A DNA stretch of 64,000 nt from Dehalococcoidia bacterium (GCA_965217625.1 OZ244557.1:1341827-1405826); one strand, 5' to 3'; counted from the stretch's first letter, positions 1 to 64,000 are shown. Program-made: numbers and translations. The notes: generated from the letters alone by a model not told the origin.

Positions 1-1581
1 TGGGCCTGGGGCAACGAGTCGGACGAGCCGACCGAGGCCGAGCGGCGTGCCGAGGCCGACCGCCTCGCTGCGCTGAGCGGGCGGCCCGTCGAGGCGAAGC
101 CCCTGCCGACGCCCGAGACGATCGCCCTGCGAACGCCGCGCATTCGCGTGCCCACGGCGCTGGCCGAGTTCTGCCATACCGACGACTACCAGCGCGCCTC
201 GCGGACCTACGGGCGCTCATTCGTGGACCGGGTGCGGGCGGTGAACGGCGACTACGCGCACCCGCCCGACGTCGTGGCGCGGCCGCGCGAGGAGGACGAG
301 GTCCGGGCCGTGCTGGAGTGGTGCTCCGACGCGGGGCACGTCGTGATCCCCTTCGGCGGGGGATCGTCGGTGGTGGACGGGGTCAACCCGCCGGCGGCCG
401 CGGACTCCGTCGTGACGCTGGACCTGGGCGAGATGAACGAGGTGCTCACGGTCGACACGACGTCGCGGGCGGCGCGCATCCAGGCCGGGGCGCTGGGGCC
501 GCATCTGGAGGCGCAGTTGAAGCCGCACGGCCTCACGCTGCGGCACTTCCCGCAGTCGTTCGAGCACTCGACCCTGGGCGGCTGGATCGCGACCCGCTCC
601 GGCGGGCACTACGCGACGAACCACACCCACATCGACGAGTTCGTCGAGTCGCTGCGCATGCTCACCCCGGCGGGGGTGATGGAGTCGCGGCGGCTGCCGG
701 GCAGCGGCGCGGGCCCCAGCCCCGACCGCCTGGCGATCGGCAGCGAGGGCATGCTGGGCGTCATCACCGAGGCCTGGATGCGGCTGCAGAAGCGGCCCCA
801 GTACCGCGCCTCGGCTGGGGTGACGTTCGCCAGCTGGGAGGCGGCCTACCGGGGCGTCCTGCGGGTCGTGCAGGCGAAGCTGTGGCCCGCCAACCTGCGG
901 CTGCTCGACCCGCTGGAGGCGCGCACGGCGGCCGGGCTCGACGGGTCGCGGGCCCTCATGGTCGTGGGCTTCGAGTCGGGCGACGCGCCGGTGGGCGGCC
1001 TCATGCGCCAGGCGATCGCGATCGCGCGCGAGGCGGGGGGCGCCGTCGACGACGAGGAGATCCTGATCGACGACGGCGGCGGCGCGCCGACCGGCCGCGA
1101 AGGCGCCGTGGGAACGTGGCGCAAGTCGTTCATCACGGGGCCCTACGAGGCCAACCGCCGCATGGGCCTGGGCCTGGTGGCCGACACCTTCGAGACGGCG
1201 ATCACGTGGGACCGCTGGCCGGCGTTCGACGCGGCCATCCGGGAGGCCGTTGGACGGGTCCTGGCGGAGACGCTCGAAGCGCCGACCCTCAGCTGCCGCT
1301 TCACGCACGTCTACCCGGACGGCCCGGCGCCCTACTACACCTTCTCCGGCATCGGGCGGCAGGGCGCGGAGATCGAGCAGTTCTTCACGATCAAGCGGGC
1401 GGCGTCGGAGGCGGTGATCGCGGCGGGCGGCACGATCACGCATCACCACGCGGTCGGCCGCCAGCACCGGCCCTGGTACGACCGGCAGCGCCCGGAGCTG
1501 TTCGCCTCGGCGCTGCGGGCGGCGAAGCGGGAACTCGACCCGAACGGGGTGATGAACCCCGGCGTGCTGATCGATCCGTAG
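1..1581 (+). CDS. FAD-linked oxidase (alkyl-DHAP synthase / GlcD-like), 5' partial
   Basis: The frame is open from base 1, before the Met at 148, so the gene enters the window truncated. It has an IPFGGGSS FAD-binding (PCMH-type) motif and a C-terminal HHHAVGRQH motif characteristic of the FAD_binding_4/FAD-oxidase_C family. Confidence 0.7.
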   Translation, partial: WAWGNESDEPTEAERRAEADRLAALSGRPVEAKPLPTPETIALRTPRIRVPTALAEFCHTDDYQRASRTYGRSFVDRVRAVNGDYAHPPDVVARPREEDEVRAVLEWCSDAGHVVIPFGGGSSVVDGVNPPAAADSVVTLDLGEMNEVLTVDTTSRAARIQAGALGPHLEAQLKPHGLTLRHFPQSFEHSTLGGWIATRSGGHYATNHTHIDEFVESLRMLTPAGVMESRRLPGSGAGPSPDRLAIGSEGMLGVITEAWMRLQKRPQYRASAGVTFASWEAAYRGVLRVVQAKLWPANLRLLDPLEARTAAGLDGSRALMVVGFESGDAPVGGLMRQAIAIAREAGGAVDDEEILIDDGGGAPTGREGAVGTWRKSFITGPYEANRRMGLGLVADTFETAITWDRWPAFDAAIREAVGRVLAETLEAPTLSCRFTHVYPDGPAPYYTFSGIGRQGAEIEQFFTIKRAASEAVIAAGGTITHHHAVGRQHRPWYDRQRPELFASALRAAKRELDPNGVMNPGVLIDP

Positions 1582-1633
1582 GCCGCGCTGAGCGCCGGCG
1601 TTTGAGCGGCGCGCCGACCCCCGGCCGCCGACG

Positions 1634-2524
1634 CTAGCGGCTCCCCCGGAGCCGCGGATCCAGGACGTCGCGCAGGCGGTCGCCCATGAAGTTCGCCGCC
1701 AGGACGAACAGCATGATCAGCACGCCGGGCAGGATCGTGGGCCACACGCTGCTGCGGATGACGGGGAAGCCGTCCGCGATCATGTTGCCCCAGGTCGCCT
1801 GCGGCCGCTGCACGCCGACGCCCAGGAAGCTGAGCGCCGCCTCGGCGAGGACCGCGACGCCCACCAGCAGCGTGCCCTGCACGATCAGCGGCTGCACCGT
1901 GTTGGGCAGGAGGTGTCGCGCCAGGATGCGCTGGTCCGACGCCCCCAGCGCGCGCGCGGCCAGCACGAAATCCTGCGCCTTGAGCGACAACGTCAGCGCC
2001 CGCAGCAACCGCGCGAAGACCGGGAAGCTGGCTAAGCCGATCGCCAGCATCACGTTTACCAGGCTGGTGCCCGCGATGGCCACGATCGCCAGGATCAGGA
2101 CGAACGGCGGGATCGAGATCCAGGTGTCCACGAAGCGCATCAGGATGGTGTCGATCCAGCCGCCGAAATAGCCCGCGCCCAGCCCAATGGGCAGCGCCAC
2201 GCCCGCGGCGATCGCGACCACGATCAGCCCCACCGTGACCGAGACGCGGCTGCCGTACATGGCGCGGCTGAGGGTATCGCGGCCCAGTTGGTCGGTGCCC
2301 ATCGGGTGGGACCAGGATGGCGGCTCCAGGCTGGCGCGGAGATCCTGCTCGTTCTCGCCGGAGGGGGCGAGCGCCGGGCCGAACACGGCGAAGAAGATGA
2401 CGACCCCGAAGATGAACGCGGCCAGCGCGGCCTTGGGATCTTGCAGGAAGATCCGGACGCCCTTGGGCACGCGCAGCCGGCGGAACTGGGGCGCCGACAC
2501 CGGGAGGTCTTCGCGCTCGGTCAT
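1634..2524 (-). CDS. ABC transporter permease, DppC/OppC family
   Basis: Multi-TM protein ending in DRLRDVLDPRLR, the typical BPD_transp_1 C-terminus. The start is chosen at MTERED, where ATG (2524) overlaps the upstream permease stop (2521-2523) as ATGA. The six-frame ORF 1634..2986 is an over-extension. Confidence 0.85.
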   Translation of the reverse strand: MTEREDLPVSAPQFRRLRVPKGVRIFLQDPKAALAAFIFGVVIFFAVFGPALAPSGENEQDLRASLEPPSWSHPMGTDQLGRDTLSRAMYGSRVSVTVGLIVVAIAAGVALPIGLGAGYFGGWIDTILMRFVDTWISIPPFVLILAIVAIAGTSLVNVMLAIGLASFPVFARLLRALTLSLKAQDFVLAARALGASDQRILARHLLPNTVQPLIVQGTLLVGVAVLAEAALSFLGVGVQRPQATWGNMIADGFPVIRSSVWPTILPGVLIMLFVLAANFMGDRLRDVLDPRLRGSR

Positions 2525-3483
2525 TGGTAGCGAATCCGTGGATCGAGCACGCTGTAGGCGATGTCGGCGAGCAGGTTGGCCGTCACCACGGCGATGGTGA
2601 CGAGGAAGACGATGCCCTGGAGGACTTTGAAATCGTGCGTGATCGTGGCGTCGAAGGCGAGCCGCCCGACACCGGGCATCGCGAAGATTCGCTCCAGGAT
2701 GATGCTGCCGCCGAACAGCGCCCCGATTTGCAGCCCCATGATGGTGACGACCGGCAGCATGGAGTTCTTCAGCACGTGGCGGAAGAGGACCGTGCGGCTC
2801 GCCAGGCCTTTCGCCCGCGCGGTCACGATGTAGTCCTGGCGGCGCACCTCCAGCACGGCGGATCGTGTTTGCCGCGCGATAACGGCGACGCCGGCGAGCG
2901 AGAGCGCGAAGACCGGCATCGCCAGGTGTTTGGCGGCCTGGAGCGGGTCGGTGGTCGGGTCGACCCAGCCCGACGTGGGCAGCCATCCCAGCCCGACCGA
3001 AAAGAGGATGATCATCCCAATCGCGAGCCAGAAGTTCGGCGCCGCGACCCCCACGACGGCGAGAAAGGTGACGCCCAGGTCACCGCGCGTTCCCGGCCGC
3101 ACGCCGGCGAGTAGGCCCAGCGTCAGTCCCAGGACGATGCTCAACGCGAGCGCCAGGCCATTGAGCCAGAGCGAGATCGGTAAGCGCTCGCCGATGATCT
3201 CGGTCACCGGTTGCCGCGACGTCAGCGACTGGCCGAAGTCGAAGTGGAAGACGACCCGCTCGACGTAGCGGAAATAGCGCTCCGGGAGCGATCCGGTGAG
3301 GCCGAACTGCTCCTTGATCCGCGCGATGTCCTCGGCGTCGAGTTGGTTCCCCTCCTGTGCCCGCCCAATGAGGGCCAGCACCGGATCGCCGGGCACCAAC
3401 TCCAGCCCGGCGAAGGTCAGGATCGACACCAGGATCAGGACGGGCAGCGCCTGGACCAGCCGAGCCAGGACGTACTTGCTCAC
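2521..3483 (-). CDS. ABC transporter permease, DppB/OppB family
   Basis: N-terminus MSKYVLARLVQALPVLILVSILTF and an internal EAA-like loop place it in the DppB family. It lies 72 bp downstream of the SBP gene and is translationally coupled to the next permease. Confidence 0.85.
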   Translation of the reverse strand: MSKYVLARLVQALPVLILVSILTFAGLELVPGDPVLALIGRAQEGNQLDAEDIARIKEQFGLTGSLPERYFRYVERVVFHFDFGQSLTSRQPVTEIIGERLPISLWLNGLALALSIVLGLTLGLLAGVRPGTRGDLGVTFLAVVGVAAPNFWLAIGMIILFSVGLGWLPTSGWVDPTTDPLQAAKHLAMPVFALSLAGVAVIARQTRSAVLEVRRQDYIVTARAKGLASRTVLFRHVLKNSMLPVVTIMGLQIGALFGGSIILERIFAMPGVGRLAFDATITHDFKVLQGIVFLVTIAVVTANLLADIAYSVLDPRIRYQ

Positions 3484-3555
3484 GCGGAACCTCTGTCCCG
3501 GCAGCGTCCAGCCACGCCCTCCCGGGGCGTGGCTGGACGGGCGTGCGGGGGATGG

Positions 3556-5709
3556 CTATAGGTCTGTCCGGTGCAACTCCTTGAACCATTCGAACCCGTT
3601 GAGGTCGAATTGGGCGCCGCCCACGCCGGGACGGCTGAACTGGTAGCGGGGGGTGTAGAGCCCGGGCAGGATGCTGTAGAGCCGCTCCGCCTGGATCTCC
3701 TGAATCTCGGCGTAGATCCGCTGGCGCTCCTGCGTGTCGTAAGTGGAGACCGCGTCCTGGACGAGGCCCTCGACCTCCGGCACCGGACCACCGCCGTGGT
3801 TCCACGCCCCCTTCTCGGTCAGGCACAACTGCAGGAAGGTATCGGGCTCACCCCGGTCGCCGCCGGCGCAGAAACTTTGCACATCGCCCGCCTGGCCGCG
3901 GTTCGTCGCGGCGCGCGATTGGACCTCCTCGGAGGTGGCCCGGATGACGCGCACGCCCAACTCTTCCCAGTTCGGGACCACTGCCTCGAACATGGGCACG
4001 ATGCCGGACCAGCAGGGCCCGATGTCCATCACGAGCTCATCTTCGGTCAGGCCCGACCTGGCGATCAGCTCCTTGGCCTTCTCCATGTTGAACTCGGTGG
4101 GATAGCCCGGTTGCGGCGCGTGCGCCCAGTTGCCGCTGGAGAGGATGGAGACGCCCACGTCCGCGCGCCCCTCGTAGAACACCTCGTTCGCGGCGTCCAG
4201 ATCCCAGGCGTACATCAGCGCCCGCCGGAAGTCGACGTTGGCCGCCGGACCGAGTTCGTGGTTCACCCACCAGGACCAGTGCAGCGAGCCCTTGCGGAAT
4301 ACCGAAGACAGTTCCTCATTCTCCAGCAGCAGCCCCACCTGACTGTCCGGGGCGTTCAAGGCGTCGACGTCGCCGGCCTCAAGCGCCGCGGCCTGGACCA
4401 CCTCGTCCGGGATGACCACGAGGTGGAACTCATCCAGCAGGCCGTAGGGTCCGCCGTCTTCGCGTCGCTGCCAGCTGTCCTGGAACGGGGTCAGCACGCT
4501 GGACTGCTCGTTCACCCAGCTGCTGAGTTGGTAGGGGCCGGTGCCGACGGGGCTGACGCGCAACTCCTCGAGGGACGTCGCCTCCGCGTGGGTGGGGGAG
4601 ATCATCATGCCGCCGCGCTCCTGCAGGTTCGTGAGCAGCGCCGCGTTGGGCCCCGTCAGGCCGAAGCCGATCGTGTGGCTGTCGAGCACGTCTTTCGATT
4701 CGATCACCGCGAACGCGGCCGCGTACAGGCCCCCGCCCGGGATCTCCGTGTCGACAGCGCGATCGAGATTGAACTTGACGGCGTCGGCGTCGAAGTCGGT
4801 CCCGTCGTGGAACCGCACGCCCTGCTGGAGCGTGAAGACGATGTTGGTCTCATCCACGAGCTCGAACGCTTGCGCGAGTGACGCGTCCAGGTCGACCTGG
4901 CCGTCCGCGCGTGTCGCGATCAGCGGGTCGTAGAACGCCCGCCACAGGCCGGATTGCGTGGTCGCCGTCGAGGGATCCAGGCCCCCGGCGCCAATCAATT
5001 CCCCGAACGAGGCGTACCTAACGATCCCGCCGCGGGGCACTCCGCTGACGGCCGGGGCCGGCGCGTCCTCCTCGTCGGCCATTGTGGCGGCGTCGGCGGC
5101 CTCGCGGGCGGCCTGCGCCGCGTCCTCGGCAGCCGCGACGGCGGCCGCGGCGGTCTCGGCCGCAGCCGCGGACGCCTCCCCGGCGGCGGCAGCAGCGGCC
5201 GCCGCGGCGTCGGCTGCGGCCTGTGCGGCGGCAGCCGCGGCGGCGGTGTCCTCGGCGCCCGCCTCCCGCGCGGCCTGAGCGGCCGCAGAGGCGGCATCGG
5301 CGGCCGCCTGCGCGACGGCGGCGGCGCCCGCGTCGCCGGCCGCCCGGGCCGCGTCGGCGGCATCGGCGGCGGCTTCGGCCGCCGCCTGGGCGGCAGCGGC
5401 CGCCTGTTCGGCGTCATCGGATTCGGCCGCTTCGGCCGCCAGGGCGGAGGCCGCCTCGGCGGCTTCGGCGGCGCGGCCCGCGGCATCGGCGGCCGCGCTC
5501 GCGGCCTCGGCGGCGGCGGCCGCGTCGCCCGCGGCCGCGTCGATCGCCGACGTATCGACCGCGGCCGGCGCGGCGTCATCGTCGTCGTCGCCGCAGCCGA
5601 CCAGGGCCAGCCCGGCGGCGCCAATGCCAGCCTTGGCGCTGGCTCCCAACATGGTGCGACGCGAGATCTTTCGCTGTCGCAGGGTGGTCCAATAGTTCCG
5701 GTCGCTCAT
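3556..5709 (-). CDS. ABC transporter substrate-binding lipoprotein (SBP family 5, peptide/nickel type) with ~170-aa Ala/Glu/Asp-rich linker
   Basis: Twin-arginine-like signal RRTMLGASAKAGIGAAGLALVGCG with a lipobox. It is followed by a long poly-Ala acidic low-complexity segment and then a typical SBP_bac_5 body. It is a paralog of 55523..57997. Confidence 0.85.
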   Translation of the reverse strand: MSDRNYWTTLRQRKISRRTMLGASAKAGIGAAGLALVGCGDDDDDAAPAAVDTSAIDAAAGDAAAAAEAASAAADAAGRAAEAAEAASALAAEAAESDDAEQAAAAAQAAAEAAADAADAARAAGDAGAAAVAQAAADAASAAAQAAREAGAEDTAAAAAAAQAAADAAAAAAAAAGEASAAAAETAAAAVAAAEDAAQAAREAADAATMADEEDAPAPAVSGVPRGGIVRYASFGELIGAGGLDPSTATTQSGLWRAFYDPLIATRADGQVDLDASLAQAFELVDETNIVFTLQQGVRFHDGTDFDADAVKFNLDRAVDTEIPGGGLYAAAFAVIESKDVLDSHTIGFGLTGPNAALLTNLQERGGMMISPTHAEATSLEELRVSPVGTGPYQLSSWVNEQSSVLTPFQDSWQRREDGGPYGLLDEFHLVVIPDEVVQAAALEAGDVDALNAPDSQVGLLLENEELSSVFRKGSLHWSWWVNHELGPAANVDFRRALMYAWDLDAANEVFYEGRADVGVSILSSGNWAHAPQPGYPTEFNMEKAKELIARSGLTEDELVMDIGPCWSGIVPMFEAVVPNWEELGVRVIRATSEEVQSRAATNRGQAGDVQSFCAGGDRGEPDTFLQLCLTEKGAWNHGGGPVPEVEGLVQDAVSTYDTQERQRIYAEIQEIQAERLYSILPGLYTPRYQFSRPGVGGAQFDLNGFEWFKELHRTDL

Positions 5710-5817
5710 GGCAATCCCCCTTCTGTGGATTCCGGGCTGGCCTCGTGCGGGACGGCCCGATGCCTGACCGCGCGCAGTATGGCAGGTTACGAGAGCACCC
5801 CGCTTCGACGTTATCTC

Positions 5818-5853
5818 AACTTGAAAAAGTAAGGTAACCTGCGTGTAAAATCC
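5818..5853 (+). promoter_or_regulatory. candidate sigma70-like promoter (TTGAAA ... TAAAAT) in AT-richer divergent intergenic region
   Basis: ttgaaaaagtaaggtaacctgcgtgtaaaat sits upstream of the + strand gene at 5877/5970. It is a local GC dip in a 70% GC background. Confidence 0.25.
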
Positions 5854-5969
5854 TTGATGGCCCCATCGACCCGAATTTGGGCGTCTGCGTTGGGCACCGG
5901 GGCGGGGTCGGTGGGGCCAGCGCCCCCGGCGACACCATCAAGAACAATGCAGACGGGGCTGCATCCGGC

Positions 5970-7643
5970 ATGATCGTCACGGCGGAGCGCGATAGACTGC
6001 GCGCCGAGATGACGACCACAGACGCCGCGCTGCCCAGCTTCGGACTCGCCGACGGATCGGCGGAGCGCCGCTTCCCCACCGGGCGCAGCACGCTGCTGTG
6101 CTTCGTCAAGGAGGACTGTCCCACCTGCCGGCTGTCGATGCCGCTGATCCGGGAGATGCAGGAGCGCTACGGGGAGGCCGTCGATGTCTGGGCCGTGGGC
6201 CAGGACGCGGCGGGCAACGCCGTGCTGATGGACGAGTTCGGGCTGCCCGGCCCCATGCTCGACGACTCCGGGCTGGGGGTCTCCTACGCCTTCGCCATCG
6301 ACACGGTGCCGACGCTGATCCTGACCGACGGCGATGGGCGCGAGCAGCGCCGCTTCCACGGCTTCGGCCGCGACGACTTCCGCGACATGACGACGGAGCT
6401 GTCGCGGCTGAGCGGCCTGGGCGGCGCGGCCGTCGATTGGGACAGCTACCCCGTGTCGATGCCGGGCTGCGGCTCGAAGTCGATGGAGCCGGGCATCTAC
6501 GAGCGGCTCCAGGCGGCGGCGGAGGGCTCGCCGATCCGCGCGCGCCGCATCGAGGTCGGCGCCCAGGAGGACGTCTACGAGTTGCTCTACGAGCAGGGCG
6601 TGACGGACGGCCTGCCGGTGCTGCCGCCCACGCCCGAGCGCGTCGTGCGGATGCTGGCGACCACCGACCGGGACCCGCAGGAGCAGATCGCGGTGCTGCC
6701 CCCCAACCTCGCGCCGGTGACGATCGAGAAGGTGGCGATCAACGCGGTGCTGGCGGGCTGCAAGCCCGAGTACTTCCCCGTCGTGCTGGCAGCGACGGAG
6801 GCCGTCGCCGACGAGCGCTTTAACGTGCACGGCGCGATGGCGACGACGATGGGCGGCGCGCCGGTGCTGATCGTGAACGGCCCGGTGCGCGACCGCATCG
6901 GCATGAACTCGGGACAGGGGGCGCTGGGCCAGGGCAATCGCGCCAACGCGACGATCGGCCGCGCGGTGCGATTGGTCGTGCGCAACATGGGCGGCCACCG
7001 GCCCGGCGGCACGGAGCGCGCCACGATCAGCTGGCCGGGCAAGTACACGCTGTGCTTCGCGGAGGCGGAGGAGGTGGCGCCGACCTGGACGCCGCTGCAC
7101 GTGGAGCGCGGCTTCGCCCCGGAGGACAGCGTCGTGACGGCGCTGATCCAGACGGCCGGGCCGTCGCAGGTCATCGATGAGACGTCGCGCACGCCCGAGG
7201 CGCTGGGGGGCAGCATCGGCCTCAAGGCGGCGATGGCGCGCCACGCCAAGATGCCGGCCATCGGCGAGACGCTGGTCGTGGTCTCGCCGGAGCACTACCG
7301 CACCCTGGCCGCGGCCGGCTGGAGCAAGGACGACCTCCGGCGCCGCATCCAGGAAGTCGGCGTGCAGCCGCTGCGGGCGCTGCTGGCCGACGAGGAGTCG
7401 GGCGGGCTGGCGGGGGCCGGCCTGCAGCCCTTCCTCAAGGGCGGCGACCTGGACGGGGCCGACCTCGACCGCCCGATCCGCAAGTTCCGGTACGACGACT
7501 GGCTGATGATCGTGGTGGCCGGCGGGGGCGCGGGCAAGTGGTCGGCCGTGCTGGACGCCTTCGGGTCGGGGCCCGGCGGGACGCTGGCGGTGAGCAAGAA
7601 GATCGCGCCCATCCGGGGGGCGTCGGCGGGAGCGGGCGCGTGA
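5970..7643 (+). CDS. two-domain protein: N-terminal redoxin/TlpA-like thioredoxin-fold domain (CPTC) + C-terminal conserved domain of unknown function
   Basis: The FVKEDCPTCRL ... VPTLILTDG pattern fits a thioredoxin fold. The C-terminal ~400 aa are paralogous to the next gene (shared VTDGLPVxPPTPxRVxRML, EKVAINAVxAGCKPEYFP, NATIGRAVRLVxRN). The start is ambiguous among TTG 5877, ATG 5970 and ATG 6009. Confidence 0.6.
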   Translation: MIVTAERDRLRAEMTTTDAALPSFGLADGSAERRFPTGRSTLLCFVKEDCPTCRLSMPLIREMQERYGEAVDVWAVGQDAAGNAVLMDEFGLPGPMLDDSGLGVSYAFAIDTVPTLILTDGDGREQRRFHGFGRDDFRDMTTELSRLSGLGGAAVDWDSYPVSMPGCGSKSMEPGIYERLQAAAEGSPIRARRIEVGAQEDVYELLYEQGVTDGLPVLPPTPERVVRMLATTDRDPQEQIAVLPPNLAPVTIEKVAINAVLAGCKPEYFPVVLAATEAVADERFNVHGAMATTMGGAPVLIVNGPVRDRIGMNSGQGALGQGNRANATIGRAVRLVVRNMGGHRPGGTERATISWPGKYTLCFAEAEEVAPTWTPLHVERGFAPEDSVVTALIQTAGPSQVIDETSRTPEALGGSIGLKAAMARHAKMPAIGETLVVVSPEHYRTLAAAGWSKDDLRRRIQEVGVQPLRALLADEESGGLAGAGLQPFLKGGDLDGADLDRPIRKFRYDDWLMIVVAGGGAGKWSAVLDAFGSGPGGTLAVSKKIAPIRGASAGAGA

Positions 7644-8767
7644 CGAGTACGCACGAGCCGATCCGGCCGGCGCGGCGGATCACGATCGCGCCCGGCGACG
7701 ACGTCGATGAGTTCCTGTTCGACCAGGGGGTGACGGACGGCCTGCCGGTCGTGCCGCCGACGCCGGCGCGGGTGGAGCGGATGCTGGCGGCGACGCGCCG
7801 CGATCCGCTGGAGGAGATCGCCGTGCTGCCGCCGAACCTCGCGCCGCTGAGCGTGGAGAAGGTCGCGATCAACGCCGTCATGGCGGGCTGCAAACCGGAG
7901 TACTTCCCGACCGTCCTGGGCGGCGTGGACGCGATCGCCGACGAGCGCTTCGGGCTGCACGGCGTGGGCGCGACGACGATAGGCGGCTCCCCGGTGCTGA
8001 TCGTGAACGGCCCGGTGCGCGACCGCATCGGCGTCAACTGCGAGCAGGGGGCGCTGGGCCAGGGCTACCGGGCGAACGCCACCATCGGCCGCGCGGTGCG
8101 GCTGGTGATCCGCAACGTGGCGGGGCACCGGCCGGGCGGGACGGAGCGCGCGACGATCGGCTGGCCCGGCAAGTACACGATGTGCTTCGGCGAGTGGGAG
8201 GAGCGCGCGCCGGACTGGCGCCCGCTGCACGTCGAGCGCGGCTTCGACCCCGGCGACAGCGTGATCACGGCCGTCGCGCAGTCCGGCGGGCCCAGCCAGA
8301 TGATCGACGAGTCCTCGCGCACGGCGAAGGCGCTGGCGGGCAGCATCGGCCTCAAGCTGCGCGGGCAACACCACCCGCGCAAGCAGTCGCTGGGGGAGGT
8401 GGTCGTGGTGGTGTCGCCGGAGCACTACGACACCCTGGCGGCCGACGGCTGGAGCAAGGACGACCTGCGCCGGCGGATTCAGGAGGTCGGCCGTCGGCCG
8501 CTGCGCGACCTGCTGGAGAGCGATCGGATGGGGGGATTCCCGACGCTCTGGCTGGAGAAGTTCCCCGCGTTCCTGCCGCCGCTCCCCATCCACGACGCCG
8601 ACGGGGCGCTGCGTCCAGACGCGATGGAGATCCTCATCCCGAAGTTCGCGGACGACGCGATGATCAACATCGTCGTCGCGGGGGGCGGCGCCGGGAAGTT
8701 CACCTCGATCTTCGATCCCCTGGGGGGGATGGGCTCCGTCAGCAAGAAGATCGAAGACCCGGTCTGA
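7640..8767 (+). CDS. paralog of C-terminal domain of preceding gene (unknown function)
   Basis: GTG start at 7640 overlaps the upstream stop as GTGA (7640-7643). It is about 50% identical to residues ~230-588 of the previous protein. Confidence 0.6.
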   Translation: MTSTHEPIRPARRITIAPGDDVDEFLFDQGVTDGLPVVPPTPARVERMLAATRRDPLEEIAVLPPNLAPLSVEKVAINAVMAGCKPEYFPTVLGGVDAIADERFGLHGVGATTIGGSPVLIVNGPVRDRIGVNCEQGALGQGYRANATIGRAVRLVIRNVAGHRPGGTERATIGWPGKYTMCFGEWEERAPDWRPLHVERGFDPGDSVITAVAQSGGPSQMIDESSRTAKALAGSIGLKLRGQHHPRKQSLGEVVVVVSPEHYDTLAADGWSKDDLRRRIQEVGRRPLRDLLESDRMGGFPTLWLEKFPAFLPPLPIHDADGALRPDAMEILIPKFADDAMINIVVAGGGAGKFTSIFDPLGGMGSVSKKIEDPV

Positions 8768-8839
8768 CGGCGCTATGCTACGCGGAGCGGATCCGCGGAG
8801 ATCGAACCGCCGCACCGCGGCGAAGAACGGAGAGAGGCG

Positions 8840-9382
8840 ATGACGACAGCGAGTCCGACTCAGAATCTGGTGATCCTCGACCCCACCGACGAGCGCGAGC
8901 CCGTGCGCCGCGAGCTGACGCAGCGGCCGGAGTCGATCAGCGGCACGATCGCGCTGCTCGACATCTCCAAGCCGCGCGGCGACGTGTTCCTGGACCGGCT
9001 GGAGTCGCTCATCGCGGAGCGGCTGCCCGGCGTCGCGACGAAGCGCTACATGAAGCCCACCGTCGCGCGCCCGGTGCCCGACGACATCAAGCAGTCGATC
9101 CGACAGGAGGCCGACTTCGTCATCGAAGCCTTGGCCGATTGAGGGTCCTGCACGACGTGCAGTGTGCACGACACCGTCTACTTCGAAACCCAGGGCATCC
9201 CCTCGGTCTTCGTGCTGACCAACGAGTTCGAGGGCGCCGCGCAGACCCAGGCCGACGCGCTGGGCCTGCCCGACGTGCGCCGGGTGGTCGTCCCGCACCC
9301 CATGCAGGACCGCACCGATGATGAGATGCACGCGCGGGCGGAAGCCGTCGTGGAGCAACTGATGGAGGCGCTGACCGCCTAG
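8840..9382 (+). CDS. UGSC-family selenoprotein (in-frame TGA at 9140..9142 read as selenocysteine)
   Basis: ORFs 8840..9142 and 9164..9382 are in the same frame and separated only by TGA. The codons after the TGA are GGG TCC TGC, giving the U-G-S-C motif. A stable hairpin begins 6 nt after the UGA. ATG 8840 is preceded by a ggagagagg RBS. Confidence 0.6.
9148..9175 (+). promoter_or_regulatory. candidate bacterial SECIS stem-loop downstream of UGA
   Basis: CTGCAC-GAC-GTGCAG is a perfect 6-bp stem with a G-containing loop. The alternative pairing GTGCA-GTG-TGCAC and the direct repeat TGCACGAC x2 are also present. Spacing from the UGA is appropriate for SelB-dependent recoding. Confidence 0.4.
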
Positions 9383-9414
9383 CGGTCGCGCGTCGCAGTC
9401 CGGGCTGAGGTCGC

Positions 9415-10431
9415 ATGGCGAAATTCACGGTCTATCACACCGCGCGGACAGAGATGCCGCCGGTGGAGCACGAAATCCTCTCGACGATCGACGCGGAGAT
9501 CCGCCTGATCGCGCCCGGCAAGTCCGCCGCCGAACTGGCCTCGCTGATGCCGGACGCGGACGGCGTATTCGTCGTGTACGCGCCGATCACGGCCGAAGTC
9601 CTCGACGGGATGCCCAACTGCAAGGTCGTCGTGCGATACGGCGTGGGCGTCGACACGCTGGACCTGGACGCCGCGACGGAGCGGGGCGTGATCTGCGCGC
9701 ACGTGCCGGACGTGCACCGGCGCGAGGTCGCCAACCACGCGCTGATGCTGATGCTGGCGGTCACGCGCAAGCTGATCCGGCAAGACCGCGCGATCCGGGC
9801 CGGCGGCTGGACGATCGACGGGCTCGCGCCGACGCCGGAGCTCTACGGGCAGACGCTGGGGCTGGTGGCCTGCGGGCCCATCGCCCGGCTCATGGCCGAG
9901 CGCGGGCGGGCGCTGTCGATGCGCGTGGTGGGCTACGACCCGTACGAGGACGCCGCCCGCGTGGCCGCGGCGGGGATCGAGCTGCAGCCGTCGCTGGAGG
10001 CGGTGCTGAGCCAGTCCGACGTGGTCAGCGTGCACGCGCCCCACACCCCGGAGACCGAGCACATGATCGACGCGGCGGCGCTGGCCCGGATGAAGCCGTC
10101 CGCGTACCTGCTGAACACGGCGCGCGGCCCCGTCATCGACGAGGCGGCGCTGATCGCGGCGCTGCAATCGGGGGCGATCGCGGGCGCGGGCCTGGATGTG
10201 TTCGAGCAGGAGCCGATGACCGCCGACAACCCGCTGCGGTCGATGGACAACGTGGTGCTGACGCCGCACACCGCCTATTACTCGGACCGCGCCTCCGCGA
10301 CGATCATCCGCCGCGCGGCGGAGAGCATGGCGCACGTGCTGACCGGGCACTGGCCACGCTTCGTGGCGAACAAGGGCGTGCTCGGCAAGCTCGACCTGAA
10401 GCCCTGCCCGGATCCGCCCGACGATCCATAG
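9415..10431 (+). CDS. D-isomer-specific 2-hydroxyacid dehydrogenase (PGDH/GyaR-like)
   Basis: It has the GVGVDTLDLDAATERGV catalytic-domain motif and an NAD-binding GLVACGPIARLMAER region. Length is typical for the family. Confidence 0.85.
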   Translation: MAKFTVYHTARTEMPPVEHEILSTIDAEIRLIAPGKSAAELASLMPDADGVFVVYAPITAEVLDGMPNCKVVVRYGVGVDTLDLDAATERGVICAHVPDVHRREVANHALMLMLAVTRKLIRQDRAIRAGGWTIDGLAPTPELYGQTLGLVACGPIARLMAERGRALSMRVVGYDPYEDAARVAAAGIELQPSLEAVLSQSDVVSVHAPHTPETEHMIDAAALARMKPSAYLLNTARGPVIDEAALIAALQSGAIAGAGLDVFEQEPMTADNPLRSMDNVVLTPHTAYYSDRASATIIRRAAESMAHVLTGHWPRFVANKGVLGKLDLKPCPDPPDDP

Positions 10432-10501
10432 CTGCTCGGCGTCTGTCCGGGACGGTCTGCCCGGCGCGTCGGCGGTTGGCCCGATCGGAAAGGAAACCGC
10501 G

Positions 10502-11734
10502 ATGACCAGCGTCGTGCAGCCAGCCATTGAAGTGCGTCCGGTGAACCCCGAGGAGCTGGAGGCGTTCGGCTACGTCACGCATACGACGCTGGCCAGCCAC
10601 GGCAACGAGGGCTTCAACGACCCGATGGTCGACATGCGGCCGGAGTGGACCCTGTGCGTGTTCGAGGACGGGGCGCTGGTGACGGCGTTCGCGGCCTGGC
10701 CGTTCTCGATGCGCTGGAACGGCGAGCGCGTGCACGTGGCGGGCGTGACGTCGGTGGGGACGCTGCCGCACAAGCGGCGCCGGGGGCACCTGACGCGGGC
10801 GATGACGACGGCGTTCGGCAACTACCGCGACGCGGCGCAGCCGATCGCGATCCTGCACGCGTCGCAGGCGGCCATCTATCAGCGCTACGGCTACGCGATC
10901 ATCGCGCCGGTGCAGGACTACGCGGTGGACCCGCGGGATATCAACTTCGTGGGCGGCCCGCGCCCGCGGGGCACGGTGCGCTTGGGCGACACGTCGGAGC
11001 GCGACCTGCTCAAGTCGCTGTACCGGACCTACGCCGGGCCGCGCACGGGGCTGCTGCATCGGGGCGACGCGCTCTGGGACGGGGGCATGCTCGACGAGCA
11101 CGACAAGCAGGCGGGCCCCGTCTACGCGGCGTTCTACGAGGAGGACGGGCAGGCGCAGGGCTACGCGCTGTACCTGACCCGGGCCGGCGAGGAGGGGGGC
11201 GTGGTGGACCGCAACCACGTCGTCACGCTGCGGGAGTTGCACGCCTTGACGGCGCCGGCCTACGTGGCGCTGTGGGAGCACGTGGCGGCGCACGATCTGG
11301 CGAACACGATCGTCCGCAAGAGCGCCCCCATCGACGACCCGTTGTTCCACATGCTGCAGGAGCCGCGCCGTCTGCACGCCACCGTGCACGACAACATCCT
11401 GCTGCGCATCGTCGACGTGGCGCCGGCGCTGAGCGCGCGCGGCTACGCCGAAGCGGGCGCGGCGACGTTCGAGCTGGTCGACGACCGCTGCGAGTGGAAC
11501 CGGGGCACGTGGCGGCTCGAGGCGGACGGCGAGCGCGGAGAGCTGACCCGATCCTCGGCGGCGCCGGACTTCACGCTCGACGCGCGCGCCTTGAGCGCCC
11601 TGGCGAGCGGCGCCCGATCGGCCACCGACCTCTACCGGCAGGGCGGGCTGGAGACGTCGCACCCGGAGTCGCTGCGGACCTGGGACCGGCTCTTCGCGAC
11701 GGCCTACCGTCCGCACTGCCCGGACCGCTTCTAG
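10502..11734 (+). CDS. Eis-like GNAT N-acetyltransferase with C-terminal SCP2-like domain
   Basis: About 410 aa, with an N-terminal GNAT fold (RRRGHLTRAMTTAF) and a second GNAT-like plus C-terminal domain architecture like the Eis family. Confidence 0.7.
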   Translation: MTSVVQPAIEVRPVNPEELEAFGYVTHTTLASHGNEGFNDPMVDMRPEWTLCVFEDGALVTAFAAWPFSMRWNGERVHVAGVTSVGTLPHKRRRGHLTRAMTTAFGNYRDAAQPIAILHASQAAIYQRYGYAIIAPVQDYAVDPRDINFVGGPRPRGTVRLGDTSERDLLKSLYRTYAGPRTGLLHRGDALWDGGMLDEHDKQAGPVYAAFYEEDGQAQGYALYLTRAGEEGGVVDRNHVVTLRELHALTAPAYVALWEHVAAHDLANTIVRKSAPIDDPLFHMLQEPRRLHATVHDNILLRIVDVAPALSARGYAEAGAATFELVDDRCEWNRGTWRLEADGERGELTRSSAAPDFTLDARALSALASGARSATDLYRQGGLETSHPESLRTWDRLFATAYRPHCPDRF

Positions 11735-11909
11735 CGGCCCTACAGGGGCGCCGGATCGGCCGGCGGCGTTTGCATCGACTGGGGCGCCCTGATACCAAGA
11801 ACGCGCCGACGAGACGGGCGGACGCGGGGCATCAAAGGCGGTGCCCGGCGGCCCACGGACCACGGAGCGGCCCCCAGACGGGCCTTGCAGGCGGAAGGGA
11901 TCGAACGCC

Positions 11910-12494
11910 ATGACGACGCTGGATCGCATCGTGGAGCGCTGGAATCTGCAGCGGCACCCGTTCTACACAGCCTGGTCGGCGGGGACGCTGCCGGCGTCGG
12001 CGCTGCGGCACTACGCGGCCGAGTGGGGCGCGTTCATCGGCGCGGTGCCGGACGGCTGGCGCACCCTGGGCGCCGACGACCACGCGGCGGAGGAGGTGGA
12101 GCACGCGGCGCTGTGGGGCGAGTTCGCGTCGGACTTGGGCGTGGAGGTGCGGGCGGAGCCACATGGCGAGGCCGGCCGGGCGCTCGTCGCGACGGCGCAG
12201 CGGCTGTTCGCCGAGCCGGCGACGGCGATCGGGGCGCTGTTCGCGTTCGAAGCGCGGCAGCCGCTGACGGCGGAGGCCAAGCTGCAGGGGTTGAACGAGC
12301 ACTACGCGTCGCTGGGGACGCCGGGGCGCTACTTCGCCGTCCACGCCAGCGACTACGGCGAGGCCGCCATGCTGCGGGAGATGGCGGCCTCGCTGACGCC
12401 GCCGCAGCGGGAGCGGTCGGAGTCGGCCTGCGCGGAGCTGGGCGAGGCGCTGTGGACGGCGCTGAGCGGCGTGCAGGAAACCGCGGGCTGCTAG
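11910..12494 (+). CDS. heme-oxygenase-like fold protein (PqqC/TenA/CADD-type iron-containing redox enzyme family)
   Basis: RHPFYTAWSAGTLPASALRHYAAEWGAFI resembles the PqqC-like N-terminal helix. The protein is ~195 aa. An ATG at 11910 lies within the longer six-frame ORF. Confidence 0.55.
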   Translation: MTTLDRIVERWNLQRHPFYTAWSAGTLPASALRHYAAEWGAFIGAVPDGWRTLGADDHAAEEVEHAALWGEFASDLGVEVRAEPHGEAGRALVATAQRLFAEPATAIGALFAFEARQPLTAEAKLQGLNEHYASLGTPGRYFAVHASDYGEAAMLREMAASLTPPQRERSESACAELGEALWTALSGVQETAGC

Positions 12495-12577
12495 CTGCGC
12501 GGTCGCGGACACAGTAGCGACGGCGCGCGCGGCAACGACCGCCGGCGCCGCTCGCACGGCGCACGAAGGAGACGCAC

Positions 12578-13765
12578 ATGCCCCAGATCGGCCTGACGCC
12601 CGAGGTCCGCGAACTCAAGGACAAGATGAAGGAGTTCATCAACGGGACGGTGATCCCCGCCGAGCCGGTCCTCATGCAGGACGACGAGGAATCCGCCCGG
12701 ACGATGGCCGGGATCAAGCAGGCGGCCAAGGATCAGGACCTCTGGGCGCTGGGCCATCCGCTGGAGATCGGCGGCGCCGGCCTGGGCTTCATGCCCTTCG
12801 TGCACCTGAACGAGGTGATCGGTCGCTCGCACTTCGGGTCCCACGCAGTGGGGTCCGCATCGATGCAGGACTCGATCATGCTGCACCTTTACGCGAGCGA
12901 GGATCAGAAGGCGAAGTGGCTGGCGCCGCTGGTCGCAGGCGATATCTATCCCTCGGTGGGGCTGACGGAGCCGGAGGTCGCGGGGTCGGATCCGACGCTG
13001 ATGCAGACGCGCGCCGTTCGCGACGGGGACGAGTGGGTGATCAACGGCCACAAGTGGTTCACCAGCGGCGCCTCGCGGGCCGCCTTCACGACCTGCTTCG
13101 CGATGACCAACCCGCAGGCGGCGACGAAGTGGGACCGCTTCTCGTCGATCATCGTGCCCACGGACACGCCGGGGTACGAGATCGTGCGGGCCATCCCGAC
13201 GATGGGCACCACGCAAGGCCAGCACTGCGAGGTGAAGTACCACGACGTGCGCGTGCCCGCGACGAACCTCTTGGGGCCCGAGGGCAAGGGCTTCCTGATC
13301 GCGCAGAAGCGACTGGGGCCGGGCCGCATCTTCCACTGCATGCGCTGGCTGGGTCAGGCAGAGCGGGCCTTCGAGCTGATGTGCGAGCGGGCCAAGGCGC
13401 GCTGGTCGCACGGCTCGTATCTGGCGGAGAAGGGCGACATCCGGACCTGGATCGCCGACTCGGCGGCGGAGATTCAGGCCGCCCGCATGATGACGCTCGA
13501 CGCCGCGCGGGCCTACGACGAGGGCGACGAGGCGCGCGTCGAGATCGGCATGATCAAGTTCTGGGGCGGGCACGTGCTGCACAACGTGATCGATCGGGCG
13601 ATTCAGGTACACGGAGCGCTGGGCGTGACGAGCGACACGCCGCTGGAGTTCATGTACCGCGAGGCGCGCTACGCGCGCCTCTACGATGGCCCGGACGAGG
13701 TGCACAAGATGACCGTCGCGCGGCGCCTGCTGCGCGACCCCTTCAACAACGTGCCCTGGCGCTAG
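12578..13765 (+). CDS. acyl-CoA dehydrogenase
   Basis: It has the three-domain ACAD architecture, a WFTSGA motif region and a C-terminal catalytic-base region, at a typical 395 aa. Confidence 0.9.
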   Translation: MPQIGLTPEVRELKDKMKEFINGTVIPAEPVLMQDDEESARTMAGIKQAAKDQDLWALGHPLEIGGAGLGFMPFVHLNEVIGRSHFGSHAVGSASMQDSIMLHLYASEDQKAKWLAPLVAGDIYPSVGLTEPEVAGSDPTLMQTRAVRDGDEWVINGHKWFTSGASRAAFTTCFAMTNPQAATKWDRFSSIIVPTDTPGYEIVRAIPTMGTTQGQHCEVKYHDVRVPATNLLGPEGKGFLIAQKRLGPGRIFHCMRWLGQAERAFELMCERAKARWSHGSYLAEKGDIRTWIADSAAEIQAARMMTLDAARAYDEGDEARVEIGMIKFWGGHVLHNVIDRAIQVHGALGVTSDTPLEFMYREARYARLYDGPDEVHKMTVARRLLRDPFNNVPWR

Positions 13766-13806
13766 TCCGCGCGCCCGGCGCGGGCGGGATCGGGAAGGAG
13801 CCGGCC

Positions 13807-14589
13807 GTGAGTGAGATTCGCATCCGCCAGATCTGCCTGGTGGCGCACGACCTGGATCGGGTGCAGGCGCAGACGGAGTCGGTGTTCGGCGTGGAGCTCT
13901 GCTGGCGCGATCCGGCGATCCTCAAGATCCGGCTCAACCACACGCTGATCCCGTTCGGGGACCAGATCCTGGAGTGCGTATCGCCGCAGCCCGGCGAGTA
14001 CGACACGCCGGCCGAGCGCTACCTGCATCGGCGCGGCGGCGACGGCGGCTACATGGTGATCATGCAGGTGCCGGAGGCGTCGTATCCGTCCTACCGAGCA
14101 CGCGTGGAGGCGCTGCGCATCCCGATCATCGCGGAGCCGGGCGAGGACGGGAAGGGGCACGGCATCCAGCTGCACCCACGCGAGGTGCCGGGCGCGATCC
14201 CCGAGATCCGCTGGAACGTGGAGGAGGATCGCCCCGACGGCGCCTGGTGGCCGGCCGGCGAGAACTGGCAGCGCAAGAAGCACACGGCGATCGTCGACGG
14301 CATCCGGGCGGCGGAGATCCAGTGCCACGACCCCGCCGGCGCGGCGGCACGCTGGGGCGAGGTCCTGGATGAGCCGGTGGTGCGGGACGCGGAAGGCAAT
14401 CCGGCGCTGGCGCTGGCGGGGTCGGACCTGCGCTTCGTGCCGGCGCGGGACGGGCGCGGCCCGGGGTTGGGCGGTCTGGACATCAGCGCCACGAACCCCG
14501 CGCAGGCGCTGGCCAACGCCGAGGCGGAGGGCTGCCGCACCGGCGAGAACTTGATCACCATCTGCGGCATGCGCTTGCGGCTGGTCTGA
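13807..14589 (+). CDS. VOC-family (glyoxalase/bleomycin-resistance/dioxygenase-like) two-module protein
   Basis: A GTG start at 13807 follows an RBS. Paired betaabbb modules with His/Glu metal ligands place it in the VOC family. Confidence 0.6.
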   Translation: MSEIRIRQICLVAHDLDRVQAQTESVFGVELCWRDPAILKIRLNHTLIPFGDQILECVSPQPGEYDTPAERYLHRRGGDGGYMVIMQVPEASYPSYRARVEALRIPIIAEPGEDGKGHGIQLHPREVPGAIPEIRWNVEEDRPDGAWWPAGENWQRKKHTAIVDGIRAAEIQCHDPAGAAARWGEVLDEPVVRDAEGNPALALAGSDLRFVPARDGRGPGLGGLDISATNPAQALANAEAEGCRTGENLITICGMRLRLV

Positions 14590-14624
14590 GAGGGCCACAC
14601 CAGCGGGACGGACGGAGGGTCGGC

Positions 14625-15442
<818 letters not shown>

Positions 15443-15446
<4 letters not shown>

Positions 15447-15904
15447 GACTCCTCGGCGATGTAGCGCGCGGGCCTGGCGCCGTAGCCGGCGTGGACCTGC
15501 GTCGGCGGTCGCCCGCTGGGCGCGCTGACGGCGGCCTCGACCGCCGCCGAGAGCCAGCGGTTGAGCGAGACCCCCTCGGCGGCGGCGACCAGCGCGGCGC
15601 GCGCGTGCACCGAGGGCAGCACGCGCAGCGAGATGCGGCCCTGGTAGCGGCCAGCCGCCAACGGCGGCGGGATCTCCTGTCCCTGCGCCAACTGCGACTC
15701 CACCCACAAGCCCATCGCCTCTTCCAGCCCCTCCCAGGCGCTGGGCCCGTCCGGCCCGGCCGAGTAGCAGCCGGGAAACTCCAGCACTTCGGCGCTCACG
15801 CCGTCTTCGTCCCGGCGCAGGACCCGCGCATAGGGGGCGGCCAGGACCTCCGCCACGCGACGCTTCACATCCCACACGTTGCTCACGCCTTCACTCATGA
15901 CCAT
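15443..15904 (-). CDS. hicB: HicB-family antitoxin
   Basis: The N-terminal RNaseH-like HicB domain (AEVLEFPGCYSAGPDGPSAWEGLEEAM) is followed by a C-terminal RHH (SLRVLPSVHARAALVAAAEGVSLNRWL). It overlaps the upstream hicA by 10 bp. Confidence 0.7.
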
Positions 15905-16119
15905 CTCTCCATATCGTCAAGCACGCTGCGGTAGGTGTGCTTGTTGGGGTGCATGGGGATCACCAGCGTTCGTCCGTTCCGCTGCAGCACGATGTGGCTG
16001 CCCTTGCCCCGGCCCGGACGCTCCGTCCAGCCCAGCGCGAGGGCGGCGGCACGCAGATCCCGCGCCCTCAGATTGCCAAGCCTGCGCCGCAGCGCATCCA
16101 GGTCAACCGTACGTGCCAT
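15895..16119 (-). CDS. hicA: HicA-family mRNA interferase toxin
   Basis: A 74-aa protein with the GKGSHIVLQRNGRTLVIPMHPNKHTYRSVLDDM (GSH ... IP.H ... L) signature of the YcfA/HicA family. Confidence 0.7.
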   Translation of the reverse strand: MARTVDLDALRRRLGNLRARDLRAAALALGWTERPGRGKGSHIVLQRNGRTLVIPMHPNKHTYRSVLDDMERWS

Positions 16120-16485
16120 GACGTTATCCCCCTATCTCCCTGATGTCAATATTGATGTCACTCCCGCGACACGCGCCGTCCGGCGTCGCGACGACTCGTC
16201 TCACTATGGCGCATGCCGGTGGCTGCGATGTAGTCGTCCGGGCGCGGGGCCCGGGGCCGCGAGTCTACTGACTCGCAGCGACGGGACGCCGGGGGGACGG
16301 GGGCGGCGGGGGCACGGTGGAGGGGTTGTCGAGCAGGTCGTAGCCCGCGCTGAAGGCGGTGCCCGCCCCCTCGGAGAACACGCGGTCGTGGGGCCCGCGG
16401 CTGGGCCCCTCGATTTCGAGTGCCACGGTAGCGGCTCGGGCGCTCCGGGAGGAGCGGCCTTCACCAGCCCGGCCGACGGCGCCGG

Positions 16486-16818
16486 TCAGTCGTCGTCGTC
16501 CTCGTGCGATGCGTCGTCGTCGCCGGCCTCGTGTTCGCTAGCGTCGTCATCGTCGTGGCCGTCGTCATCGTCGTCATCACCGTCGTGATGACCGGCCTCA
16601 TCGACATCGTCTTCGCCGTCGTGGTGGCCGGCCGGATCGACGTCGCCGTCGCCGTCGGCGCCGTCGACGTGGCCCGCCCCGTCCTTGTCTCCGCCGCCGT
16701 GATGGCCGAACGGGTCGAGGTCGCCGTCGGTCGCCGCCGCGAGGCCCAACACGACAAGGCCCGCCACCAGCAGCGCGGCAATCGCCGCCGCGCCCATCCG
16801 TCTCGAAATCCGAAACAT
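16486..16818 (-). CDS. small secreted/membrane-anchored His- and Asp-rich acidic protein (putative periplasmic metal-binding protein)
   Basis: Start MFRISRRMGAAAIAALLVAGLVVLGLAAA is preceded by a strong AAGGAGGT RBS. The tail is repetitive: DxxGHHDG / GHVDGADGDGD ... DDDDDDGHDDDD. The six-frame ORF is over-extended upstream. Confidence 0.5.
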   Translation of the reverse strand: MFRISRRMGAAAIAALLVAGLVVLGLAAATDGDLDPFGHHGGGDKDGAGHVDGADGDGDVDPAGHHDGEDDVDEAGHHDGDDDDDDGHDDDDASEHEAGDDDASHEDDDD

Positions 16819-16977
16819 GACTACCTCCTTCGCGACCGGGATGTGTGGCTTCCGATCGCCTGACTCCAGTCTGCGCTCGCGGGATGAGAACCGCCTGAGA
16901 GCGAGATAGGAGTTCTTCGGGGCGACGCCCGGCCGGCCACTCATCGCGCTCTCATCAGGGTGCGCCATCATGGGGCC

Positions 16978-17646
16978 ATGCGCATTCTGTTCGCCGAGGA
17001 CGACGCACGGCTGGGCGCCCTGGTGACGCGCGTGCTGCGCGAAGAGGGGCACGTCGTGGAGTGGGTGCGGGACGGGGACGCGGCGGTGGCGCACCTCGCG
17101 GACGGCGGCTTCGACCTGGCGATCCTCGATGTGATGATGCCCGGCCGGGACGGCTTCCGCGTCGCGGCGGGGCGGCGCGCGCGGGGCGACGCCGTCCCCA
17201 TTCTGCTGCTCACCGCGCGCGGCGCGGTGGACGACCGGGTGCGCGGGCTCGATGCGGGGGCGGACGACTACCTCGTGAAGCCGTTCGCGATGCCGGAGCT
17301 GCTGGCGCGGGTGCGGGCGCTGGGCCGGCGGCCGAGCGCGGCGCCGTCGGAGACGTTGCGGGCCGGGGTCGTCGCGCTCGATACGCGGGCCCGGCGAGCG
17401 TCGGTGGCGGGGCGCGGGGTGGATCTGACCGCGCGCGAGTACGCGCTGCTGGAGTTGTTCCTGCGCAACCCGGGAGTCGTGCTGTCGCGGACGCAGATCC
17501 TCGATCGGGTGTGGTCGTACGACTACGACGGGGCGTCGAACATCGTGGAGACGTACGTCCGCTACCTGCGCCGGAAGCTGGGGGCGTCCAGCGGCATGAT
17601 CCGCACCGTGCGGGGCATGGGCTACCGGCTGGACGAGTCGCCGTGA
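16978..17646 (+). CDS. two-component response regulator, OmpR/PhoB family
   Basis: An MRILFAEDD REC domain with a DVMMPGRDG phosphoacceptor region, plus a C-terminal winged-helix (RTVRGMGYRL). Confidence 0.9.
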   Translation: MRILFAEDDARLGALVTRVLREEGHVVEWVRDGDAAVAHLADGGFDLAILDVMMPGRDGFRVAAGRRARGDAVPILLLTARGAVDDRVRGLDAGADDYLVKPFAMPELLARVRALGRRPSAAPSETLRAGVVALDTRARRASVAGRGVDLTAREYALLELFLRNPGVVLSRTQILDRVWSYDYDGASNIVETYVRYLRRKLGASSGMIRTVRGMGYRLDESP

Positions 17647-19049
17647 TTCGCCTGAGCCGGCGGCGGCGTCCCGCGAGCGCGTTCACCCGGGCGCGCCTGC
17701 GGCTGACCGCCTGGTACGCCGGTCTGCTGTTACTCGTGCTGGCGACCGTGGGGGCGCTGACGGTCGTGCTGATGACGCAGCGCCTGGACGACCAGGTCGA
17801 CTCGGCGCTGCGCGACGAGGTCCGGGCAGCGGCGCCGCGGCTGGGCCAGATCGTGGAGTTGGGCGGCGGCGCGCCGCTACCGGCGGTGCGGCCCGCACTG
17901 CCCGCGCGCGCCGAGGAGGACGCGGGCGCGGAGGACGACGACGATGACGGAGGCACGGAGACGCACGAGAGCGGGGAGCACGACACGGGGGACGGCGCGC
18001 TGCGCGAACTGGCGGAGCACGGGCAGACGCCGACGCATCAGCTGCTGCTGGACATCGACGGGCGTCTGCTGGAGAGCACGCTGACGGTGACGACCGCGCC
18101 GCTGCGCGCAGCGGTGCGCGCCGCCGCGGGGGCCGGGATCGATCGGCGCACGATCGACATCGGGCGGGAGCGGATCCGCGTGCGCACCGAGCAGGTCTCG
18201 CTGGGTGGCGAGGCGATCGGCTACGTGCAGGCGTTCCGATCGCTGGAGCGCCGCGACCAGACCGCCGCCGACCTGATCCAGATCTTCCTCATCGCCGGTG
18301 GCGTGGCCGGGCTGGCGGCAGTCGGGGCCGGATTCTGGCTGTCGGGCCGGGCGCTGGCGCCGATCCGGCGCAACCTGGAGGCCCAGCGGCGCTTCGTCGC
18401 CGACGCGTCGCACGAACTGCGGACGCCGATCGCCGTCGTGCAGAGCTCCGCCGACGTGCTGCTGCGCCACCCGGGGCACACGCTGGCGGAGGAGCAAGGC
18501 GTGGTGGAGGGCATCCGCGAGGAGGCGGCGCGGATGGGCGCGCTGGTGCGCGATCTGCTCGACCTGGGCACGGTCGACCAGGTCCCGCTAACCACGCGTC
18601 CAGTCGATCTGCGCGCGATCGCGGTCGAAGCAGTGCGCGCGATCGAACCGCAGACGCAGGCGGCGGCCGTGAGCCTATCGGTCGAAGCGGGAGGGGCGGT
18701 GCGGGCCTTGGGCGACGCCGCGGCGCTCTCGCAGGTCGTGCGCATCCTGCTCGACAACGCGATCAAGCACACGGGGCCCGGAACGCGGGTGCGCGTCTCG
18801 GTGGCGACCGTCGGACGCACGGCCGAGTTGCGCGTCGCCGACGACGGGCCGGGGATTCCGGCCGCCGACCGGGCGCGGGTGTTCGAACGCTTCGCGCGGC
18901 TCGACGCCGCGCGGGCGCGGGCGTCGGGCAGCAGCGGCCTGGGCCTGGCGATCGCCCGGGCGATCGCCGACCGGCTCGGGGGCACTCTGGAGTTGGAGGC
19001 GTCGCAGGAGCCGGGCGCGAGCTTCGTGATCCGCTTGCCGCGCGCCTAG
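17643..19049 (+). CDS. sensor histidine kinase (HAMP-HisKA-HATPase_c)
   Basis: GTG 17643 overlaps the RR stop as GTGA. It has an H-box SHELRTPIAVV, N/G boxes (LLDNAIKHT, DDGPGIP, GSSGLGLAIAR), and an acidic/His-containing periplasmic loop. Confidence 0.85.
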   Translation: MIRLSRRRRPASAFTRARLRLTAWYAGLLLLVLATVGALTVVLMTQRLDDQVDSALRDEVRAAAPRLGQIVELGGGAPLPAVRPALPARAEEDAGAEDDDDDGGTETHESGEHDTGDGALRELAEHGQTPTHQLLLDIDGRLLESTLTVTTAPLRAAVRAAAGAGIDRRTIDIGRERIRVRTEQVSLGGEAIGYVQAFRSLERRDQTAADLIQIFLIAGGVAGLAAVGAGFWLSGRALAPIRRNLEAQRRFVADASHELRTPIAVVQSSADVLLRHPGHTLAEEQGVVEGIREEAARMGALVRDLLDLGTVDQVPLTTRPVDLRAIAVEAVRAIEPQTQAAAVSLSVEAGGAVRALGDAAALSQVVRILLDNAIKHTGPGTRVRVSVATVGRTAELRVADDGPGIPAADRARVFERFARLDAARARASGSSGLGLAIARAIADRLGGTLELEASQEPGASFVIRLPRA

Positions 19050-20404
19050 CCCCGGCTGGAGGACTCCGCGATCGTCGCGGCGCCGCTCGCCGGCTTCACG
19101 AAGCGGAACCAGACGGCCGTGATCGCCAGCATCGCGCCCGCCCCGACCAGCCCGACGATCAGCAGCGCGGCGCGAATCCCGATCGAGTCGGCCACGGCTC
19201 CCCAGACGGGGGACAGGAGCGCCTGTGACCCGAACGCCATCATCGTCATCGAGGTCATGCGGCCGTAGTAGGCCGGCTTGGTGTTGGAGAGCATGAGCGT
19301 CTGGTTCAGGAGTAGGAAGCCGGCCCGCCCGACGCCCATCGGGACGGCCGCCAGCATCACCATCCCGTAGCTGGAGACGGAGGCCAGCAGGAAGAACCCG
19401 GCTGCCAGGACCAGGCCCAGGCCCAGCATCGCCGGCCAGCTCAGCGCCGTGCCCACGATGCGCGGGAGCAGCAGGTTGACGATCAGCCCGGCCGCCGCGA
19501 AGACCAGGAAGATGGGGCCGATGTCGGTGGGATCGTGGCCGAGCGCCTCGTCGAGGAAGCCGGGCAGGAGCGTCTGGAAGGCGAAGCCGCAGACGATCAC
19601 CGCGACGACCGAGACCCAGAGCAGGCGCAGCTGGGGATCGCCGAACAGGTAGCGGGCGCCCGCGGACATCTCGACGCGGACCGAGCGCCGGGCGCCGGGC
19701 GCGACGGCGGGTTCGGTGTTGGGCAGCCGCAGCGTCGCCGGCAGGATGAGCACGAACAGCGCCGCCATGAACAGGTAGGTCCCGCCGATGCCCAGCACCG
19801 TGCCGACCAGCACCGCGATGCCCAGCGGGGCGAGCACCTGCGCCCCGGCGTGCGCGATCTGCTGCAGGGCGACCGCGTTGGGCAGCAGGGGCGTGGGCAC
19901 CATCTCCGCCATCCAGGCCTGCCGGGCGGGGCCCATGAACGCGAAGCCCAGCCCCATGATCAGCGTGCCCAGCGTGAGCAGCACGATGGTGATCGCCCCG
20001 GTGAAGACGAGCAGGCCGACGCCGAGAATGATCAGGCCCGGGATGCTCTGCCCGATGAGCACGATCGGTTTCTTGCGCAGGCGGTCGGCGATCACGCCCC
20101 CGATAGGCGCGAGGAAGAACATGCCCACGCCGGATCCCATGGTGGCGATGCCGGCGGAGGTGTTGCTGCCGGTGATGTCGTAGGCGAGCGCCGGCATCAG
20201 CAGGAACGACATGATGAAGGCGGTCGTGGCGACCGAGCTGCTCCACCAGAGCCGGCGATAGTCCGGGTGCGCCAGGGCGGCGAAGGCGCCGCTCTCGCCC
20301 TCGCCGCGGCGGGCGCCGGCCCTGCGCCGGGCGCCGGCGTCCGGGGAGCGGCGGACGGCAGCGAGGGGCCAGTGGCGACGCATGCTCAGCGCAGGGTCCG
20401 GCAC
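19046..20404 (-). CDS. MFS transporter
   Basis: It has 12-TM hydropathy and MFS motif regions. The exact start is uncertain, since several Met lie near the N-terminus. Confidence 0.8.
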   Translation of the reverse strand: MPDPALSMRRHWPLAAVRRSPDAGARRRAGARRGEGESGAFAALAHPDYRRLWWSSSVATTAFIMSFLLMPALAYDITGSNTSAGIATMGSGVGMFFLAPIGGVIADRLRKKPIVLIGQSIPGLIILGVGLLVFTGAITIVLLTLGTLIMGLGFAFMGPARQAWMAEMVPTPLLPNAVALQQIAHAGAQVLAPLGIAVLVGTVLGIGGTYLFMAALFVLILPATLRLPNTEPAVAPGARRSVRVEMSAGARYLFGDPQLRLLWVSVVAVIVCGFAFQTLLPGFLDEALGHDPTDIGPIFLVFAAAGLIVNLLLPRIVGTALSWPAMLGLGLVLAAGFFLLASVSSYGMVMLAAVPMGVGRAGFLLLNQTLMLSNTKPAYYGRMTSMTMMAFGSQALLSPVWGAVADSIGIRAALLIVGLVGAGAMLAITAVWFRFVKPASGAATIAESSSRG

Positions 20405-20509
20405 ATCGCGGCTGGGCCCGAATCGGCCCGGGCACCGATGCCGCGCCCCGGCTCGGCGCGCGGGCCCGGGCGATCAACCGGCAGGACGCAGGGCTCTCCC
20501 GATGCGGGA

Positions 20510-23500
20510 CTACCAGGTGTCAAGGAACTGGGCCCGGCCCCTTCGCAGCGGCTCCGAGTGCGGCACGGAGAGCAGCCCCTGGGCGATCCAGCGACGCGTC
20601 TCGGCCGGGTCGATCACGTCATCGAAGCCGTAGCGCGAGGCCGCGCTCAGCGCGCTGACGTGGTCGTAGGATTCGTCGACCAGGCGCTGGTACTCGGCGG
20701 CGCGCTCATCGACATCGTCGATCTTGGCCAACGCCTCGCGATGGGAGAGCAGCACGCCGGCCTCCATGTTCATGCCCCCGTGTTCGCTCTGCGGCCAGGC
20801 GACGGTGAAGACGGGGGCGCGCGAGTTGCCGGTCATCACGGAGAGCGCGCCCAGCGCGTAGCCGCCACGCAGGATGACGCAGAAGCGCGGCGTCTTGAGG
20901 TTGACGCCGGTGACGAAGAGGCGGCTGCAGTGCCGGATCAGCCCCGTCTTCTCCACCTCCGGGCCGACCATCATGCCGGGCGTGTCGACCAGCGCGATGA
21001 TGGGGATGTTGAAGGCGTCGCAGAGTTGCCAGAAGCGCGCGATCTTGTCGGAGCCGTCGCTGTCGATCGCGCCGCTGATGTAGGCGTTGTTGTTGGCGGT
21101 GAGGCCGAAGGGGTGGCCCTCGATGCGGACGAAGGCGGTGACCGCGCTGAGCCCGAACTCGGGACGCAGCTCCAGCACGGAGTCCTTGTCGGCGAGGAGG
21201 CGGATCACCTCGCGGATGTCGAAGGCGCGCCCGCGCTTCTCGGGGATGATGTGGCGCAGCAGCCGCTGGTCCTCGGACTCCCAGGCGTCGATGGAGCCCT
21301 GGAAGTAGGAGAGGCACTGCTTCGAGGCGGTGATCGCCGCGTCCTGGTCCTTGACGACGATGTCGACGGAGCCGGCGGGGGCGAGGTCGGACATGGGGCC
21401 GACCTCTTCCGGCAGGAACGCGCCCATGCCGCCGCCCTCGATGGTGGCCGGGCCGCCCATGGCGATGAGCGAGTCCTCGGTGGCGATGATGATGTCGGTA
21501 ACGCCCAGGATGGCCGCGTTGCCGGCGTAGCACCAGCCGGCGGTGACGCCGATCATCGGCACGGTGCCGCTCAGGTAGCCCATCTTCTCCCAGGTACGGA
21601 CGTTGGGGTGGCCGGCGCCGGATCCGTCGGTGTCGCCCGAGCGCCCGCCGGCGCCCTCGCAGTGGAAGATCAGCGGCAGCGAAAGCTCGTTGCAGATCTC
21701 CATCATGCGGTCGGTTTTGTCGTGACCGCGCCCGCCCTGCGTGCCCGCGAAGACGGTGTCGTCGTAGGAGATGAAGACGGTGCGCGCGCGCTTGGCGTCG
21801 AAGAGGTCGCCGTTGACCGAGCCGATGCCAGCGACGAGGCCGTCGGCCGGGGTCTTCCAGATCAACTCTTCCCGCGAGCGCTTGCGGCTCTGGCCGGCGA
21901 TCGCCAGCGCGCCGTATTCGACCCAGGTGTCGGGATCGATGAGCTGCTCGATGTTCTCGCGCACCGTGCGCCGGCCGCGGCTGTGCCGCCGCTCGACGGC
22001 CGCGGGGCGGTTCTCGTCGAGCAGGAACTGCCGCCGGTCGAAGACCGCCTGCAGGCTGGGGCGGATGTAGTCGATCGCGACCTCGTCCGCCACCTCGTCG
22101 ACGCCCTCGCCCACGTCGCGCGGCTCGATGAAGGCGAGCGGGTGGGCGTCGTAGACGACCTCGCCGACATCCACCGTCAGCGCGCGGACGATCCCGCCGA
22201 ACTCCGCCTTGATCACGTGCTCCATCTTGAGCGCGCTCATCACGAAGAGGAGCTGCCCGGGTCGCACGGTGTCGCCCTGAGCGACGTGGATCTCCGTGAT
22301 GGTGCCCTGCAGGGGGGCCGGGACCGGTTCGGTGTTGGGCGGGCCGGCGAGCGGCGGGGCCGACTGCGCCGTGCTGTGCGTCGCCGCGCCCTCGCGGAAG
22401 AAGTTCAGCGCCGACAGCGGATCGCGCTTGTCGAGCGCGCCGCCGGCGCCGACGCTGGGCCCGGCCCCGTTGTCGGACGGAGGCGTCTCCACGGCGGCGA
22501 GCGTCGCCACGTGGTCGTCCAGCCAGCGCGTGTAGACCCGGCCGGCGAGGAAGTCGTCGTGGCGCAACACGTTGCGCAGGAAGCTCGCATTCGTGTCCAG
22601 GCCGCCGATCTCGAACTCGGCCAGCGCGCGGGTCAGGCGCTGCGCCGCCACCGGGAACCCACCCGACGGCGCATGCGCGATCACCTTGCCCAGCAGCGAG
22701 TCGAAGTTGGGGTTGGTGCGGTAGCCGGGGTAGCCGAAGGTATCGACGCGGATGCCGGGGCCGGCCGGCAGGTGGAAATGCGTGAGTTCGCCGCCGGTGG
22801 GACGCACGGCGCCGTCGGGCTGCATCTGCTCGGTGTTGACGCGAGCCTGGATGGCGTAGCCCTGCGGCGCCGGGATCGACGCCTGCTCGAGGCCGACCCC
22901 GGCCAGGTCGTCGCCGCCGGCGAGGAGGAGTTGCGACCGCACCAAGTCGACGCCGGTGACGGCCTCGGTGACGGTGTGCTCGACCTGCAGGCGGGGGTTG
23001 GCCTCGATGAAGAAGAAGCGCTCGTCGTGCGTCGCGTCTTGCAGGAACTCGAAGGTGCCCAGGCTGGCGTAGGAGACGGCCGCCGCCATGCGCACGGCGG
23101 CGGCGGCGATGGCCTCGCGCTGCGCCGGTCGCAGCGTGGGGCTGGGGGCCAGCTCGACCAGCTTCTGGTGGCGGCGCTGCACGCTGCACTCGCGCTCGCC
23201 CAGGTGGCTGACGGCGCCCGTACCGTCGCCGATGACCTGCACCTCGATGTGCCGCGCGCGCGGGATGAGCTGCTCGACGTAGACGGCGCCCGATCCGAAG
23301 GCCGCGTCGGCCTCGGACTGGCAGCGGGCGTAGGCCTCGTCCAGCTCGTCGATCGCCGTGACCACGCGCATGCCCCGGCCGCCGCCGCCGGCGAGCGCCT
23401 TGATCACGACCGCCGCGCCCTCGCCCAGGCTCTCGAAGAAGGCCCGCGCCTCGGGGGCGCTGACGGCGCCGGCGGTGCCGGGCAGGACGGGGACATCGTG

Positions 23501-23875
23501 CTCGGCCGCCAGGGCGCGGGCGCGGGTCTTGTCGCCCAGCATCTCCAGCGCCCGCACGGACGGCCCGACGAACGTGACGCCCTGCTCGCCGCAGCGACGC
23601 GCGAAGGCGGCGCTCTCGGCCAGGAAGCCGTAGCCCGGATGGACGGCGTCGCAGCCCGCCGCCGTCGCGACGGCCAGCACGCCCTCGATGTCGAGGTAGG
23701 CGGCGGCGCCCAGACCGGTCAGGGGACGGGCTTCATCGGCGGCGCGTACGTGCAACGAGTCGGCGTCGTCCTCGGAGAAGACGGCCACCGTCGCGATGCC
23801 GAGTTCCTCGGCCGCGCGCATGACGCGGATCGCGATTTCGCCGCGGTTGGCGATCAGGAGTTTGCTGAGCGGCAT
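20510..23875 (-). CDS. single-chain multidomain acyl-CoA carboxylase (biotin carboxylase + BCCP + carboxyltransferase; LCC-type)
   Basis: An N-terminal ATP-grasp biotin carboxylase (MPLSKLLIANRGEIAIRVMRAA) is followed by a central biotinyl domain with the SALKMEH variant of the AMKM motif. A C-terminal carboxyltransferase (AccD/PccB-like) completes a 1121-aa protein. Confidence 0.85.
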   Translation of the reverse strand: MPLSKLLIANRGEIAIRVMRAAEELGIATVAVFSEDDADSLHVRAADEARPLTGLGAAAYLDIEGVLAVATAAGCDAVHPGYGFLAESAAFARRCGEQGVTFVGPSVRALEMLGDKTRARALAAEHDVPVLPGTAGAVSAPEARAFFESLGEGAAVVIKALAGGGGRGMRVVTAIDELDEAYARCQSEADAAFGSGAVYVEQLIPRARHIEVQVIGDGTGAVSHLGERECSVQRRHQKLVELAPSPTLRPAQREAIAAAAVRMAAAVSYASLGTFEFLQDATHDERFFFIEANPRLQVEHTVTEAVTGVDLVRSQLLLAGGDDLAGVGLEQASIPAPQGYAIQARVNTEQMQPDGAVRPTGGELTHFHLPAGPGIRVDTFGYPGYRTNPNFDSLLGKVIAHAPSGGFPVAAQRLTRALAEFEIGGLDTNASFLRNVLRHDDFLAGRVYTRWLDDHVATLAAVETPPSDNGAGPSVGAGGALDKRDPLSALNFFREGAATHSTAQSAPPLAGPPNTEPVPAPLQGTITEIHVAQGDTVRPGQLLFVMSALKMEHVIKAEFGGIVRALTVDVGEVVYDAHPLAFIEPRDVGEGVDEVADEVAIDYIRPSLQAVFDRRQFLLDENRPAAVERRHSRGRRTVRENIEQLIDPDTWVEYGALAIAGQSRKRSREELIWKTPADGLVAGIGSVNGDLFDAKRARTVFISYDDTVFAGTQGGRGHDKTDRMMEICNELSLPLIFHCEGAGGRSGDTDGSGAGHPNVRTWEKMGYLSGTVPMIGVTAGWCYAGNAAILGVTDIIIATEDSLIAMGGPATIEGGGMGAFLPEEVGPMSDLAPAGSVDIVVKDQDAAITASKQCLSYFQGSIDAWESEDQRLLRHIIPEKRGRAFDIREVIRLLADKDSVLELRPEFGLSAVTAFVRIEGHPFGLTANNNAYISGAIDSDGSDKIARFWQLCDAFNIPIIALVDTPGMMVGPEVEKTGLIRHCSRLFVTGVNLKTPRFCVILRGGYALGALSVMTGNSRAPVFTVAWPQSEHGGMNMEAGVLLSHREALAKIDDVDERAAEYQRLVDESYDHVSALSAASRYGFDDVIDPAETRRWIAQGLLSVPHSEPLRRGRAQFLDTW

Positions 23876-24278
23876 GACACAGATCCTTCGCGACCGCTCC
23901 CGCGGGAACGGCCTGGGCTATCGGCGGTGAAACGCACGCCGGAGACGCGCGCCTGACAGAGACCCGCCGACAGCCCAAATCTAGGGGGACTACATACTTG
24001 ACACCACTACAGGCGTTCTTTCTTCATGTAGAGACGGCAGACCGCACCGGGCGGCGTGCGAAACTTCGTGCCGTGGTCGCGCAGCCCTGCACTGCCCGGA
24101 CTGGCCTCCCGCACGTCGAAGTCAATCGCGATCTCGCCTCGCAGCACCTCTGATCCCTCGGGCCCCCCGCGGACTGGGCGATCACCTCGGCCCCAGGTCG
24201 CCCGCCCCCGATCTCGGTGCCGGCGGGCGCCGCGAAGCGGGCTCGCGACGGCCGCGCGGCGAAGCGCCGGTCCAGCCG

Positions 24279-24764
24279 CTAGGGGGCGTCGGCCGCCTCC
24301 GCCAGCTCCTTCACCAGGACGACATCGCCCTCGGGCTCGAAGCCCATGACCGCGGCCAGGGCGAACCCCGCCGCGTTGCTCTCGTGGACCATCGCGTAGA
24401 CGTATCGCGCCCCCACGACGGAGACCAGCGTCTCCGCCTCCGCCATCAGCATCTTCGCGACGCCCCGCCCGCGATGCGTCTCCGCCACCGCCACGTGATA
24501 GATGAAGGCGCGCCAGCCGTCGAACGACGCGATCGCCGCCCCCACCAACGCCCCCTCCGCTTCCGCTACCAGCGCCAACGTCGTCGGACTGCCCACGACC
24601 GCATACCACTCGGCCTCCGACATCGTCGGGAAGCCCACGTCCGACCACAGCGCGAACGCGCCGTCGTGGTCGGCCGGGTCCGCTGGGCGGATGTGCACCG
24701 GACTCGGCGTCTCGTCCAGCGCGAGTCCTGCCGGTTCCGCCGTGTCTGCACTTGGTGTGCTCAT
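24279..24764 (-). CDS. GNAT family N-acetyltransferase
   Basis: A 161-aa protein with the acetyl-CoA binding motif RGRGVAKMLM. Confidence 0.8.
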   Translation of the reverse strand: MSTPSADTAEPAGLALDETPSPVHIRPADPADHDGAFALWSDVGFPTMSEAEWYAVVGSPTTLALVAEAEGALVGAAIASFDGWRAFIYHVAVAETHRGRGVAKMLMAEAETLVSVVGARYVYAMVHESNAAGFALAAVMGFEPEGDVVLVKELAEAADAP

Positions 24765-24809
24765 CGCGCGCCTCGTCTTCCTTGCGCTGGTCGGCGGGCG
24801 AGCGCCCGT

Positions 24810-25244
24810 CTACCAATCGCGTGCCAGCTGCTCCATCGCCTCACGCGCCTGGCCGGCGTCGGCCATCTCCGGCGCCTCCGGGTCGGTCCAGACGCAGTCG
24901 GGCCGGTACGCCCACGTGCCGTCCGACACGTGGGTCCGGCGCCGCAGTCCACCGGCGAACCGGCGCAGCGCAACGCTGAGCGCCTCCGGGGCCTCCAGCA
25001 TCGGGAAGTGCCCGGCCCCGTTGCAGACCGCGATCGACACCTGGGACCGCTCCCGACGCAAGTCGCAGACGCGCCCCAAGGACGTCAACGGGTCCGCGTC
25101 ACCGGCGACGACGAGGGTGAGGCACGGCTCAAGGCGATCGCCTCGCCGTTCCGCACGGCGGAGGCGACGGGACAGGAGATCATTGACCCGCGAGATACCC
25201 GTCCACTGGCCGCCGAGTTCGTGCGCGACGCGCAACGGGTGTTG
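24810..25244 (-). pseudogene. alpha/beta-hydrolase C-terminal fragment
   Basis: LVVAGDADPLTS ... NGAGHFPMLEAPEAL is a typical cap/His region of alpha/beta hydrolases. The N-terminal two-thirds are absent, and their position is occupied by the crotonase gene on the opposite strand. Confidence 0.4.
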
Positions 25245-25338
25245 GCAGCGCAGGTCGGGCCGCCCGTCGCGCCGTATCTGCCCTGACACCCGATTGATCG
25301 TTCCGCAGGCTGAAAGCATCAGGAGTTGGAGGTTCCAT

Positions 25339-26415
25339 ATGGCGTACGAGTGCATCGAAGTTGACCGCCGTGGTGTTGTGGGAGGGATCATCTGGCTCAC
25401 GCTCAACCGGCCGGAGAAGCTCAGCGCGCTGACCCACCCGATGCGCGCCGAGATGAAGGAGGTGTGCGACGCGGCCCGCGACGACCGCAGCGCGCGCTGC
25501 CTGGTCATCACGGGCGCGGGCCGCGGCGTCTGTTCGGGCATGGACATGAGCGGATCATCCGCGGGCGACGTGGCGTTGCCGCCCCGGAGCGAGGGGCCCG
25601 ATCCGGAGTTCGAACGCCTCCGCTTCCGCAACGCGACGAAGACGTTCGCGGCGCTTCGGCGCCTCGAGATCCCCATCATCGCCGGGATCAACGGGCCCTG
25701 CGTGGGTGCGGGCTTCGACCTGGCCTGCCTCTGCGACGTCGCGCTGGGATCGACTGCCGCCCGCTATCAGGTCGCCTACGTCAAGCGCGGCGCGCACGCG
25801 GATCTGGGCGGCTTCTGGGCAATCCCTCGCATCATTGGCCGGCGCAAGGCGATGGACATGATGTTCACGGGGCGCTGCATGGATGCCGAGGAGGCCCACG
25901 CTGCGGGGGTCACCAACTTCCTGGTCGACGCGGAGGACTTCGCGGGCAGGCTGAGCGCATACGCCGAGGAGATCGAGGCCGGGCCGCCGATCGGACAGCA
26001 GGTGGGGAAGGTGATGGCGTACAAAACGGAGTCCATGGACTACGAGAGCGCGCTAGAGCTGTCCGGCATGGTGACCCCGCTCGTCTGGCTGTCGGAGGAC
26101 TACGCGGAGGGCGTGCAGGCGTTTCAAGAGAAGCGCGAGCCGCGCTTCCCCGGGGTTTCGGCGGGCGGGTGCGTTTCCGGACCTGCCGCTCGCGGGACGG
26201 CCTCACGCAGCCCAACCGCCGGGCGAGTGTCAGTCCGCGGCCGCGGCGCTCGCGATCGGGTCCCCATCATGAGCGCCGCTCAGGAGGGGCGAGATCCTGG
26301 TCAGCGATGTCGTGCGCGGGCTGCTGGCGGGCAAGGATCACCCGTTCGGCGACAAGGGTGGGCACGCGCTCAAGGGATTCGAGGAGCCGGTCCGTCCTTT
26401 CGAAGGATGCGATAG
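25339..26415 (+). CDS. enoyl-CoA hydratase/isomerase (crotonase) with ~90-aa low-complexity C-terminal extension
   Basis: ATG 25339 is preceded by aggagttggagg. The crotonase fold ends about FQEKREPRF (~26145), but the frame stays open to 26415 with an Arg/Gly-rich tail, suggesting a lost stop or chance extension. Confidence 0.75.
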   Translation: MAYECIEVDRRGVVGGIIWLTLNRPEKLSALTHPMRAEMKEVCDAARDDRSARCLVITGAGRGVCSGMDMSGSSAGDVALPPRSEGPDPEFERLRFRNATKTFAALRRLEIPIIAGINGPCVGAGFDLACLCDVALGSTAARYQVAYVKRGAHADLGGFWAIPRIIGRRKAMDMMFTGRCMDAEEAHAAGVTNFLVDAEDFAGRLSAYAEEIEAGPPIGQQVGKVMAYKTESMDYESALELSGMVTPLVWLSEDYAEGVQAFQEKREPRFPGVSAGGCVSGPAARGTASRSPTAGRVSVRGRGARDRVPIMSAAQEGRDPGQRCRARAAGGQGSPVRRQGWARAQGIRGAGPSFRRMR

Positions 26416-26726
26416 CGCCGCATCGCGGCTCGCCAGATCGGCCGCGTGCTCAGGTTCGCCGGGGCAGACCCAGCCGTAGACGTCGGCCCGGATCTGCGCG
26501 CCGATCCAGTCGTTGTACGGATTGTTCGCGCACTCGGAGAGGTCGAACCCCGGTTCGCTGCCCCTTGCGAAGGCGTTGCCTGCGCGCTGCAACATGGTCG
26601 CGGAGGCGGCGCGCTCGGCGGTAAAGGTCGTCCCCCCGGGCAGCTGGACTGAGGTGCTCGTCGCGACGGCAAGTTTCACGCCCGGGCCCAATTCCTCTCA
26701 CGATCTCGGTATTCGTCCCCACAGGG

Positions 26727-26967
26727 TCGTGCCCGCGCCCAAGGCGAAGTAGAGGAAGAACGGCTGCCGGGGCCGGTGTGATTGCTTGTCGCGAAGGAAC
26801 CCGATCGCTCGGTCCACGAGGTCCTCCGTGATGTGATAGCCCTCCTCCGGCCGGCGCGGCGGGTCAACGTGGTGGTTGTCGGAGGTCAGCCCCGGATTGA
26901 ACTGGTCCGTCGCCCCCGGCAGGAAGCCGTCGTGGCGGTCGAAGCCGTGGTGAGCACGATGAGGGCA
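26727..26967 (-). pseudogene. sulfatase fragment
   Basis: GFDRHDGFLPG ... PEEGYHITEDLVDRAIGFLRDK ... QPFFLYFALGA matches the sulfatase N-terminal core (DKPFFLY). No start and no catalytic Cys/Ser region are present. Confidence 0.4.
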
Positions 26968-27029
26968 TCGACCTGGACAAGGCGCTGCTCTCTCCGTCGA
27001 TTGGCTTGCTCTGGCAGGCCGAGGTGGAG

Positions 27030-27215
27030 GACGCGGAGCTGGCGGACGCAGACACCCGCGCCGACAACCGCTGGATCGCCGAGTTCTGCTCGGATACGGA
27101 TGGACGGCTCGTGCCATCGCCGCCGCGATCCCGGACGCGCAGGTGCGGGTGGGCTCCCTGGAAGAGTTGCTCCGACTGGTGGACGGGTTCCTCGCGGACT
27201 TGCGCGGTCCACGGC
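27030..27215 (+). pseudogene. amidohydrolase-2 (ACMSD-like) fragment, frameshifted
   Basis: ADNRWIAEFCSDTDGRL is followed, in another frame, by GSLEELLRLVDGF, resembling the NDWLAE ... ELERAV region of the Amidohydro_2 family. Confidence 0.3.
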
Positions 27216-29085
27216 CGGGCCTGGACGACCCGCCCCCGGCAGCGACTCGTCACACGCGTGATCCGGCGGAGGTCCAAGTGCGGCTGAGCCCCAAGGATTC
27301 GCGGCGCGGCCGCGCTGGTCCGTCGGCCTGCAGCGCCTGGTCACTCTGGGGCCATCGGCAGCGCCCCAGAGGAAGAGGAGGGCGTGCAATGCTGCCGGAA
27401 CTCCCCGACACGCTCTGGAGACAGCTCCGTTCACCTCTTGGCGATCCGCCACAGCGACGGTCAGGTCGATTCGAAGGTTTTGGCACTGGTGGCCTACCCC
27501 TAGGTCACTCTCGGACGGGCCCAGCACCCCACCCTGCGTGCCCGGGCACGCCGAGAGCGTGCTTGTGCGGCTCATCCATAAAAGTCGGAGTGCGACGTCG
27601 GGCGGGCGTTCTAGATGGCCCGCCGCCCCTCGCCGCCTCGTTCAGTCAGAGGACCACTTCAGGGCCGGCGCTGTGTCCGTGACCACCCGGCCGGTTTCCG
27701 GCCGCCGAGCGGCGCGAGGAGGCCGCCCCGGGGGCCGCGCCGAACGCTACCGGTCGAGGTCGAGCCGCAGGTCGCCGAGGAGGGCCTCGAAGGCGGAGCG
27801 CTCGGTGTCGGGGGCGGCGCCGAGCTCCGCCGTGACCCGGGCGAGGTCGAAGGCCGGGCAGCCGAGGAGCCCCGTCGCCCGCGCCCAGGCCGCCACCTCC
27901 GGCCCTGCCGCGGCGTCGCCGCCGAGGGCCTCGCGTCGGAGGCGGGCCGTGACCACTCGACAGCCCACCGCAGCAGCCGGCGCGTCCGGCAGCCCGTGGC
28001 AGTGCGCCCGGCCCAGGCGGTGGACCCGGGAGAGGGCGTGGCACTCCAGCACCTCGAGGAGGGTCCACAGCGCCGCCCGCGGCAGCGGCACTCCTTCGCA
28101 CAGCAGCCGCGTCGAGCGCCAGCCCTGGGCCACCCGCAGCAGCGCCGCCACGGTGTCGCCGCCCTGCGGCCCGACGGGCGCGCGGTGTTCGACCACCCCA
28201 TCGGCCTCGTGGGGTCACGTGGCCCGAGACCGCCCGCAGCAGCCTGAGCGCCTCGGGGTACCGGGGCGACGAGGAGCGGCCGAAGACGAGCACGTAGGGG
28301 GACACGGCTCGGGGAACCGGCACAGCCGGCCCGCGGGGCCGGGGGCGATCGCCACCGCGCTGGGCAGGGCCGCGACCACCTCCCGCGTGTCCTCCAGCAC
28401 GCGCCAGGCCGGCGCCCCCACGTCCTCCACCTCCCCGCCCTGCACCAGCCACCCGGGCCGGGTCTCGCCGAGCTCCGCCAGGGGTACCGCCACTGTCCGC
28501 GCGCGCAGCGGGGCCAGCGCCGCTGCTACGGCCGGCGTGGGCTCCAGCCGCTCGAGGCAGCCGCGCACGACGCTGATCGCCTGGGAGCGGGTCAACGGCG
28601 TGGGCGGGTCTCCGGCGACGGGCGCGCCCGCGGGCTCCATGCACCCTGACCCAGCGAGAACGGCGAGCAGCAGCACGGGCGGGATGAGGCGACGAGGCAC
28701 GGGCGAGCCGCCCCCCTGGGTGCGGCCGCCGGAGGAGGGGACGCCGGTGGAGACGTAGAGGACCGGCACGCCGGTCTCGGCGTACTCCCAGGCGGTGCGG
28801 AGGCCCGGGAACGCCGTGCGGAGGACGTCGGCCAACCGCTCCAGGTTCGTCTCCTCCTCGGAGTCGGCGACGAGACTGACCACCAGCCCGTCGAGCTGGA
28901 GCGGGTTCAGGTCCTCCTCCGCGGGAACGTCGACGACGCCGACGCCGGTCTCGTCGGTGAACCGGTCGGTGCGGGCGAGGACGGCGTCGCGAATGGGCAT
29001 CGGCGGGCGCCGTGGGCTGGAACGTATCGGGAAGTCACCCCCGATCCCACCAATTCTGAGGCCAGTACTGATTGTGTAAACAATC

Positions 29086-29532
29086 TTATGCAGATCGGCA
29101 TAACCCCCGGGTGCCTTGTGAGCACTGAAGGTGCTGTCGTTGCCGTCTCCTCCGCAGGAGCGGTGACGGACGAGACAGGAGAGACAGGAGAGACAGGACT
29201 TTAGTGACCGATCCGGTCGGTGGATGTGGGGTTCTGCGAGTCAGGGATCCCCAGGGATGCGCCGGGCAAGCAGCCGTTTGAGCTGCTGCGGGTCGTTGCT
29301 TCGACTTTCGGTCCAGCGCACCGCTCGCAGTCCCCACTTGTTCATGATGTTCGGTCGTGTTGGCCCACCTGAGCTCGATGGCCCGCTCCGTCCGTGCTGG
29401 CAGCGCCGCTCGTGCAGCCTCCAGGTACGGTTCCTTGCGGATCTCACCGTTGCGTTCCGCTTCGAGCATCTCGAAAGAGATGCTTCGCGCGGCCTCGTCT
29501 TCGTCAACCGTCCATCTGTGGCGTTTGGCCAC
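29086..29532 (-). CDS. hypothetical protein, N-terminal ~70 aa Myb/SANT-like (KRHRWTVDEDE ... ELRW)
   Basis: Only the N-terminal third has protein-like composition. The 3' part contains a 9-bp x3 tandem repeat (29172..29198) and is probably not coding. Confidence 0.25.
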   Translation of the reverse strand: MAKRHRWTVDEDEAARSISFEMLEAERNGEIRKEPYLEAARAALPARTERAIELRWANTTEHHEQVGTASGALDRKSKQRPAAAQTAACPAHPWGSLTRRTPHPPTGSVTKVLSLLSLLSRPSPLLRRRRQRQHLQCSQGTRGLCRSA

Positions 29533-29619
29533 CCGGGCCTCCTGCGGTGTTGCTGCAGGATAGTCGGCCGCCGCGGCCGCCCGCTCGTTGCCCAGGCTCC
29601 CTCGAGATAGTGGGCTTTC

Positions 29620-30020
29620 GGCGCTCCGGAGGCGGCGCGGGCTCAGGGCGCGTCTCGACCAGACGTGCCAGCAGTTCCTTGAATCTCACGCTGTCAACGG
29701 AGAGGCGCCTCGCGCCGTAGAACGCGTGCTGGATGGTGTCCAACATGTCGCTTGCCGTCTTGGGGTTGCCCCCCGTTAGCCGAGCCACATGGGATGGCCG
29801 AATATCGCGGCGGGTCGTCGCGACGAGGAGGACAGTGCAGAACCAGGCGCGCAGGGGAGCGTGGCTCCGGTGCAGCAAGGTGCCGGCCGTGGGATGGACG
29901 TGGTTGCCGCAGCGATCGCAAGAGGAGGAACGCCTAGATCGGACGCGGTGATGCTTCGTGACGCGGCGGCACGTCTCGCAGCGGATCCCCCCGCGGCAGT
30001 TGCCGGGCCCCGCGCCCCCA
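29620..30020 (-). pseudogene. IS1595-family transposase N-terminal fragment (zinc ribbon + HTH)
   Basis: CGG ... C ... IRCETCRRVTKHHRVRSRRSSSCDRCGNHVHPTAGTLLHRSHAPLRAWF ... ARLTGGNPKTASDMLDTIQ matches the IS1595 N-terminal Zn-ribbon/HTH. The DDE domain is missing. Confidence 0.4.
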
Positions 30021-30035
30021 CAGTGCAGCGGCGGG

Positions 30036-30953
30036 AGCCAGGCCGCGATCCCCATCCTCGCCGCAGCGGGCATCGTCGCCATCTCCGGCTCCGCGACCCG
30101 CACCGACCTCACCACCGCGCAGGCCCCGGGCGGCTGCTTCTTCCGGACCGCCTTCCGCAACGACCTCGAGGGCATCTTCGCCGGCCAATTCTTGCTCTCG
30201 GTGGAGGCTGACCGCTTCGATTTCGTCGACAGCAACGAGCCGTTCAGCATCGACCGCGTCGACGCCGCCCAGGCCTGCGTCGAGGCGGCAGGCGGATCGA
30301 TCGACCGTCGTCGCGTGAACATCGGCGACGTCGACTTCGGCCAGCTAGCCACGGAGATCGCGGCGGCCGATCCCGACTGCGTCGGTTTCGCCGGGTTCAA
30401 CCCCGAGGCCGGGCTGCTCGACCGGCAACTCCGCGACGCCGGCGACGACGGCTTGTTCGGCGCGGGGGACGCGGTGGCATCGATCCCCAACTGCGTCGAG
30501 CCCGTCGGCGAGGCGGCCGAGGGCGTGTTGTGCTCCGGTTGTCAGGTCCCGCTGCCGGCCGACGTCCTCGAGGCGTTCATCGCGCTCCACGGGCGGGCGC
30601 CCTCGGCGACGTTGCCCGCGCAGTACGTCGACGCCGCCACGGTGCTCCTCGACGCCGTGCAGGCGGTCGCCGAGGAGCGACCAGACGGCTCGCTCGTGAT
30701 TGACCCGCGGGCGCTGCGCGACGCGGTGCGCGCCACAGATCTGCGCGACGGCGTCTCGGGGGCGATCGCCTTCGACGCGCACGGCGACCGCCTGACGACG
30801 CCCGGGGAGGACCTCGACGCGCTCGTGGCGGCCGGCCTCGCGGCGCAGGATGCCGACGTCTATACCGCGCTCGGGCTCATCCCCTGCCAGGTGCAGGACG
30901 GCGTGCTGGTCCCGCTTGGTGGGCCGACCGCGGGCGAGGTGCGACTGCCGTAA
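30036..30953 (+). pseudogene. branched-chain amino acid ABC substrate-binding protein (LivJ/LivK family), N-terminally truncated
   Basis: It has the VP.IS..AT ... FFRTAFRND motif and a C-terminal AFDAHGDR end typical of the Leu/Ile/Val-binding family. The first ~100 aa and the signal peptide are missing at the junction with the IS1595 fragment. Confidence 0.5.
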
Positions 30954-30994
30954 GGCCGGGACGACAGCGCCCCGGACCGGGAGGAGATTGCAGG

Positions 30995-31906
30995 ATGACG
31001 GCATCGGGTCCGGCCCCGCGCTCCTCGGCCGTCGCGCGGATTGGCCTGTGGAGCGCGCGACACCGCCGGATCGTGCTTGCCGGCTGGCTGGCCGTCGTTG
31101 CCGTCGCGATCGGCGTTTGCTCCAGCGTCCAGCCGGACACCGACGTCGACGAGGAGACGGCCGGGGGAGGCGACACCGATCGGGCGACGGCGCTGATCGA
31201 GGAGCGCTTTCCGGTCGACGAAGGCGAGGTGGAAGGCACGGCCCAGGAGACCGTCTTCTTCTCCCACCCCGCGCTGCGGGTGACAGACCCCGCATACCGC
31301 CAGGGCGTCGAGGGCCTGATGGACGAGCTCGCCGCGCTGCGCATCGCGGAGCGCGTGACGATCGGCGGCACCGCCGTGACCAACAGCACGCGCATCGTGC
31401 GGGAGACCACCACCCACGACGAGCTCGGACTCGCGCGCGAGGCGTCGCCGTTCGTCGCGGCGAACGCGACCGGCGGGGACGTGACGTTCGCGCGGGTCCA
31501 GATCGACGCGACGGCCGTCGACGGCGTGGACCAGGTCGACAACATCCTCGTCGTCACCGATCTGGTCGCGGAGGTGAACGGGCGGGGTGGCTTCGAGGTC
31601 CTGATCGGCGGCGTGGCGTCGCTCACTCAGCAATTGACCGAGATCGACAACGAGGACCTCGCCCGCGCCAGCCTGATCACCCGGCCGATCACCTTCGCCA
31701 TCCGGATCCTTGCCTTCGGTGCCGTCCTCGCGGCCGGCGTGCCGCTCGCGCTCGCCTTCGGTTCGATCGCGATGGCGATCGCGGTGATCGCGTTGGTCAG
31801 CCAGGTGTTCCCGCAGAGCAGTGTCTTCGAGCAGATGGGGATAGGATGCGCGGTGCGGGCGCGTGGGAAGCCACGCGCGGCGCACGAGAACGGAGGGCCG
31901 CCGTGA
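30995..31906 (+). pseudogene. MMPL/RND-family transporter N-terminal fragment
   Basis: Signal/TM1 is followed by a periplasmic loop and TM2-4 (LITRPITFAIRILAFGAVLAAGVPLALAFGSIAMAIAVIAL). Only ~280 aa are present, and the frame ends where the duplicated segment (31822..) begins. Confidence 0.55.
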
Positions 31907-32680
31907 CCAAGGAACTCATCATCGAGGACGGGCCGATCACGCGGCTCACGATCAATCGGCCGGAACGGCACAACGCGATCAACACGGAGGTCGGCGACGC
32001 GATGATCGATGTCGTGACGCGCGTGGGTCGCGACCCGACTGTCCAGGTGCTGATCCTGGGCGGCACTGGGAAGTCGTTCAGCTCGGGCGACGACAGGACG
32101 GACGAGCGCACCATGTCCGCCCCGCACAGCGCGCCGTTCAATCAGGGACGGTATCCCTACCACCAGCTGCAAACCCTGTTGCGGCGTATCCCGCAACCCG
32201 TGATCGCCGAGGTGCACGGCTACTGCATGGGGTCCGGCTTCGACCTCATGCTCGCCTCCGACTTCGCGATCGCCGACCCCGACTCCCAACTAAGACTGGT
32301 GATCACCGCAACGGCCTTCCTGCCCAAGTACGTGGGGCTGAAGCACGCCTGGCGGCTGATCCTCGACGACGGCTTTACCTCGGCGCAGGAAGCCGCGGAC
32401 CTGGGCCTGATCACGAAAGTCGCGGCGCCGGGCGCGCTCGCGGAAGAGGTCAGCGCGCTGGCGGAGCGCCTCGCCGAGATCGGCCGCACCCGTCACGGCT
32501 TCCTCGGCGTCCTCAAGGAGTCGCTCAACCGCTCCTTCCTTCCCGCGCTGGACGATGACCTGCGCATGCAACTGATCGGCAGCCGCATGAGGGATCTCTA
32601 CCAGCTGCATCCACCCGCGGACGCCTAGGGGCGACGTCCGCGCTGCCGCTGACCGGATCAGTCGTCGTCGACCTCAGGGC
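31822..32680. repeat. ~860-bp segment duplicated in inverted orientation at 54338..55195 (about 99% identical)
   Basis: Direct comparison shows copy A equals the reverse complement of copy B, with 3 aa differences across the 241-aa crotonase. Both flanks diverge sharply at ~31822/55195 and ~32680/54338. Confidence 0.85.
31903..32628 (+). CDS. enoyl-CoA hydratase/isomerase (duplicate copy A)
   Basis: GTG 31903 overlaps the stop of the MMPL fragment. A crotonase fold is present (LTINRPERHNAIN). Confidence 0.85.
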   Translation: MTKELIIEDGPITRLTINRPERHNAINTEVGDAMIDVVTRVGRDPTVQVLILGGTGKSFSSGDDRTDERTMSAPHSAPFNQGRYPYHQLQTLLRRIPQPVIAEVHGYCMGSGFDLMLASDFAIADPDSQLRLVITATAFLPKYVGLKHAWRLILDDGFTSAQEAADLGLITKVAAPGALAEEVSALAERLAEIGRTRHGFLGVLKESLNRSFLPALDDDLRMQLIGSRMRDLYQLHPPADA

Positions 32681-32884
32681 GATGGAGCACGTGATCGTGT
32701 CACCCCACAACTCGGCCGCGTCCCAAGGCAACGAGGGGCGCGCCTTCGCGATATTCACCGCGAACCTCGCCCGCTGGCTGCGCGGCCAGGCCCTGGAGCA
32801 AGAGGTCGGCGAGCGCTGAGCGGTGGGGTGGGCCCCCATCGCGGGGGGCCGGCCGCGGGGCGCGGGGGGTGTCCCCGCAGCCCC

Positions 32885-33682
32885 CTACCTCCCTTGGAAC
32901 TCCCCCACCCGACGCTCGTTCGTCGCCCGCACCCCCTCGCCGAAGTCCTGGGTCCGCCGCAGCCAGTCCTGCGCCACCTGCTCGTGGTCCGTGGCCTCCC
33001 GGATCCGCGCCGCCAGCCCCTGCCGCATCGTCCGCCGGATCGACCGCACCGCCAGCGGCGCCGACGCCGCAATCTCCGCCGCGAACTCCATCGCCCGCGG
33101 GCGCAAGTCGTCCAGCGGGACCAGCTCGTCCACCATCCCCATCGCGTGCGCCTCCTCCCCCTTCACCCGCACCCCCGTGTACCGCATCCGCAACGCGTTC
33201 TGCTGCCCCACGATCGCCGGTAGCGACACCGTCAGCCCAAACCCGTGGTGAAAGCCCAGCCGCGCGAAATTCGCCGCGAAGCGCGCCGCCGGCGCCGCCA
33301 CCCGGAAGTCCGCCGACAGCGCCAGGCCCAGCCCGCCCCCGATCGCCGCCCCCTGCACCGCCGCCACCACCGGCAGCTCGGTGTCGTCCAGGCGCACCGC
33401 CTCGTAGTAGAGGTGGCGGCGGCCCCGCTTCCCGCCCGGCGGCGGCGGCTCGCCCTCCGCCGCCGGCCCGCCCAGCTGCGCCCCCGCGCAGAACGACCGC
33501 CCCTCCGACGCCAGCACGATCACCCGGGTGTCCGTCTCCCGGTCCAGCGCCTCGTAGGCGTCCGCCAGCGGCGCGATCATCTCCAGACTGAAGAAGTTGT
33601 GCGGCGGGCGCTGCACCTCCACCAGCGCGATCGGCCCGTCCAGCTCCCCCCCGATCTCCGGGAACTCTCCGAATGCGGTCAT
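32885..33682 (-). CDS. enoyl-CoA hydratase/isomerase
   Basis: Crotonase motifs are present (VEVQRPPHNFFS, oxyanion-hole GGG region). Confidence 0.85.
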   Translation of the reverse strand: MTAFGEFPEIGGELDGPIALVEVQRPPHNFFSLEMIAPLADAYEALDRETDTRVIVLASEGRSFCAGAQLGGPAAEGEPPPPGGKRGRRHLYYEAVRLDDTELPVVAAVQGAAIGGGLGLALSADFRVAAPAARFAANFARLGFHHGFGLTVSLPAIVGQQNALRMRYTGVRVKGEEAHAMGMVDELVPLDDLRPRAMEFAAEIAASAPLAVRSIRRTMRQGLAARIREATDHEQVAQDWLRRTQDFGEGVRATNERRVGEFQGR

Positions 33683-33796
33683 GTTCGCCTCCTCCGGCGC
33701 GTCCGTGAGCGTAGTGGCTCCAAGCCGCAGCGGCCCGTATCATCCCGGGGCGCTCCCCAGCGCCGCGCCGCCAGAGATGCGGGAGGAGACCTCCCC

Positions 33797-34660
33797 GTGA
33801 GCTACCAACACCTGTCCTTCGACCGTCACGGCCCCGTGGCCGTCGTCACCCTCAACCGCCCCGAGAAGCTCAACGCCCTCAACTTCGATCTCCAAGACGA
33901 GACGCGCGCCGCCTGCGCCGAAGTCGACGCCGACGACGACCTGCGCGTCATGGTCGTCACCGGCGCCGGCCGCGGCTTCTGCTCCGGCTCCGACCAAACC
34001 GCCGGCGGCGCCGCTCAAAAGCGCGACGCGCCCCAGAACGAGCGCTTCGACGAGTTCGCGCGGCTTCGACGGCAAGCCGGCCCGGACGACGTCCCGCCCC
34101 AGAACGAGCGCCTCGACGAGTTCGGCTGGGTCGGCCGCCAGGCCAAGGCCTTCTACGACCTCACCAAGCCCACCATCGCCGCCGTCAACGGCGTCGCCGT
34201 CGGCGCCGGCATGAGCCTCGCCCTCGCCTGCGACATGCGCATCGGCTCGGAGAACGCCCGCTTCAAGACCGTCTTCATCGAGCGCTCCCTCTCGCCCGAC
34301 TCCGGCATGTCCTTCTTCCTCCCCCGCATCGTCGGCTACTCCCGCGCCGCCGACCTCATCTTCACCAGCCGCGCCGTCGACGCCCCAGAGGCCCACGCCA
34401 TCGGCCTGCTCGACCGCCTCGTCGCCGCCGACGCGCTCCTGCCCGCCGCCCTGGAGTTGGCCAACCAGATCGCCGTCTGGCCCCCCGTCGCCATGCGCTC
34501 CGCCAAGCGCGTGCTGCAGAAGAACCTGCAGCTCAACCTCCATGACGCCCTGATCAACGAAACCGCCGGCCTCAACTTCGCCAACCGCGCCCCGCACGAC
34601 GTGAAAGAGTCGCGCGACTCCTTCCTGGAGAAGCGCGCTCCCGAGTTCACCGGCCGCTAG
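33797..34660 (+). CDS. enoyl-CoA hydratase/isomerase with internal 22-aa tandem duplication
   Basis: GTG 33797 follows a gggaggag RBS. Motifs VVTLNRPEKLNAL and FCSGSD are present. The 66-bp in-frame tandem repeat spans 34031..34162. Confidence 0.85.
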   Translation: MSYQHLSFDRHGPVAVVTLNRPEKLNALNFDLQDETRAACAEVDADDDLRVMVVTGAGRGFCSGSDQTAGGAAQKRDAPQNERFDEFARLRRQAGPDDVPPQNERLDEFGWVGRQAKAFYDLTKPTIAAVNGVAVGAGMSLALACDMRIGSENARFKTVFIERSLSPDSGMSFFLPRIVGYSRAADLIFTSRAVDAPEAHAIGLLDRLVAADALLPAALELANQIAVWPPVAMRSAKRVLQKNLQLNLHDALINETAGLNFANRAPHDVKESRDSFLEKRAPEFTGR

Positions 34661-34669
34661 CCGCCCCAC

Positions 34670-37132
34670 TTGGGAGGGTGCATCCCAGCCATGCCCGCCG
34701 CCTTCGACGACCTGCGCGTGCTGGACCTGTCCGACCGCCTCTCGGGGGCGTATAGCGCGCGCCTGTTCGGCGACTTCGGCGCCGATGTGCTGCTCATCGA
34801 GCCGCCGGAGGGGCACGCGTTGCGGCGCGAGCCCCCCTTTGCCGAGGGGGCATCGGGGCCGGAGGCGTCCCTGCTCCACGCCTATGTCAACGCCAACAAA
34901 CGCTCGCTGACGGTGCGCGAACCTCGGCAGATCGCGCAGCACGTCGCCGCCGCCGACCTGATCGTGACGACCGCGGCGCCCCTGCCCGGCGCGCTGCGCG
35001 CCGCGCTCGACGCGAAGCGCCCCGACGCCGTCCATCTGTCGGTGACCCCGTTCGGCCTCGACGGACCGTTGACGGGCGCGGCCGGGAACAACCTCACCGC
35101 CTGCGCCATGAGCGGTTGGGCCGACATCTGCGGCGACGCGGGCGAGCCGCCGCTCCAGCTGCCGCCGCACTCCTCCGACTACATCGCGGGGGTGTCGGCG
35201 TTCGTCGGGGCGGCCGGGGCGCTCCTGCGGCGGCGGGCGTCCGGCAAGGGCGCGCTGGTCGACGCGGGCGAGGCGGAAGCGGCGATCGTCACGACGATCC
35301 CCTGGTCGCTCGCGGCGGTGTACGAGGGGCCCGGGGGCTACGCGCAGGCCGTTCACACCCATCACCGCGACCACGGGTTCTACCGCGCGGCCGACGGGGA
35401 GATCCTGATCGGCCTGGGTCCGGGACCGTTCTGGATCGACGCGATGCACGTGCTCGACCTGCCCGAGCTCGCCGACGACCGCTTCGCCGACCCGCTGGTC
35501 CGCCCCGCGCACGTCGACGAGTTCCGGCCGCGTATCGAGGAGCGCGTCGCGCAGCTCCCCCGGTTCGACGTGTTCGAGACGCTGTCGTCCGTGCGCTCTC
35601 GGTCCGGCGTGGTGGAGACGATGTCGGACCTGTTGGCCGATCGCCAGCTGAGATCGCGCGGGTACTTCGTCGAGACGGAGGTCGCCGGCGGGACGGCGCG
35701 AGTGCCGGGCGCGCCGGCCAAGCTGGGCGCGACCCCGTGGGCGGCGCGACGCGGGGCCCCCCGGCTCAGCGATGCGGCCGCAGCGGCATGGTCGGATCCA
35801 CGGCCGCCGTCGCCGGCCCCTGGCGCCGTCGATGCGGCGCCGGTCGAGGCGCCGCTCTCGGGCGTGCGGGTGCTGACGTTCACGCAGGCGTGGACGGGCC
35901 CGCTCGGCACGGAGCTGCTGGCCCTGCTGGGGGCCGACGTGGTCCAGATCGAGGCGCGATCCCGTCCCGACGTTTGGCGCACCTACGCCGGAACGTCCTT
36001 CGCCAGTGAGTCCGGCGGCTACCGCGCCGACATCCCCGCCGGCATCGCCGACCCCGGCCGCCGCCAGCGCGCTTGGAACACGATGGGCCTCTACAACGGC
36101 ACCAACCTGCACAAGCGCGCCATCACCCTCGACATGCGCGACCCACGCGGAGCGGACCTCTTTTGGCGCCTCGTCCCCCGCTTCGATGTCGTGGCGGAGA
36201 ACTTCCGGCCCGACGTCATGTCCAATTGGGGCGTCACCTTCGAGGCGCTGCGCGCCGCGCGCCCCGACGTGATCTTCGCGTCGCTGTCGGGGTACGGCGC
36301 CACCGGGCCGTACGCGTCGTTCGCGGCCAACGGGGAGTCGATCGAGCCGATGTCCGGGTTTGCGTCGTTGCACGGGTACCTCGGGGGGCCGCCACAAAAT
36401 AGCGGCGGGCTGCTGCCGGACCCCGTCGGCGGGATGTACCTGGCGACCGCGATCCTGGCAGCCCTCCATCACCGTGCGCGCAGCGGCGAGGGCCAGCAGA
36501 TCGACATCTCCATGGTGGAGGCGATGACCGCCCACTTCGGCGACGCGGTGCTGGAGCATGCCCTGAACGGCGTCGTGCGTGGGCCATCGGGAAACCGCCA
36601 CCCGCGCGTGGCGCCGCACGGCGTGTACCCGGCGCGAGACGGCCGCTGGATCGCCATCGCCGCCGAGACCGACGACGCCTGGCGGGCCCTGGCCGGTCAG
36701 CTCGGACGGCCTCAGCTGGCCGGCGACCCGCGCTTCGCCTCGGCCGCCGCCCGCAAGGAGCACGAAGACGAGCTCGATGCGGCCATCGCGATCTGGAGCG
36801 GGGAGCAGGACGCCGACGATGCCGCCGGGGCCCTGCGGGGTCTGGGCTGCGCGGCGGCCCCGGTCGCCCGGTTGGCGGAGGTCGTGGAGTCGCCGCATCC
36901 GCACTTCGTCGAGCGGGGGTTCATGGCGGAGGTCGCGCACCCAGAGGCGGGGAGCCACCCGTTGGCGATCGCCCCGTGGAAGTTCTCGGGCCGCTCCGTG
37001 GCCAACGTGCGCCCCTCGCCCTGCATGGGCGAGCACAGCTTCGAGGTGTTGCACGAGGAGTTTGGGCTGAGCGAGTCGGAGTACAACGCCCTGGTCGAGG
37101 CGGGCGTCACCGGCGACATGCCCCCGGACTAG
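34670..37132 (+). CDS. tandem-fused family III CoA-transferase (two CaiB/BaiF domains)
   Basis: Two successive LRVLDLS / VRVLTFTQAWTGP N-terminal motifs and an 820-aa length show an internal domain duplication. Confidence 0.85.
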   Translation: MGGCIPAMPAAFDDLRVLDLSDRLSGAYSARLFGDFGADVLLIEPPEGHALRREPPFAEGASGPEASLLHAYVNANKRSLTVREPRQIAQHVAAADLIVTTAAPLPGALRAALDAKRPDAVHLSVTPFGLDGPLTGAAGNNLTACAMSGWADICGDAGEPPLQLPPHSSDYIAGVSAFVGAAGALLRRRASGKGALVDAGEAEAAIVTTIPWSLAAVYEGPGGYAQAVHTHHRDHGFYRAADGEILIGLGPGPFWIDAMHVLDLPELADDRFADPLVRPAHVDEFRPRIEERVAQLPRFDVFETLSSVRSRSGVVETMSDLLADRQLRSRGYFVETEVAGGTARVPGAPAKLGATPWAARRGAPRLSDAAAAAWSDPRPPSPAPGAVDAAPVEAPLSGVRVLTFTQAWTGPLGTELLALLGADVVQIEARSRPDVWRTYAGTSFASESGGYRADIPAGIADPGRRQRAWNTMGLYNGTNLHKRAITLDMRDPRGADLFWRLVPRFDVVAENFRPDVMSNWGVTFEALRAARPDVIFASLSGYGATGPYASFAANGESIEPMSGFASLHGYLGGPPQNSGGLLPDPVGGMYLATAILAALHHRARSGEGQQIDISMVEAMTAHFGDAVLEHALNGVVRGPSGNRHPRVAPHGVYPARDGRWIAIAAETDDAWRALAGQLGRPQLAGDPRFASAAARKEHEDELDAAIAIWSGEQDADDAAGALRGLGCAAAPVARLAEVVESPHPHFVERGFMAEVAHPEAGSHPLAIAPWKFSGRSVANVRPSPCMGEHSFEVLHEEFGLSESEYNALVEAGVTGDMPPD

Positions 37133-37399
37133 CCCGCACCCCCCGCGCTCGTGCGCCCCGCGATCCCGGTCCTCCCGAGAGCTGGTCACGAACCCCGACG
37201 CGCGGCGCCGGGAGGGTGAGCATGGGCGCGGCCTTCGGTCCCGCGCTCACCCGACACCCCTCGCGACGCCGCCCGATCGCAAATCGAGCGAGCGACGCGA
37301 GCGCGAGAACACCCAGCGCCGCCGCCAGTGCGAACGTCCACACCGCCGGCCCGTCGCTGCCCAGCCCGCCACCGCCGGTGGCGGGCAGCGCGGTGACGA

Positions 37400-38130
37400 C
37401 GCTGGACGATGCACGGAGAGACCGTGGGATTCCAGGTGGGCGAGGTAGGCCGCCTCGTGGCGGAATCCGCGTTCCTGCAACACCTCCAGGGCCGGGTCCT
37501 GCCAGCTCGGTGCTGGGAGGAGGCCGTGTGCGCGGGCGGGATCGAGACCCGTCAGCTGCCGGCAGCCGAGATGGTTGGCAAGGTCTGTTGCGGAGAGGCG
37601 GATGCGACCGTCGACCAACCGCATGTCGTTCCGTCCTGAATCCCACGGGCTCGCACCGTGGCGAACCGAAGATATCGTCGTGAACGGCACTGCGGGTGGG
37701 TACCACCACATCACGGACGTACGCCAGCGAGGGACGCGCCCAATTGAGTGGGTATCTCGCACTCGGGTGTGAGAGCGCAGCGATGTGGACTGGCCGTCCT
37801 TCGATCTCTGCGGGGACTTGTGTCTCTGTGATCGCCTGCCAGGAATCGAATGATGGCCTGATCCACTTGGCGACGCCCTTGCCCTGCAGCACGAGCACGG
37901 TGGGTTCGAGGATGCGGAGCGTCTCGCGGAAGTGGCGCAGACAGCGCGTACGCATCTCGCTCGTCGAGCGGCCGGTCGTGGTGCCTGGGGGCACGGCGCT
38001 GCAGAGCAAGACAGTGACGAGTGCGAAGGCATCGAACAGGTGAAACGCCCGATCGCCGTCCGCAGCCAACCATTCGCTGGCCGGAGGCCCTGTCAACTCC
38101 AGTCCAAACAGCAGCCGCAGGGCCATCGTC
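37400..38130 (-). pseudogene. degraded fragments: UDG-superfamily remnant (37691..38126) and RecB-like PD-(D/E)XK nuclease N-terminus (~37400..37624)
   Basis: FHLFDAFALV ... CLRHFRETLRILEPTVLVLQGKGVA ... AALSHPSA resembles UDG family 4/5. MRLVDGRIRLSATDLANHLGCRQLTGLD resembles the TM0106-type RecB-like nuclease N-terminus. The two lie in different frames and neither is complete. Confidence 0.3.
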
Positions 38131-38591
38131 GTCCCCCGCATGTGAGGATTCCTGGCTGAGAAGCCTTCGCGAAGGCCGCTCTTGCCATAAACCATCCGTC
38201 GCGATCGACCATGGAGACGTGCGCAGGCGGGTGCCCGTACTCCTGATCGATCACCGCGATTCGTCAGGGTGGACCATCGAGCTGCAGGTCGTCGTGTCGC
38301 CCAACGTGCGGGAGCTGGCCTTCGAAGACTTCCAGGCCCCTCAAGTGCGCGGATGTGTGACACACGTTCTGCTCGGTGCAACAGAACTTGTTTCCGTCGA
38401 GAACCGCCGCGCTCAAGTAGGCGTCGAGCCGCGCACCGCGAGCTTCACTGGCTTCAGGGTCGCTGCTGATCACGGGCGCCCCCTCAGGCTTCCAAGTCTG
38501 TGAGGGATCTACTGCATCGCTTCGGCGGATGCAACCGCTGGTTGTGAGTTGCGCTAACCTCACGACCCGGCGGGATTCGTGGAGCACAAGG

Positions 38592-39515
38592 ATGGGTCGC
38601 TACGACGCGCTCCTCGGCTACCTCGACGCGTCGGAGCGCGACTCCGAAACGATGCGTCTCGACGAGATCGGGGCGCGCCTCGAGAGTCCCCTGCCGGCCA
38701 GCGCGCGAAAGTATCCGGCGTTCTGGAGCTCCGCCAATCACATCGGCCGGCTGCTTCGGTCCCGCGGGTGGGACGCAACGCCTCGTCTCTCGGCGAGAGA
38801 AGTCGTGTTCGTTCGCGAACAACGCGGATCATCCGCTCTCTCGACGGGGTCGGATCCAGACGAATCGTCTGACCTCGTCCTTGTGGGCTGCGGAAAGGGG
38901 AAGCACTCGGGGCGCCACGCTGCGACGGATCGCTACTCTTCCGCGCTCTTCGGTGGGCGACGCGCGGAGGCCGAGGCGTTGGGGGCACCCTGGTTCATTC
39001 TCTCCGCCGAGCATGGGCTCCTCTCCCCGGAGATGAAGATCGACGCGTATGAGCGCTCCCTCGCAGACGCGTCCGCGCAGGAGAGACGTGAGTGGAGTGC
39101 GAGCGTGCTCGACGCGCTCGATCGCGTCGCCGGTCCGCTCGCTGGTCGGAACGTCCAGATCATGGCCGGTGCCGAGTACCGCGACGACGGCCTCGTCGAA
39201 CGGCTGCGCGCGCGAGGGGCCAAGGTGAGCGAGTTGCTGAAGGGCGTGCCCCTCGGCGAGCAGCTTCGGTGGTTCAAGTCGCGGCACGGCGGGCGCACGG
39301 ACACGTCTGCGGAGCCCGTGTCGACTCCAGGGACGCCGCCCGGAGACGTGACGACGATCGTCGAGCAGCTCACGAGGGAGTTTGCGAATGAGGCATGGGA
39401 GCGAGTCGAACGCCGCAAAGCCCCCGCCCTGGATGGGCGGGCATGCCGGAATGCCACGCGGCGGAATCCCTGCGAGCGCGCGGATGCGACGCTGTCACCT
39501 TCCGATACCTGTTGA
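38592..39515 (+). CDS. hypothetical protein (N-terminal small domain + DUF6884-like central region)
   Basis: ATG 38592 has an aagga RBS. Conserved-looking blocks are LVLVGCGKGKH and WFILSAEHGLLSPEMKIDAYERSL. The family assignment is tentative. Confidence 0.45.
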   Translation: MGRYDALLGYLDASERDSETMRLDEIGARLESPLPASARKYPAFWSSANHIGRLLRSRGWDATPRLSAREVVFVREQRGSSALSTGSDPDESSDLVLVGCGKGKHSGRHAATDRYSSALFGGRRAEAEALGAPWFILSAEHGLLSPEMKIDAYERSLADASAQERREWSASVLDALDRVAGPLAGRNVQIMAGAEYRDDGLVERLRARGAKVSELLKGVPLGEQLRWFKSRHGGRTDTSAEPVSTPGTPPGDVTTIVEQLTREFANEAWERVERRKAPALDGRACRNATRRNPCERADATLSPSDTC

Positions 39516-39529
39516 CGCTGGTCGCCGCG

Positions 39530-40207
39530 ATGGACCGCGCACGAACCGCGGATGCGCTCTGGCGGAACGCGGTGCGCCTCTTCGATGTGGCGCCGTGGAC
39601 CTCCGACCCTGCCCAAGTCGTCCAACGATCGTTCGGGGAGCTGCGGGACGCCCTCGCCGGAAGCGGCGTCTCGCAGCGGCACCTGGTCGACAGCGCCGCC
39701 TGGCTCGCGATCTGCGAAGCCCTCCAGCATCCCCGAAGCCCGCGCGCCGTCCGCGACGCGATCACGCAGGGCGAAGGCTCCGTCGAGGAACTGACCGCGG
39801 CCCTCAACGCGACGTCCCCGGGCGGCCAACCGTGGTTTCCGCTGCTGCAGGGACCGAAGGTCTCGGTGTTGTGGATCCGCATGCTCGCCGAGCCAGGCGG
39901 GGCGTCGATCAGCGGGCTCCGGCAGCTCCCCGTGGCAGTCGATGTCCAGGTTCGCAAGGTCACGGAGTATCTCGGCGTCACGGACACGCGTGGCCTCAAG
40001 CTGGAGGCGGCGCGGCCTGAGATTCAACGGGCTTGGATGAAGGGCGCGGATGCTGCGATCGGGCCGCCCGCGTTGACGGGCTCGGGCGCCGCTCTGGATC
40101 CCGCGCTGTGGTTCTTCGGTAAGTGGGGCTGCACCTTCTGCGAGCGAGACGGGGCGCGTACGCCGATCAGCCCTTTATGCGAGCGCTGCCAGTTCCAGCC
40201 GGCCTAG
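39530..40207 (+). CDS. hypothetical protein with C-terminal Cys-rich (CxxC ... CxxC) motif
   Basis: A start at the internal ATG 39530 avoids overlap with the upstream gene. The C-terminus is WGCTFCERDGARTPISPLCERCQF. Confidence 0.4.
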   Translation: MDRARTADALWRNAVRLFDVAPWTSDPAQVVQRSFGELRDALAGSGVSQRHLVDSAAWLAICEALQHPRSPRAVRDAITQGEGSVEELTAALNATSPGGQPWFPLLQGPKVSVLWIRMLAEPGGASISGLRQLPVAVDVQVRKVTEYLGVTDTRGLKLEAARPEIQRAWMKGADAAIGPPALTGSGAALDPALWFFGKWGCTFCERDGARTPISPLCERCQFQPA

Positions 40208-40226
40208 CTCGCGGAGTCCATCGCGC

Positions 40227-40469
40227 TCAAGAAGGCTGCGTTCTTTCCGCGTCCGCGATGATCTCGGAGAGCGGTACGCCGAGGGCTCGCGAGATTCCTT
40301 GGAGCGCGCTCAGTGAGGCGGCCTTGCGCCCACGCTCCAGCTCGCTGATGTAGACGCGATGCAGTCCACTCGCCTCCGCGAGAGCTTCCTGCGATAGACC
40401 CGCCGCCTGCCGGCGCGCTCGCAATGCGTCACCAACCGCCCGTAGGAACCCCTGATCTGCGCTTGCCAC
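40227..40469 (-). CDS. XRE-family HTH transcriptional regulator
   Basis: LRARRQAAGLSQEALAEASGLHRVYISELERGRK is a canonical Cro/C1 HTH. The 80-aa protein is divergent from the 40516 gene. Confidence 0.8.
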   Translation of the reverse strand: MASADQGFLRAVGDALRARRQAAGLSQEALAEASGLHRVYISELERGRKAASLSALQGISRALGVPLSEIIADAERTQPS

Positions 40470-40515
40470 GCCCGCAGCGTCAGAGCGAAGCTACGACCTG
40501 ACTACAAACAATAGT

Positions 40516-41304
40516 TTGCACACGGCGAGCGGCCAGCAGATGCAGGACCGTTACACCGGGGACATCGGCGACTTCGCGAAATACGGACTCCTGCGAGCCC
40601 TTGCCGCGGCTTCCACGGATGCGTCGTACCGGCTCGGCGTGATCTGGTACCGCACGCCCGACGAAACGCATCGTGGGGACGGTCGGCACGTGCAGGACCT
40701 CCTGCCCGAAGGCGAGGATGGGTACCGCCCATCTGATCCCACGCTGTACGACGAGCTCCGATCGCTAGTCATGAGCGGCGACCGTTCGGTTGCGGCGGTG
40801 CGCATTCGCGAGATCCTCCCGGAGGACACGATCTTCTACGAATCTCTCCTGTCCTACGCCGGGGCATCGCCAGGGCGTCGACCGGCAGTTAGGGATGCCT
40901 GGCTCGATCAGGCGGTGCATGCCAGCACGCCGTGCGACCTGGTTTTCCTCGACCCCGACAACGGACTTCGCTCGCCGGCGCCCGAGGGGAAGGCCCAAAG
41001 CACAAAGTCCGTCTCCCTCGACGAGCTCCGACCGTTCTACGCGCGGGGACAGAGCCTCGTCGTCTATCACCATTTCGCGCGACAGAACCACCCCGCGCAG
41101 TTACGCGAGTGGGCCACCGCCATTTCTCGGACTCTGGGTCTCGCACATCAGCCGATCGCTGTTCGCTTCAAGACACAGAGCGCGAGGGCCTTCTTCATCA
41201 TCCCGGCGGAGCCACACCGCATGGACCTGACCGACGCGCTCAAGGAATTCGTTGCTGGGCCGTGGGGTGCTCACTTCCCACCCGATCAAGCGATCGGTCT
41301 GTAA
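40516..41304 (+). CDS. hypothetical protein (conserved GDIGDFAKYGLLRAL and LVFLDPDNGL motifs)
   Basis: A 262-aa protein with non-repetitive composition that starts 46 bp from the divergent XRE regulator. Function is unknown. Confidence 0.5.
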   Translation: MHTASGQQMQDRYTGDIGDFAKYGLLRALAAASTDASYRLGVIWYRTPDETHRGDGRHVQDLLPEGEDGYRPSDPTLYDELRSLVMSGDRSVAAVRIREILPEDTIFYESLLSYAGASPGRRPAVRDAWLDQAVHASTPCDLVFLDPDNGLRSPAPEGKAQSTKSVSLDELRPFYARGQSLVVYHHFARQNHPAQLREWATAISRTLGLAHQPIAVRFKTQSARAFFIIPAEPHRMDLTDALKEFVAGPWGAHFPPDQAIGL

Positions 41305-41325
41305 CGGGCTCGGTACGCTCGCAGC

Positions 41326-41720
41326 ATGATGCGCGCACGTATCGCCGATTCCACGGTCCGCTGCGGCCGGCCCCGCTGCCGCGGCGTGCTCGGAACGCTC
41401 ACGTTCGTCACTCCCGTTCATGCGGACGGATGTGAGGAGCCCGCCTCGCCTCTCTTCCGGCTCCCATCGATCTTCGTCCGACACGTGGACGCGGAGGGCG
41501 AGATCGGGGAGGAACCGGGGCCACGCCGAGCCCGCCGCCTGCGCGGGCTCCGGTCCGCGCATCGCCTCGGACGCCTCGCCAAACTGCCAGATGGACAGCT
41601 GGAGACGCTCCCACGCGCGTCCTTCGAGGCTACCCAATTGCCGATCCGCGTCCGCTGCCCTCGCTGCGACTGGATCTCCGTCGTCGACCAGGATCACCTA
41701 CAAGGTGATGTCGGTCGTTC
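41326..41720 (+). CDS. hypothetical zinc-ribbon protein
   Basis: CGRPRCRG ... CPRCDW paired Cys motifs are present. The six-frame ORF runs to 42105, but its tail overlaps the next gene and is low-complexity. Confidence 0.3.
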
Positions 41721-41821
41721 GATGCGATCACCTCCGCTTGGAAGCACATATCGACTCCGCTTGAGCAGCGGTACCGATCTCCCGCCCCCCGCGTCTGCGG
41801 CCCAGGGAGTGGAGGTATCGC

Positions 41822-43072
41822 ATGCCCCCCAAAGAGCCAGCCCCAGTTCCCTTTCCCTGGCGCACACGCATCGTGGGCGAAGCCGACGTCGATCCCGCGT
41901 CGATCCTCGACCACCCCGACAACTGGCGCCTCCATCCACGTCTGCAGCAGCGAGCCCTGTCCGGCGTTCTGGACGAAGTCGGCTGGGTGCAGCCCGTCGT
42001 TGTCAATCGCCGAACGAGGCGACTCCTCGACGGCCACTTGCGCGCTTTCTTGGCGCGCAAGCGCGGCGAGGCGACGATCCCGGTCGTCTACGTCGACCTC
42101 GATGAGGGGGAAGAGGCCAAGATCCTCGCAACGCTCGATCCGATCGCCGCGATGGCCCGGACCGACGCCGACGCGCTGCGACGCACGCTGGCCGCAGTCA
42201 CGACGGAGGACCACGCGGTGGAGCGCCTGCTCGAGCGCGTGGCAGCGAGCGGCCATCTCGTCCGGGACCAGGACGGCGCGACCGATCCGGACGCTCTGCC
42301 GGTCGGGCCGACCACGCGTGCGCACCCGGGGGACTGCTGGCTTCTCGGCGACCACCGCTTGGTCTGCGGGGACGCAACCGATCCGGCGGTCGTCTCGGCG
42401 TTGATGGGGGAGGAGCGCGCCGCCCTGATCGCGACGGATCCGCCCTACTTCGTCGACTACGACGGCCGCAACCACCCGGGGGCCGGCCGCCGCACCGAGG
42501 CGCCCCCGTCTGACTGGGACCGTGATCCGGGCGACGAGGCCGCGACGGAGTTCTACGCGGCGTTTCTGCGCGCCGCGCTGGAGATCGCCAGCCCGGGGGT
42601 GGCGGTGTACCAGTGGCACGCGGAACGGCGGCGATCCCAGGTGGAGCGGGCCTAGTCGGCGGTCGGCCTGCATCCGCACCAGGCGATCGTCTGGGTGAAG
42701 GAACAGGCGGTCCCGGGCCACTCGCACTACCCCTGGCGGCACGAGCCGGCGCTCTATGGCTGGCGAGCGGGGGAGCCCCCGCCGCGTCCGCTGCCGGGGG
42801 AGTCGACCGTATGGCCGGTGGCCGAGGCGGAGCCGCGCACCGGGCATCCCACCCAGAAGCCGGTGGAGCTGTTCGCGAAGGCGATCCGGGCGCACACGAT
42901 GCCCGGCGACGTCGTTTACGAACCCTTCGCCGGCAGCGGCAGCCAGATCATCGCCGCCGAGCCGCGGGGCCGGCGTTGCCACGCCGTCGAGCTGGACCCG
43001 GTCTCAGTCGATCTCGCGGTGTCGCGCTGGGAGGCGTTTACGGCGCGGGAGGCGGAGGTGATCCGTGCCTAG
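41822..43072 (+). pseudogene. ParB-like nuclease domain + N6/N4 DNA methyltransferase, interrupted by in-frame TAG at 42653..42655
   Basis: The N-terminus carries a ParB/Srx fold (WRLHPRLQQ ... PVVVNRRTRRLLDGHLR). It is followed by the MTase motif IV IATDPPY, then an in-frame amber codon, then motif I FAGSGS and HPTQKP in the same frame. The arrangement is typical of phage DNA MTases. Confidence 0.65.
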
Positions 43073-43450
43073 ACCGACCAAGCTCACGCCCGAGGTGCGT
43101 CGCATGATCGTCGAGTACATCCGCGCCGGGGCCTACGACCACGTCGCCGCACAGGCAGTGGGCATAGATCCCTCCACGCTGCGCCGCTGGATGGAGCGCG
43201 GCGAGCAGGGGCGGCAGCCGTACCGAGACTTCAAGCGCGATGTCGACCAGGCACGCGCCCAGGCGCGGGTGGCTGCCGAGATCGAGGTCCGGCGTGACCA
43301 ACCCCTCGCCTGGCTCCGCTACGGCCCCGGCCGCGAGCGGCCCGGCAAGCCCGGCTGGACCCAGAGCGTGCAGCACGAGCACAGCGGGCCCGAGGGCGGG
43401 CCGATCCCGATCGCGGCGATCACGCAGCTGCTCGACGCGCTCCCGGACGA
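43065..43450 (+). CDS. phage terminase small subunit-like HTH protein (probably 3' truncated)
   Basis: MPRPTKLTPEVRRMIVEYIRAGAYDHVAAQAVGIDPSTLRRWMERGEQ ... YRDFKRDVDQARAQA resembles TerS. Homology ends where the opposite-strand enolase-superfamily fragment begins. Confidence 0.45.
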
Positions 43451-43844
43451 CGACGTAGTACGCGCCGAGCAGCTTGTAGCGGGGCAGGCCCGCCGCCTTG
43501 GCGTTGTGATCCCACAGCGCGATGTCGAGCGCCGACAGCGCGCGCATCGTCGCGCCGGCGCGCCCGTGCAGCAGCGATTCCTGATACATCGCGGCCCAGA
43601 GCCCCTCGACCCGGAACGGATCCCGGCCCAGCAGCAGCGGCGCGAAGAGATTGTCCACGGCGGAGGTCACCAACTGCCCGTTCGAGTTGCCGGCGTAGCA
43701 GAAGCCGATGCCGGCGTGCCCGTCGTCGCATTCGACTTCGACCGCCGGAATGTCGCGGTGGTAGACGGTGCGGTTTGAGAACGAGGTCGGCTTGTCGAGC
43801 GGGATGCGCAGCATGCGCGATCGGACGGCGGTGATCGTGGTCAT
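43450..43844 (-). pseudogene. mandelate racemase/muconate lactonizing enzyme (enolase superfamily) N-terminal domain fragment
   Basis: MTTITAVRSRMLRIPLDKPTSFSNRTVYHRDIPAVEVECDDGHAGIGFCY ... ALDIALWDHNAKAAGLPRYKLLGA is the MR_MLE_N domain. The C-terminal barrel domain is absent. Confidence 0.55.
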
Positions 43845-44054
43845 CGATGTGCTCCTCGGTTGCGCCGGGGCGGCGCCCCGATGCTATCGGAGGATCTCCG
43901 TGGCCGGTCGCGCCGGCGCGACGCCGTGAGCGTCACATCGCCGCTACGCTGATCGGCGTCGGGCGCGCCGTGCTGGCGCTCCTTCATCGGACCCGGGCGG
44001 ATCGAACCAGGGCGCGGCCGTGGCGCGCGCCGCGGAACGGGGCGCGAGACCCGC

Positions 44055-44993
44055 ATGCCGCGACTCCCCGGCCCGCGCGCCGCCTCCCTCCTCACGCTGA
44101 GCCTGCTGCTGCTGGCCGTCGCCCTGGCCGCGGTCGCCATCGCCGACGGCGAATCCACCCGCCGCGTCCGGGACGGCCGCCACGCGTTCATCTCCCTGCG
44201 CGACGGCGTCAGCGACCTCTTCGTCCGTCCGGCCTCCGGCGGCCCGGCCGTCGCGCTCACCAACGACCCTGCGCCCGATGCCGAGCCGGCCTGGTCGCCC
44301 GGCGGCCAACGGATAGCGTTCACCAGCGATCGGGCGGGCAACCCCGACGTCTGGCTGATCGACGCGGCCGGCGGCGAGGCCCGGCAGCTGACCCGCTCCC
44401 CCGCCGTGGACCAGTACCCCAACTGGTCGCCCGATGGCCGGCGCATCGTGTTCGTCTCCCGCCGCACGGGGCACTCGAACCCCTTCATCCTCGACGTCGA
44501 GGACGGCGGCATGCGGCAACTCACCGACCTCAGAGGCGTCGTCGCCTTCCCCGCCTGGTCGCCCGACGGGGGCACGATCGCCTTCACGATCGTGCAGGAG
44601 ATCGATTTCGCCCGCACGTCGCAGATCGCCGTCGTGCCGGTGACCGGCGGCGACGTGACCGTCCTCACCCGCGACCCGGGCCTCAACCAGCAGGCCGCCT
44701 GGTCGCCCGACGGGGCGCGCATCGCCTACACGCACGTGCCCGAGGGCCACACCCCCCTGGAGCGGTCGATGATCGCGGTGATCCCGGCCGGCGGGGGCGT
44801 TCGCACGCTGCTCACCGACCACGACTGGGCCGACTTCGATCCCAGTTGGTCGCCCGACGGGCGGCGCATCGCCTTCGTGTCCAACCGCGACGGCCTGCGC
44901 CAGATATACGTCATGGGCGCCGACGGCTCGAACCCGGTCCGCGTCGCGAGCGACGCCCACGACTTCGACCCCGCCTGGACGGGGGAGGAGTAG
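44055..44993 (+). CDS. secreted TolB-like beta-propeller protein (PD40/WD40-like repeats)
   Basis: A signal peptide is followed by five or more WSPDG.RIAF.S.R repeats. Confidence 0.85.
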   Translation: MPRLPGPRAASLLTLSLLLLAVALAAVAIADGESTRRVRDGRHAFISLRDGVSDLFVRPASGGPAVALTNDPAPDAEPAWSPGGQRIAFTSDRAGNPDVWLIDAAGGEARQLTRSPAVDQYPNWSPDGRRIVFVSRRTGHSNPFILDVEDGGMRQLTDLRGVVAFPAWSPDGGTIAFTIVQEIDFARTSQIAVVPVTGGDVTVLTRDPGLNQQAAWSPDGARIAYTHVPEGHTPLERSMIAVIPAGGGVRTLLTDHDWADFDPSWSPDGRRIAFVSNRDGLRQIYVMGADGSNPVRVASDAHDFDPAWTGEE

Positions 44994-45067
44994 CCGCGCC
45001 GCCGCCGCGCGTGGCCTGCGGCGGTATGCTGCCACCAGCCACGGACGGAGACGCGGAGGGGCCTCGG

Positions 45068-45607
45068 ATGGACGTTCGCCAAGCGATCCGCGGGCGTCGC
45101 TCGGTCGGCGCGTTCAGCGACCGGGCGGTGCCCCGCGCCACCGTCGCGGAGTTGATCGAGGTCGCGACCTGGGCCCCGACGCATCACCTCACGCAGCCCT
45201 GGCGCTTCACGGTGCTTGCGGGCGAGGCCCGCGCGGCCCTGGCCGAGGCGATCGTCGCGGCCGACCCGGCGGCGGGCGTCGCCCGGACCGCGCACGCGAA
45301 GCTGACGCGCGCGCCCGTCTGCGTCGTCGTCGGTCAGCACGTCCCCCCGGACGCGGATCCCATCCTGGAGCGTGAGGACTACGCCGCCTGCGCCTGCGCC
45401 GTGCAGAACCTGCTGCTCGCCGCGCAGGCCGCCGGTCTCGCGTCGAAGTGGAGCACCGGCGCACTCGCCGAGTCCGACGCCGCCAAGCGGCACCTGGACC
45501 TCGGGCCCGGCGATCGCATCGTGGCCTACGTGTACCTGGGCTACGGGCTCGCGCCCCCGGCCGACGGGCAGCGCGACGCCCCCCCGGTCGACTGGCGCGG
45601 CCTCTAG
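45068..45607 (+). CDS. nitroreductase family protein
   Basis: RRSVGAFSDRAVPRATVAELIEVATWAPTHHLTQPWRF is the classic nitroreductase N-terminus. Confidence 0.85.
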   Translation: MDVRQAIRGRRSVGAFSDRAVPRATVAELIEVATWAPTHHLTQPWRFTVLAGEARAALAEAIVAADPAAGVARTAHAKLTRAPVCVVVGQHVPPDADPILEREDYAACACAVQNLLLAAQAAGLASKWSTGALAESDAAKRHLDLGPGDRIVAYVYLGYGLAPPADGQRDAPPVDWRGL

Positions 45608-45749
45608 CCGCAACCCGCGGGCCGTCAGCCGCCTACGGCCCTCGGATCGAATGGCCGCACAAATCGGAGGCACGGACGTGGGGGCCGTTTTGCGGTGGGG
45701 CTGGGCGACCCTATTCTGCCGCCATGCGGTCTAGTAAGGGGCAGCTTCA

Positions 45750-46364
45750 ATGACATCACCACTACCGCGGCCTTCGGTCGGAGACAGTGATCTGGAGTCC
45801 ATGGCTAGCGATGCAGAGCGGAAGGCAGAGAGGCAGCTCTACGACGGCCTCGACAGACTCGCGTTACTGGGGACGAAGACTCTCTGCGGCCTCAGCACAC
45901 TGATCCTGATCATTCCAGCTCTCCTGACGACTCTGCTCGGCGGGATCCTGGCAGGGATCGAGATCCTGGTGCGAGGGCACCAGCACAGACCGCCAATTTC
46001 GCGGTCGCCCGGCATCGTGGGCGGAGGGCTCCGCCTCGGGCATGAGTTGCTGGGTTGGATGCTCCGCCACATGAGCGGTCTGTGGTACCGCCACCGCTGG
46101 GCGCGGTTGTTGCTGCTTCTCCCGGGATGGGCGCTCGTCGTAGTGAGTCATGGGTACCTGACGCTCATGCCATTCGCTGCGGCGTACCCCGGAGCCGCTA
46201 CGCCAGTGAAGAAGTGGCATCTCGCTCTGATCGACAGTTGGCCGCTCACTGTCCACCTTCAGCGCAACATGGAGCGAGAGGTGGCCTGGCACATGGAAAT
46301 CGATCGCCAGCCTGAGTCGGAGGTGGAGCAGGTGATGGCGGAGCGTGGGGGAGTGGATCGCTAG
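45750..46364 (+). CDS. hypothetical membrane protein (lower-GC gene)
   Basis: Three or four predicted TM helices are present. Local GC is ~60% against the ~70% background, with no obvious homology. Confidence 0.45.
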   Translation: MTSPLPRPSVGDSDLESMASDAERKAERQLYDGLDRLALLGTKTLCGLSTLILIIPALLTTLLGGILAGIEILVRGHQHRPPISRSPGIVGGGLRLGHELLGWMLRHMSGLWYRHRWARLLLLLPGWALVVVSHGYLTLMPFAAAYPGAATPVKKWHLALIDSWPLTVHLQRNMEREVAWHMEIDRQPESEVEQVMAERGGVDR

Positions 46365-46814
46365 TCGCCGACGCCGAGTTGGGCAACACCACTTGCCTGA
46401 TGGGGCCTGCGGCGGATGGTGCGCGGACCCTCAGCCACCGGCTGCGGCGCTCTGCCCGACGGGGCTCTCCACGTCGTCGTCGGGGTCCATCGTGCCGATC
46501 GAGGCGGCCATCCCGCCAGCGCCGGTCGGCGGCGCGGCCAGTCCAATGTGGGTCAGAGGCGCGTGAGGGCGGCGATGCCCCCGAGAATGATCCCCGACTG
46601 AATCAGGAACGCCAAGTAGATCTTGGCCTCGAGTCGAGAGATCGCCGCGTCAAGGCTCTGCTGCGTCACGAGTGGGTTCACGGCGTCGGTGATCACTTCC
46701 ACCGTCACGTCGGCTTCCGCCTCCGGCCCAGTGCTAGGAGCGCGTCCGACTGCGGTCCGGGGACCGTATGGCTTGATGATAGGGCGATAGGCACGCGGCG
46801 TCTCGCCCGCCCGC

Positions 46815-47540
46815 TCAGGCCAGCAGCTGATCGGCCAGATCGGTGAAGTCCCGCGCGTTGACGTCGAAGTCGGGCTGCGGCGAGAGGTCGCCGTCGTTGC
46901 CGGCGCCGCTCTCACCCGGGCGAGGCACGTAGGCCGAGCGCAGGCCCGCGGCCATCGCGGCGCGCAGGTCGCGGTGGTGGGCGGCGCACATCATCGCCTG
47001 CCTCGGCTCGACGCCCAGCAGCCGCAGGCCGCCCAGATAGGCCTCCCGGTCGGGCTTGTAGTGGCCCAGGAACTCGCAGGAGATGATGCCGTCCCACTCG
47101 ATGCCGTTGTGCTTGGAGCTGTCGACGGCGATGGCCGTGCTCATCACCGTCAGCACGACGACGGTGTAGCGCGCCCGCAGCCGGCGCAGCGCGGCGGCGG
47201 CGTCGGGCCAGGCGGCCAGTTGGTGCCAGACGCCGTTGAGCGCATCCAGGTCCGCCGGCGAGAGCGCAAGCGACGGGTGCTGCTCCGCCAGCTCGTCGAG
47301 CAGCCCGCGGTGGATCTGATCGGCGTTCATCCAGGGCAGGTCGCCGCTCCGCACGCGCGCCAACTCCTGGAACATGCGCCGTCGCCAGGTGTTGGCGAAG
47401 CGCGCGGGGTCGACGCCGGCGCCGCGGGCCGCGGCCAGCCCGGCGACCTCGTCCTTGATGCTGTGATGCCAGTCGAAGACCGTCCCGCCGATGTCCCAGG
47501 TGAGGACGCGGATCTGCCGCAGGTCGATCGGGTCGGGCAT
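46815..47540 (-). CDS. HAD-superfamily hydrolase (haloacid dehalogenase-like)
   Basis: Motif I WDIGGTVFDW follows ATG 47540. The six-frame ORF is extended upstream in the same frame. Confidence 0.8.
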   Translation of the reverse strand: MPDPIDLRQIRVLTWDIGGTVFDWHHSIKDEVAGLAAARGAGVDPARFANTWRRRMFQELARVRSGDLPWMNADQIHRGLLDELAEQHPSLALSPADLDALNGVWHQLAAWPDAAAALRRLRARYTVVVLTVMSTAIAVDSSKHNGIEWDGIISCEFLGHYKPDREAYLGGLRLLGVEPRQAMMCAAHHRDLRAAMAAGLRSAYVPRPGESGAGNDGDLSPQPDFDVNARDFTDLADQLLA

Positions 47541-47559
47541 GCGCTCGTCTCCCTGCCTG

Positions 47560-48009
47560 GCCGCCGTCCCCCGACGGTTCGGCCTTGCCGTAGTCGACGG
47601 TGAGCCAGTGCTCGGGGTGGATGCGCACCAGCACGCTGTCCATCGTGCTGTTCGCGGCCGCCGCGGCGTACTGGTCGCCCTGCTCGCGGCCCAGGTAGCG
47701 GACCGCCATCGGCCGCAGATCCCGATCCACGTCCCGCGCATCGATGGCGACCACCGGTCCCTCGACCGTGACGTACTTGTACGGGCGGGTCTCCGTCTGC
47801 GCGCACAGGCTCACACGCACGCCCGGCGCCAGCAGACGGCCCTTGCGGCTGTCGCGCCCGGTCAGGACCAGAACGTCGCCGCCGGGCTCGTAGGCGTACC
47901 AGATCGGCGCCGCCAGCGGCCCGAGGCCGGGCTGCGGCACGCTGAGGATGCCCACGCGCACCTCGGCCAGGAACGCCTCCCGCTCCTGCTTGGTCATCGC
48001 CGTCGTCAT
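47560..48009 (-). CDS. pyridoxamine 5'-phosphate oxidase-like (PPOX class, probable F420-dependent) protein
   Basis: MTTAMTKQEREAFLAEVRVGILSV ... ends HPEHWLTVDYG. The 3' end is approximate, because the frame stays open by chance into the HAD gene. Confidence 0.65.
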
Positions 48010-48036
48010 CGCCGTGCTCCTCTCCGCGATCGCCCC

Positions 48037-48738
48037 TCAGGGGATGCCGATCATCTCCGTGCTCGTCGGCAGCGCCAGCGACCCGTCGGGGTCGATCCAC
48101 TGCTCGAATCCGTCCGGCCGGGCCTGCTCGCGAAAGCGCGCCCAGCCGGCGGCGTCCGGGAAGTACAACTCCGCCATCCCGGCGTACGGCTCGATCGCCG
48201 GGTTGACGCTCAGGCTGACGACGTAGCCGATCCCGCCCACGCGCAGCATCGTCTCCCGCACGTTGGGCGCGTGCACGTCGAGCCAATGGGCGAACATCGC
48301 CTCGAAGTTCACGCCGTCGCGCGCCTTCACGAGCACCGTCTGCTTGTGGAAGCCCGAGCGCGTGGTGGGATAGGGCGCGTTCAGGGTCAGCGGCTCGGCG
48401 GCGAGTTGCGCGGCGCCGTCGATCACGACGTACTCGGTCGTCGCCCAGGAGGTATGCGGCTCGGCCTTCTGCTGGAACGTGTCCTTCGGCACGGTGCCGA
48501 GGGGCCGCTTCGGGCGCCCCAACGCGAAGTCCCACCAGAGCTGCGCGACCCCGTCCCAGGGATGCCGGCCCGATGCGTCGGCGTCGAACAGCGTGGCGAT
48601 GTAGCGCCAGGCGTGCGCCTTGCCGGCCGCCTTGAGGTCGTGCTGCCCCTCGATCACGCCGGACATGTGATTGCCGAACCAATGCACCACCAGCTCCTCG
48701 CGGGAGGTGGTGGGCTTGCGCTTGATGAGGTAGAGCAT
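48037..48738 (-). CDS. EthD-like / dimeric alpha-beta barrel domain protein
   Basis: MLYLIKRKPTTSREELVVHWFGNHM is an EthD-type N-terminus. A second similar module follows. Confidence 0.55.
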   Translation of the reverse strand: MLYLIKRKPTTSREELVVHWFGNHMSGVIEGQHDLKAAGKAHAWRYIATLFDADASGRHPWDGVAQLWWDFALGRPKRPLGTVPKDTFQQKAEPHTSWATTEYVVIDGAAQLAAEPLTLNAPYPTTRSGFHKQTVLVKARDGVNFEAMFAHWLDVHAPNVRETMLRVGGIGYVVSLSVNPAIEPYAGMAELYFPDAAGWARFREQARPDGFEQWIDPDGSLALPTSTEMIGIP

Positions 48739-48911
48739 CTTCGCGCCGGGAGTGGCGTCGGGCCGGGTGGAGGCAGGGGGCATCGGCATCTCCTTCGCGT
48801 TCCTGCGCAGGCGTCGCGCGGGACACGACCGAGGCTAGCGGGTCTGACGTCGGCGCACGAAGCGCCCTCGGCGGGATAGGCTGGGCGGGCGCAACTTCGG
48901 AGAGGTCCACC

Positions 48912-49907
48912 ATGCCGCAACTCACCAGGAGACGCCTCGTTCTCGGTGGTGGTGTAGCCGCGCTGCTGGCCGCCGGACTGATCGTGCTCGCCGTGTGGTA
49001 CTTCGTCCTGCGCGCCGACGCCCCGCCCCCCGTCGCGCTCGAACAGGCCGTGGCCGCCGCCCAGGCGTCGGACGCCGAGGCCGCCACCGAGCCCGATGCG
49101 GACGCGGCCCCTGCCGAACAGGCCCCCGCCGAGCAGGCCGCTCCCGTGGAGCCCGAGCCGGAGCCCGAGCCGGAGCCCGAGGCCGAGGAACCGGCCGCCG
49201 AACCCGCGACCGCCCAGAGCGACGAAGGCAGCGCCCCCGCGGCGGCGGCAGAAGAAGCAGCAGAAGAAGCTGAAGACGCCGCGGCCGAGACGACGGCCGA
49301 ACCCGAAGCCCCCGCTGACGACGCCCCCGCTGACGAAGCCACCGACGACGCCCCCGCCCCCGCTGCCGACGCCGGCCTCGTCGGACGCTGGGAGGTGCTG
49401 GCGGACGGATCGTCTTTCGCCGGCTACCGCGTCGAGGAGGAACTCGCGCGCATCGGCGCCACGACCGCCGTCGGGCGCTCGACGGTCCTGACGGGGTCGC
49501 TCGTCTTCGACGGCGCCGCGATCACTGAGGTCGTGATCGAAGTCGACCTCACCGCGCTCACCAGCGACGACAGCCGCCGCGACGGCGCCCTGCGCCGGCA
49601 AGCGCTTGAGACGAACACCTACCCCTCGACCACCTTCACGCTCACCGAGCCCATCCCCATCGATGCGGCGCCCGCCGAGGGGGAGACGCTGTCGGTCACG
49701 GCCACGGGCGACCTGACCCTGCACGGCATCACGCGCGAGGTGCAGATCCCGATGGAGGGGCAGCTCGTCGGGGATCGGGTGGCGGTCGTGGGGTCGCTGG
49801 AGATCGTCTTCGCCGACTACGACATGGACACGCCCAGCGCCTTCATCGTGCTGGCGATCGACGACCACGGCATCATGGAGTTCCAGCTCGTCTTCGAGCG
49901 CGGCTAG
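48912..49907 (+). CDS. YceI-family protein with N-terminal TM anchor and acidic Pro/Glu/Ala-rich linker
   Basis: The C-terminal ~170 aa match the YceI lipid/polyisoprenoid-binding barrel (TLHGITREV). The stop codon lies inside the IS left inverted repeat. Confidence 0.85.
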   Translation: MPQLTRRRLVLGGGVAALLAAGLIVLAVWYFVLRADAPPPVALEQAVAAAQASDAEAATEPDADAAPAEQAPAEQAAPVEPEPEPEPEPEAEEPAAEPATAQSDEGSAPAAAAEEAAEEAEDAAAETTAEPEAPADDAPADEATDDAPAPAADAGLVGRWEVLADGSSFAGYRVEEELARIGATTAVGRSTVLTGSLVFDGAAITEVVIEVDLTALTSDDSRRDGALRRQALETNTYPSTTFTLTEPIPIDAAPAEGETLSVTATGDLTLHGITREVQIPMEGQLVGDRVAVVGSLEIVFADYDMDTPSAFIVLAIDDHGIMEFQLVFERG

Positions 49908-51202
49908 CAGGGTGCTGAAGAACGGGCTGCGGGCGACGTTGGCGCCGCCCGGAGGCGGCGCCGAGACATCCGCGCCGCGGTTTCTGGCGCTTCGGGTGCC
50001 CCTTCTCGCCCCGCCAGACGCCTCTCCGGGTACCGGATGGGCGGCTGGGCGCACGCCGCCTACCGAGGCACGGGCTCCAGCCGTGCGATGCGCACGAGGT
50101 TGTATGCCGCGGCGGTGAGCTCCAGCCAAGCGCGGTTGCGCTCGCGTCCGACGTAGCGCAGCTTGCGGCCCCCGCCCACGGTCTTGAGCCAGCCGAAGAC
50201 CTCCTCCACCCGCTTCCGCTGCCGTAGGCTGCGCGCGTAGCCGGGATGCCGCGTCGTGCGCCCGTCGATGGCGCTGCGCCGCCCCCGGTCGTTGCGGGCC
50301 ACGTGCGGCGTCACCCCGCGGGCGCGCACGGCCGCCACGAAGTCGCGGGTGTCGTAGGCCCGGTCCGCCCCCAGCGTGGCGCGCCCGCGCACGCTCCGCG
50401 CCAGCATCGTCAGGGCGGCGTCCCGCTCGCCGGTGCCGTCCGCCGGCGTCAACTCCACGTCCACCACCAGGCCGTGGCGGTTCTCGCTCAGCGCATGGCC
50501 CAGATAGCTGAGCTTCGCGGCCTGGCCCGACCCTTTCGTGTAGAGCTGCGCCTCCGCGTCGGTGCGGGAGACGTGCGTCTCCCGGCGCCGGCGCTGGCCC
50601 CGGAAGTCCACCTCGGCGTTGCGCCCACCCCCCGCGGCCGGCGGCGGCGCCTGCTCGTCCCGCGGGCGGTAGCTCTTGAGCGAGGCCCAGGCCTCCAACA
50701 GCGTCCCGTCCACGCTGAAGTGCTCGGCCGACGTGAGCCGCCGGCGCTGCGCCTCGTCCACGACCTCGGCGAAGAAGGCGCGCGCCACGTCGGCCTCCAG
50801 CAGCCGCGCGCGGTTCTTGGAGAAGGTGGTGGCGTTGAAGGGCGCGTCCTCGACGTTCAGGTCGAGGAACCACTTGAAGAGCAGGTTGTAGCGCAGTTGC
50901 TCGCAGAACTGGCGCTCGCTGCGCACCGAGTAGAGCGCGATCAGCAGGCTCCCCTTGAGCAGGTGCTCGGGCGGGATGGACGGTCGCCCGCGCTGGGCGT
51001 ACATCGCGTCGAAGCGCGGCGACAGCCGCGCCAGACACGCGTCCACCAGCGGCTTGATGCGCCGCAACGGGTGGTCGGCGGGGACGAACGTCTCCGGCGT
51101 CACCGCCAGCATGATCTGGGCCTGTCGCTCGCTGTCACCGCGCATGGGGCACCTCCGTGTCCCCAGGATCGCAGGTCCGGCCTTTTTCAGCACCCTGCTA
51201 GC
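49903..51202. mobile_element. IS5-superfamily insertion sequence (~1.3 kb) with 17-bp terminal inverted repeats GCTAGCAGGGTGCTGAA
   Basis: IRL is at 49903..49919 and IRR at 51186..51202, with further imperfect matching inward. A single DDE transposase lies inside. Confidence 0.8.
50060..51145 (-). CDS. IS5/IS1182-family DDE transposase
   Basis: It has the N-terminal DUF772-like region, FSVDGTLLEAWAS, GADRAYD and a C-terminal E ... K motif. Start is taken at MRGDSER. Confidence 0.85.
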   Translation of the reverse strand: MRGDSERQAQIMLAVTPETFVPADHPLRRIKPLVDACLARLSPRFDAMYAQRGRPSIPPEHLLKGSLLIALYSVRSERQFCEQLRYNLLFKWFLDLNVEDAPFNATTFSKNRARLLEADVARAFFAEVVDEAQRRRLTSAEHFSVDGTLLEAWASLKSYRPRDEQAPPPAAGGGRNAEVDFRGQRRRRETHVSRTDAEAQLYTKGSGQAAKLSYLGHALSENRHGLVVDVELTPADGTGERDAALTMLARSVRGRATLGADRAYDTRDFVAAVRARGVTPHVARNDRGRRSAIDGRTTRHPGYARSLRQRKRVEEVFGWLKTVGGGRKLRYVGRERNRAWLELTAAAYNLVRIARLEPVPR

Positions 51203-51250
51203 GCCTCCGCCCCCTCGACGCCCCGCCGGGCCGTGCGCCAGACTGGCAGG

Positions 51251-51326
51251 GGGCCCTTAGCTCAGCTGGCAGAGCAGCGGACTTTTAATCCGAAGGTCCA
51301 GGGTTCGAACCCCTGAGGGCCCACCA
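51251..51326 (+). tRNA. tRNA-Lys: tRNA-Lys (anticodon TTT)
   Basis: A 76-nt cloverleaf. The 7-bp acceptor stem GGGCCCT/AGGGCCC is followed by T8 A9, a GCTCAGCTGGCAGAGC D-arm and anticodon loop CTTTTAA. The TPsiC arm is GGTTCGAACCC and the CCA end is encoded. Confidence 0.9.
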
Positions 51327-51466
51327 CTTCGCTTCTTCATTAGGTCCGCCTCGAATCCGGCTCCATCAGGGGTCTGGAGCATCAGACTGGAACTCCGCTG
51401 CTCCGGTTCTTCGCTTGACTTCACGCCGCCCTAGAGCGTCCATGGACCTGCGAAACGGAGGGTCCC

Positions 51467-52426
51467 ATGGTCGCCGCATCCGCCCGCGAACGGGTCGATC
51501 CCGCCGGCATGGACGACGCCATCGCGGCGTACCTCGCGGCCTGCGAGGTGGAGGGGAAGAGCCCCCGCACGGTCCAGGCCTACTCGGAGACACTCAGCCG
51601 GTTCCGGACGATCGGCGTGGCGGAGGGCCTGCCCGATCGGGTCGCCGCGTTCCGCCCCGCCGACGTCTACCGCTTCATGAAGACGATCACCGATGCGGGC
51701 GTCTCGCTCGGGACCCGGCACCGGCGCTTCCGCGAGACGCGGGCGTTCTTCTCCTGGTGCCTCCGGATGGGCTACTGCGAGCAGCACCCCTTCGCGGGGA
51801 TCCCCAACGTCAGGGTGGAGCAGAAGGTGATTCAGCCGCTCACGGAGGAGGAGATCCGAGCGCTGCTCGATGTCTGCGATCCGGCCGAGGAGTACGGCTG
51901 CCGCAACCGGGCGATCATCCTGCTCTTCCTCGACACCGGCTTGCGCGCGGCGGAGTTGCACCAGCTCACGCTCGCGGATGTGTCCTGGGCGGACCGCCGC
52001 ATCCACATCCGCCACGGCACAGGGCGGAAGCAACGGGTGGTGCCGTTCGGGGAGGGACCCGAGGCCGCGCTGCAGTCGTACATCGATCGCTTCCGCGGGC
52101 AGACCGATGGGCCGCTGTTCCTGACGATCGAGCGGCCCAAGAAGCCGCGCGGGCCGATGAACAAGTACCTCTTGGGCACTCTCTTCGCGCGGCTCGGTGC
52201 CCGCGCCGGCGTGCACGCGAACCCGCACCGCTTCCGCCACACCTTCGCGACCTGGGCGATCGAGAACCACGCCCGGGAGCTCGACGTGCAGTACCTGCTC
52301 GGACACTCCACCTCGGCGATGGTGCGGCGCTACTCGGCCACCTACGACGCGGCGAAGGCGGCAGACGCGCATGCCAGCTTCAGCCCGGCGGCACGGCTCC
52401 TGGCAGCGGGGGAGCCGCTGCCGTGA
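51467..52426 (+). CDS. tyrosine recombinase/integrase (phage integrase family, XerC/D-like)
   Basis: An N-terminal SAM-like domain and a catalytic domain with R ... HRFRHTFAT ... LLGHSTSAMVRRY (R-H-R-Y) are present. It lies 140 bp downstream of the tRNA-Lys. Confidence 0.9.
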   Translation: MVAASARERVDPAGMDDAIAAYLAACEVEGKSPRTVQAYSETLSRFRTIGVAEGLPDRVAAFRPADVYRFMKTITDAGVSLGTRHRRFRETRAFFSWCLRMGYCEQHPFAGIPNVRVEQKVIQPLTEEEIRALLDVCDPAEEYGCRNRAIILLFLDTGLRAAELHQLTLADVSWADRRIHIRHGTGRKQRVVPFGEGPEAALQSYIDRFRGQTDGPLFLTIERPKKPRGPMNKYLLGTLFARLGARAGVHANPHRFRHTFATWAIENHARELDVQYLLGHSTSAMVRRYSATYDAAKAADAHASFSPAARLLAAGEPLP

Positions 52427-52428
52427 CG

Positions 52429-52611
52429 ATGGATCGGCCGAGCGAGCCGGTGCGCGAGGTGCCAATTCGCGACGTGGAGCAGGCGCTGCGAGTCGTGCGC
52501 GTTGGCGACCGCATCGTGCTGGAGCTCCCCGGCCGCTGGCGACTGCGGCTGCGGCGCCCGGAAGCCTGGGAGCTGGCGGAGGCCCTGGACGAGATCGCCA
52601 CGGCCCGGTAG
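52429..52611 (+). CDS. small hypothetical protein (60 aa) immediately after integrase
   Basis: ATG 52429 lies 3 bp after the integrase stop. The composition is Arg/Leu-rich, and it may be an excisionase-like or spurious call. Confidence 0.25.
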   Translation: MDRPSEPVREVPIRDVEQALRVVRVGDRIVLELPGRWRLRLRRPEAWELAEALDEIATAR

Positions 52612-52889
52612 GCCGCGCGCGTCACTGGTCAGGGGCCGTAGGGGCGTCCCGGCTGCCCACCCGTGCATCGACGCCGATGGGGGACTGAAGGAGACGGGGG
52701 CTTCGGCCGCCTGGGCGGCGCCGTCGGGCGCGGCTGCGGCTCCTCCGGCGGCGACGGCGGCGCCACGCTCTCGGGATGCGAGTCGCGCGTCCCGCCACCG
52801 ACCCTCGCTTGACTTGTCCGCGAAGCAGAGCGTCCATGGACCCACATGGACGCCGACACGCTGACGTTGACCGCGCTCGCCGAGACCTA

Positions 52890-53249
52890 CCTATCCGGGA
52901 CCGGGACGCCGCCTACGGTCGCGACTTCGCGCAGAAGGCGGACAGGCTCGGCATCACGACGATCCTGACGCCAGTCCGGGCACCGCAAGCCAACGCGATC
53001 GCGGAACGCGTCAGCGGGACGATCCGGCGCGAGTGCCTGGAGCATGTGATCGTGCTGAGCGAGCGCCACCTGCGCCGCATCATGCGGGAGTACGTCACGT
53101 ATTACAACGGGGCCCGCCCGCATCAGGCGTTCCGGCTCGACCCACCCGACGGACCGCGGGGCGCCGCGGCGCCAGATGACCGGCACCGGCGAGTGGTTGG
53201 GACGCCCGTCCTCGGTGGCCTGCATCACGTCTATCGCTGGGCGGCTTGA
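52890..53249 (+). pseudogene. integrase-core (rve) transposase C-terminal fragment
   Basis: ILTPVRAPQANAIAERVSGTIRRECLEHVIVLSERHLRRIMREYVTYYNGARPHQAF is the canonical end of the rve domain. No N-terminal DDE residues or start are present. Confidence 0.6.
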
Positions 53250-53671
53250 TCGGCGGATGGAGTTTTGACGCTGCACAATACCGCGGTGACGAGCAGCGTG
53301 ACGATCAACATGAACACGATCGCGACGGCGGTCATGGCCCCGAATGCCGAGGCGAACGTCAGCCCGTTCGCCCCGGCGCTGCCCTCGCCAGACAGCCGTT
53401 GACCAGAGCTGGTGGGACTCCTCTCGATCGGCCACGGCTCGTCTACACGAATCAGCCTGACGATTCGGGTTTTGTGGTCCCACCGCGCCCATCCCCGTGG
53501 TCCACACACGTTTTCGATGACAAGCGAGGTACCGACCTCCGCGACCGCCGCGGACCGCGATGTCCGGTCGCGGAGAAGGTCATGGCGCCGTCGCGGATGG
53601 GGGTGCAGCATGATCCGCGCCTCACGCAACCGTTACCATCCTGACCGGCCCCTCAGAAACCGGTCCAGATC

Positions 53672-54127
53672 CTATGAGAGGATCCGGGGCGGACGAGGGG
53701 AGTCGGCATGGCCCGGAAGCGGTACAGCGCGGAGGAGATCATCGGCAAACTGCGGGAGGCGGAGGTGGCGCTGGCGCAGGGGGAATCGGTCGCGCAGGTC
53801 GCGCGCCGCCTCGGCGTGGCCGAGCCCCACGGCTTCGTTGAGGCGGCACTCCGAGGTAGCCGGAGCGTGAAGCAGTGCGGCTCCGAGCCGCCGGATGCCG
53901 GGTTGGGTCGTGAGTGCGTCGATGTGCCAGCGGAGGGGCTTGCGGGGCGCGAGGTGGCGCTGCACCCGGCGCGCCAGCCCGGGCTGCGCGCTCCCGACGT
54001 AGAGGTACACGCCCGGCGACAGCAGATGCTCGCCGAGGGCTCCCACCTCGACCGTGGTGCTCCCGGGGACGTGCAGGACGAGCACGTATAGGCCGCTGTC
54101 CGGCAGGGCGCTTCCGTGCGCGGCCAT
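53672..54127 (-). CDS. DUF123 / GIY-YIG-like nuclease family protein
   Basis: GLYVLVLHV ... GVYLYVGSA ... RVQRHL ... WHIDAL matches the DUF123 signature (G.Y.YVGSA ... R..RH ... HWHIDYL). Start is taken at MAAHGS. Confidence 0.55.
   Translation of the reverse strand: MAAHGSALPDSGLYVLVLHVPGSTTVEVGALGEHLLSPGVYLYVGSAQPGLARRVQRHLAPRKPLRWHIDALTTQPGIRRLGAALLHAPATSECRLNEAVGLGHAEAARDLRDRFPLRQRHLRLPQFADDLLRAVPLPGHADSPRPPRILS
53708..53820 (+). pseudogene. IS3-family OrfA (HTH) N-terminal fragment
   Basis: MARKRYSAEEIIGKLREAEVALAQGESVAQVARRLGV matches the IS3 OrfA N-terminus. Homology stops after ~37 codons, and it overlaps the DUF123 gene on the opposite strand. Confidence 0.35.
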
Positions 54128-54337
54128 TGGACCCTCGCACGCTCGCCCGAACGATAGGGGGGCAGGGGGGCCCGGTGCCGGCCGGCCCCGGGGGTGCTGC
54201 CGTCCGCGCCGCCGTGCGCCCTTGGTGTGCCCGCGAGGACCGCCGATTCGCAATCCGTCGCCGGCCGCCGCCTCACCGCGAACCACGTCCGCACCCAGGT
54301 CGGCCAGGAGGCGCCCCGCCAGACCCAGACACTCGTC

Positions 54338-55195
54338 GCTGAGGTCGACGACGACTGATCCGGTCAGCGGCAGCGCGGACGTCGCCCCTAGGCGTCCGCG
54401 GGTGGATGCAGCTGGTAGAGATCCCTCATGCGGCTGCCGATCAGTTGCATGCGCAGGTCATCGTCAAGCGCGGGAAGGAAGGAGCGGTTGAGCGACTCCT
54501 TGAGGACGCCGAGGAAGCCGTGACGGGTGCGGCCGATCTCGGCGAGGCGCTCCGCCAGCGCGCTGACCTCTTCCGCGAGCGCGCCCGGCGCCGCGACTTT
54601 CGTGATCAGGCCCAGGTCCGCGGCGTCCTGCGCCGAGGTAAAGCCGTCGTCGAGGATCAGCCGCCAGGCGTGCTTCAGCCCCACGTACTTGGGCAGGAAG
54701 GCCGTTGCGGTGATCACCAGTCTGAATTGGGAGTCGGGGTCGGCGATCGCGAAGTCGGAGGCGAGCATGAGGTCGAAGCCGGACCCCATGCAGTAGCCGT
54801 GCACCTCGGCGATCACGGGTTGAGGGATACGCCGCAACAGGGTTTGCAGCTGGTGGTAGGGATACCGTCCCTGATTGAACGGCGCGCTGTGCGGGGCGGA
54901 CATGGTGCGCTCGTCCGTCCTGTCGTCGCCCGAACTGAACGACTTCCCCGTGCCGCCCAGGATCAGCACCTGGACAGTCGGGTCGCGACCCACGCGCGTC
55001 ACGACATCGATCATCGCGTCGCCGACCTCCGTGTTGATCGCGTTGTGCCGTTCCGGCCGATTGATCGTGAGCCGCGTGATCGGCCCGTCCTCGATGATGA
55101 GTGCCTTGGTCACGGCGGCCCTCCGGTCTCGTGCGCCGCGCGTGGATGCCCACGCGCCCGCATCGCGAATCCTATCCCCAGCTGCTCGAAGACGA
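54338..55195. repeat. inverted copy B of the ~860-bp duplication (partner 31822..32680)
   Basis: See copy A. The reverse complement aligns base for base with a few mismatches. Confidence 0.85.
54388..55113 (-). CDS. enoyl-CoA hydratase/isomerase (duplicate copy B)
   Basis: GTG start at 55113. It differs from copy A by 3 aa (E4A, L to F, E to D). The six-frame ORF to 55470 is an over-extension. Confidence 0.85.
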   Translation of the reverse strand: MTKALIIEDGPITRLTINRPERHNAINTEVGDAMIDVVTRVGRDPTVQVLILGGTGKSFSSGDDRTDERTMSAPHSAPFNQGRYPYHQLQTLLRRIPQPVIAEVHGYCMGSGFDLMLASDFAIADPDSQFRLVITATAFLPKYVGLKHAWRLILDDGFTSAQDAADLGLITKVAAPGALAEEVSALAERLAEIGRTRHGFLGVLKESLNRSFLPALDDDLRMQLIGSRMRDLYQLHPPADA

Positions 55196-55522
55196 TGAGA
55201 GCCGCGACGTGGGCGCGTTCGCCGTCTTCGACCCGGAGGTCGACGGGGAGCGGCTGCAGTGCACGCCGATCCGGACGACCCGCGGATGTTCCGCGACCGG
55301 CGCAGCGGGTCGGTCTGGAACATCTTCGGCCAGGCGCTGAGCGGCCCCTTGGCGGGGACCCGGCTCACGCCGATCGCGCACGGCACGCATCTCTGGTTCG
55401 CGTGGACAGCGTTCGAACCGGACACCGCGATCCGGGAATAGGCACGCAGCAGACCGCGCCCGGGACGCAACGGCGAGCCGCCGCCGCACGGCGGCGGCTC
55501 CGCGACGCCTACACAGACGCTG

Positions 55523-57997
55523 CTAGACGGCCTTCAACTTCTGCGCCGCGTAGAGATGGTTCCAGTTCCGCCCCTGCACCGCGCCGGCGGGCCAGCGGAT
55601 ATCCGAGCGGGTGAGCGCCGCCTTCTGCAGGGTGACCACGTAGCCGTGGTAGTGGCCCTTGGCATGATCGAGGAACAACTGGCTGATTATCTCACCCCGC
55701 TTCTGCGGGTCCAACTCCCTGGATTGGGCCCGTGCGAGCGCCACAATCTCCTCATACGCGGGGTCGTCGCTCGGCGTCGAGATCCCGTAGACCCCCTCCG
55801 GCAGGATGCAACAGTTGAGCACCGACTGCACGTCGGGATGGAAGGCGCTGGAGAAAGACCAGATCCCGGGCGCGTTGGGCCGCTGGCGCGCGCCCGCATT
55901 GGAGAAGTACTCCGCGGCGGTGTACTCCTTGATCGTCAGCCGGATGCCGATCGCGGCGAGGTCCTGCTGCACCACGAGCGACAGCTCTGCCTTGAGGTTC
56001 CAGACGCCGACGACGGTGTGGAGCGTGGTGTCGAAGCCGTCGGCGTAGCCTGCCTCGGCCATCAGCGCCCGTGCCCGCTCGGGATCGTAGGCGAATTTCA
56101 CGCCCGCCGCCTCCACCTGCTCATCCGAGGGATGACCGAAGGAAGAGCGGGGCGTGAACAGGGGCTGCTCCTCCGTGCCCGTCAGCAGGTTGTCAATGAT
56201 GTCCTGGCGGTTGATCGCAATGTTGATCGCCTCCCGGACCCGAATGTCCAGGAACGGGTTGGGGGAGCCGTCTTCCATCACGGGGTTGTTCAGGTTCGGA
56301 TAGAGCAGCTCGGCGCGGGCGCCCTCGTAGTGGATGTCATACGCGGGGTCGTCAATGAACCCCTCCACGTCCTTGGTCGCCAAGCCGTAGAGCAGGTCGA
56401 GTTCCCCTGCCTCGAGCCCGGCGATTTGCGACAGCACCTCCGGCCGCACCTCCACGCGAAGGTCCTTATGGAAGGGCACGTGCCTCACGTTGATCGGGTG
56501 GTCCAGCGGGTTGAGGTGGTCGTCGTGGCGGGTGAAGACGAAGTCCGTGTCTTCGCCGTGGCTCACGAAGCGGTAGGGGCCGGTCCCCATCGGCTCCTGG
56601 TCCATCACCGCGTCCCCCACACGCTCCGTATAGGCCTTGGAGACGATCGCCAGTGACTGCGCGCCCTCCGGCAAGATCACCCCAATAAAGGTGGCATTCG
56701 GCTCGTGCAGCTCCACGACCCAGGTACGCGCATCTTGGGCCTCGCTGCGGGCCCAGACCTGCGAGCCGTATTGCGCGCGCGCGCTGGTCCAGCCGGATGG
56801 GTGATCGCTCGTCTCGCCGCCTTGGTGGTACTCGGCGATGTTGCCCGCCCGCTCGTAGGTGAAGACCAGGTCCTCCGCCGAGAGGATCGATCCGTCGTGG
56901 AAGGGGGCAGGCCGGACGTCGGCCACCATCGTCAGGTCGTCCACGAACTCGGCCGCGACCATGTGAGGGATCACCGCGTTCGTGTCGGGGTCGGTCTCGA
57001 CCGCGCTGTCGAAGACGTTGCCGTGGGAGATGTAGTTGAGGTGGCTGCCCGTGCGGACCTGGTCGAGCCCGCCATTGTCGCTCGGGACCGCGGTCGTGAT
57101 CGTCGCGTCCAGGTCGATGTCGGCGAAGGGGCCCGAGGCCTCGTCGGCCATGTCGTCCTCCGCCGCCATGGCCGCGCTCTCGGCGGCCTGCTGGGCCGCG
57201 TCGGCGGCCTCTTGGGCGGCGGCGACGGCCGCGGCGGCGGTTTCGGCCGCGGCTTCGGCGACGGCCTCGGCGGTGGCGGCGGTCTCCGCGGCGGTGGCAG
57301 CGGTCTCCGCGGCGGTGGCGGCGGCCTGGCCCGCGGCGGCGGACGCCTCCCCGGCGGCGGCGGCGGCGGCGGCCGCGGCCGCGGCGGCCTCGTCGATGGC
57401 GGCCTGGGCGGCCTCCGCGGTGGCCGTGCCGGCCTCGACCGCGGCGGCCGCGTCGCGGGCGGCCTGGGCGGCGGCCTCGGCCGCCTCGGAGGCGGCAGCG
57501 GCGACGGCCGCGGCGGCCTGATCACCGGCCGCGGATGCGGCGGCGGCCGCATCGGCGGCCGCCGCGGCGGCGGCTTCCGCGGCGGCGGCCGCGTTGGCGG
57601 CGTCCTCCGACTCGGCCGCCTCGGCGGCCAGGGCGGCGGCCGCATCGGCGGCGCTGGCCGCCTGCGCGGCGGCGTCGGAGGCTTCGCCGGCGGCGGCGGA
57701 GGCTTCGCCGGCGGCGGCGGCCGCGTCGGCCGCAGCGTCTGCCGCCTCGGCCGCGACCGCGGCTGCGGCCTCGGAGTCGGCGGCGCGCGCATCCCCGGCG
57801 GCGACCGCCGCGGCGGCGGCCTCCTCCGCGGCCGCGGCGGCCCGTTCGGCGGCCACGGCCCCGGCGTCGGGCTCGTCGTCGTCGCCGCAGCCGACCAGCG
57901 CGAGGCCGGCCGCGCCAACCCCAGCCTTCGCGCTGGCTCCCAACATCGTGCGACGGCTGATCTGGCGGCGTCGCAGGGTCTTCCAGTAGTTGCTCAT
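55523..57997 (-). CDS. ABC substrate-binding lipoprotein (SBP family 5) paralog with ~250-aa Ala/Glu-rich linker
   Basis: The start MSNYWKTLRRRQISRRTMLGASAKAGVGAAGLALVGCG is paralogous to the 5709 gene N-terminus. The body is an SBP_bac_5 domain, and the upstream 42 codons of the six-frame ORF are not used. Confidence 0.85.
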   Translation of the reverse strand: MSNYWKTLRRRQISRRTMLGASAKAGVGAAGLALVGCGDDDEPDAGAVAAERAAAAAEEAAAAAVAAGDARAADSEAAAAVAAEAADAAADAAAAAGEASAAAGEASDAAAQAASAADAAAALAAEAAESEDAANAAAAAEAAAAAAADAAAAASAAGDQAAAAVAAAASEAAEAAAQAARDAAAAVEAGTATAEAAQAAIDEAAAAAAAAAAAAGEASAAAGQAAATAAETAATAAETAATAEAVAEAAAETAAAAVAAAQEAADAAQQAAESAAMAAEDDMADEASGPFADIDLDATITTAVPSDNGGLDQVRTGSHLNYISHGNVFDSAVETDPDTNAVIPHMVAAEFVDDLTMVADVRPAPFHDGSILSAEDLVFTYERAGNIAEYHQGGETSDHPSGWTSARAQYGSQVWARSEAQDARTWVVELHEPNATFIGVILPEGAQSLAIVSKAYTERVGDAVMDQEPMGTGPYRFVSHGEDTDFVFTRHDDHLNPLDHPINVRHVPFHKDLRVEVRPEVLSQIAGLEAGELDLLYGLATKDVEGFIDDPAYDIHYEGARAELLYPNLNNPVMEDGSPNPFLDIRVREAINIAINRQDIIDNLLTGTEEQPLFTPRSSFGHPSDEQVEAAGVKFAYDPERARALMAEAGYADGFDTTLHTVVGVWNLKAELSLVVQQDLAAIGIRLTIKEYTAAEYFSNAGARQRPNAPGIWSFSSAFHPDVQSVLNCCILPEGVYGISTPSDDPAYEEIVALARAQSRELDPQKRGEIISQLFLDHAKGHYHGYVVTLQKAALTRSDIRWPAGAVQGRNWNHLYAAQKLKAV

Positions 57998-58194
57998 GGC
58001 ACTTTCCCTTCCGTGGAACGCGGGCGCCGGCCACCTGGGGACGGCTTCGCGAAACCAGAGCGCGTGTATTATGAGGTCTAGGGGGGGGGAAATCAAGGGG
58101 TTTGGGAAAGTTATTTTCTTCACAATGTGGACAATCGGGGTGCAGACAACCTGTCCCCCCTCTGTATGTATGCATCAGGGGGTGGAACGGGGGG

Positions 58195-58352
58195 AACCTC
58201 ACCCCCTAACCCCCTCTCCATTGCAGAGCAATGGAGAGGGGGGACTCCGATCCCCTCTCCCTGGGGAGAGGGTTAGGGTGAGGGGGTCTCAGCGCCCGCG
58301 CCCACGTTCCCCCTCTCCACCGTCCAGATGGAGAGGGGGACAGGGGGTGAGG
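58195..58352. repeat. composite palindromic (REP/MITE-like) element: three hairpins with identical 9-bp stems CCCCTCTCC/GGAGAGGGG nested in GGGGGTGAG-type inverted repeats
   Basis: Hairpin 1 is 58211..58241 with loop ATTGCAGAGCAAT. Hairpin 2 is 58252..58272 with loop CTGG. Hairpin 3 is 58310..58339. Outer inverted repeats are CTCACCCCCTAACC (58197..) and GGTTAGGGTGAGGGGG (58271..), with another GGGGGTGAGG at 58343. Confidence 0.7.
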
Positions 58353-58621
58353 TCGGTGCGACGGGGCGCTAGCGCTTGGTGTACTGCGGAGCCTTGCGGG
58401 CGCGCTTGAGGCCCGGCTTCTTGCGCTCCTTGACGCGGGCGTCGCGGGTGAGCATGCCGGCCCGCTTGAGCGTGGGGCGCAGGCCGGCGTTTGGCTCGCC
58501 GCCTCGCGTCCTCGGGCCCCGGTTCGCTCCGACAGTTCCCGGGGAGCCCCAACCGCCTCCGGGCCGACGTCGCAGTCCGCCAGGGTGTGCTATCGCTGTG
58601 TGGATGGCGTCTCGAGTGCCG

Positions 58622-59515
58622 TCAGCGCACGTGCCTCAGCCGCGGATCGAGGAGATCGCGCAGCCAGTCGCCCATCAGGTTGCCCGTCAGCGAGATCGTC
58701 AGCAGAGCCAGCCCCGGCAGCCAGATGGGCCACCAGGCCACGTTCATGACCTGGCGCCCGTCTGTGATCATCCGGCCCCACGAGGCCGTGCCGGCAGGCA
58801 CGCCCACCCCGAGGAAGCTCAACGCCGCCTCCGCCAGGATCACGACCGCGACTTCCAACGTCAGGATGACCACGATCGTGTTCACGACGTTGGGGAAGAG
58901 GTGCTTGCGCACGATCCACCACCCGCCGCCCCCCGCCGCCCGTGATGCCGTCACGAAGTCGCGCTCCCGCAACGACAGGACCTCCGCCCGGACCAGTCGA
59001 GCGTAGGCGGACCATGACCAGATCAACAAGATGATAATCACGTTGCGCAGGCTCGGCCCGAAGATGCTGCCCAGCAGCACGGCGAAGAGGATGGATGGCA
59101 GCGCGAGCTGTATGTCAGTGATCCGCATCAAGATCTGGCTCGTCAAGCCCCCCCTCCAGCCCGACAGCATCCCCACCAGCGTCCCAATCGCGGCCGCGCC
59201 CGGCACGACGATCGCCACCACGATCAGCGAGATCCGCGCCCCATGCATCAGCCCGCTGAGGATGTCGCGGCCCAGATCGTCCGTCCCCAAGGGGTGGTCC
59301 CAGGTGCCGCCGTCGAAAACGGGCGGCACCAGACGCGCCGGCAGGTCAAGGAAGGTCGGATCGTGCGGGGCCAACACATCCGCCAACGCACCCGCCAGGA
59401 GGAAGACCAGTGCAATCGACCCCGGCAGCGACAGGCCCAGCCAACGTCGCCAGCGGATTGGGCCGCGCCGCCTGAAGAGCTCGACCTCGACGGGCGCGGG
59501 CGCGCGTTCGGTCAT
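58622..59515 (-). CDS. ABC transporter permease, DppC/OppC family (paralog)
   Basis: C-terminus [18 protein letters not shown] 59515 overlaps the upstream permease stop as ATGA. Confidence 0.85.
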
Positions 59516-60447
59516 CAGAGGGCTCCCGCCCGGATCCGCGGATCGATGAGGCGGTAGGACACGTCCACCAGCACGTTGGCCAGTGCGATCGAGGCGGCCA
59601 GCACAATGATCGCCGTTTGCACCATCGGGTAGTCGGACTGCACGATCGAATCGATGATCAGCCGCCCGATCCCCGGCCAGGCGAACACCACCTCGATGAT
59701 GACCGACCCGGCGATCAGACGCCCCACCCCGATACCGAGAATCGTTACGACCGGCAGCAGCGCATGGCGCAGCGCGTGCCGGGTGATGACGGTGCGCTCC
59801 CGCAGCCCCTTCGCCCGCGCGGTCACGATGAAGTCAGACCCCATCACGTCGATCATCCCGGAGCGGGTCAGACGCATGATCGCCGCCATCTCCAGCAGCC
59901 CCAACGACACCGCTGGCAGGATCAGCGACTTGAACCCCTTGGCCCCTCCGGTGGGGAACCACCCCAGTTCCACGGCGAAGAAGAAGATCACCATCAGGCC
60001 CAGCCAGAAGCTGGGCGTCGCCTGCCCGAACACGGCGAGGAAGCGGGTCAACCAATCCATCAGCTTGCCACGCTTCAGCGCCGCCGCGACGCCCAGTGGG
60101 ATGGACAGACTCACCGCGAAGACCAACGCCGCACTCGTCAGCTTCAATGTGTTCACCGCGCGTTCGCCGATGGCGCCAATCGTGGAGGTGCCGCCGCCGC
60201 GGTACGACTGCCCGAAGTCCAGCTGCGCGAGATCCCAGAGGAAGTCGCCGTACTGCACGATCACGGGGTCGTTCAGGCCGAAGTGTTCGCGGACGGTCTC
60301 GATCTCCTCGTTGGTCGCGTCGAACGGCAGCAGGAAGGATTCCGGGTTGCCCACCAGGCGCGAGACGAAGAAGACGACGCTCGCCACGATGAAGACCACG
60401 ACGACGGTCTGGAGCAGGCGAATGGCAAGGAAGTTCCAGAATTGCAC
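59515..60447 (-). CDS. ABC transporter permease, DppB/OppB family (paralog)
   Basis: GTG 60447 gives VQFWNFLAIRLLQTVVVVF, the typical DppB N-terminus. The upstream 59 codons of the six-frame ORF are Arg/Gly-rich and are not used. Confidence 0.8.
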   Translation of the reverse strand: MQFWNFLAIRLLQTVVVVFIVASVVFFVSRLVGNPESFLLPFDATNEEIETVREHFGLNDPVIVQYGDFLWDLAQLDFGQSYRGGGTSTIGAIGERAVNTLKLTSAALVFAVSLSIPLGVAAALKRGKLMDWLTRFLAVFGQATPSFWLGLMVIFFFAVELGWFPTGGAKGFKSLILPAVSLGLLEMAAIMRLTRSGMIDVMGSDFIVTARAKGLRERTVITRHALRHALLPVVTILGIGVGRLIAGSVIIEVVFAWPGIGRLIIDSIVQSDYPMVQTAIIVLAASIALANVLVDVSYRLIDPRIRAGAL

Positions 60448-60559
60448 GGCACGCTCCGGATCGCGTCCTACTCGCTCAGACCCGACGTCCGATGCGCCGC
60501 ATACTAGCAGCAGGGCTCCGGCTGCTGGATCGTCTGGGCGTCGATGACGATCTCCGGCC

Positions 60560-60877
60560 CGTCCTCCCCAGCCGCTCGAGTTGGCCCAGCCCGGTCTCCT
60601 GCGCATAGTCGATCGCCTGGGCACGGGCCTTCAGATCCTCGGTGCTGCGAGGCATGACCATGAAGCGGTCGGCCTCGTCGCCGGTCTCGGGGTCGGTGGT
60701 GACGAAGATGTCGCGGATCTCGGGGTCGTGGTAGCGGCGGAACTCATCCGCGGCCGACTGGGCGCCATCGCGAGTGCGGCCGTCTGACGTGACATCGCTG
60801 ACGAGGTCGCCGTCGAGAAACACGCGACGGCCGTCACGGAGCGAGTCCAGGTATTCCTCCGGCGTGCGGAACGGCAT
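60560..60877 (-). pseudogene. 4-hydroxyphenylacetate 3-monooxygenase (HpaB-family) N-terminal fragment
   Basis: MPFRTPEEYLDSLRDGRRVFLDGDLVSDVTS ... RRYHDPE matches the HpaB_N region. Only ~100 aa are present. Confidence 0.4.
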
Positions 60878-61138
60878 CGTTCGCTCCTTTTCGGGACTGC
60901 GGCACGGCATCCGTTGCCGCCGGCATCATCGCCCCGGGATGCCGACGAACGCAAGGTGTGCGGACCGGGCTCGCACGCCGATCCCGGCCGACGCGCCCTT
61001 CGGGATCCGCGAGCTGCCGCAGCCCACCCCCCAGCCCCCCGGGATGCCCTGACCAGCACCGACAAGGAGTTCGGGGGCAGACCCGACGACACGAGCGGCG
61101 GCGCGAGCGACCCTGGGTCTGGACTTGGAGTGCTCTCA

Positions 61139-61350
61139 ATGACGGCCGTCGCGACGGAAGTGGCCGATCAGATTGTGGCGCTCCGCGTGGAGCTCGCGGA
61201 GACGCTCGATGGCCTCAAGGACGAAGAGGCCGGCTGGCAGCCGGGGCCGGGTCAGTGGTGCGTTCTCGAAGTCGTCGCCCATCTCCTGGGGAGGGAGGGG
61301 GCCGGTGGAGTGAGCGGCACGCTCATCACCGCGGCTGGCCGCAGTTCCCG
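61139..61350 (+). pseudogene. DinB_2/DUF664-family fragment
   Basis: LDGLKDEEAGWQPGPGQWCVLEVVAHLL matches the DinB_2 N-terminal helix motif. The frame then decays. Confidence 0.3.
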
Positions 61351-61750
61351 GGCAGGCAGATCCGTTGCAGCGGCGGTCGCCTGGCGGGCTCGCGCCGGTC
61401 AGGACGGCGCGGGCGTGAATTCCTCGAGCGCCGCCGACCAGACGATGTTCTTCTCGGCCAGGCGCGCTTCGGCGCGTTGAAACGACGCGGCGCCCCGCAA
61501 GGCCGGCCCCAGCGTGGGATGGGTGTGCGCATTGCGCACGAGTTGCTTGTCCAAGTCGGTGATCAGGTCAGCGATGGCGGAGCCTTTCGCATGATGCGGT
61601 GCGTCCGCCGTGGGGAGGGCCGGACATGCCTATCCTAGACCCTCGCGGCGGGGATTGGGGCGATCACGGCTGCTGGAGATCGACACGGGGCGGGCCAATG
61701 GCCCGCCCCGTGCGCAAATCAGCGTGGTCGGACGGCGTCGCCGCCGACGA

Positions 61751-62050
61751 CTACCAGCGGCTTCCACCGCCACGGTTTCCACCGCCACGGTCGCCACCGC
61801 GGTCGCCACGAGGACGCGCCTCGTTGACGGTCAGCGTGCGGCCTTGGAAATCCTGGCCGTTCAGGGCCTGGATGGCCTTGGCGGCGTCCGCCTGGTCCAT
61901 CTCCACGAAACCGAAGCCGCGCGGGCGGCCGGTGTCGCGGTCCGTCGGCAGGGCACAGGACTGCACACTGCCGTAGGCAGCGAACAGCGTCTCCACGTCC
62001 GATTCGGACGAGGAAAACGACAGATTGCCGACGTAGATTCTCTGGGACAT
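61751..62050 (-). CDS. RRM-type RNA-binding protein with C-terminal RGG/Gly-rich tail
   Basis: MSQRIYVGNLSF (RNP2) and RGFGFVEM (RNP1) are present, with a ggagg RBS. The 99-aa protein is preceded by a >300-nt untranslated leader. Confidence 0.85.
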   Translation of the reverse strand: MSQRIYVGNLSFSSSESDVETLFAAYGSVQSCALPTDRDTGRPRGFGFVEMDQADAAKAIQALNGQDFQGRTLTVNEARPRGDRGGDRGGGNRGGGSRW

Positions 62051-62400
62051 CAAACATTTCCTCCAAGCGTCAAGCACAGCCCGACGATCGACCCCTGCCA
62101 TTCAGGTGATGGTTGGGGGTAAAAACTAGAGCGAGAGTCGACACTGGGAGCTGCGAGACAACGACCGAGAGGCGAATCCTGCTGGCGGCGCGTGTGGCGT
62201 CGCTGCGCTGATTGTACACGAAGAGGGCCGGCGGCGTGTTTGGGACTTCACACACGGGTCCGCACGCGGCAACGCGCCCCGGCGGGCCCGGCGGGGCGGT
62301 TCGCCCGCTGCCCGGTCACCCGCGCCTACGGGGGGCTGCGCTACGCTGCACAGCGGCGCCCGGCCCACCGCCGGGGCTTTGCGGATTCACGGAGTGCACT

Positions 62401-63330
62401 GTGTCCTACGACTTCATCCTCACCGAAACGGACGGCCGCGTGGCGACGATCACGCTGAACCGGCCCGAAAAGCTGAACGCGCTCTCGCACGAACTGCGGG
62501 GCGAGGTGTTCCACGCCCTCACCGAGGTGGAGGCCGACCCGGCGGTCGGCGTGATCATCATCAAGGGGGCGGGGCGCGCCTTCAGCGCGGGCTACGACCT
62601 GACCCCCGTGCCGGTGCCCAATCACCCGCACGTCAACCGGCATTCGGGGCTGCCGGACGTCGGCACGACACACCCCAACCACTACGACTGGTCGCGGCAC
62701 ACGATCCTAACGAACTGGCGCATCTGGGAGCTCTCGAAGCCGGTCATCGCGCAGTTGCACGGCTACTGCCTGGCCGGGGGCACGGAGATGGCGTCGATGT
62801 GCGACTTCCGAATCATCACCGAGGACTGCCAGGTGGGCTACCCGCCGGTGCGGGCGATGGGCACGATGGACATGATGTGGGCGCCCTGGTTCCTGCCGCC
62901 CGCCAAGGCGCGCCTGTTCGCCTACACGGGCGACGCCTTCACGGGCCGCGACCTGGAGTGGATGGGCTGGGCCACGTACGCCGTCACGAAGGACGAGATC
63001 GACGAGTTCACGCTCAATTTCGCGCGCCGGCTGGCCAACATCGACAACGACCAGCTGGCCTACAACAAGCGCGCCGTCAACCGGCAGTACGAGATCATGG
63101 GCATCCACACCGGCCTGATGTCGGGCACCGACGTGGAAGCGATGAGCAAGCACCGGCCGGCGGCGGGCGAGTTCGGCCGGCGCTCCCGCGAGGGCGGCCT
63201 GAAGGCGGCGCTGGAGTGGCGCGACGGGCCGTTCCGCGACTTCCGCGGCGCCTACGCGTCGGCCCCGCACGAGCGCGCGCTGGCCGGCTCCGAGGGCGAA
63301 GACGACGAGTTCAAGGGCCAGAACGTCTAG
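62401..63330 (+). CDS. enoyl-CoA hydratase/isomerase (long-loop paralog)
   Basis: GTG 62401. ATITLNRPEKLNAL, GAGRAFSAGYDL and LHGYCLAGGTEM crotonase motifs are present. Confidence 0.85.
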   Translation: MSYDFILTETDGRVATITLNRPEKLNALSHELRGEVFHALTEVEADPAVGVIIIKGAGRAFSAGYDLTPVPVPNHPHVNRHSGLPDVGTTHPNHYDWSRHTILTNWRIWELSKPVIAQLHGYCLAGGTEMASMCDFRIITEDCQVGYPPVRAMGTMDMMWAPWFLPPAKARLFAYTGDAFTGRDLEWMGWATYAVTKDEIDEFTLNFARRLANIDNDQLAYNKRAVNRQYEIMGIHTGLMSGTDVEAMSKHRPAAGEFGRRSREGGLKAALEWRDGPFRDFRGAYASAPHERALAGSEGEDDEFKGQNV

Positions 63331-63396
63331 GGCCCCCATCCGGATTGCGCCGGGGATTGCGCCGGGGTTGCGGCAGAGTGCGCTGCCCGGCCGCCC

Positions 63397-64000
63397 TCAG
63401 CGCACGTGCCGCAGCCGGGGGTCCAGCGCGTCCCGCAGCCAGTCCCCCATCAGGTTGCCGGTGAACGCGACGACCATCAACGCGATCCCCGGCAGCCAGA
63501 TCATCCACCAGGCCTGGACCATGAAGTTGCGGGCCTCGGTGATCATCGCGCCCCAGGAGGGCGTGCCGGGCGGCACGCCGACGCCGAGGAAGCTCAACGC
63601 CGCCTCCGCCAGGATCACGATCGCGACCTCCAGGGTCATGATGATCACGATCGTGTTGACGATGTTGGGGAAGAGGTGCTTGCGCATTATCCAGAGCCCG
63701 CCGGCGCCGACCGCACGCGAGGCGGTCACGAAGTCGCGCTCGCGCAGCGAGATGGCCTCCGCGCGCACCAATCGTGCGTAGGCGGACCAGGTCCAGAGCA
63801 GCAGGATGATGATCACGTTGCGCAGGCTGGGGCCTAGAACACTGCCCAGAAACACCGCGAAGAGGATCGCCGGCAGCGCCAGTTGAATGTCCGTCAGCCG
63901 CATCAACAGATTCCCGACGAGGCCGCCCTTCCACCCCGCGACCAGCCCGATCAGCGTCCCGATCGCGGCCGCCCCGGGCACCACAATCGCCACGACGATG
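63397..64000 (-). CDS. ABC transporter permease, DppC/OppC family (third paralog), 5' partial at window end
   Basis: C-terminus [15 protein letters not shown]. The frame is open to the window edge with no start in the window. Confidence 0.8.
   Translation of the reverse strand, partial: IVVAIVVPGAAAIGTLIGLVAGWKGGLVGNLLMRLTDIQLALPAILFAVFLGSVLGPSLRNVIIILLLWTWSAYARLVRAEAISLRERDFVTASRAVGAGGLWIMRKHLFPNIVNTIVIIMTLEVAIVILAEAALSFLGVGVPPGTPSWGAMITEARNFMVQAWWMIWLPGIALMVVAFTGNLMGDWLRDALDPRLRHVR

Follow-up and report, generated by a model that had tools for sequence, protein, structure and literature searches.

The locus examined here raises the question of whether two inverted copies of a crotonase gene recombine with each other and flip the DNA between them. 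It lies in a window of 64,000 nt (the whole stretch of DNA analysed) from an uncultured bacterium with 71% GC that belongs to the Dehalococcoidia and not to the actinobacteria. A repeat search followed by base-by-base local alignment upheld the near-identical inverted duplication that had been predicted, with the earlier coordinates off by only 1-3 nt (Table 1). The two arms, A and B, aligned with 14 mismatches and no gaps; near-identity stood, but the predicted value of about 99% did not (98.4%). Seven of the 14 mismatches lay in the initial 91 nt, which take in the 5' flank and the first codons, and the longest mismatch-free run was 158 nt. The arms are far beyond chance, and no other long inverted repeat was returned by the repeat search in the whole window. 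Two long, highly similar inverted copies on one replicon are what NAHR inversion calls for. In four related genomes the inverted repeat was longer (1,464 nt; 99.7-100% identity) and included 609 bp of the MMPL fragment, equivalent to 31214-31822 in the window.

The repeat comprises a complete 241-aa ORF flanked by 80 nt on its upstream and 49 nt on its downstream side, in agreement with the roughly 80 and 50 bp expected, and the two encoded proteins differ at 3 residues. The match to Pfam ECH_1 (109.4 bits; gathering cut-off 27) spanned residues 12-216 and profile positions 6-213 of 251. As judged from its sequence, the arm gene is a member of the crotonase / enoyl-CoA hydratase superfamily.

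Table 1. Position, strand and supporting evidence of features in and around the inverted crotonase copies.
Feature	Position	Strand	Evidence
37.2-kb block: circular-flagged contig / tRNA-Lys-bracketed unit; DinB_2-like gene cut at 61325	24150..61325	.	
Peripla_BP_6 gene (X), left outer flank of copy A	29958..30953	+	Pfam
MMPL N-terminal fragment (M), ORF continues into arm A	30995..31906	+	Pfam MMPL, profile 11-193 of 333
Inverted-repeat arm A, 855 nt	31823..32677	+	Repeat search, alignment
Crotonase/enoyl-CoA hydratase copy A, 241 aa	31903..32628	+	GC3 frame plot, Pfam (ECH_1 E=2.5e-31)
Invertible segment S1, 21,661 nt (spacing of the arms)	32678..54338	.	Both orientations in long contigs
Second ECH gene, 265 aa, convergent with copy A; start of flank R	32885..33682	-	
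ECH2 (287 aa) and two-domain CoA-transferase III genes, flank R	33797..37132	+	L038 gene calls mapped to window
Double CoA-transferase III	34670..37132	+	Pfam
Mobile-element-like stretch: unknowns, DUF6884/DUF7662, ParB-like and N6/N4 DNA methylase	37164..43453	.	
1.3-kb IS, DDE_Tnp_1/DUF772 transposase, 20-bp terminal inverted repeats	49903..51202	-	
tRNA-Lys (UUU)	51251..51326	+	
Tyrosine integrase (Phage_integrase family), adjoining tRNA-Lys 3' end	51467..52426	+	Pfam
rve_3 transposase remnant	52776..53249	+	
DUF123 gene, first in flank Y' beside copy B	53672..54127	-	
Inverted-repeat arm B, 855 nt	54339..55193	-	Repeat search, alignment
Crotonase copy B, 241 aa	54388..55113	-	GC3 frame plot, Pfam
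Flank P of copy B (outer)	55194..60624	-	
DUF3179 C-terminal fragment in flank P	55259..55441	+	
SBP_bac_5 gene in flank P	55523..58123	-	
Two ABC permeases in flank P	58622..60624	-	

The segment between the arms contains the CoA-transferase, tRNA-Lys and integrase genes listed for it in the original prediction, but not the carboxylase or the prophage remnant. The only carboxylase of the window, a biotin carboxylase/carboxyltransferase fusion, lies outside the segment at 20510-23875. The supposed prophage remnant is made up of genes for a ParB-like/DNA methylase and a DUF6884 protein together with unknowns, and lacks phage structural genes; the methylase gene is frameshifted in the window and encodes 416 aa in relatives, and the whole mobile-element-like stretch is missing from the sister species. 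Relatives lack the IS at its site in the window and carry copies elsewhere. The rve transposase remnant near copy B was found as expected, but an origin of the duplication through a transposon was not supported, the arms not being delimited by any transposon structure. When examined as a composite transposon, the arms encoded crotonase alone, with no transposase with terminal repeats, and the IS and the rve_3 remnant are both single copies internal to the segment.

Flank probes of 500 bp from the window were mapped onto 30 related loci (97-100% identity), and each junction was labelled by X (Peripla_BP_6), M (MMPL fragment), C (crotonase), R (ECH/CoA-transferase flank), P (SBP/ABC-transporter flank) and Y' (DUF123/tRNA-Lys-side flank). 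The window has the arrangement XM-C-R and P-C-Y'. All four flank combinations were present among the related assemblies, and the switch occurred exactly at the repeat ends. The junction XM-C-R was found at L038, L046, L050, L059 and L066, and XM-C-Y' at L040, L041, L042, L044, L045, L048, L051, L061, L063 and L064. The junction P-C-R was found at L039, L043 and L052, and with the MMPL piece at L001, L057, L060, L062 and L067, and P-C-Y' at L049 and L054, and with the MMPL piece at L047, L056 and L058.

Long contigs with both copies around the segment were window-like in three cases, the window included (ERZ25073994 contig_13; ERZ21829562 ctg258033l), and exactly inverted in three (ERZ26694425 contig_1; ERZ28763702 chromosome_1; ERZ28763718 ctg123708). 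Unfetched stretches separating the paired loci measured 1872, 1961, 1663 and 1663 bp, versus 1873, 1962, 1664 and 1664 bp in the window, and because they agree to 1 bp the segment is collinear and merely flipped. Orientation of the segment was independent of relatedness in the flank comparison. The flanks of contig_13 (window-like) and ctg123708 (flipped) differed at 3 of 3801, 0 of 3130 and 1 of 4810 positions, so that this near-clonal pair with opposite orientations had 4 differences over 11.7 kb. Both orientations, with breakpoints inside the repeats and otherwise collinear content, agree with inversion by NAHR, and the proposal that the inverted repeats are substrates for flipping the intervening 21.7 kb was borne out in relatives. 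Both junction types also occurred within certain samples (ERZ25073994, ERZ25071132, ERZ25069191 and ERZ21829562); in ERZ25073994 the alternative contig (L044) had 1 mismatch in 10,806 nt to the Y' flank of the main contig. Co-existing strains could be the source of such samples, and metagenome assemblers can build chimeric repeat paths.

Within-genome copy pairs differed by 0, 1, 0, 0, 3 and 1 nt in six other genomes, and same-context copies differed between genomes by about 8 nt on average (range 0-14). These six genomes show the concerted evolution by gene conversion that is associated with NAHR, and their sequences indicate that the near-identity of the copies is maintained by gene conversion. 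The concerted evolution of the copies strongly supports the inversion idea. The window pair was the most diverged seen, its 14 differences being an outlier against 0-3 elsewhere. With these differences and a longest perfect stretch of 158 nt, the window genome may flip rarely.

The crotonase pair was present in every examined genome of the species-level clade (98% identity or more) and not in the sister species at 96%, and a recent duplication, as first proposed, is therefore not supported. Synteny comparison, which had been suggested as a check, located the ancestral-type single copy in this sister species (L002 and L003), where its 5' flank is of XM type, its 3' flank is of Y' type, and the P|R site is empty. 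In L002 the SBP gene abuts the ECH2-CoA-transferase genes, with crotonase absent there. The Y'-type 3' flank is also kept beside orthologues at 70-91% identity (L004-L018). Copy A had been thought to truncate the MMPL gene; on the contrary, the junction of MMPL fragment and crotonase predates the other, as 82 bp of the fragment adjoin the single copy in the sister species. The crotonase copy adjoining the ABC-transporter SBP gene is taken, from these flanks, to be the derived one.

Very probably, the paralogous inverted copies recombine homologously, converting each other and flipping the 21.7 kb between them. The ancestor of this Dehalococcoidia species would have undergone an inverted segmental duplication of crotonase with short flanks, the direction of duplication being deduced. 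The older copy would originally have stood between the MMPL fragment and the tRNA-Lys side (XM-C-Y'), and the derived copy would have entered the site where the ABC-transporter SBP gene meets the ECH2/CoA-transferase genes (P-C-R). Non-reciprocal exchange (gene conversion) between the copies would produce their near-identity, and reciprocal exchange would invert the intervening 21.7 kb, the window (XM-C-R and P-C-Y') representing the recombinant arrangement. Homologous recombination is the most likely route by analogy with Salmonella tufA/tufB, and a RecA-type mechanism is presumed from the tuf precedent (PMC5485169). The inversion would be recent, probably recurrent, and segregating in natural populations. 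Presumably without a phenotype, it seems to represent a structural polymorphism and not a regulatory switch, because an intact crotonase copy, preceded by one and the same 80-nt region, always remains beside each outer flank. A scan for sigma-70-like promoters and intrinsic terminators, and for these types alone, found none at the segment ends.

Other rearrangements were seen in the region, namely a different topology in ERZ26166799 contig_8, variable outer flanks and IS movement, and inversion between the arms is therefore not the sole process shaping it. A possible but doubtful reading, which complements the inversion explanation and does not exclude it, takes the whole 37-kb block as the real unit, a circularisable module linked to tRNA-Lys and integrase. 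The arms would split this block into arcs of 22 and 15 kb that flip-flop like the repeats of the 2-micron plasmid or of plastids, and the window would show the circle in one integrated and opened state. Contig ctg815224_14x_c (36,941 bp; suffix _c) corresponds to window 24150-61325 joined end to end into a circle in which the 22-kb arc is flipped, and its closure arithmetic gives 2153 versus 2169 bp, but the circular call may be a graph artefact of strain mixture. In contig_8 the arms diverge around a 14.6-kb arc, and the block (a 37.9-kb unit) sits at tRNA-Lys in one chromosome between two direct [FA_desaturase..YceI-tRNA-Lys] copies of 5.7 kb, 37,874 bp apart, with a tRNA-Lys 3' end at both borders; beyond the tRNA 3' end the two copies are no longer homologous, one running into the integrase and the other into a full-length MMPL gene. 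Direct repeats of 0.6-1.65 kb with 99% identity flank the block in four chromosomes, and the outer flanks vary among strains. On the other hand, the unusual contigs are one of each kind only, and the window has a single tRNA-Lys with no second 3'-end copy, flanking direct repeat or att copy. The block ends are imprecise across genomes (24150, 24188, 24272 and 25542). No replication, partition or transfer genes were recognised in the block except the ParB-like methylase, and its content, namely tRNA-Arg, tRNA-Lys and catabolic and transport genes of an ordinary kind, is collinear with the sister-species chromosome. It is rather unlikely that the module leaves the chromosome as a circle and re-enters while its internal crotonase copies flip-flop it between two isomers. 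Re-entry would take place at tRNA-Lys via the tyrosine integrase, or elsewhere via Campbell-type homologous recombination.

The tyrosine recombinase gene inside the segment is a point against the homologous-recombination reading. It is kept in all relatives, and flips look frequent compared with point divergence, as they might if this enzyme flipped the segment via short sites in both arms like a classic inverton. Such a role is nevertheless very improbable. The integrase directly follows the tRNA-Lys 3' end, the usual layout of an integration module, and in contig_8 the direct-repeat homology stops within 2 bp of that end. The arms comprise whole genes (855-1,464 nt) and not short inverted repeats of tens of bp, they are homogenised along the full copy length as in conversion, a hallmark of homologous recombination, and no promoter, gene or gene fragment is evidently switched on inversion. 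It is likewise highly unlikely that assembly across a collapsed repeat misjoined the second copy or produced the alternative orientations, the artefact named in the original prediction: all sequences come from MAG or metagenome contigs, the samples evidently contain strain mixtures and one contig carries a circular flag, but the window arms have 14 differences, with variants private to each arm, every junction type, including those of the window, recurs at the same base across many independent samples and assemblers, the repeats (855-1,464 nt) are shorter than typical HiFi or ONT reads, and several megabase contigs carry one or other orientation with otherwise identical content.

Homologous recombination between duplicated genes is a textbook mechanism; at this locus the inversion is documented in nature. 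The locus presents a clean natural inversion polymorphism driven by duplicated genes in uncultured high-GC Dehalococcoidia, seen in public long-read assemblies, with the orientations about equally common, in near-clonal genomes, and with clear concerted evolution of the repeat. The case shows repeats formed by duplicated genes to be live recombination substrates in wild populations. As a caution, MAG contigs can legitimately differ in structure here, and a difference is not automatically a misassembly. With the mechanism well known and no phenotype switch evident, the locus is of value chiefly as a documented case and as a marker locus for structural heterogeneity at the strain level. Confirmation of the possibly circularising 37-kb block, as a self-rearranging mobile chromosomal cassette in uncultured Dehalococcoidia, would be of greater interest.

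Among known systems, Hin, Gin, FimB/E and the Bacteroides promoter invertons resemble the locus in having a segment in two orientations with a recombinase gene nearby. In invertons a dedicated invertase acts on inverted repeats tens of bp long, and flipping switches a promoter or the end of a coding sequence. The arms here, in contrast, are complete genes homogenised lengthwise, with no switchable promoter or gene apparent. The 2-micron plasmid and plastid genomes would be similar, if the 36.9-kb circle is real, in their inverted arms, two unique arcs and both relative orientations. The yeast 2-micron plasmid has a dedicated FLP site-specific recombinase, whereas there is no evidence of a dedicated flipase here and circularity comes from one metagenomic contig. 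Inversions between rrn operons, IS copies and prophages share the long-repeat substrates and the strain orientation polymorphism (PMC9584773), and Lactobacillus crispatus gives a further example of inversion at long inverted repeats (PMC12199158). Unlike in those inversions, neither mobile elements nor rRNA operons form the arms here, and the inversion is small and local and is not known to have origin/terminus symmetry. Salmonella enterica tufA/tufB are likewise near-identical inverse protein-coding genes (1,185 nt with 12 differing sites, versus 855 nt with 14 here), in which conversion is recA-dependent and inversion results from up to 50% of recombination events (PMC5485169, PMC6735719). 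The recA dependence demonstrated for tuf conversion is presumed here, the interval is 22 kb and not 762 kb, a dispensable-looking catabolic crotonase takes the place of an essential translation factor, and the orientations are at comparable frequency in the wild whereas one is strongly favoured in Salmonella. Common to both systems are concerted evolution by gene conversion and inversion of the intervening DNA by reciprocal exchange (PMC5485169, PMC6735719).

A repeat search of 28-60 kb and of the whole window, with local alignment that included the flanks, returned a single inverted pair of arms, 855 nt long and ungapped, with 14 mismatches (98.4% identity) and an inter-arm distance of 21,661 nt, confirming the inverted duplication of the original prediction. 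Seven of the 14 mismatches fell within the first 91 nt, and the longest mismatch-free run was 158 nt. Because the window has 71% GC, reading frames were selected by third-position GC; the two crotonases differed in three residues. Exact-sequence database look-ups gave no match for crotonases A and B (V or M start), MR_MLE_N, the acetyltransferase or P0125. The last (277 aa, on a 2,820,391-bp NCBI/ENA contig) was 100% identical to window 41822-42655.

The gene map was built from Pfam, PHROGs and a tRNA search. The outer flank of copy A is formed by X and M (together XM) and that of copy B by P; the inner flanks are R beside copy A and Y' beside copy B, Y' being the segment end read outward from copy B (rve_3 remnant, DUF123 end). 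The carboxylase, originally placed inside the 22-kb segment, lies outside it.

Features of the window around the inverted crotonase pair
Feature	Position	Strand	Remark
Carboxylase	20510-23875		outside the 22-kb segment
37-kb block	24150-61325		
Peripla_BP_6 (X)	29958-30953		left of copy A; Pfam
MMPL N-terminal fragment (M)	30995-31906		left of copy A; stop overlaps crotonase start
Arm A	31823-32677	+	
Crotonase copy A	31903-32628	+	complete 241-aa ORF, Pfam ECH_1 match
ECH gene (R)	32885-33682		convergent with copy A
ECH2 (R)	about 33797-34660		right of copy A
Two-domain CoA-transferase III (R)	34670-37132		right of copy A
Mobile-element-like stretch	about 37.2-43.5 kb		DUF6884 and frameshifted ParB-like/DNA methylase
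DUF7662/DUF6884 gene	38529-40207		split
ParB-like/N6_N4 DNA methylase	41822-43072		split into 277-aa and 125-aa ORFs
Truncated MR_MLE, then PD40/nitroreductase, HAD, EthD, YceI			after mobile-element-like stretch, before IS
Stretch unrelated to relatives	45624-46803		
204-aa ORF	45750-46364		within unrelated stretch
HAD-EthD-YceI stretch	46804-49908		
IS, 1.3 kb	49903-51202		20-bp terminal repeats
tRNA-Lys	51251-51326		
38-nt direct repeat, first copy	51411-51448		upstream of integrase gene
Tyrosine integrase	51467-52426		
rve_3 remnant	52776-53249		
38-nt direct repeat, second copy	52805-52842		upstream of rve_3 remnant
DUF123	53672-54127		
Arm B	55193-54339	-	
Crotonase copy B	54388-55113	-	complete 241-aa ORF, Pfam ECH_1 match
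P	55194-60624		beyond copy B; DUF3179 fragment, SBP_bac_5, two ABC permeases
SBP_bac_5 gene	55523-58123	-	
GC-rich run	57160-57700		within SBP_bac_5 gene

The split methylase corresponds to a single 416-aa gene in relatives and the split DUF7662/DUF6884 gene to one of 538-556 aa; either pseudogenes or sequencing frameshifts would explain both. Relatives carry a 421-aa FA_desaturase gene where the window has unrelated sequence, and the 204-aa ORF there had no Pfam match. The HAD-EthD-YceI stretch was just 86-93% identical to relatives (adjoining DNA, 98-99.5%) and was present as two different alleles in ERZ26166799 contig_8 (1.14 Mb), a divergence that suggests allele replacement via recombination with diverged lineages. 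The IS (DDE_Tnp_1/DUF772 type, terminal repeats inverted) lay between YceI and tRNA-Lys in the window only. Copies that were 97% identical or related were located elsewhere in relatives: L039 had one within the DUF6884 region, L055 and L062 immediately behind the crotonase stop, and L042 and L061 close to the acetyltransferase. The IS therefore appears active in this population. The copies of the 38-nt direct repeat were 79% identical with conserved ends TCGCTTGACTT...AGAGCGTCCATGGACC, and may be a shared promoter/5' region or the ends of a small cassette. The low-complexity run in the SBP_bac_5 gene (82% GC, GCC/GCG-type codons) encodes a long Ala-rich N-terminal region; SBP length was 541-866 aa across strains, and some relatives had two tandem SBP genes with DUF3179 genes between. 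The genome is rich in paralogous ECH, CoA-transferase III, SBP/permease and DUF3179 sets (e.g., window 5921-6871, 3556-5937, 62212-63330 and 63397-63993; L004-L018), and 5921-6871 was 97% identical to the DUF3179/redoxin gene located between SBP genes of relatives.

In a scan of species-representative genomes, close relatives of the crotonase were found in Dehalococcoidia/Chloroflexota MAGs only, the closest being those of loci L001 (98% amino-acid identity), L002 (96%) and L003 (95%); this rules out an actinobacterial source. Crotonase sequence variants from a protein search and cluster listing were traced to contigs, yielding loci L038-L067 (at least 14 ENA/Logan samples), of which most were 98-99.5% identical to the window in nucleotide sequence. 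Probes of 500 bp from the four window flanks allowed all loci to be typed, and at each one the flanks started exactly at the base adjoining the repeat end. With C for the crotonase, the junctions were XM-C-R (window copy A, L038, L046, L050, L059, L066), XM-C-Y' (L040, L041, L042, L044, L045, L048, L051, L061, L063, L064), P-C-R (L039, L043, L052; with P and C separated by 609 bp of M, L001, L057, L060, L062, L067) and P-C-Y' (window copy B, L049, L054; with M, L047, L056, L058). In a fifth type, L053 (ERZ25069191 ctg439170_3x), P-C runs into 71 nt of Y' before passing to unrelated DNA that carries a GmrSD_N gene; this was the only fetched locus sharing window sequence past 61325 (to 61711).

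Six long contigs had both copies around the 22-kb segment, three per orientation: window-like in the window, ERZ25073994 contig_13 (881 kb) and ERZ21829562 ctg258033l (2.90 Mb), and inverted in ERZ26694425 contig_1 (2.92 Mb), ERZ28763702 chromosome_1 (2.84 Mb) and ERZ28763718 ctg123708 (2.91 Mb). The segment interior was collinear and merely reversed (whole-window megablast), and the unfetched gaps between paired loci (1872, 1961, 1663 and 1663 bp) equalled the window distances to 1 bp. Contig_13 and the inverted ctg123708 differed at 3/3801 (R), 0/3130 (Y') and 1/4810 (X) positions, whereas the other window-like genome in this tight clade was farther from contig_13 (7/3801 and 12/6000). Both junction types were present in several samples. 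In ERZ25073994, the 24.9-kb contig L044 (XM-C-Y') nearly matched contig_13 in its Y' flank (1 mismatch in 10,806 nt) and its XM flank (2 mismatches in 8.3 kb), but differed from it in the far-left flank. In ERZ25071132, R was joined to both P and XM (99.8% identity), and mixed junction types also occurred in ERZ25069191 (98.6%) and ERZ21829562 (99.83%). The predicted inversion was strongly supported by these natural isoforms, with both orientations in related contigs; it is recent and probably recurrent. Cumulative GC skew peaked at ~32 kb, near arm A, and reached its minimum at ~53 kb, near arm B, changing sign roughly at the arms, a weak hint that the segment may be oriented 'wrongly' with respect to its flanks; because the drop was dominated by 33-35 kb, it was not used as evidence on ancestral orientation.

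Copies within a genome differed by 0, 1, 0, 0, 3 and 1 nt in six other genomes, and same-context copies between genomes by ~8 nt on average (range 0-14). The low within-genome difference is the pattern expected from repeated mutual conversion and argues for homologous recombination along the whole arm. At 14 nt, the window pair was the most diverged seen; A has four private variants and B has three. Four genomes had a longer repeat of 1,464 nt (99.7-100% identical) because 609 bp of M was also on the P side; the window lacks a 682-bp stretch at that place. No alleles within the arms that tracked flank type, and so mapped crossover points, were found among the copies compared, the signal having been lost because the copies were homogenised.

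The sister species (L002, L003; 96%) had one crotonase copy, with 82 bp of M at its 5' side and a Y'-type 3' flank followed by tRNA-Lys and YceI; their SBP gene lies directly next to ECH2/CoA-transferase, and that junction lacks a crotonase. Beside orthologues at 70-91% identity (L004-L018), ~100 bp of the Y'-type 3' flank was likewise kept. In more distant Dehalococcoidia, crotonase orthologues were usually directly downstream of a two-domain CoA-transferase III gene. The single sister copy with M and Y' flanks and the Y' flank kept in L004-L018 identify XM-C-Y', on comparative grounds, as the ancestral locus; the P-side copy would be derived, having arrived with the DUF3179 fragment and the ECH265 gene. 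Both window copies have recombinant junctions. The duplication matches the species-level clade in age, and the near-identity of the copies reflects conversion, not recency. A recent, transposon-mediated duplication truncating the MMPL gene, as first proposed, was not supported, the M-side junction being ancestral.

Homology of the window to most relatives had its left limit at 24150 and its right limit at 61325, a point that interrupts a DinB_2-like gene in the window. Two assemblies joined these points via ~0.8-1.0 kb holding the rest of DinB_2 plus MgtC (loci L048/L052 and L049/L050/L068). One, ctg815224_14x_c (36,941 bp, flagged circular), was equivalent to a self-closed window 24150-61325 in which the 22-kb arc is inverted (identical overlaps; closure 2153 vs 2169 bp). 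In the other, contig_8, the crotonase copies diverged around a 14.6-kb X...P arc. Its order was ADH, [FA_desaturase...YceI-tRNA-Lys] copy 1, integrase, rve_3, DUF123, reversed crotonase, P, X-M, forward crotonase, R, methylase, MR_MLE, PD40, [FA_desaturase...YceI-tRNA-Lys] copy 2 and a full-length MMPL gene. The bracketing copies were direct repeats of ~5.7 kb, only ~92% identical, with the tRNAs 37,874 bp apart, and homology stopped at most 2 bp from the tRNA-Lys 3' end on both sides; this layout resembles what an integrase would leave after inserting a 37-kb circle at tRNA-Lys. Fragment M as the 5' part of that full-length MMPL gene was ruled out (27% identity). In the sister species, a ~70-bp stretch with the first ~20 nt of the contig_8 MMPL ORF separates tRNA-Lys from the crotonase, which makes the region an insertion hot spot there too. 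A second tRNA-Lys 3' end (attR) was absent from the window at up to 3 mismatches.

In four chromosomes with an enclosed 22-kb arc, direct repeats of 0.6-1.65 kb (99% identity) lay outside a ~40-kb block and consisted of local host genes, either an LplA-NUDIX-PIG-L fragment or a 264-aa methylase plus a 113-aa gene (L042/L057, L061/L060, L059/L058, L056/L066; outer 0.3-1.65 kb). Their layout resembles either a Campbell-type insertion or the junction of a tandem duplication. An apparent outer inverted repeat (NUDIX/LplA on both sides, L058/L059) was a direct repeat once locus orientation was considered, and in the window neither this repeat nor any other direct repeat flanking the block was found in the whole-window repeat search. 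The left outer flank differed among strains in at least six ways.

The simplest unifying idea was a block able to form a circle and to insert itself again through site-specific or Campbell-type recombination. The self-closed contig and the tRNA-Lys-containing direct repeats of contig_8, with the integrase at one border, agree with it, but the block ends are imprecise, and the block carries two tRNA genes and ordinary metabolic genes and no recognisable replication or transfer functions. Possibly, the circular and contig_8 forms are assembly-graph artefacts in strain mixtures. Arm flipping occurred in both topologies (window-type junctions in contig_8, inverted type in the circular contig). Among the leads from this region, the possible 37-kb circularising block most deserves follow-up.

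No switch was evident from the inversion. An intact crotonase with the same 80-nt leader was always retained at both outer flanks, and inversion alters only the DNA downstream of each copy (convergent ECH gene vs DUF123) and the orientation of the 22 kb. Promoter and terminator scans at both arm ends gave no consensus match, a negative that carries little weight in this phylum. For the integrase in the segment, a role in integration is the better explanation. In all relatives, the DUF123 gene of the ancestral Y' side was 211 nt away from the repeat end; DUF123 belongs to the GIY-YIG nuclease clan, and, if the gene does encode a nuclease, its position beside the repeat could stimulate breaks and recombination.

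A literature search returned no prior description of this locus, nor of such inversions in these Dehalococcoidia. The locus is of a known kind, a well-documented case of inversion, probably by homologous recombination, between duplicate genes that lie in opposite orientations and evolve in concert. Homologous recombination between the crotonase copies would invert the 22 kb much as in Salmonella tufA/tufB, the closest studied system, an inverted, near-identical gene pair with both conversion and inversion. There, the genes (1,185 nt, 12 differing sites) undergo recA-dependent conversion, with inversion in up to half of recombination events (PMC5485169, PMC6735719).
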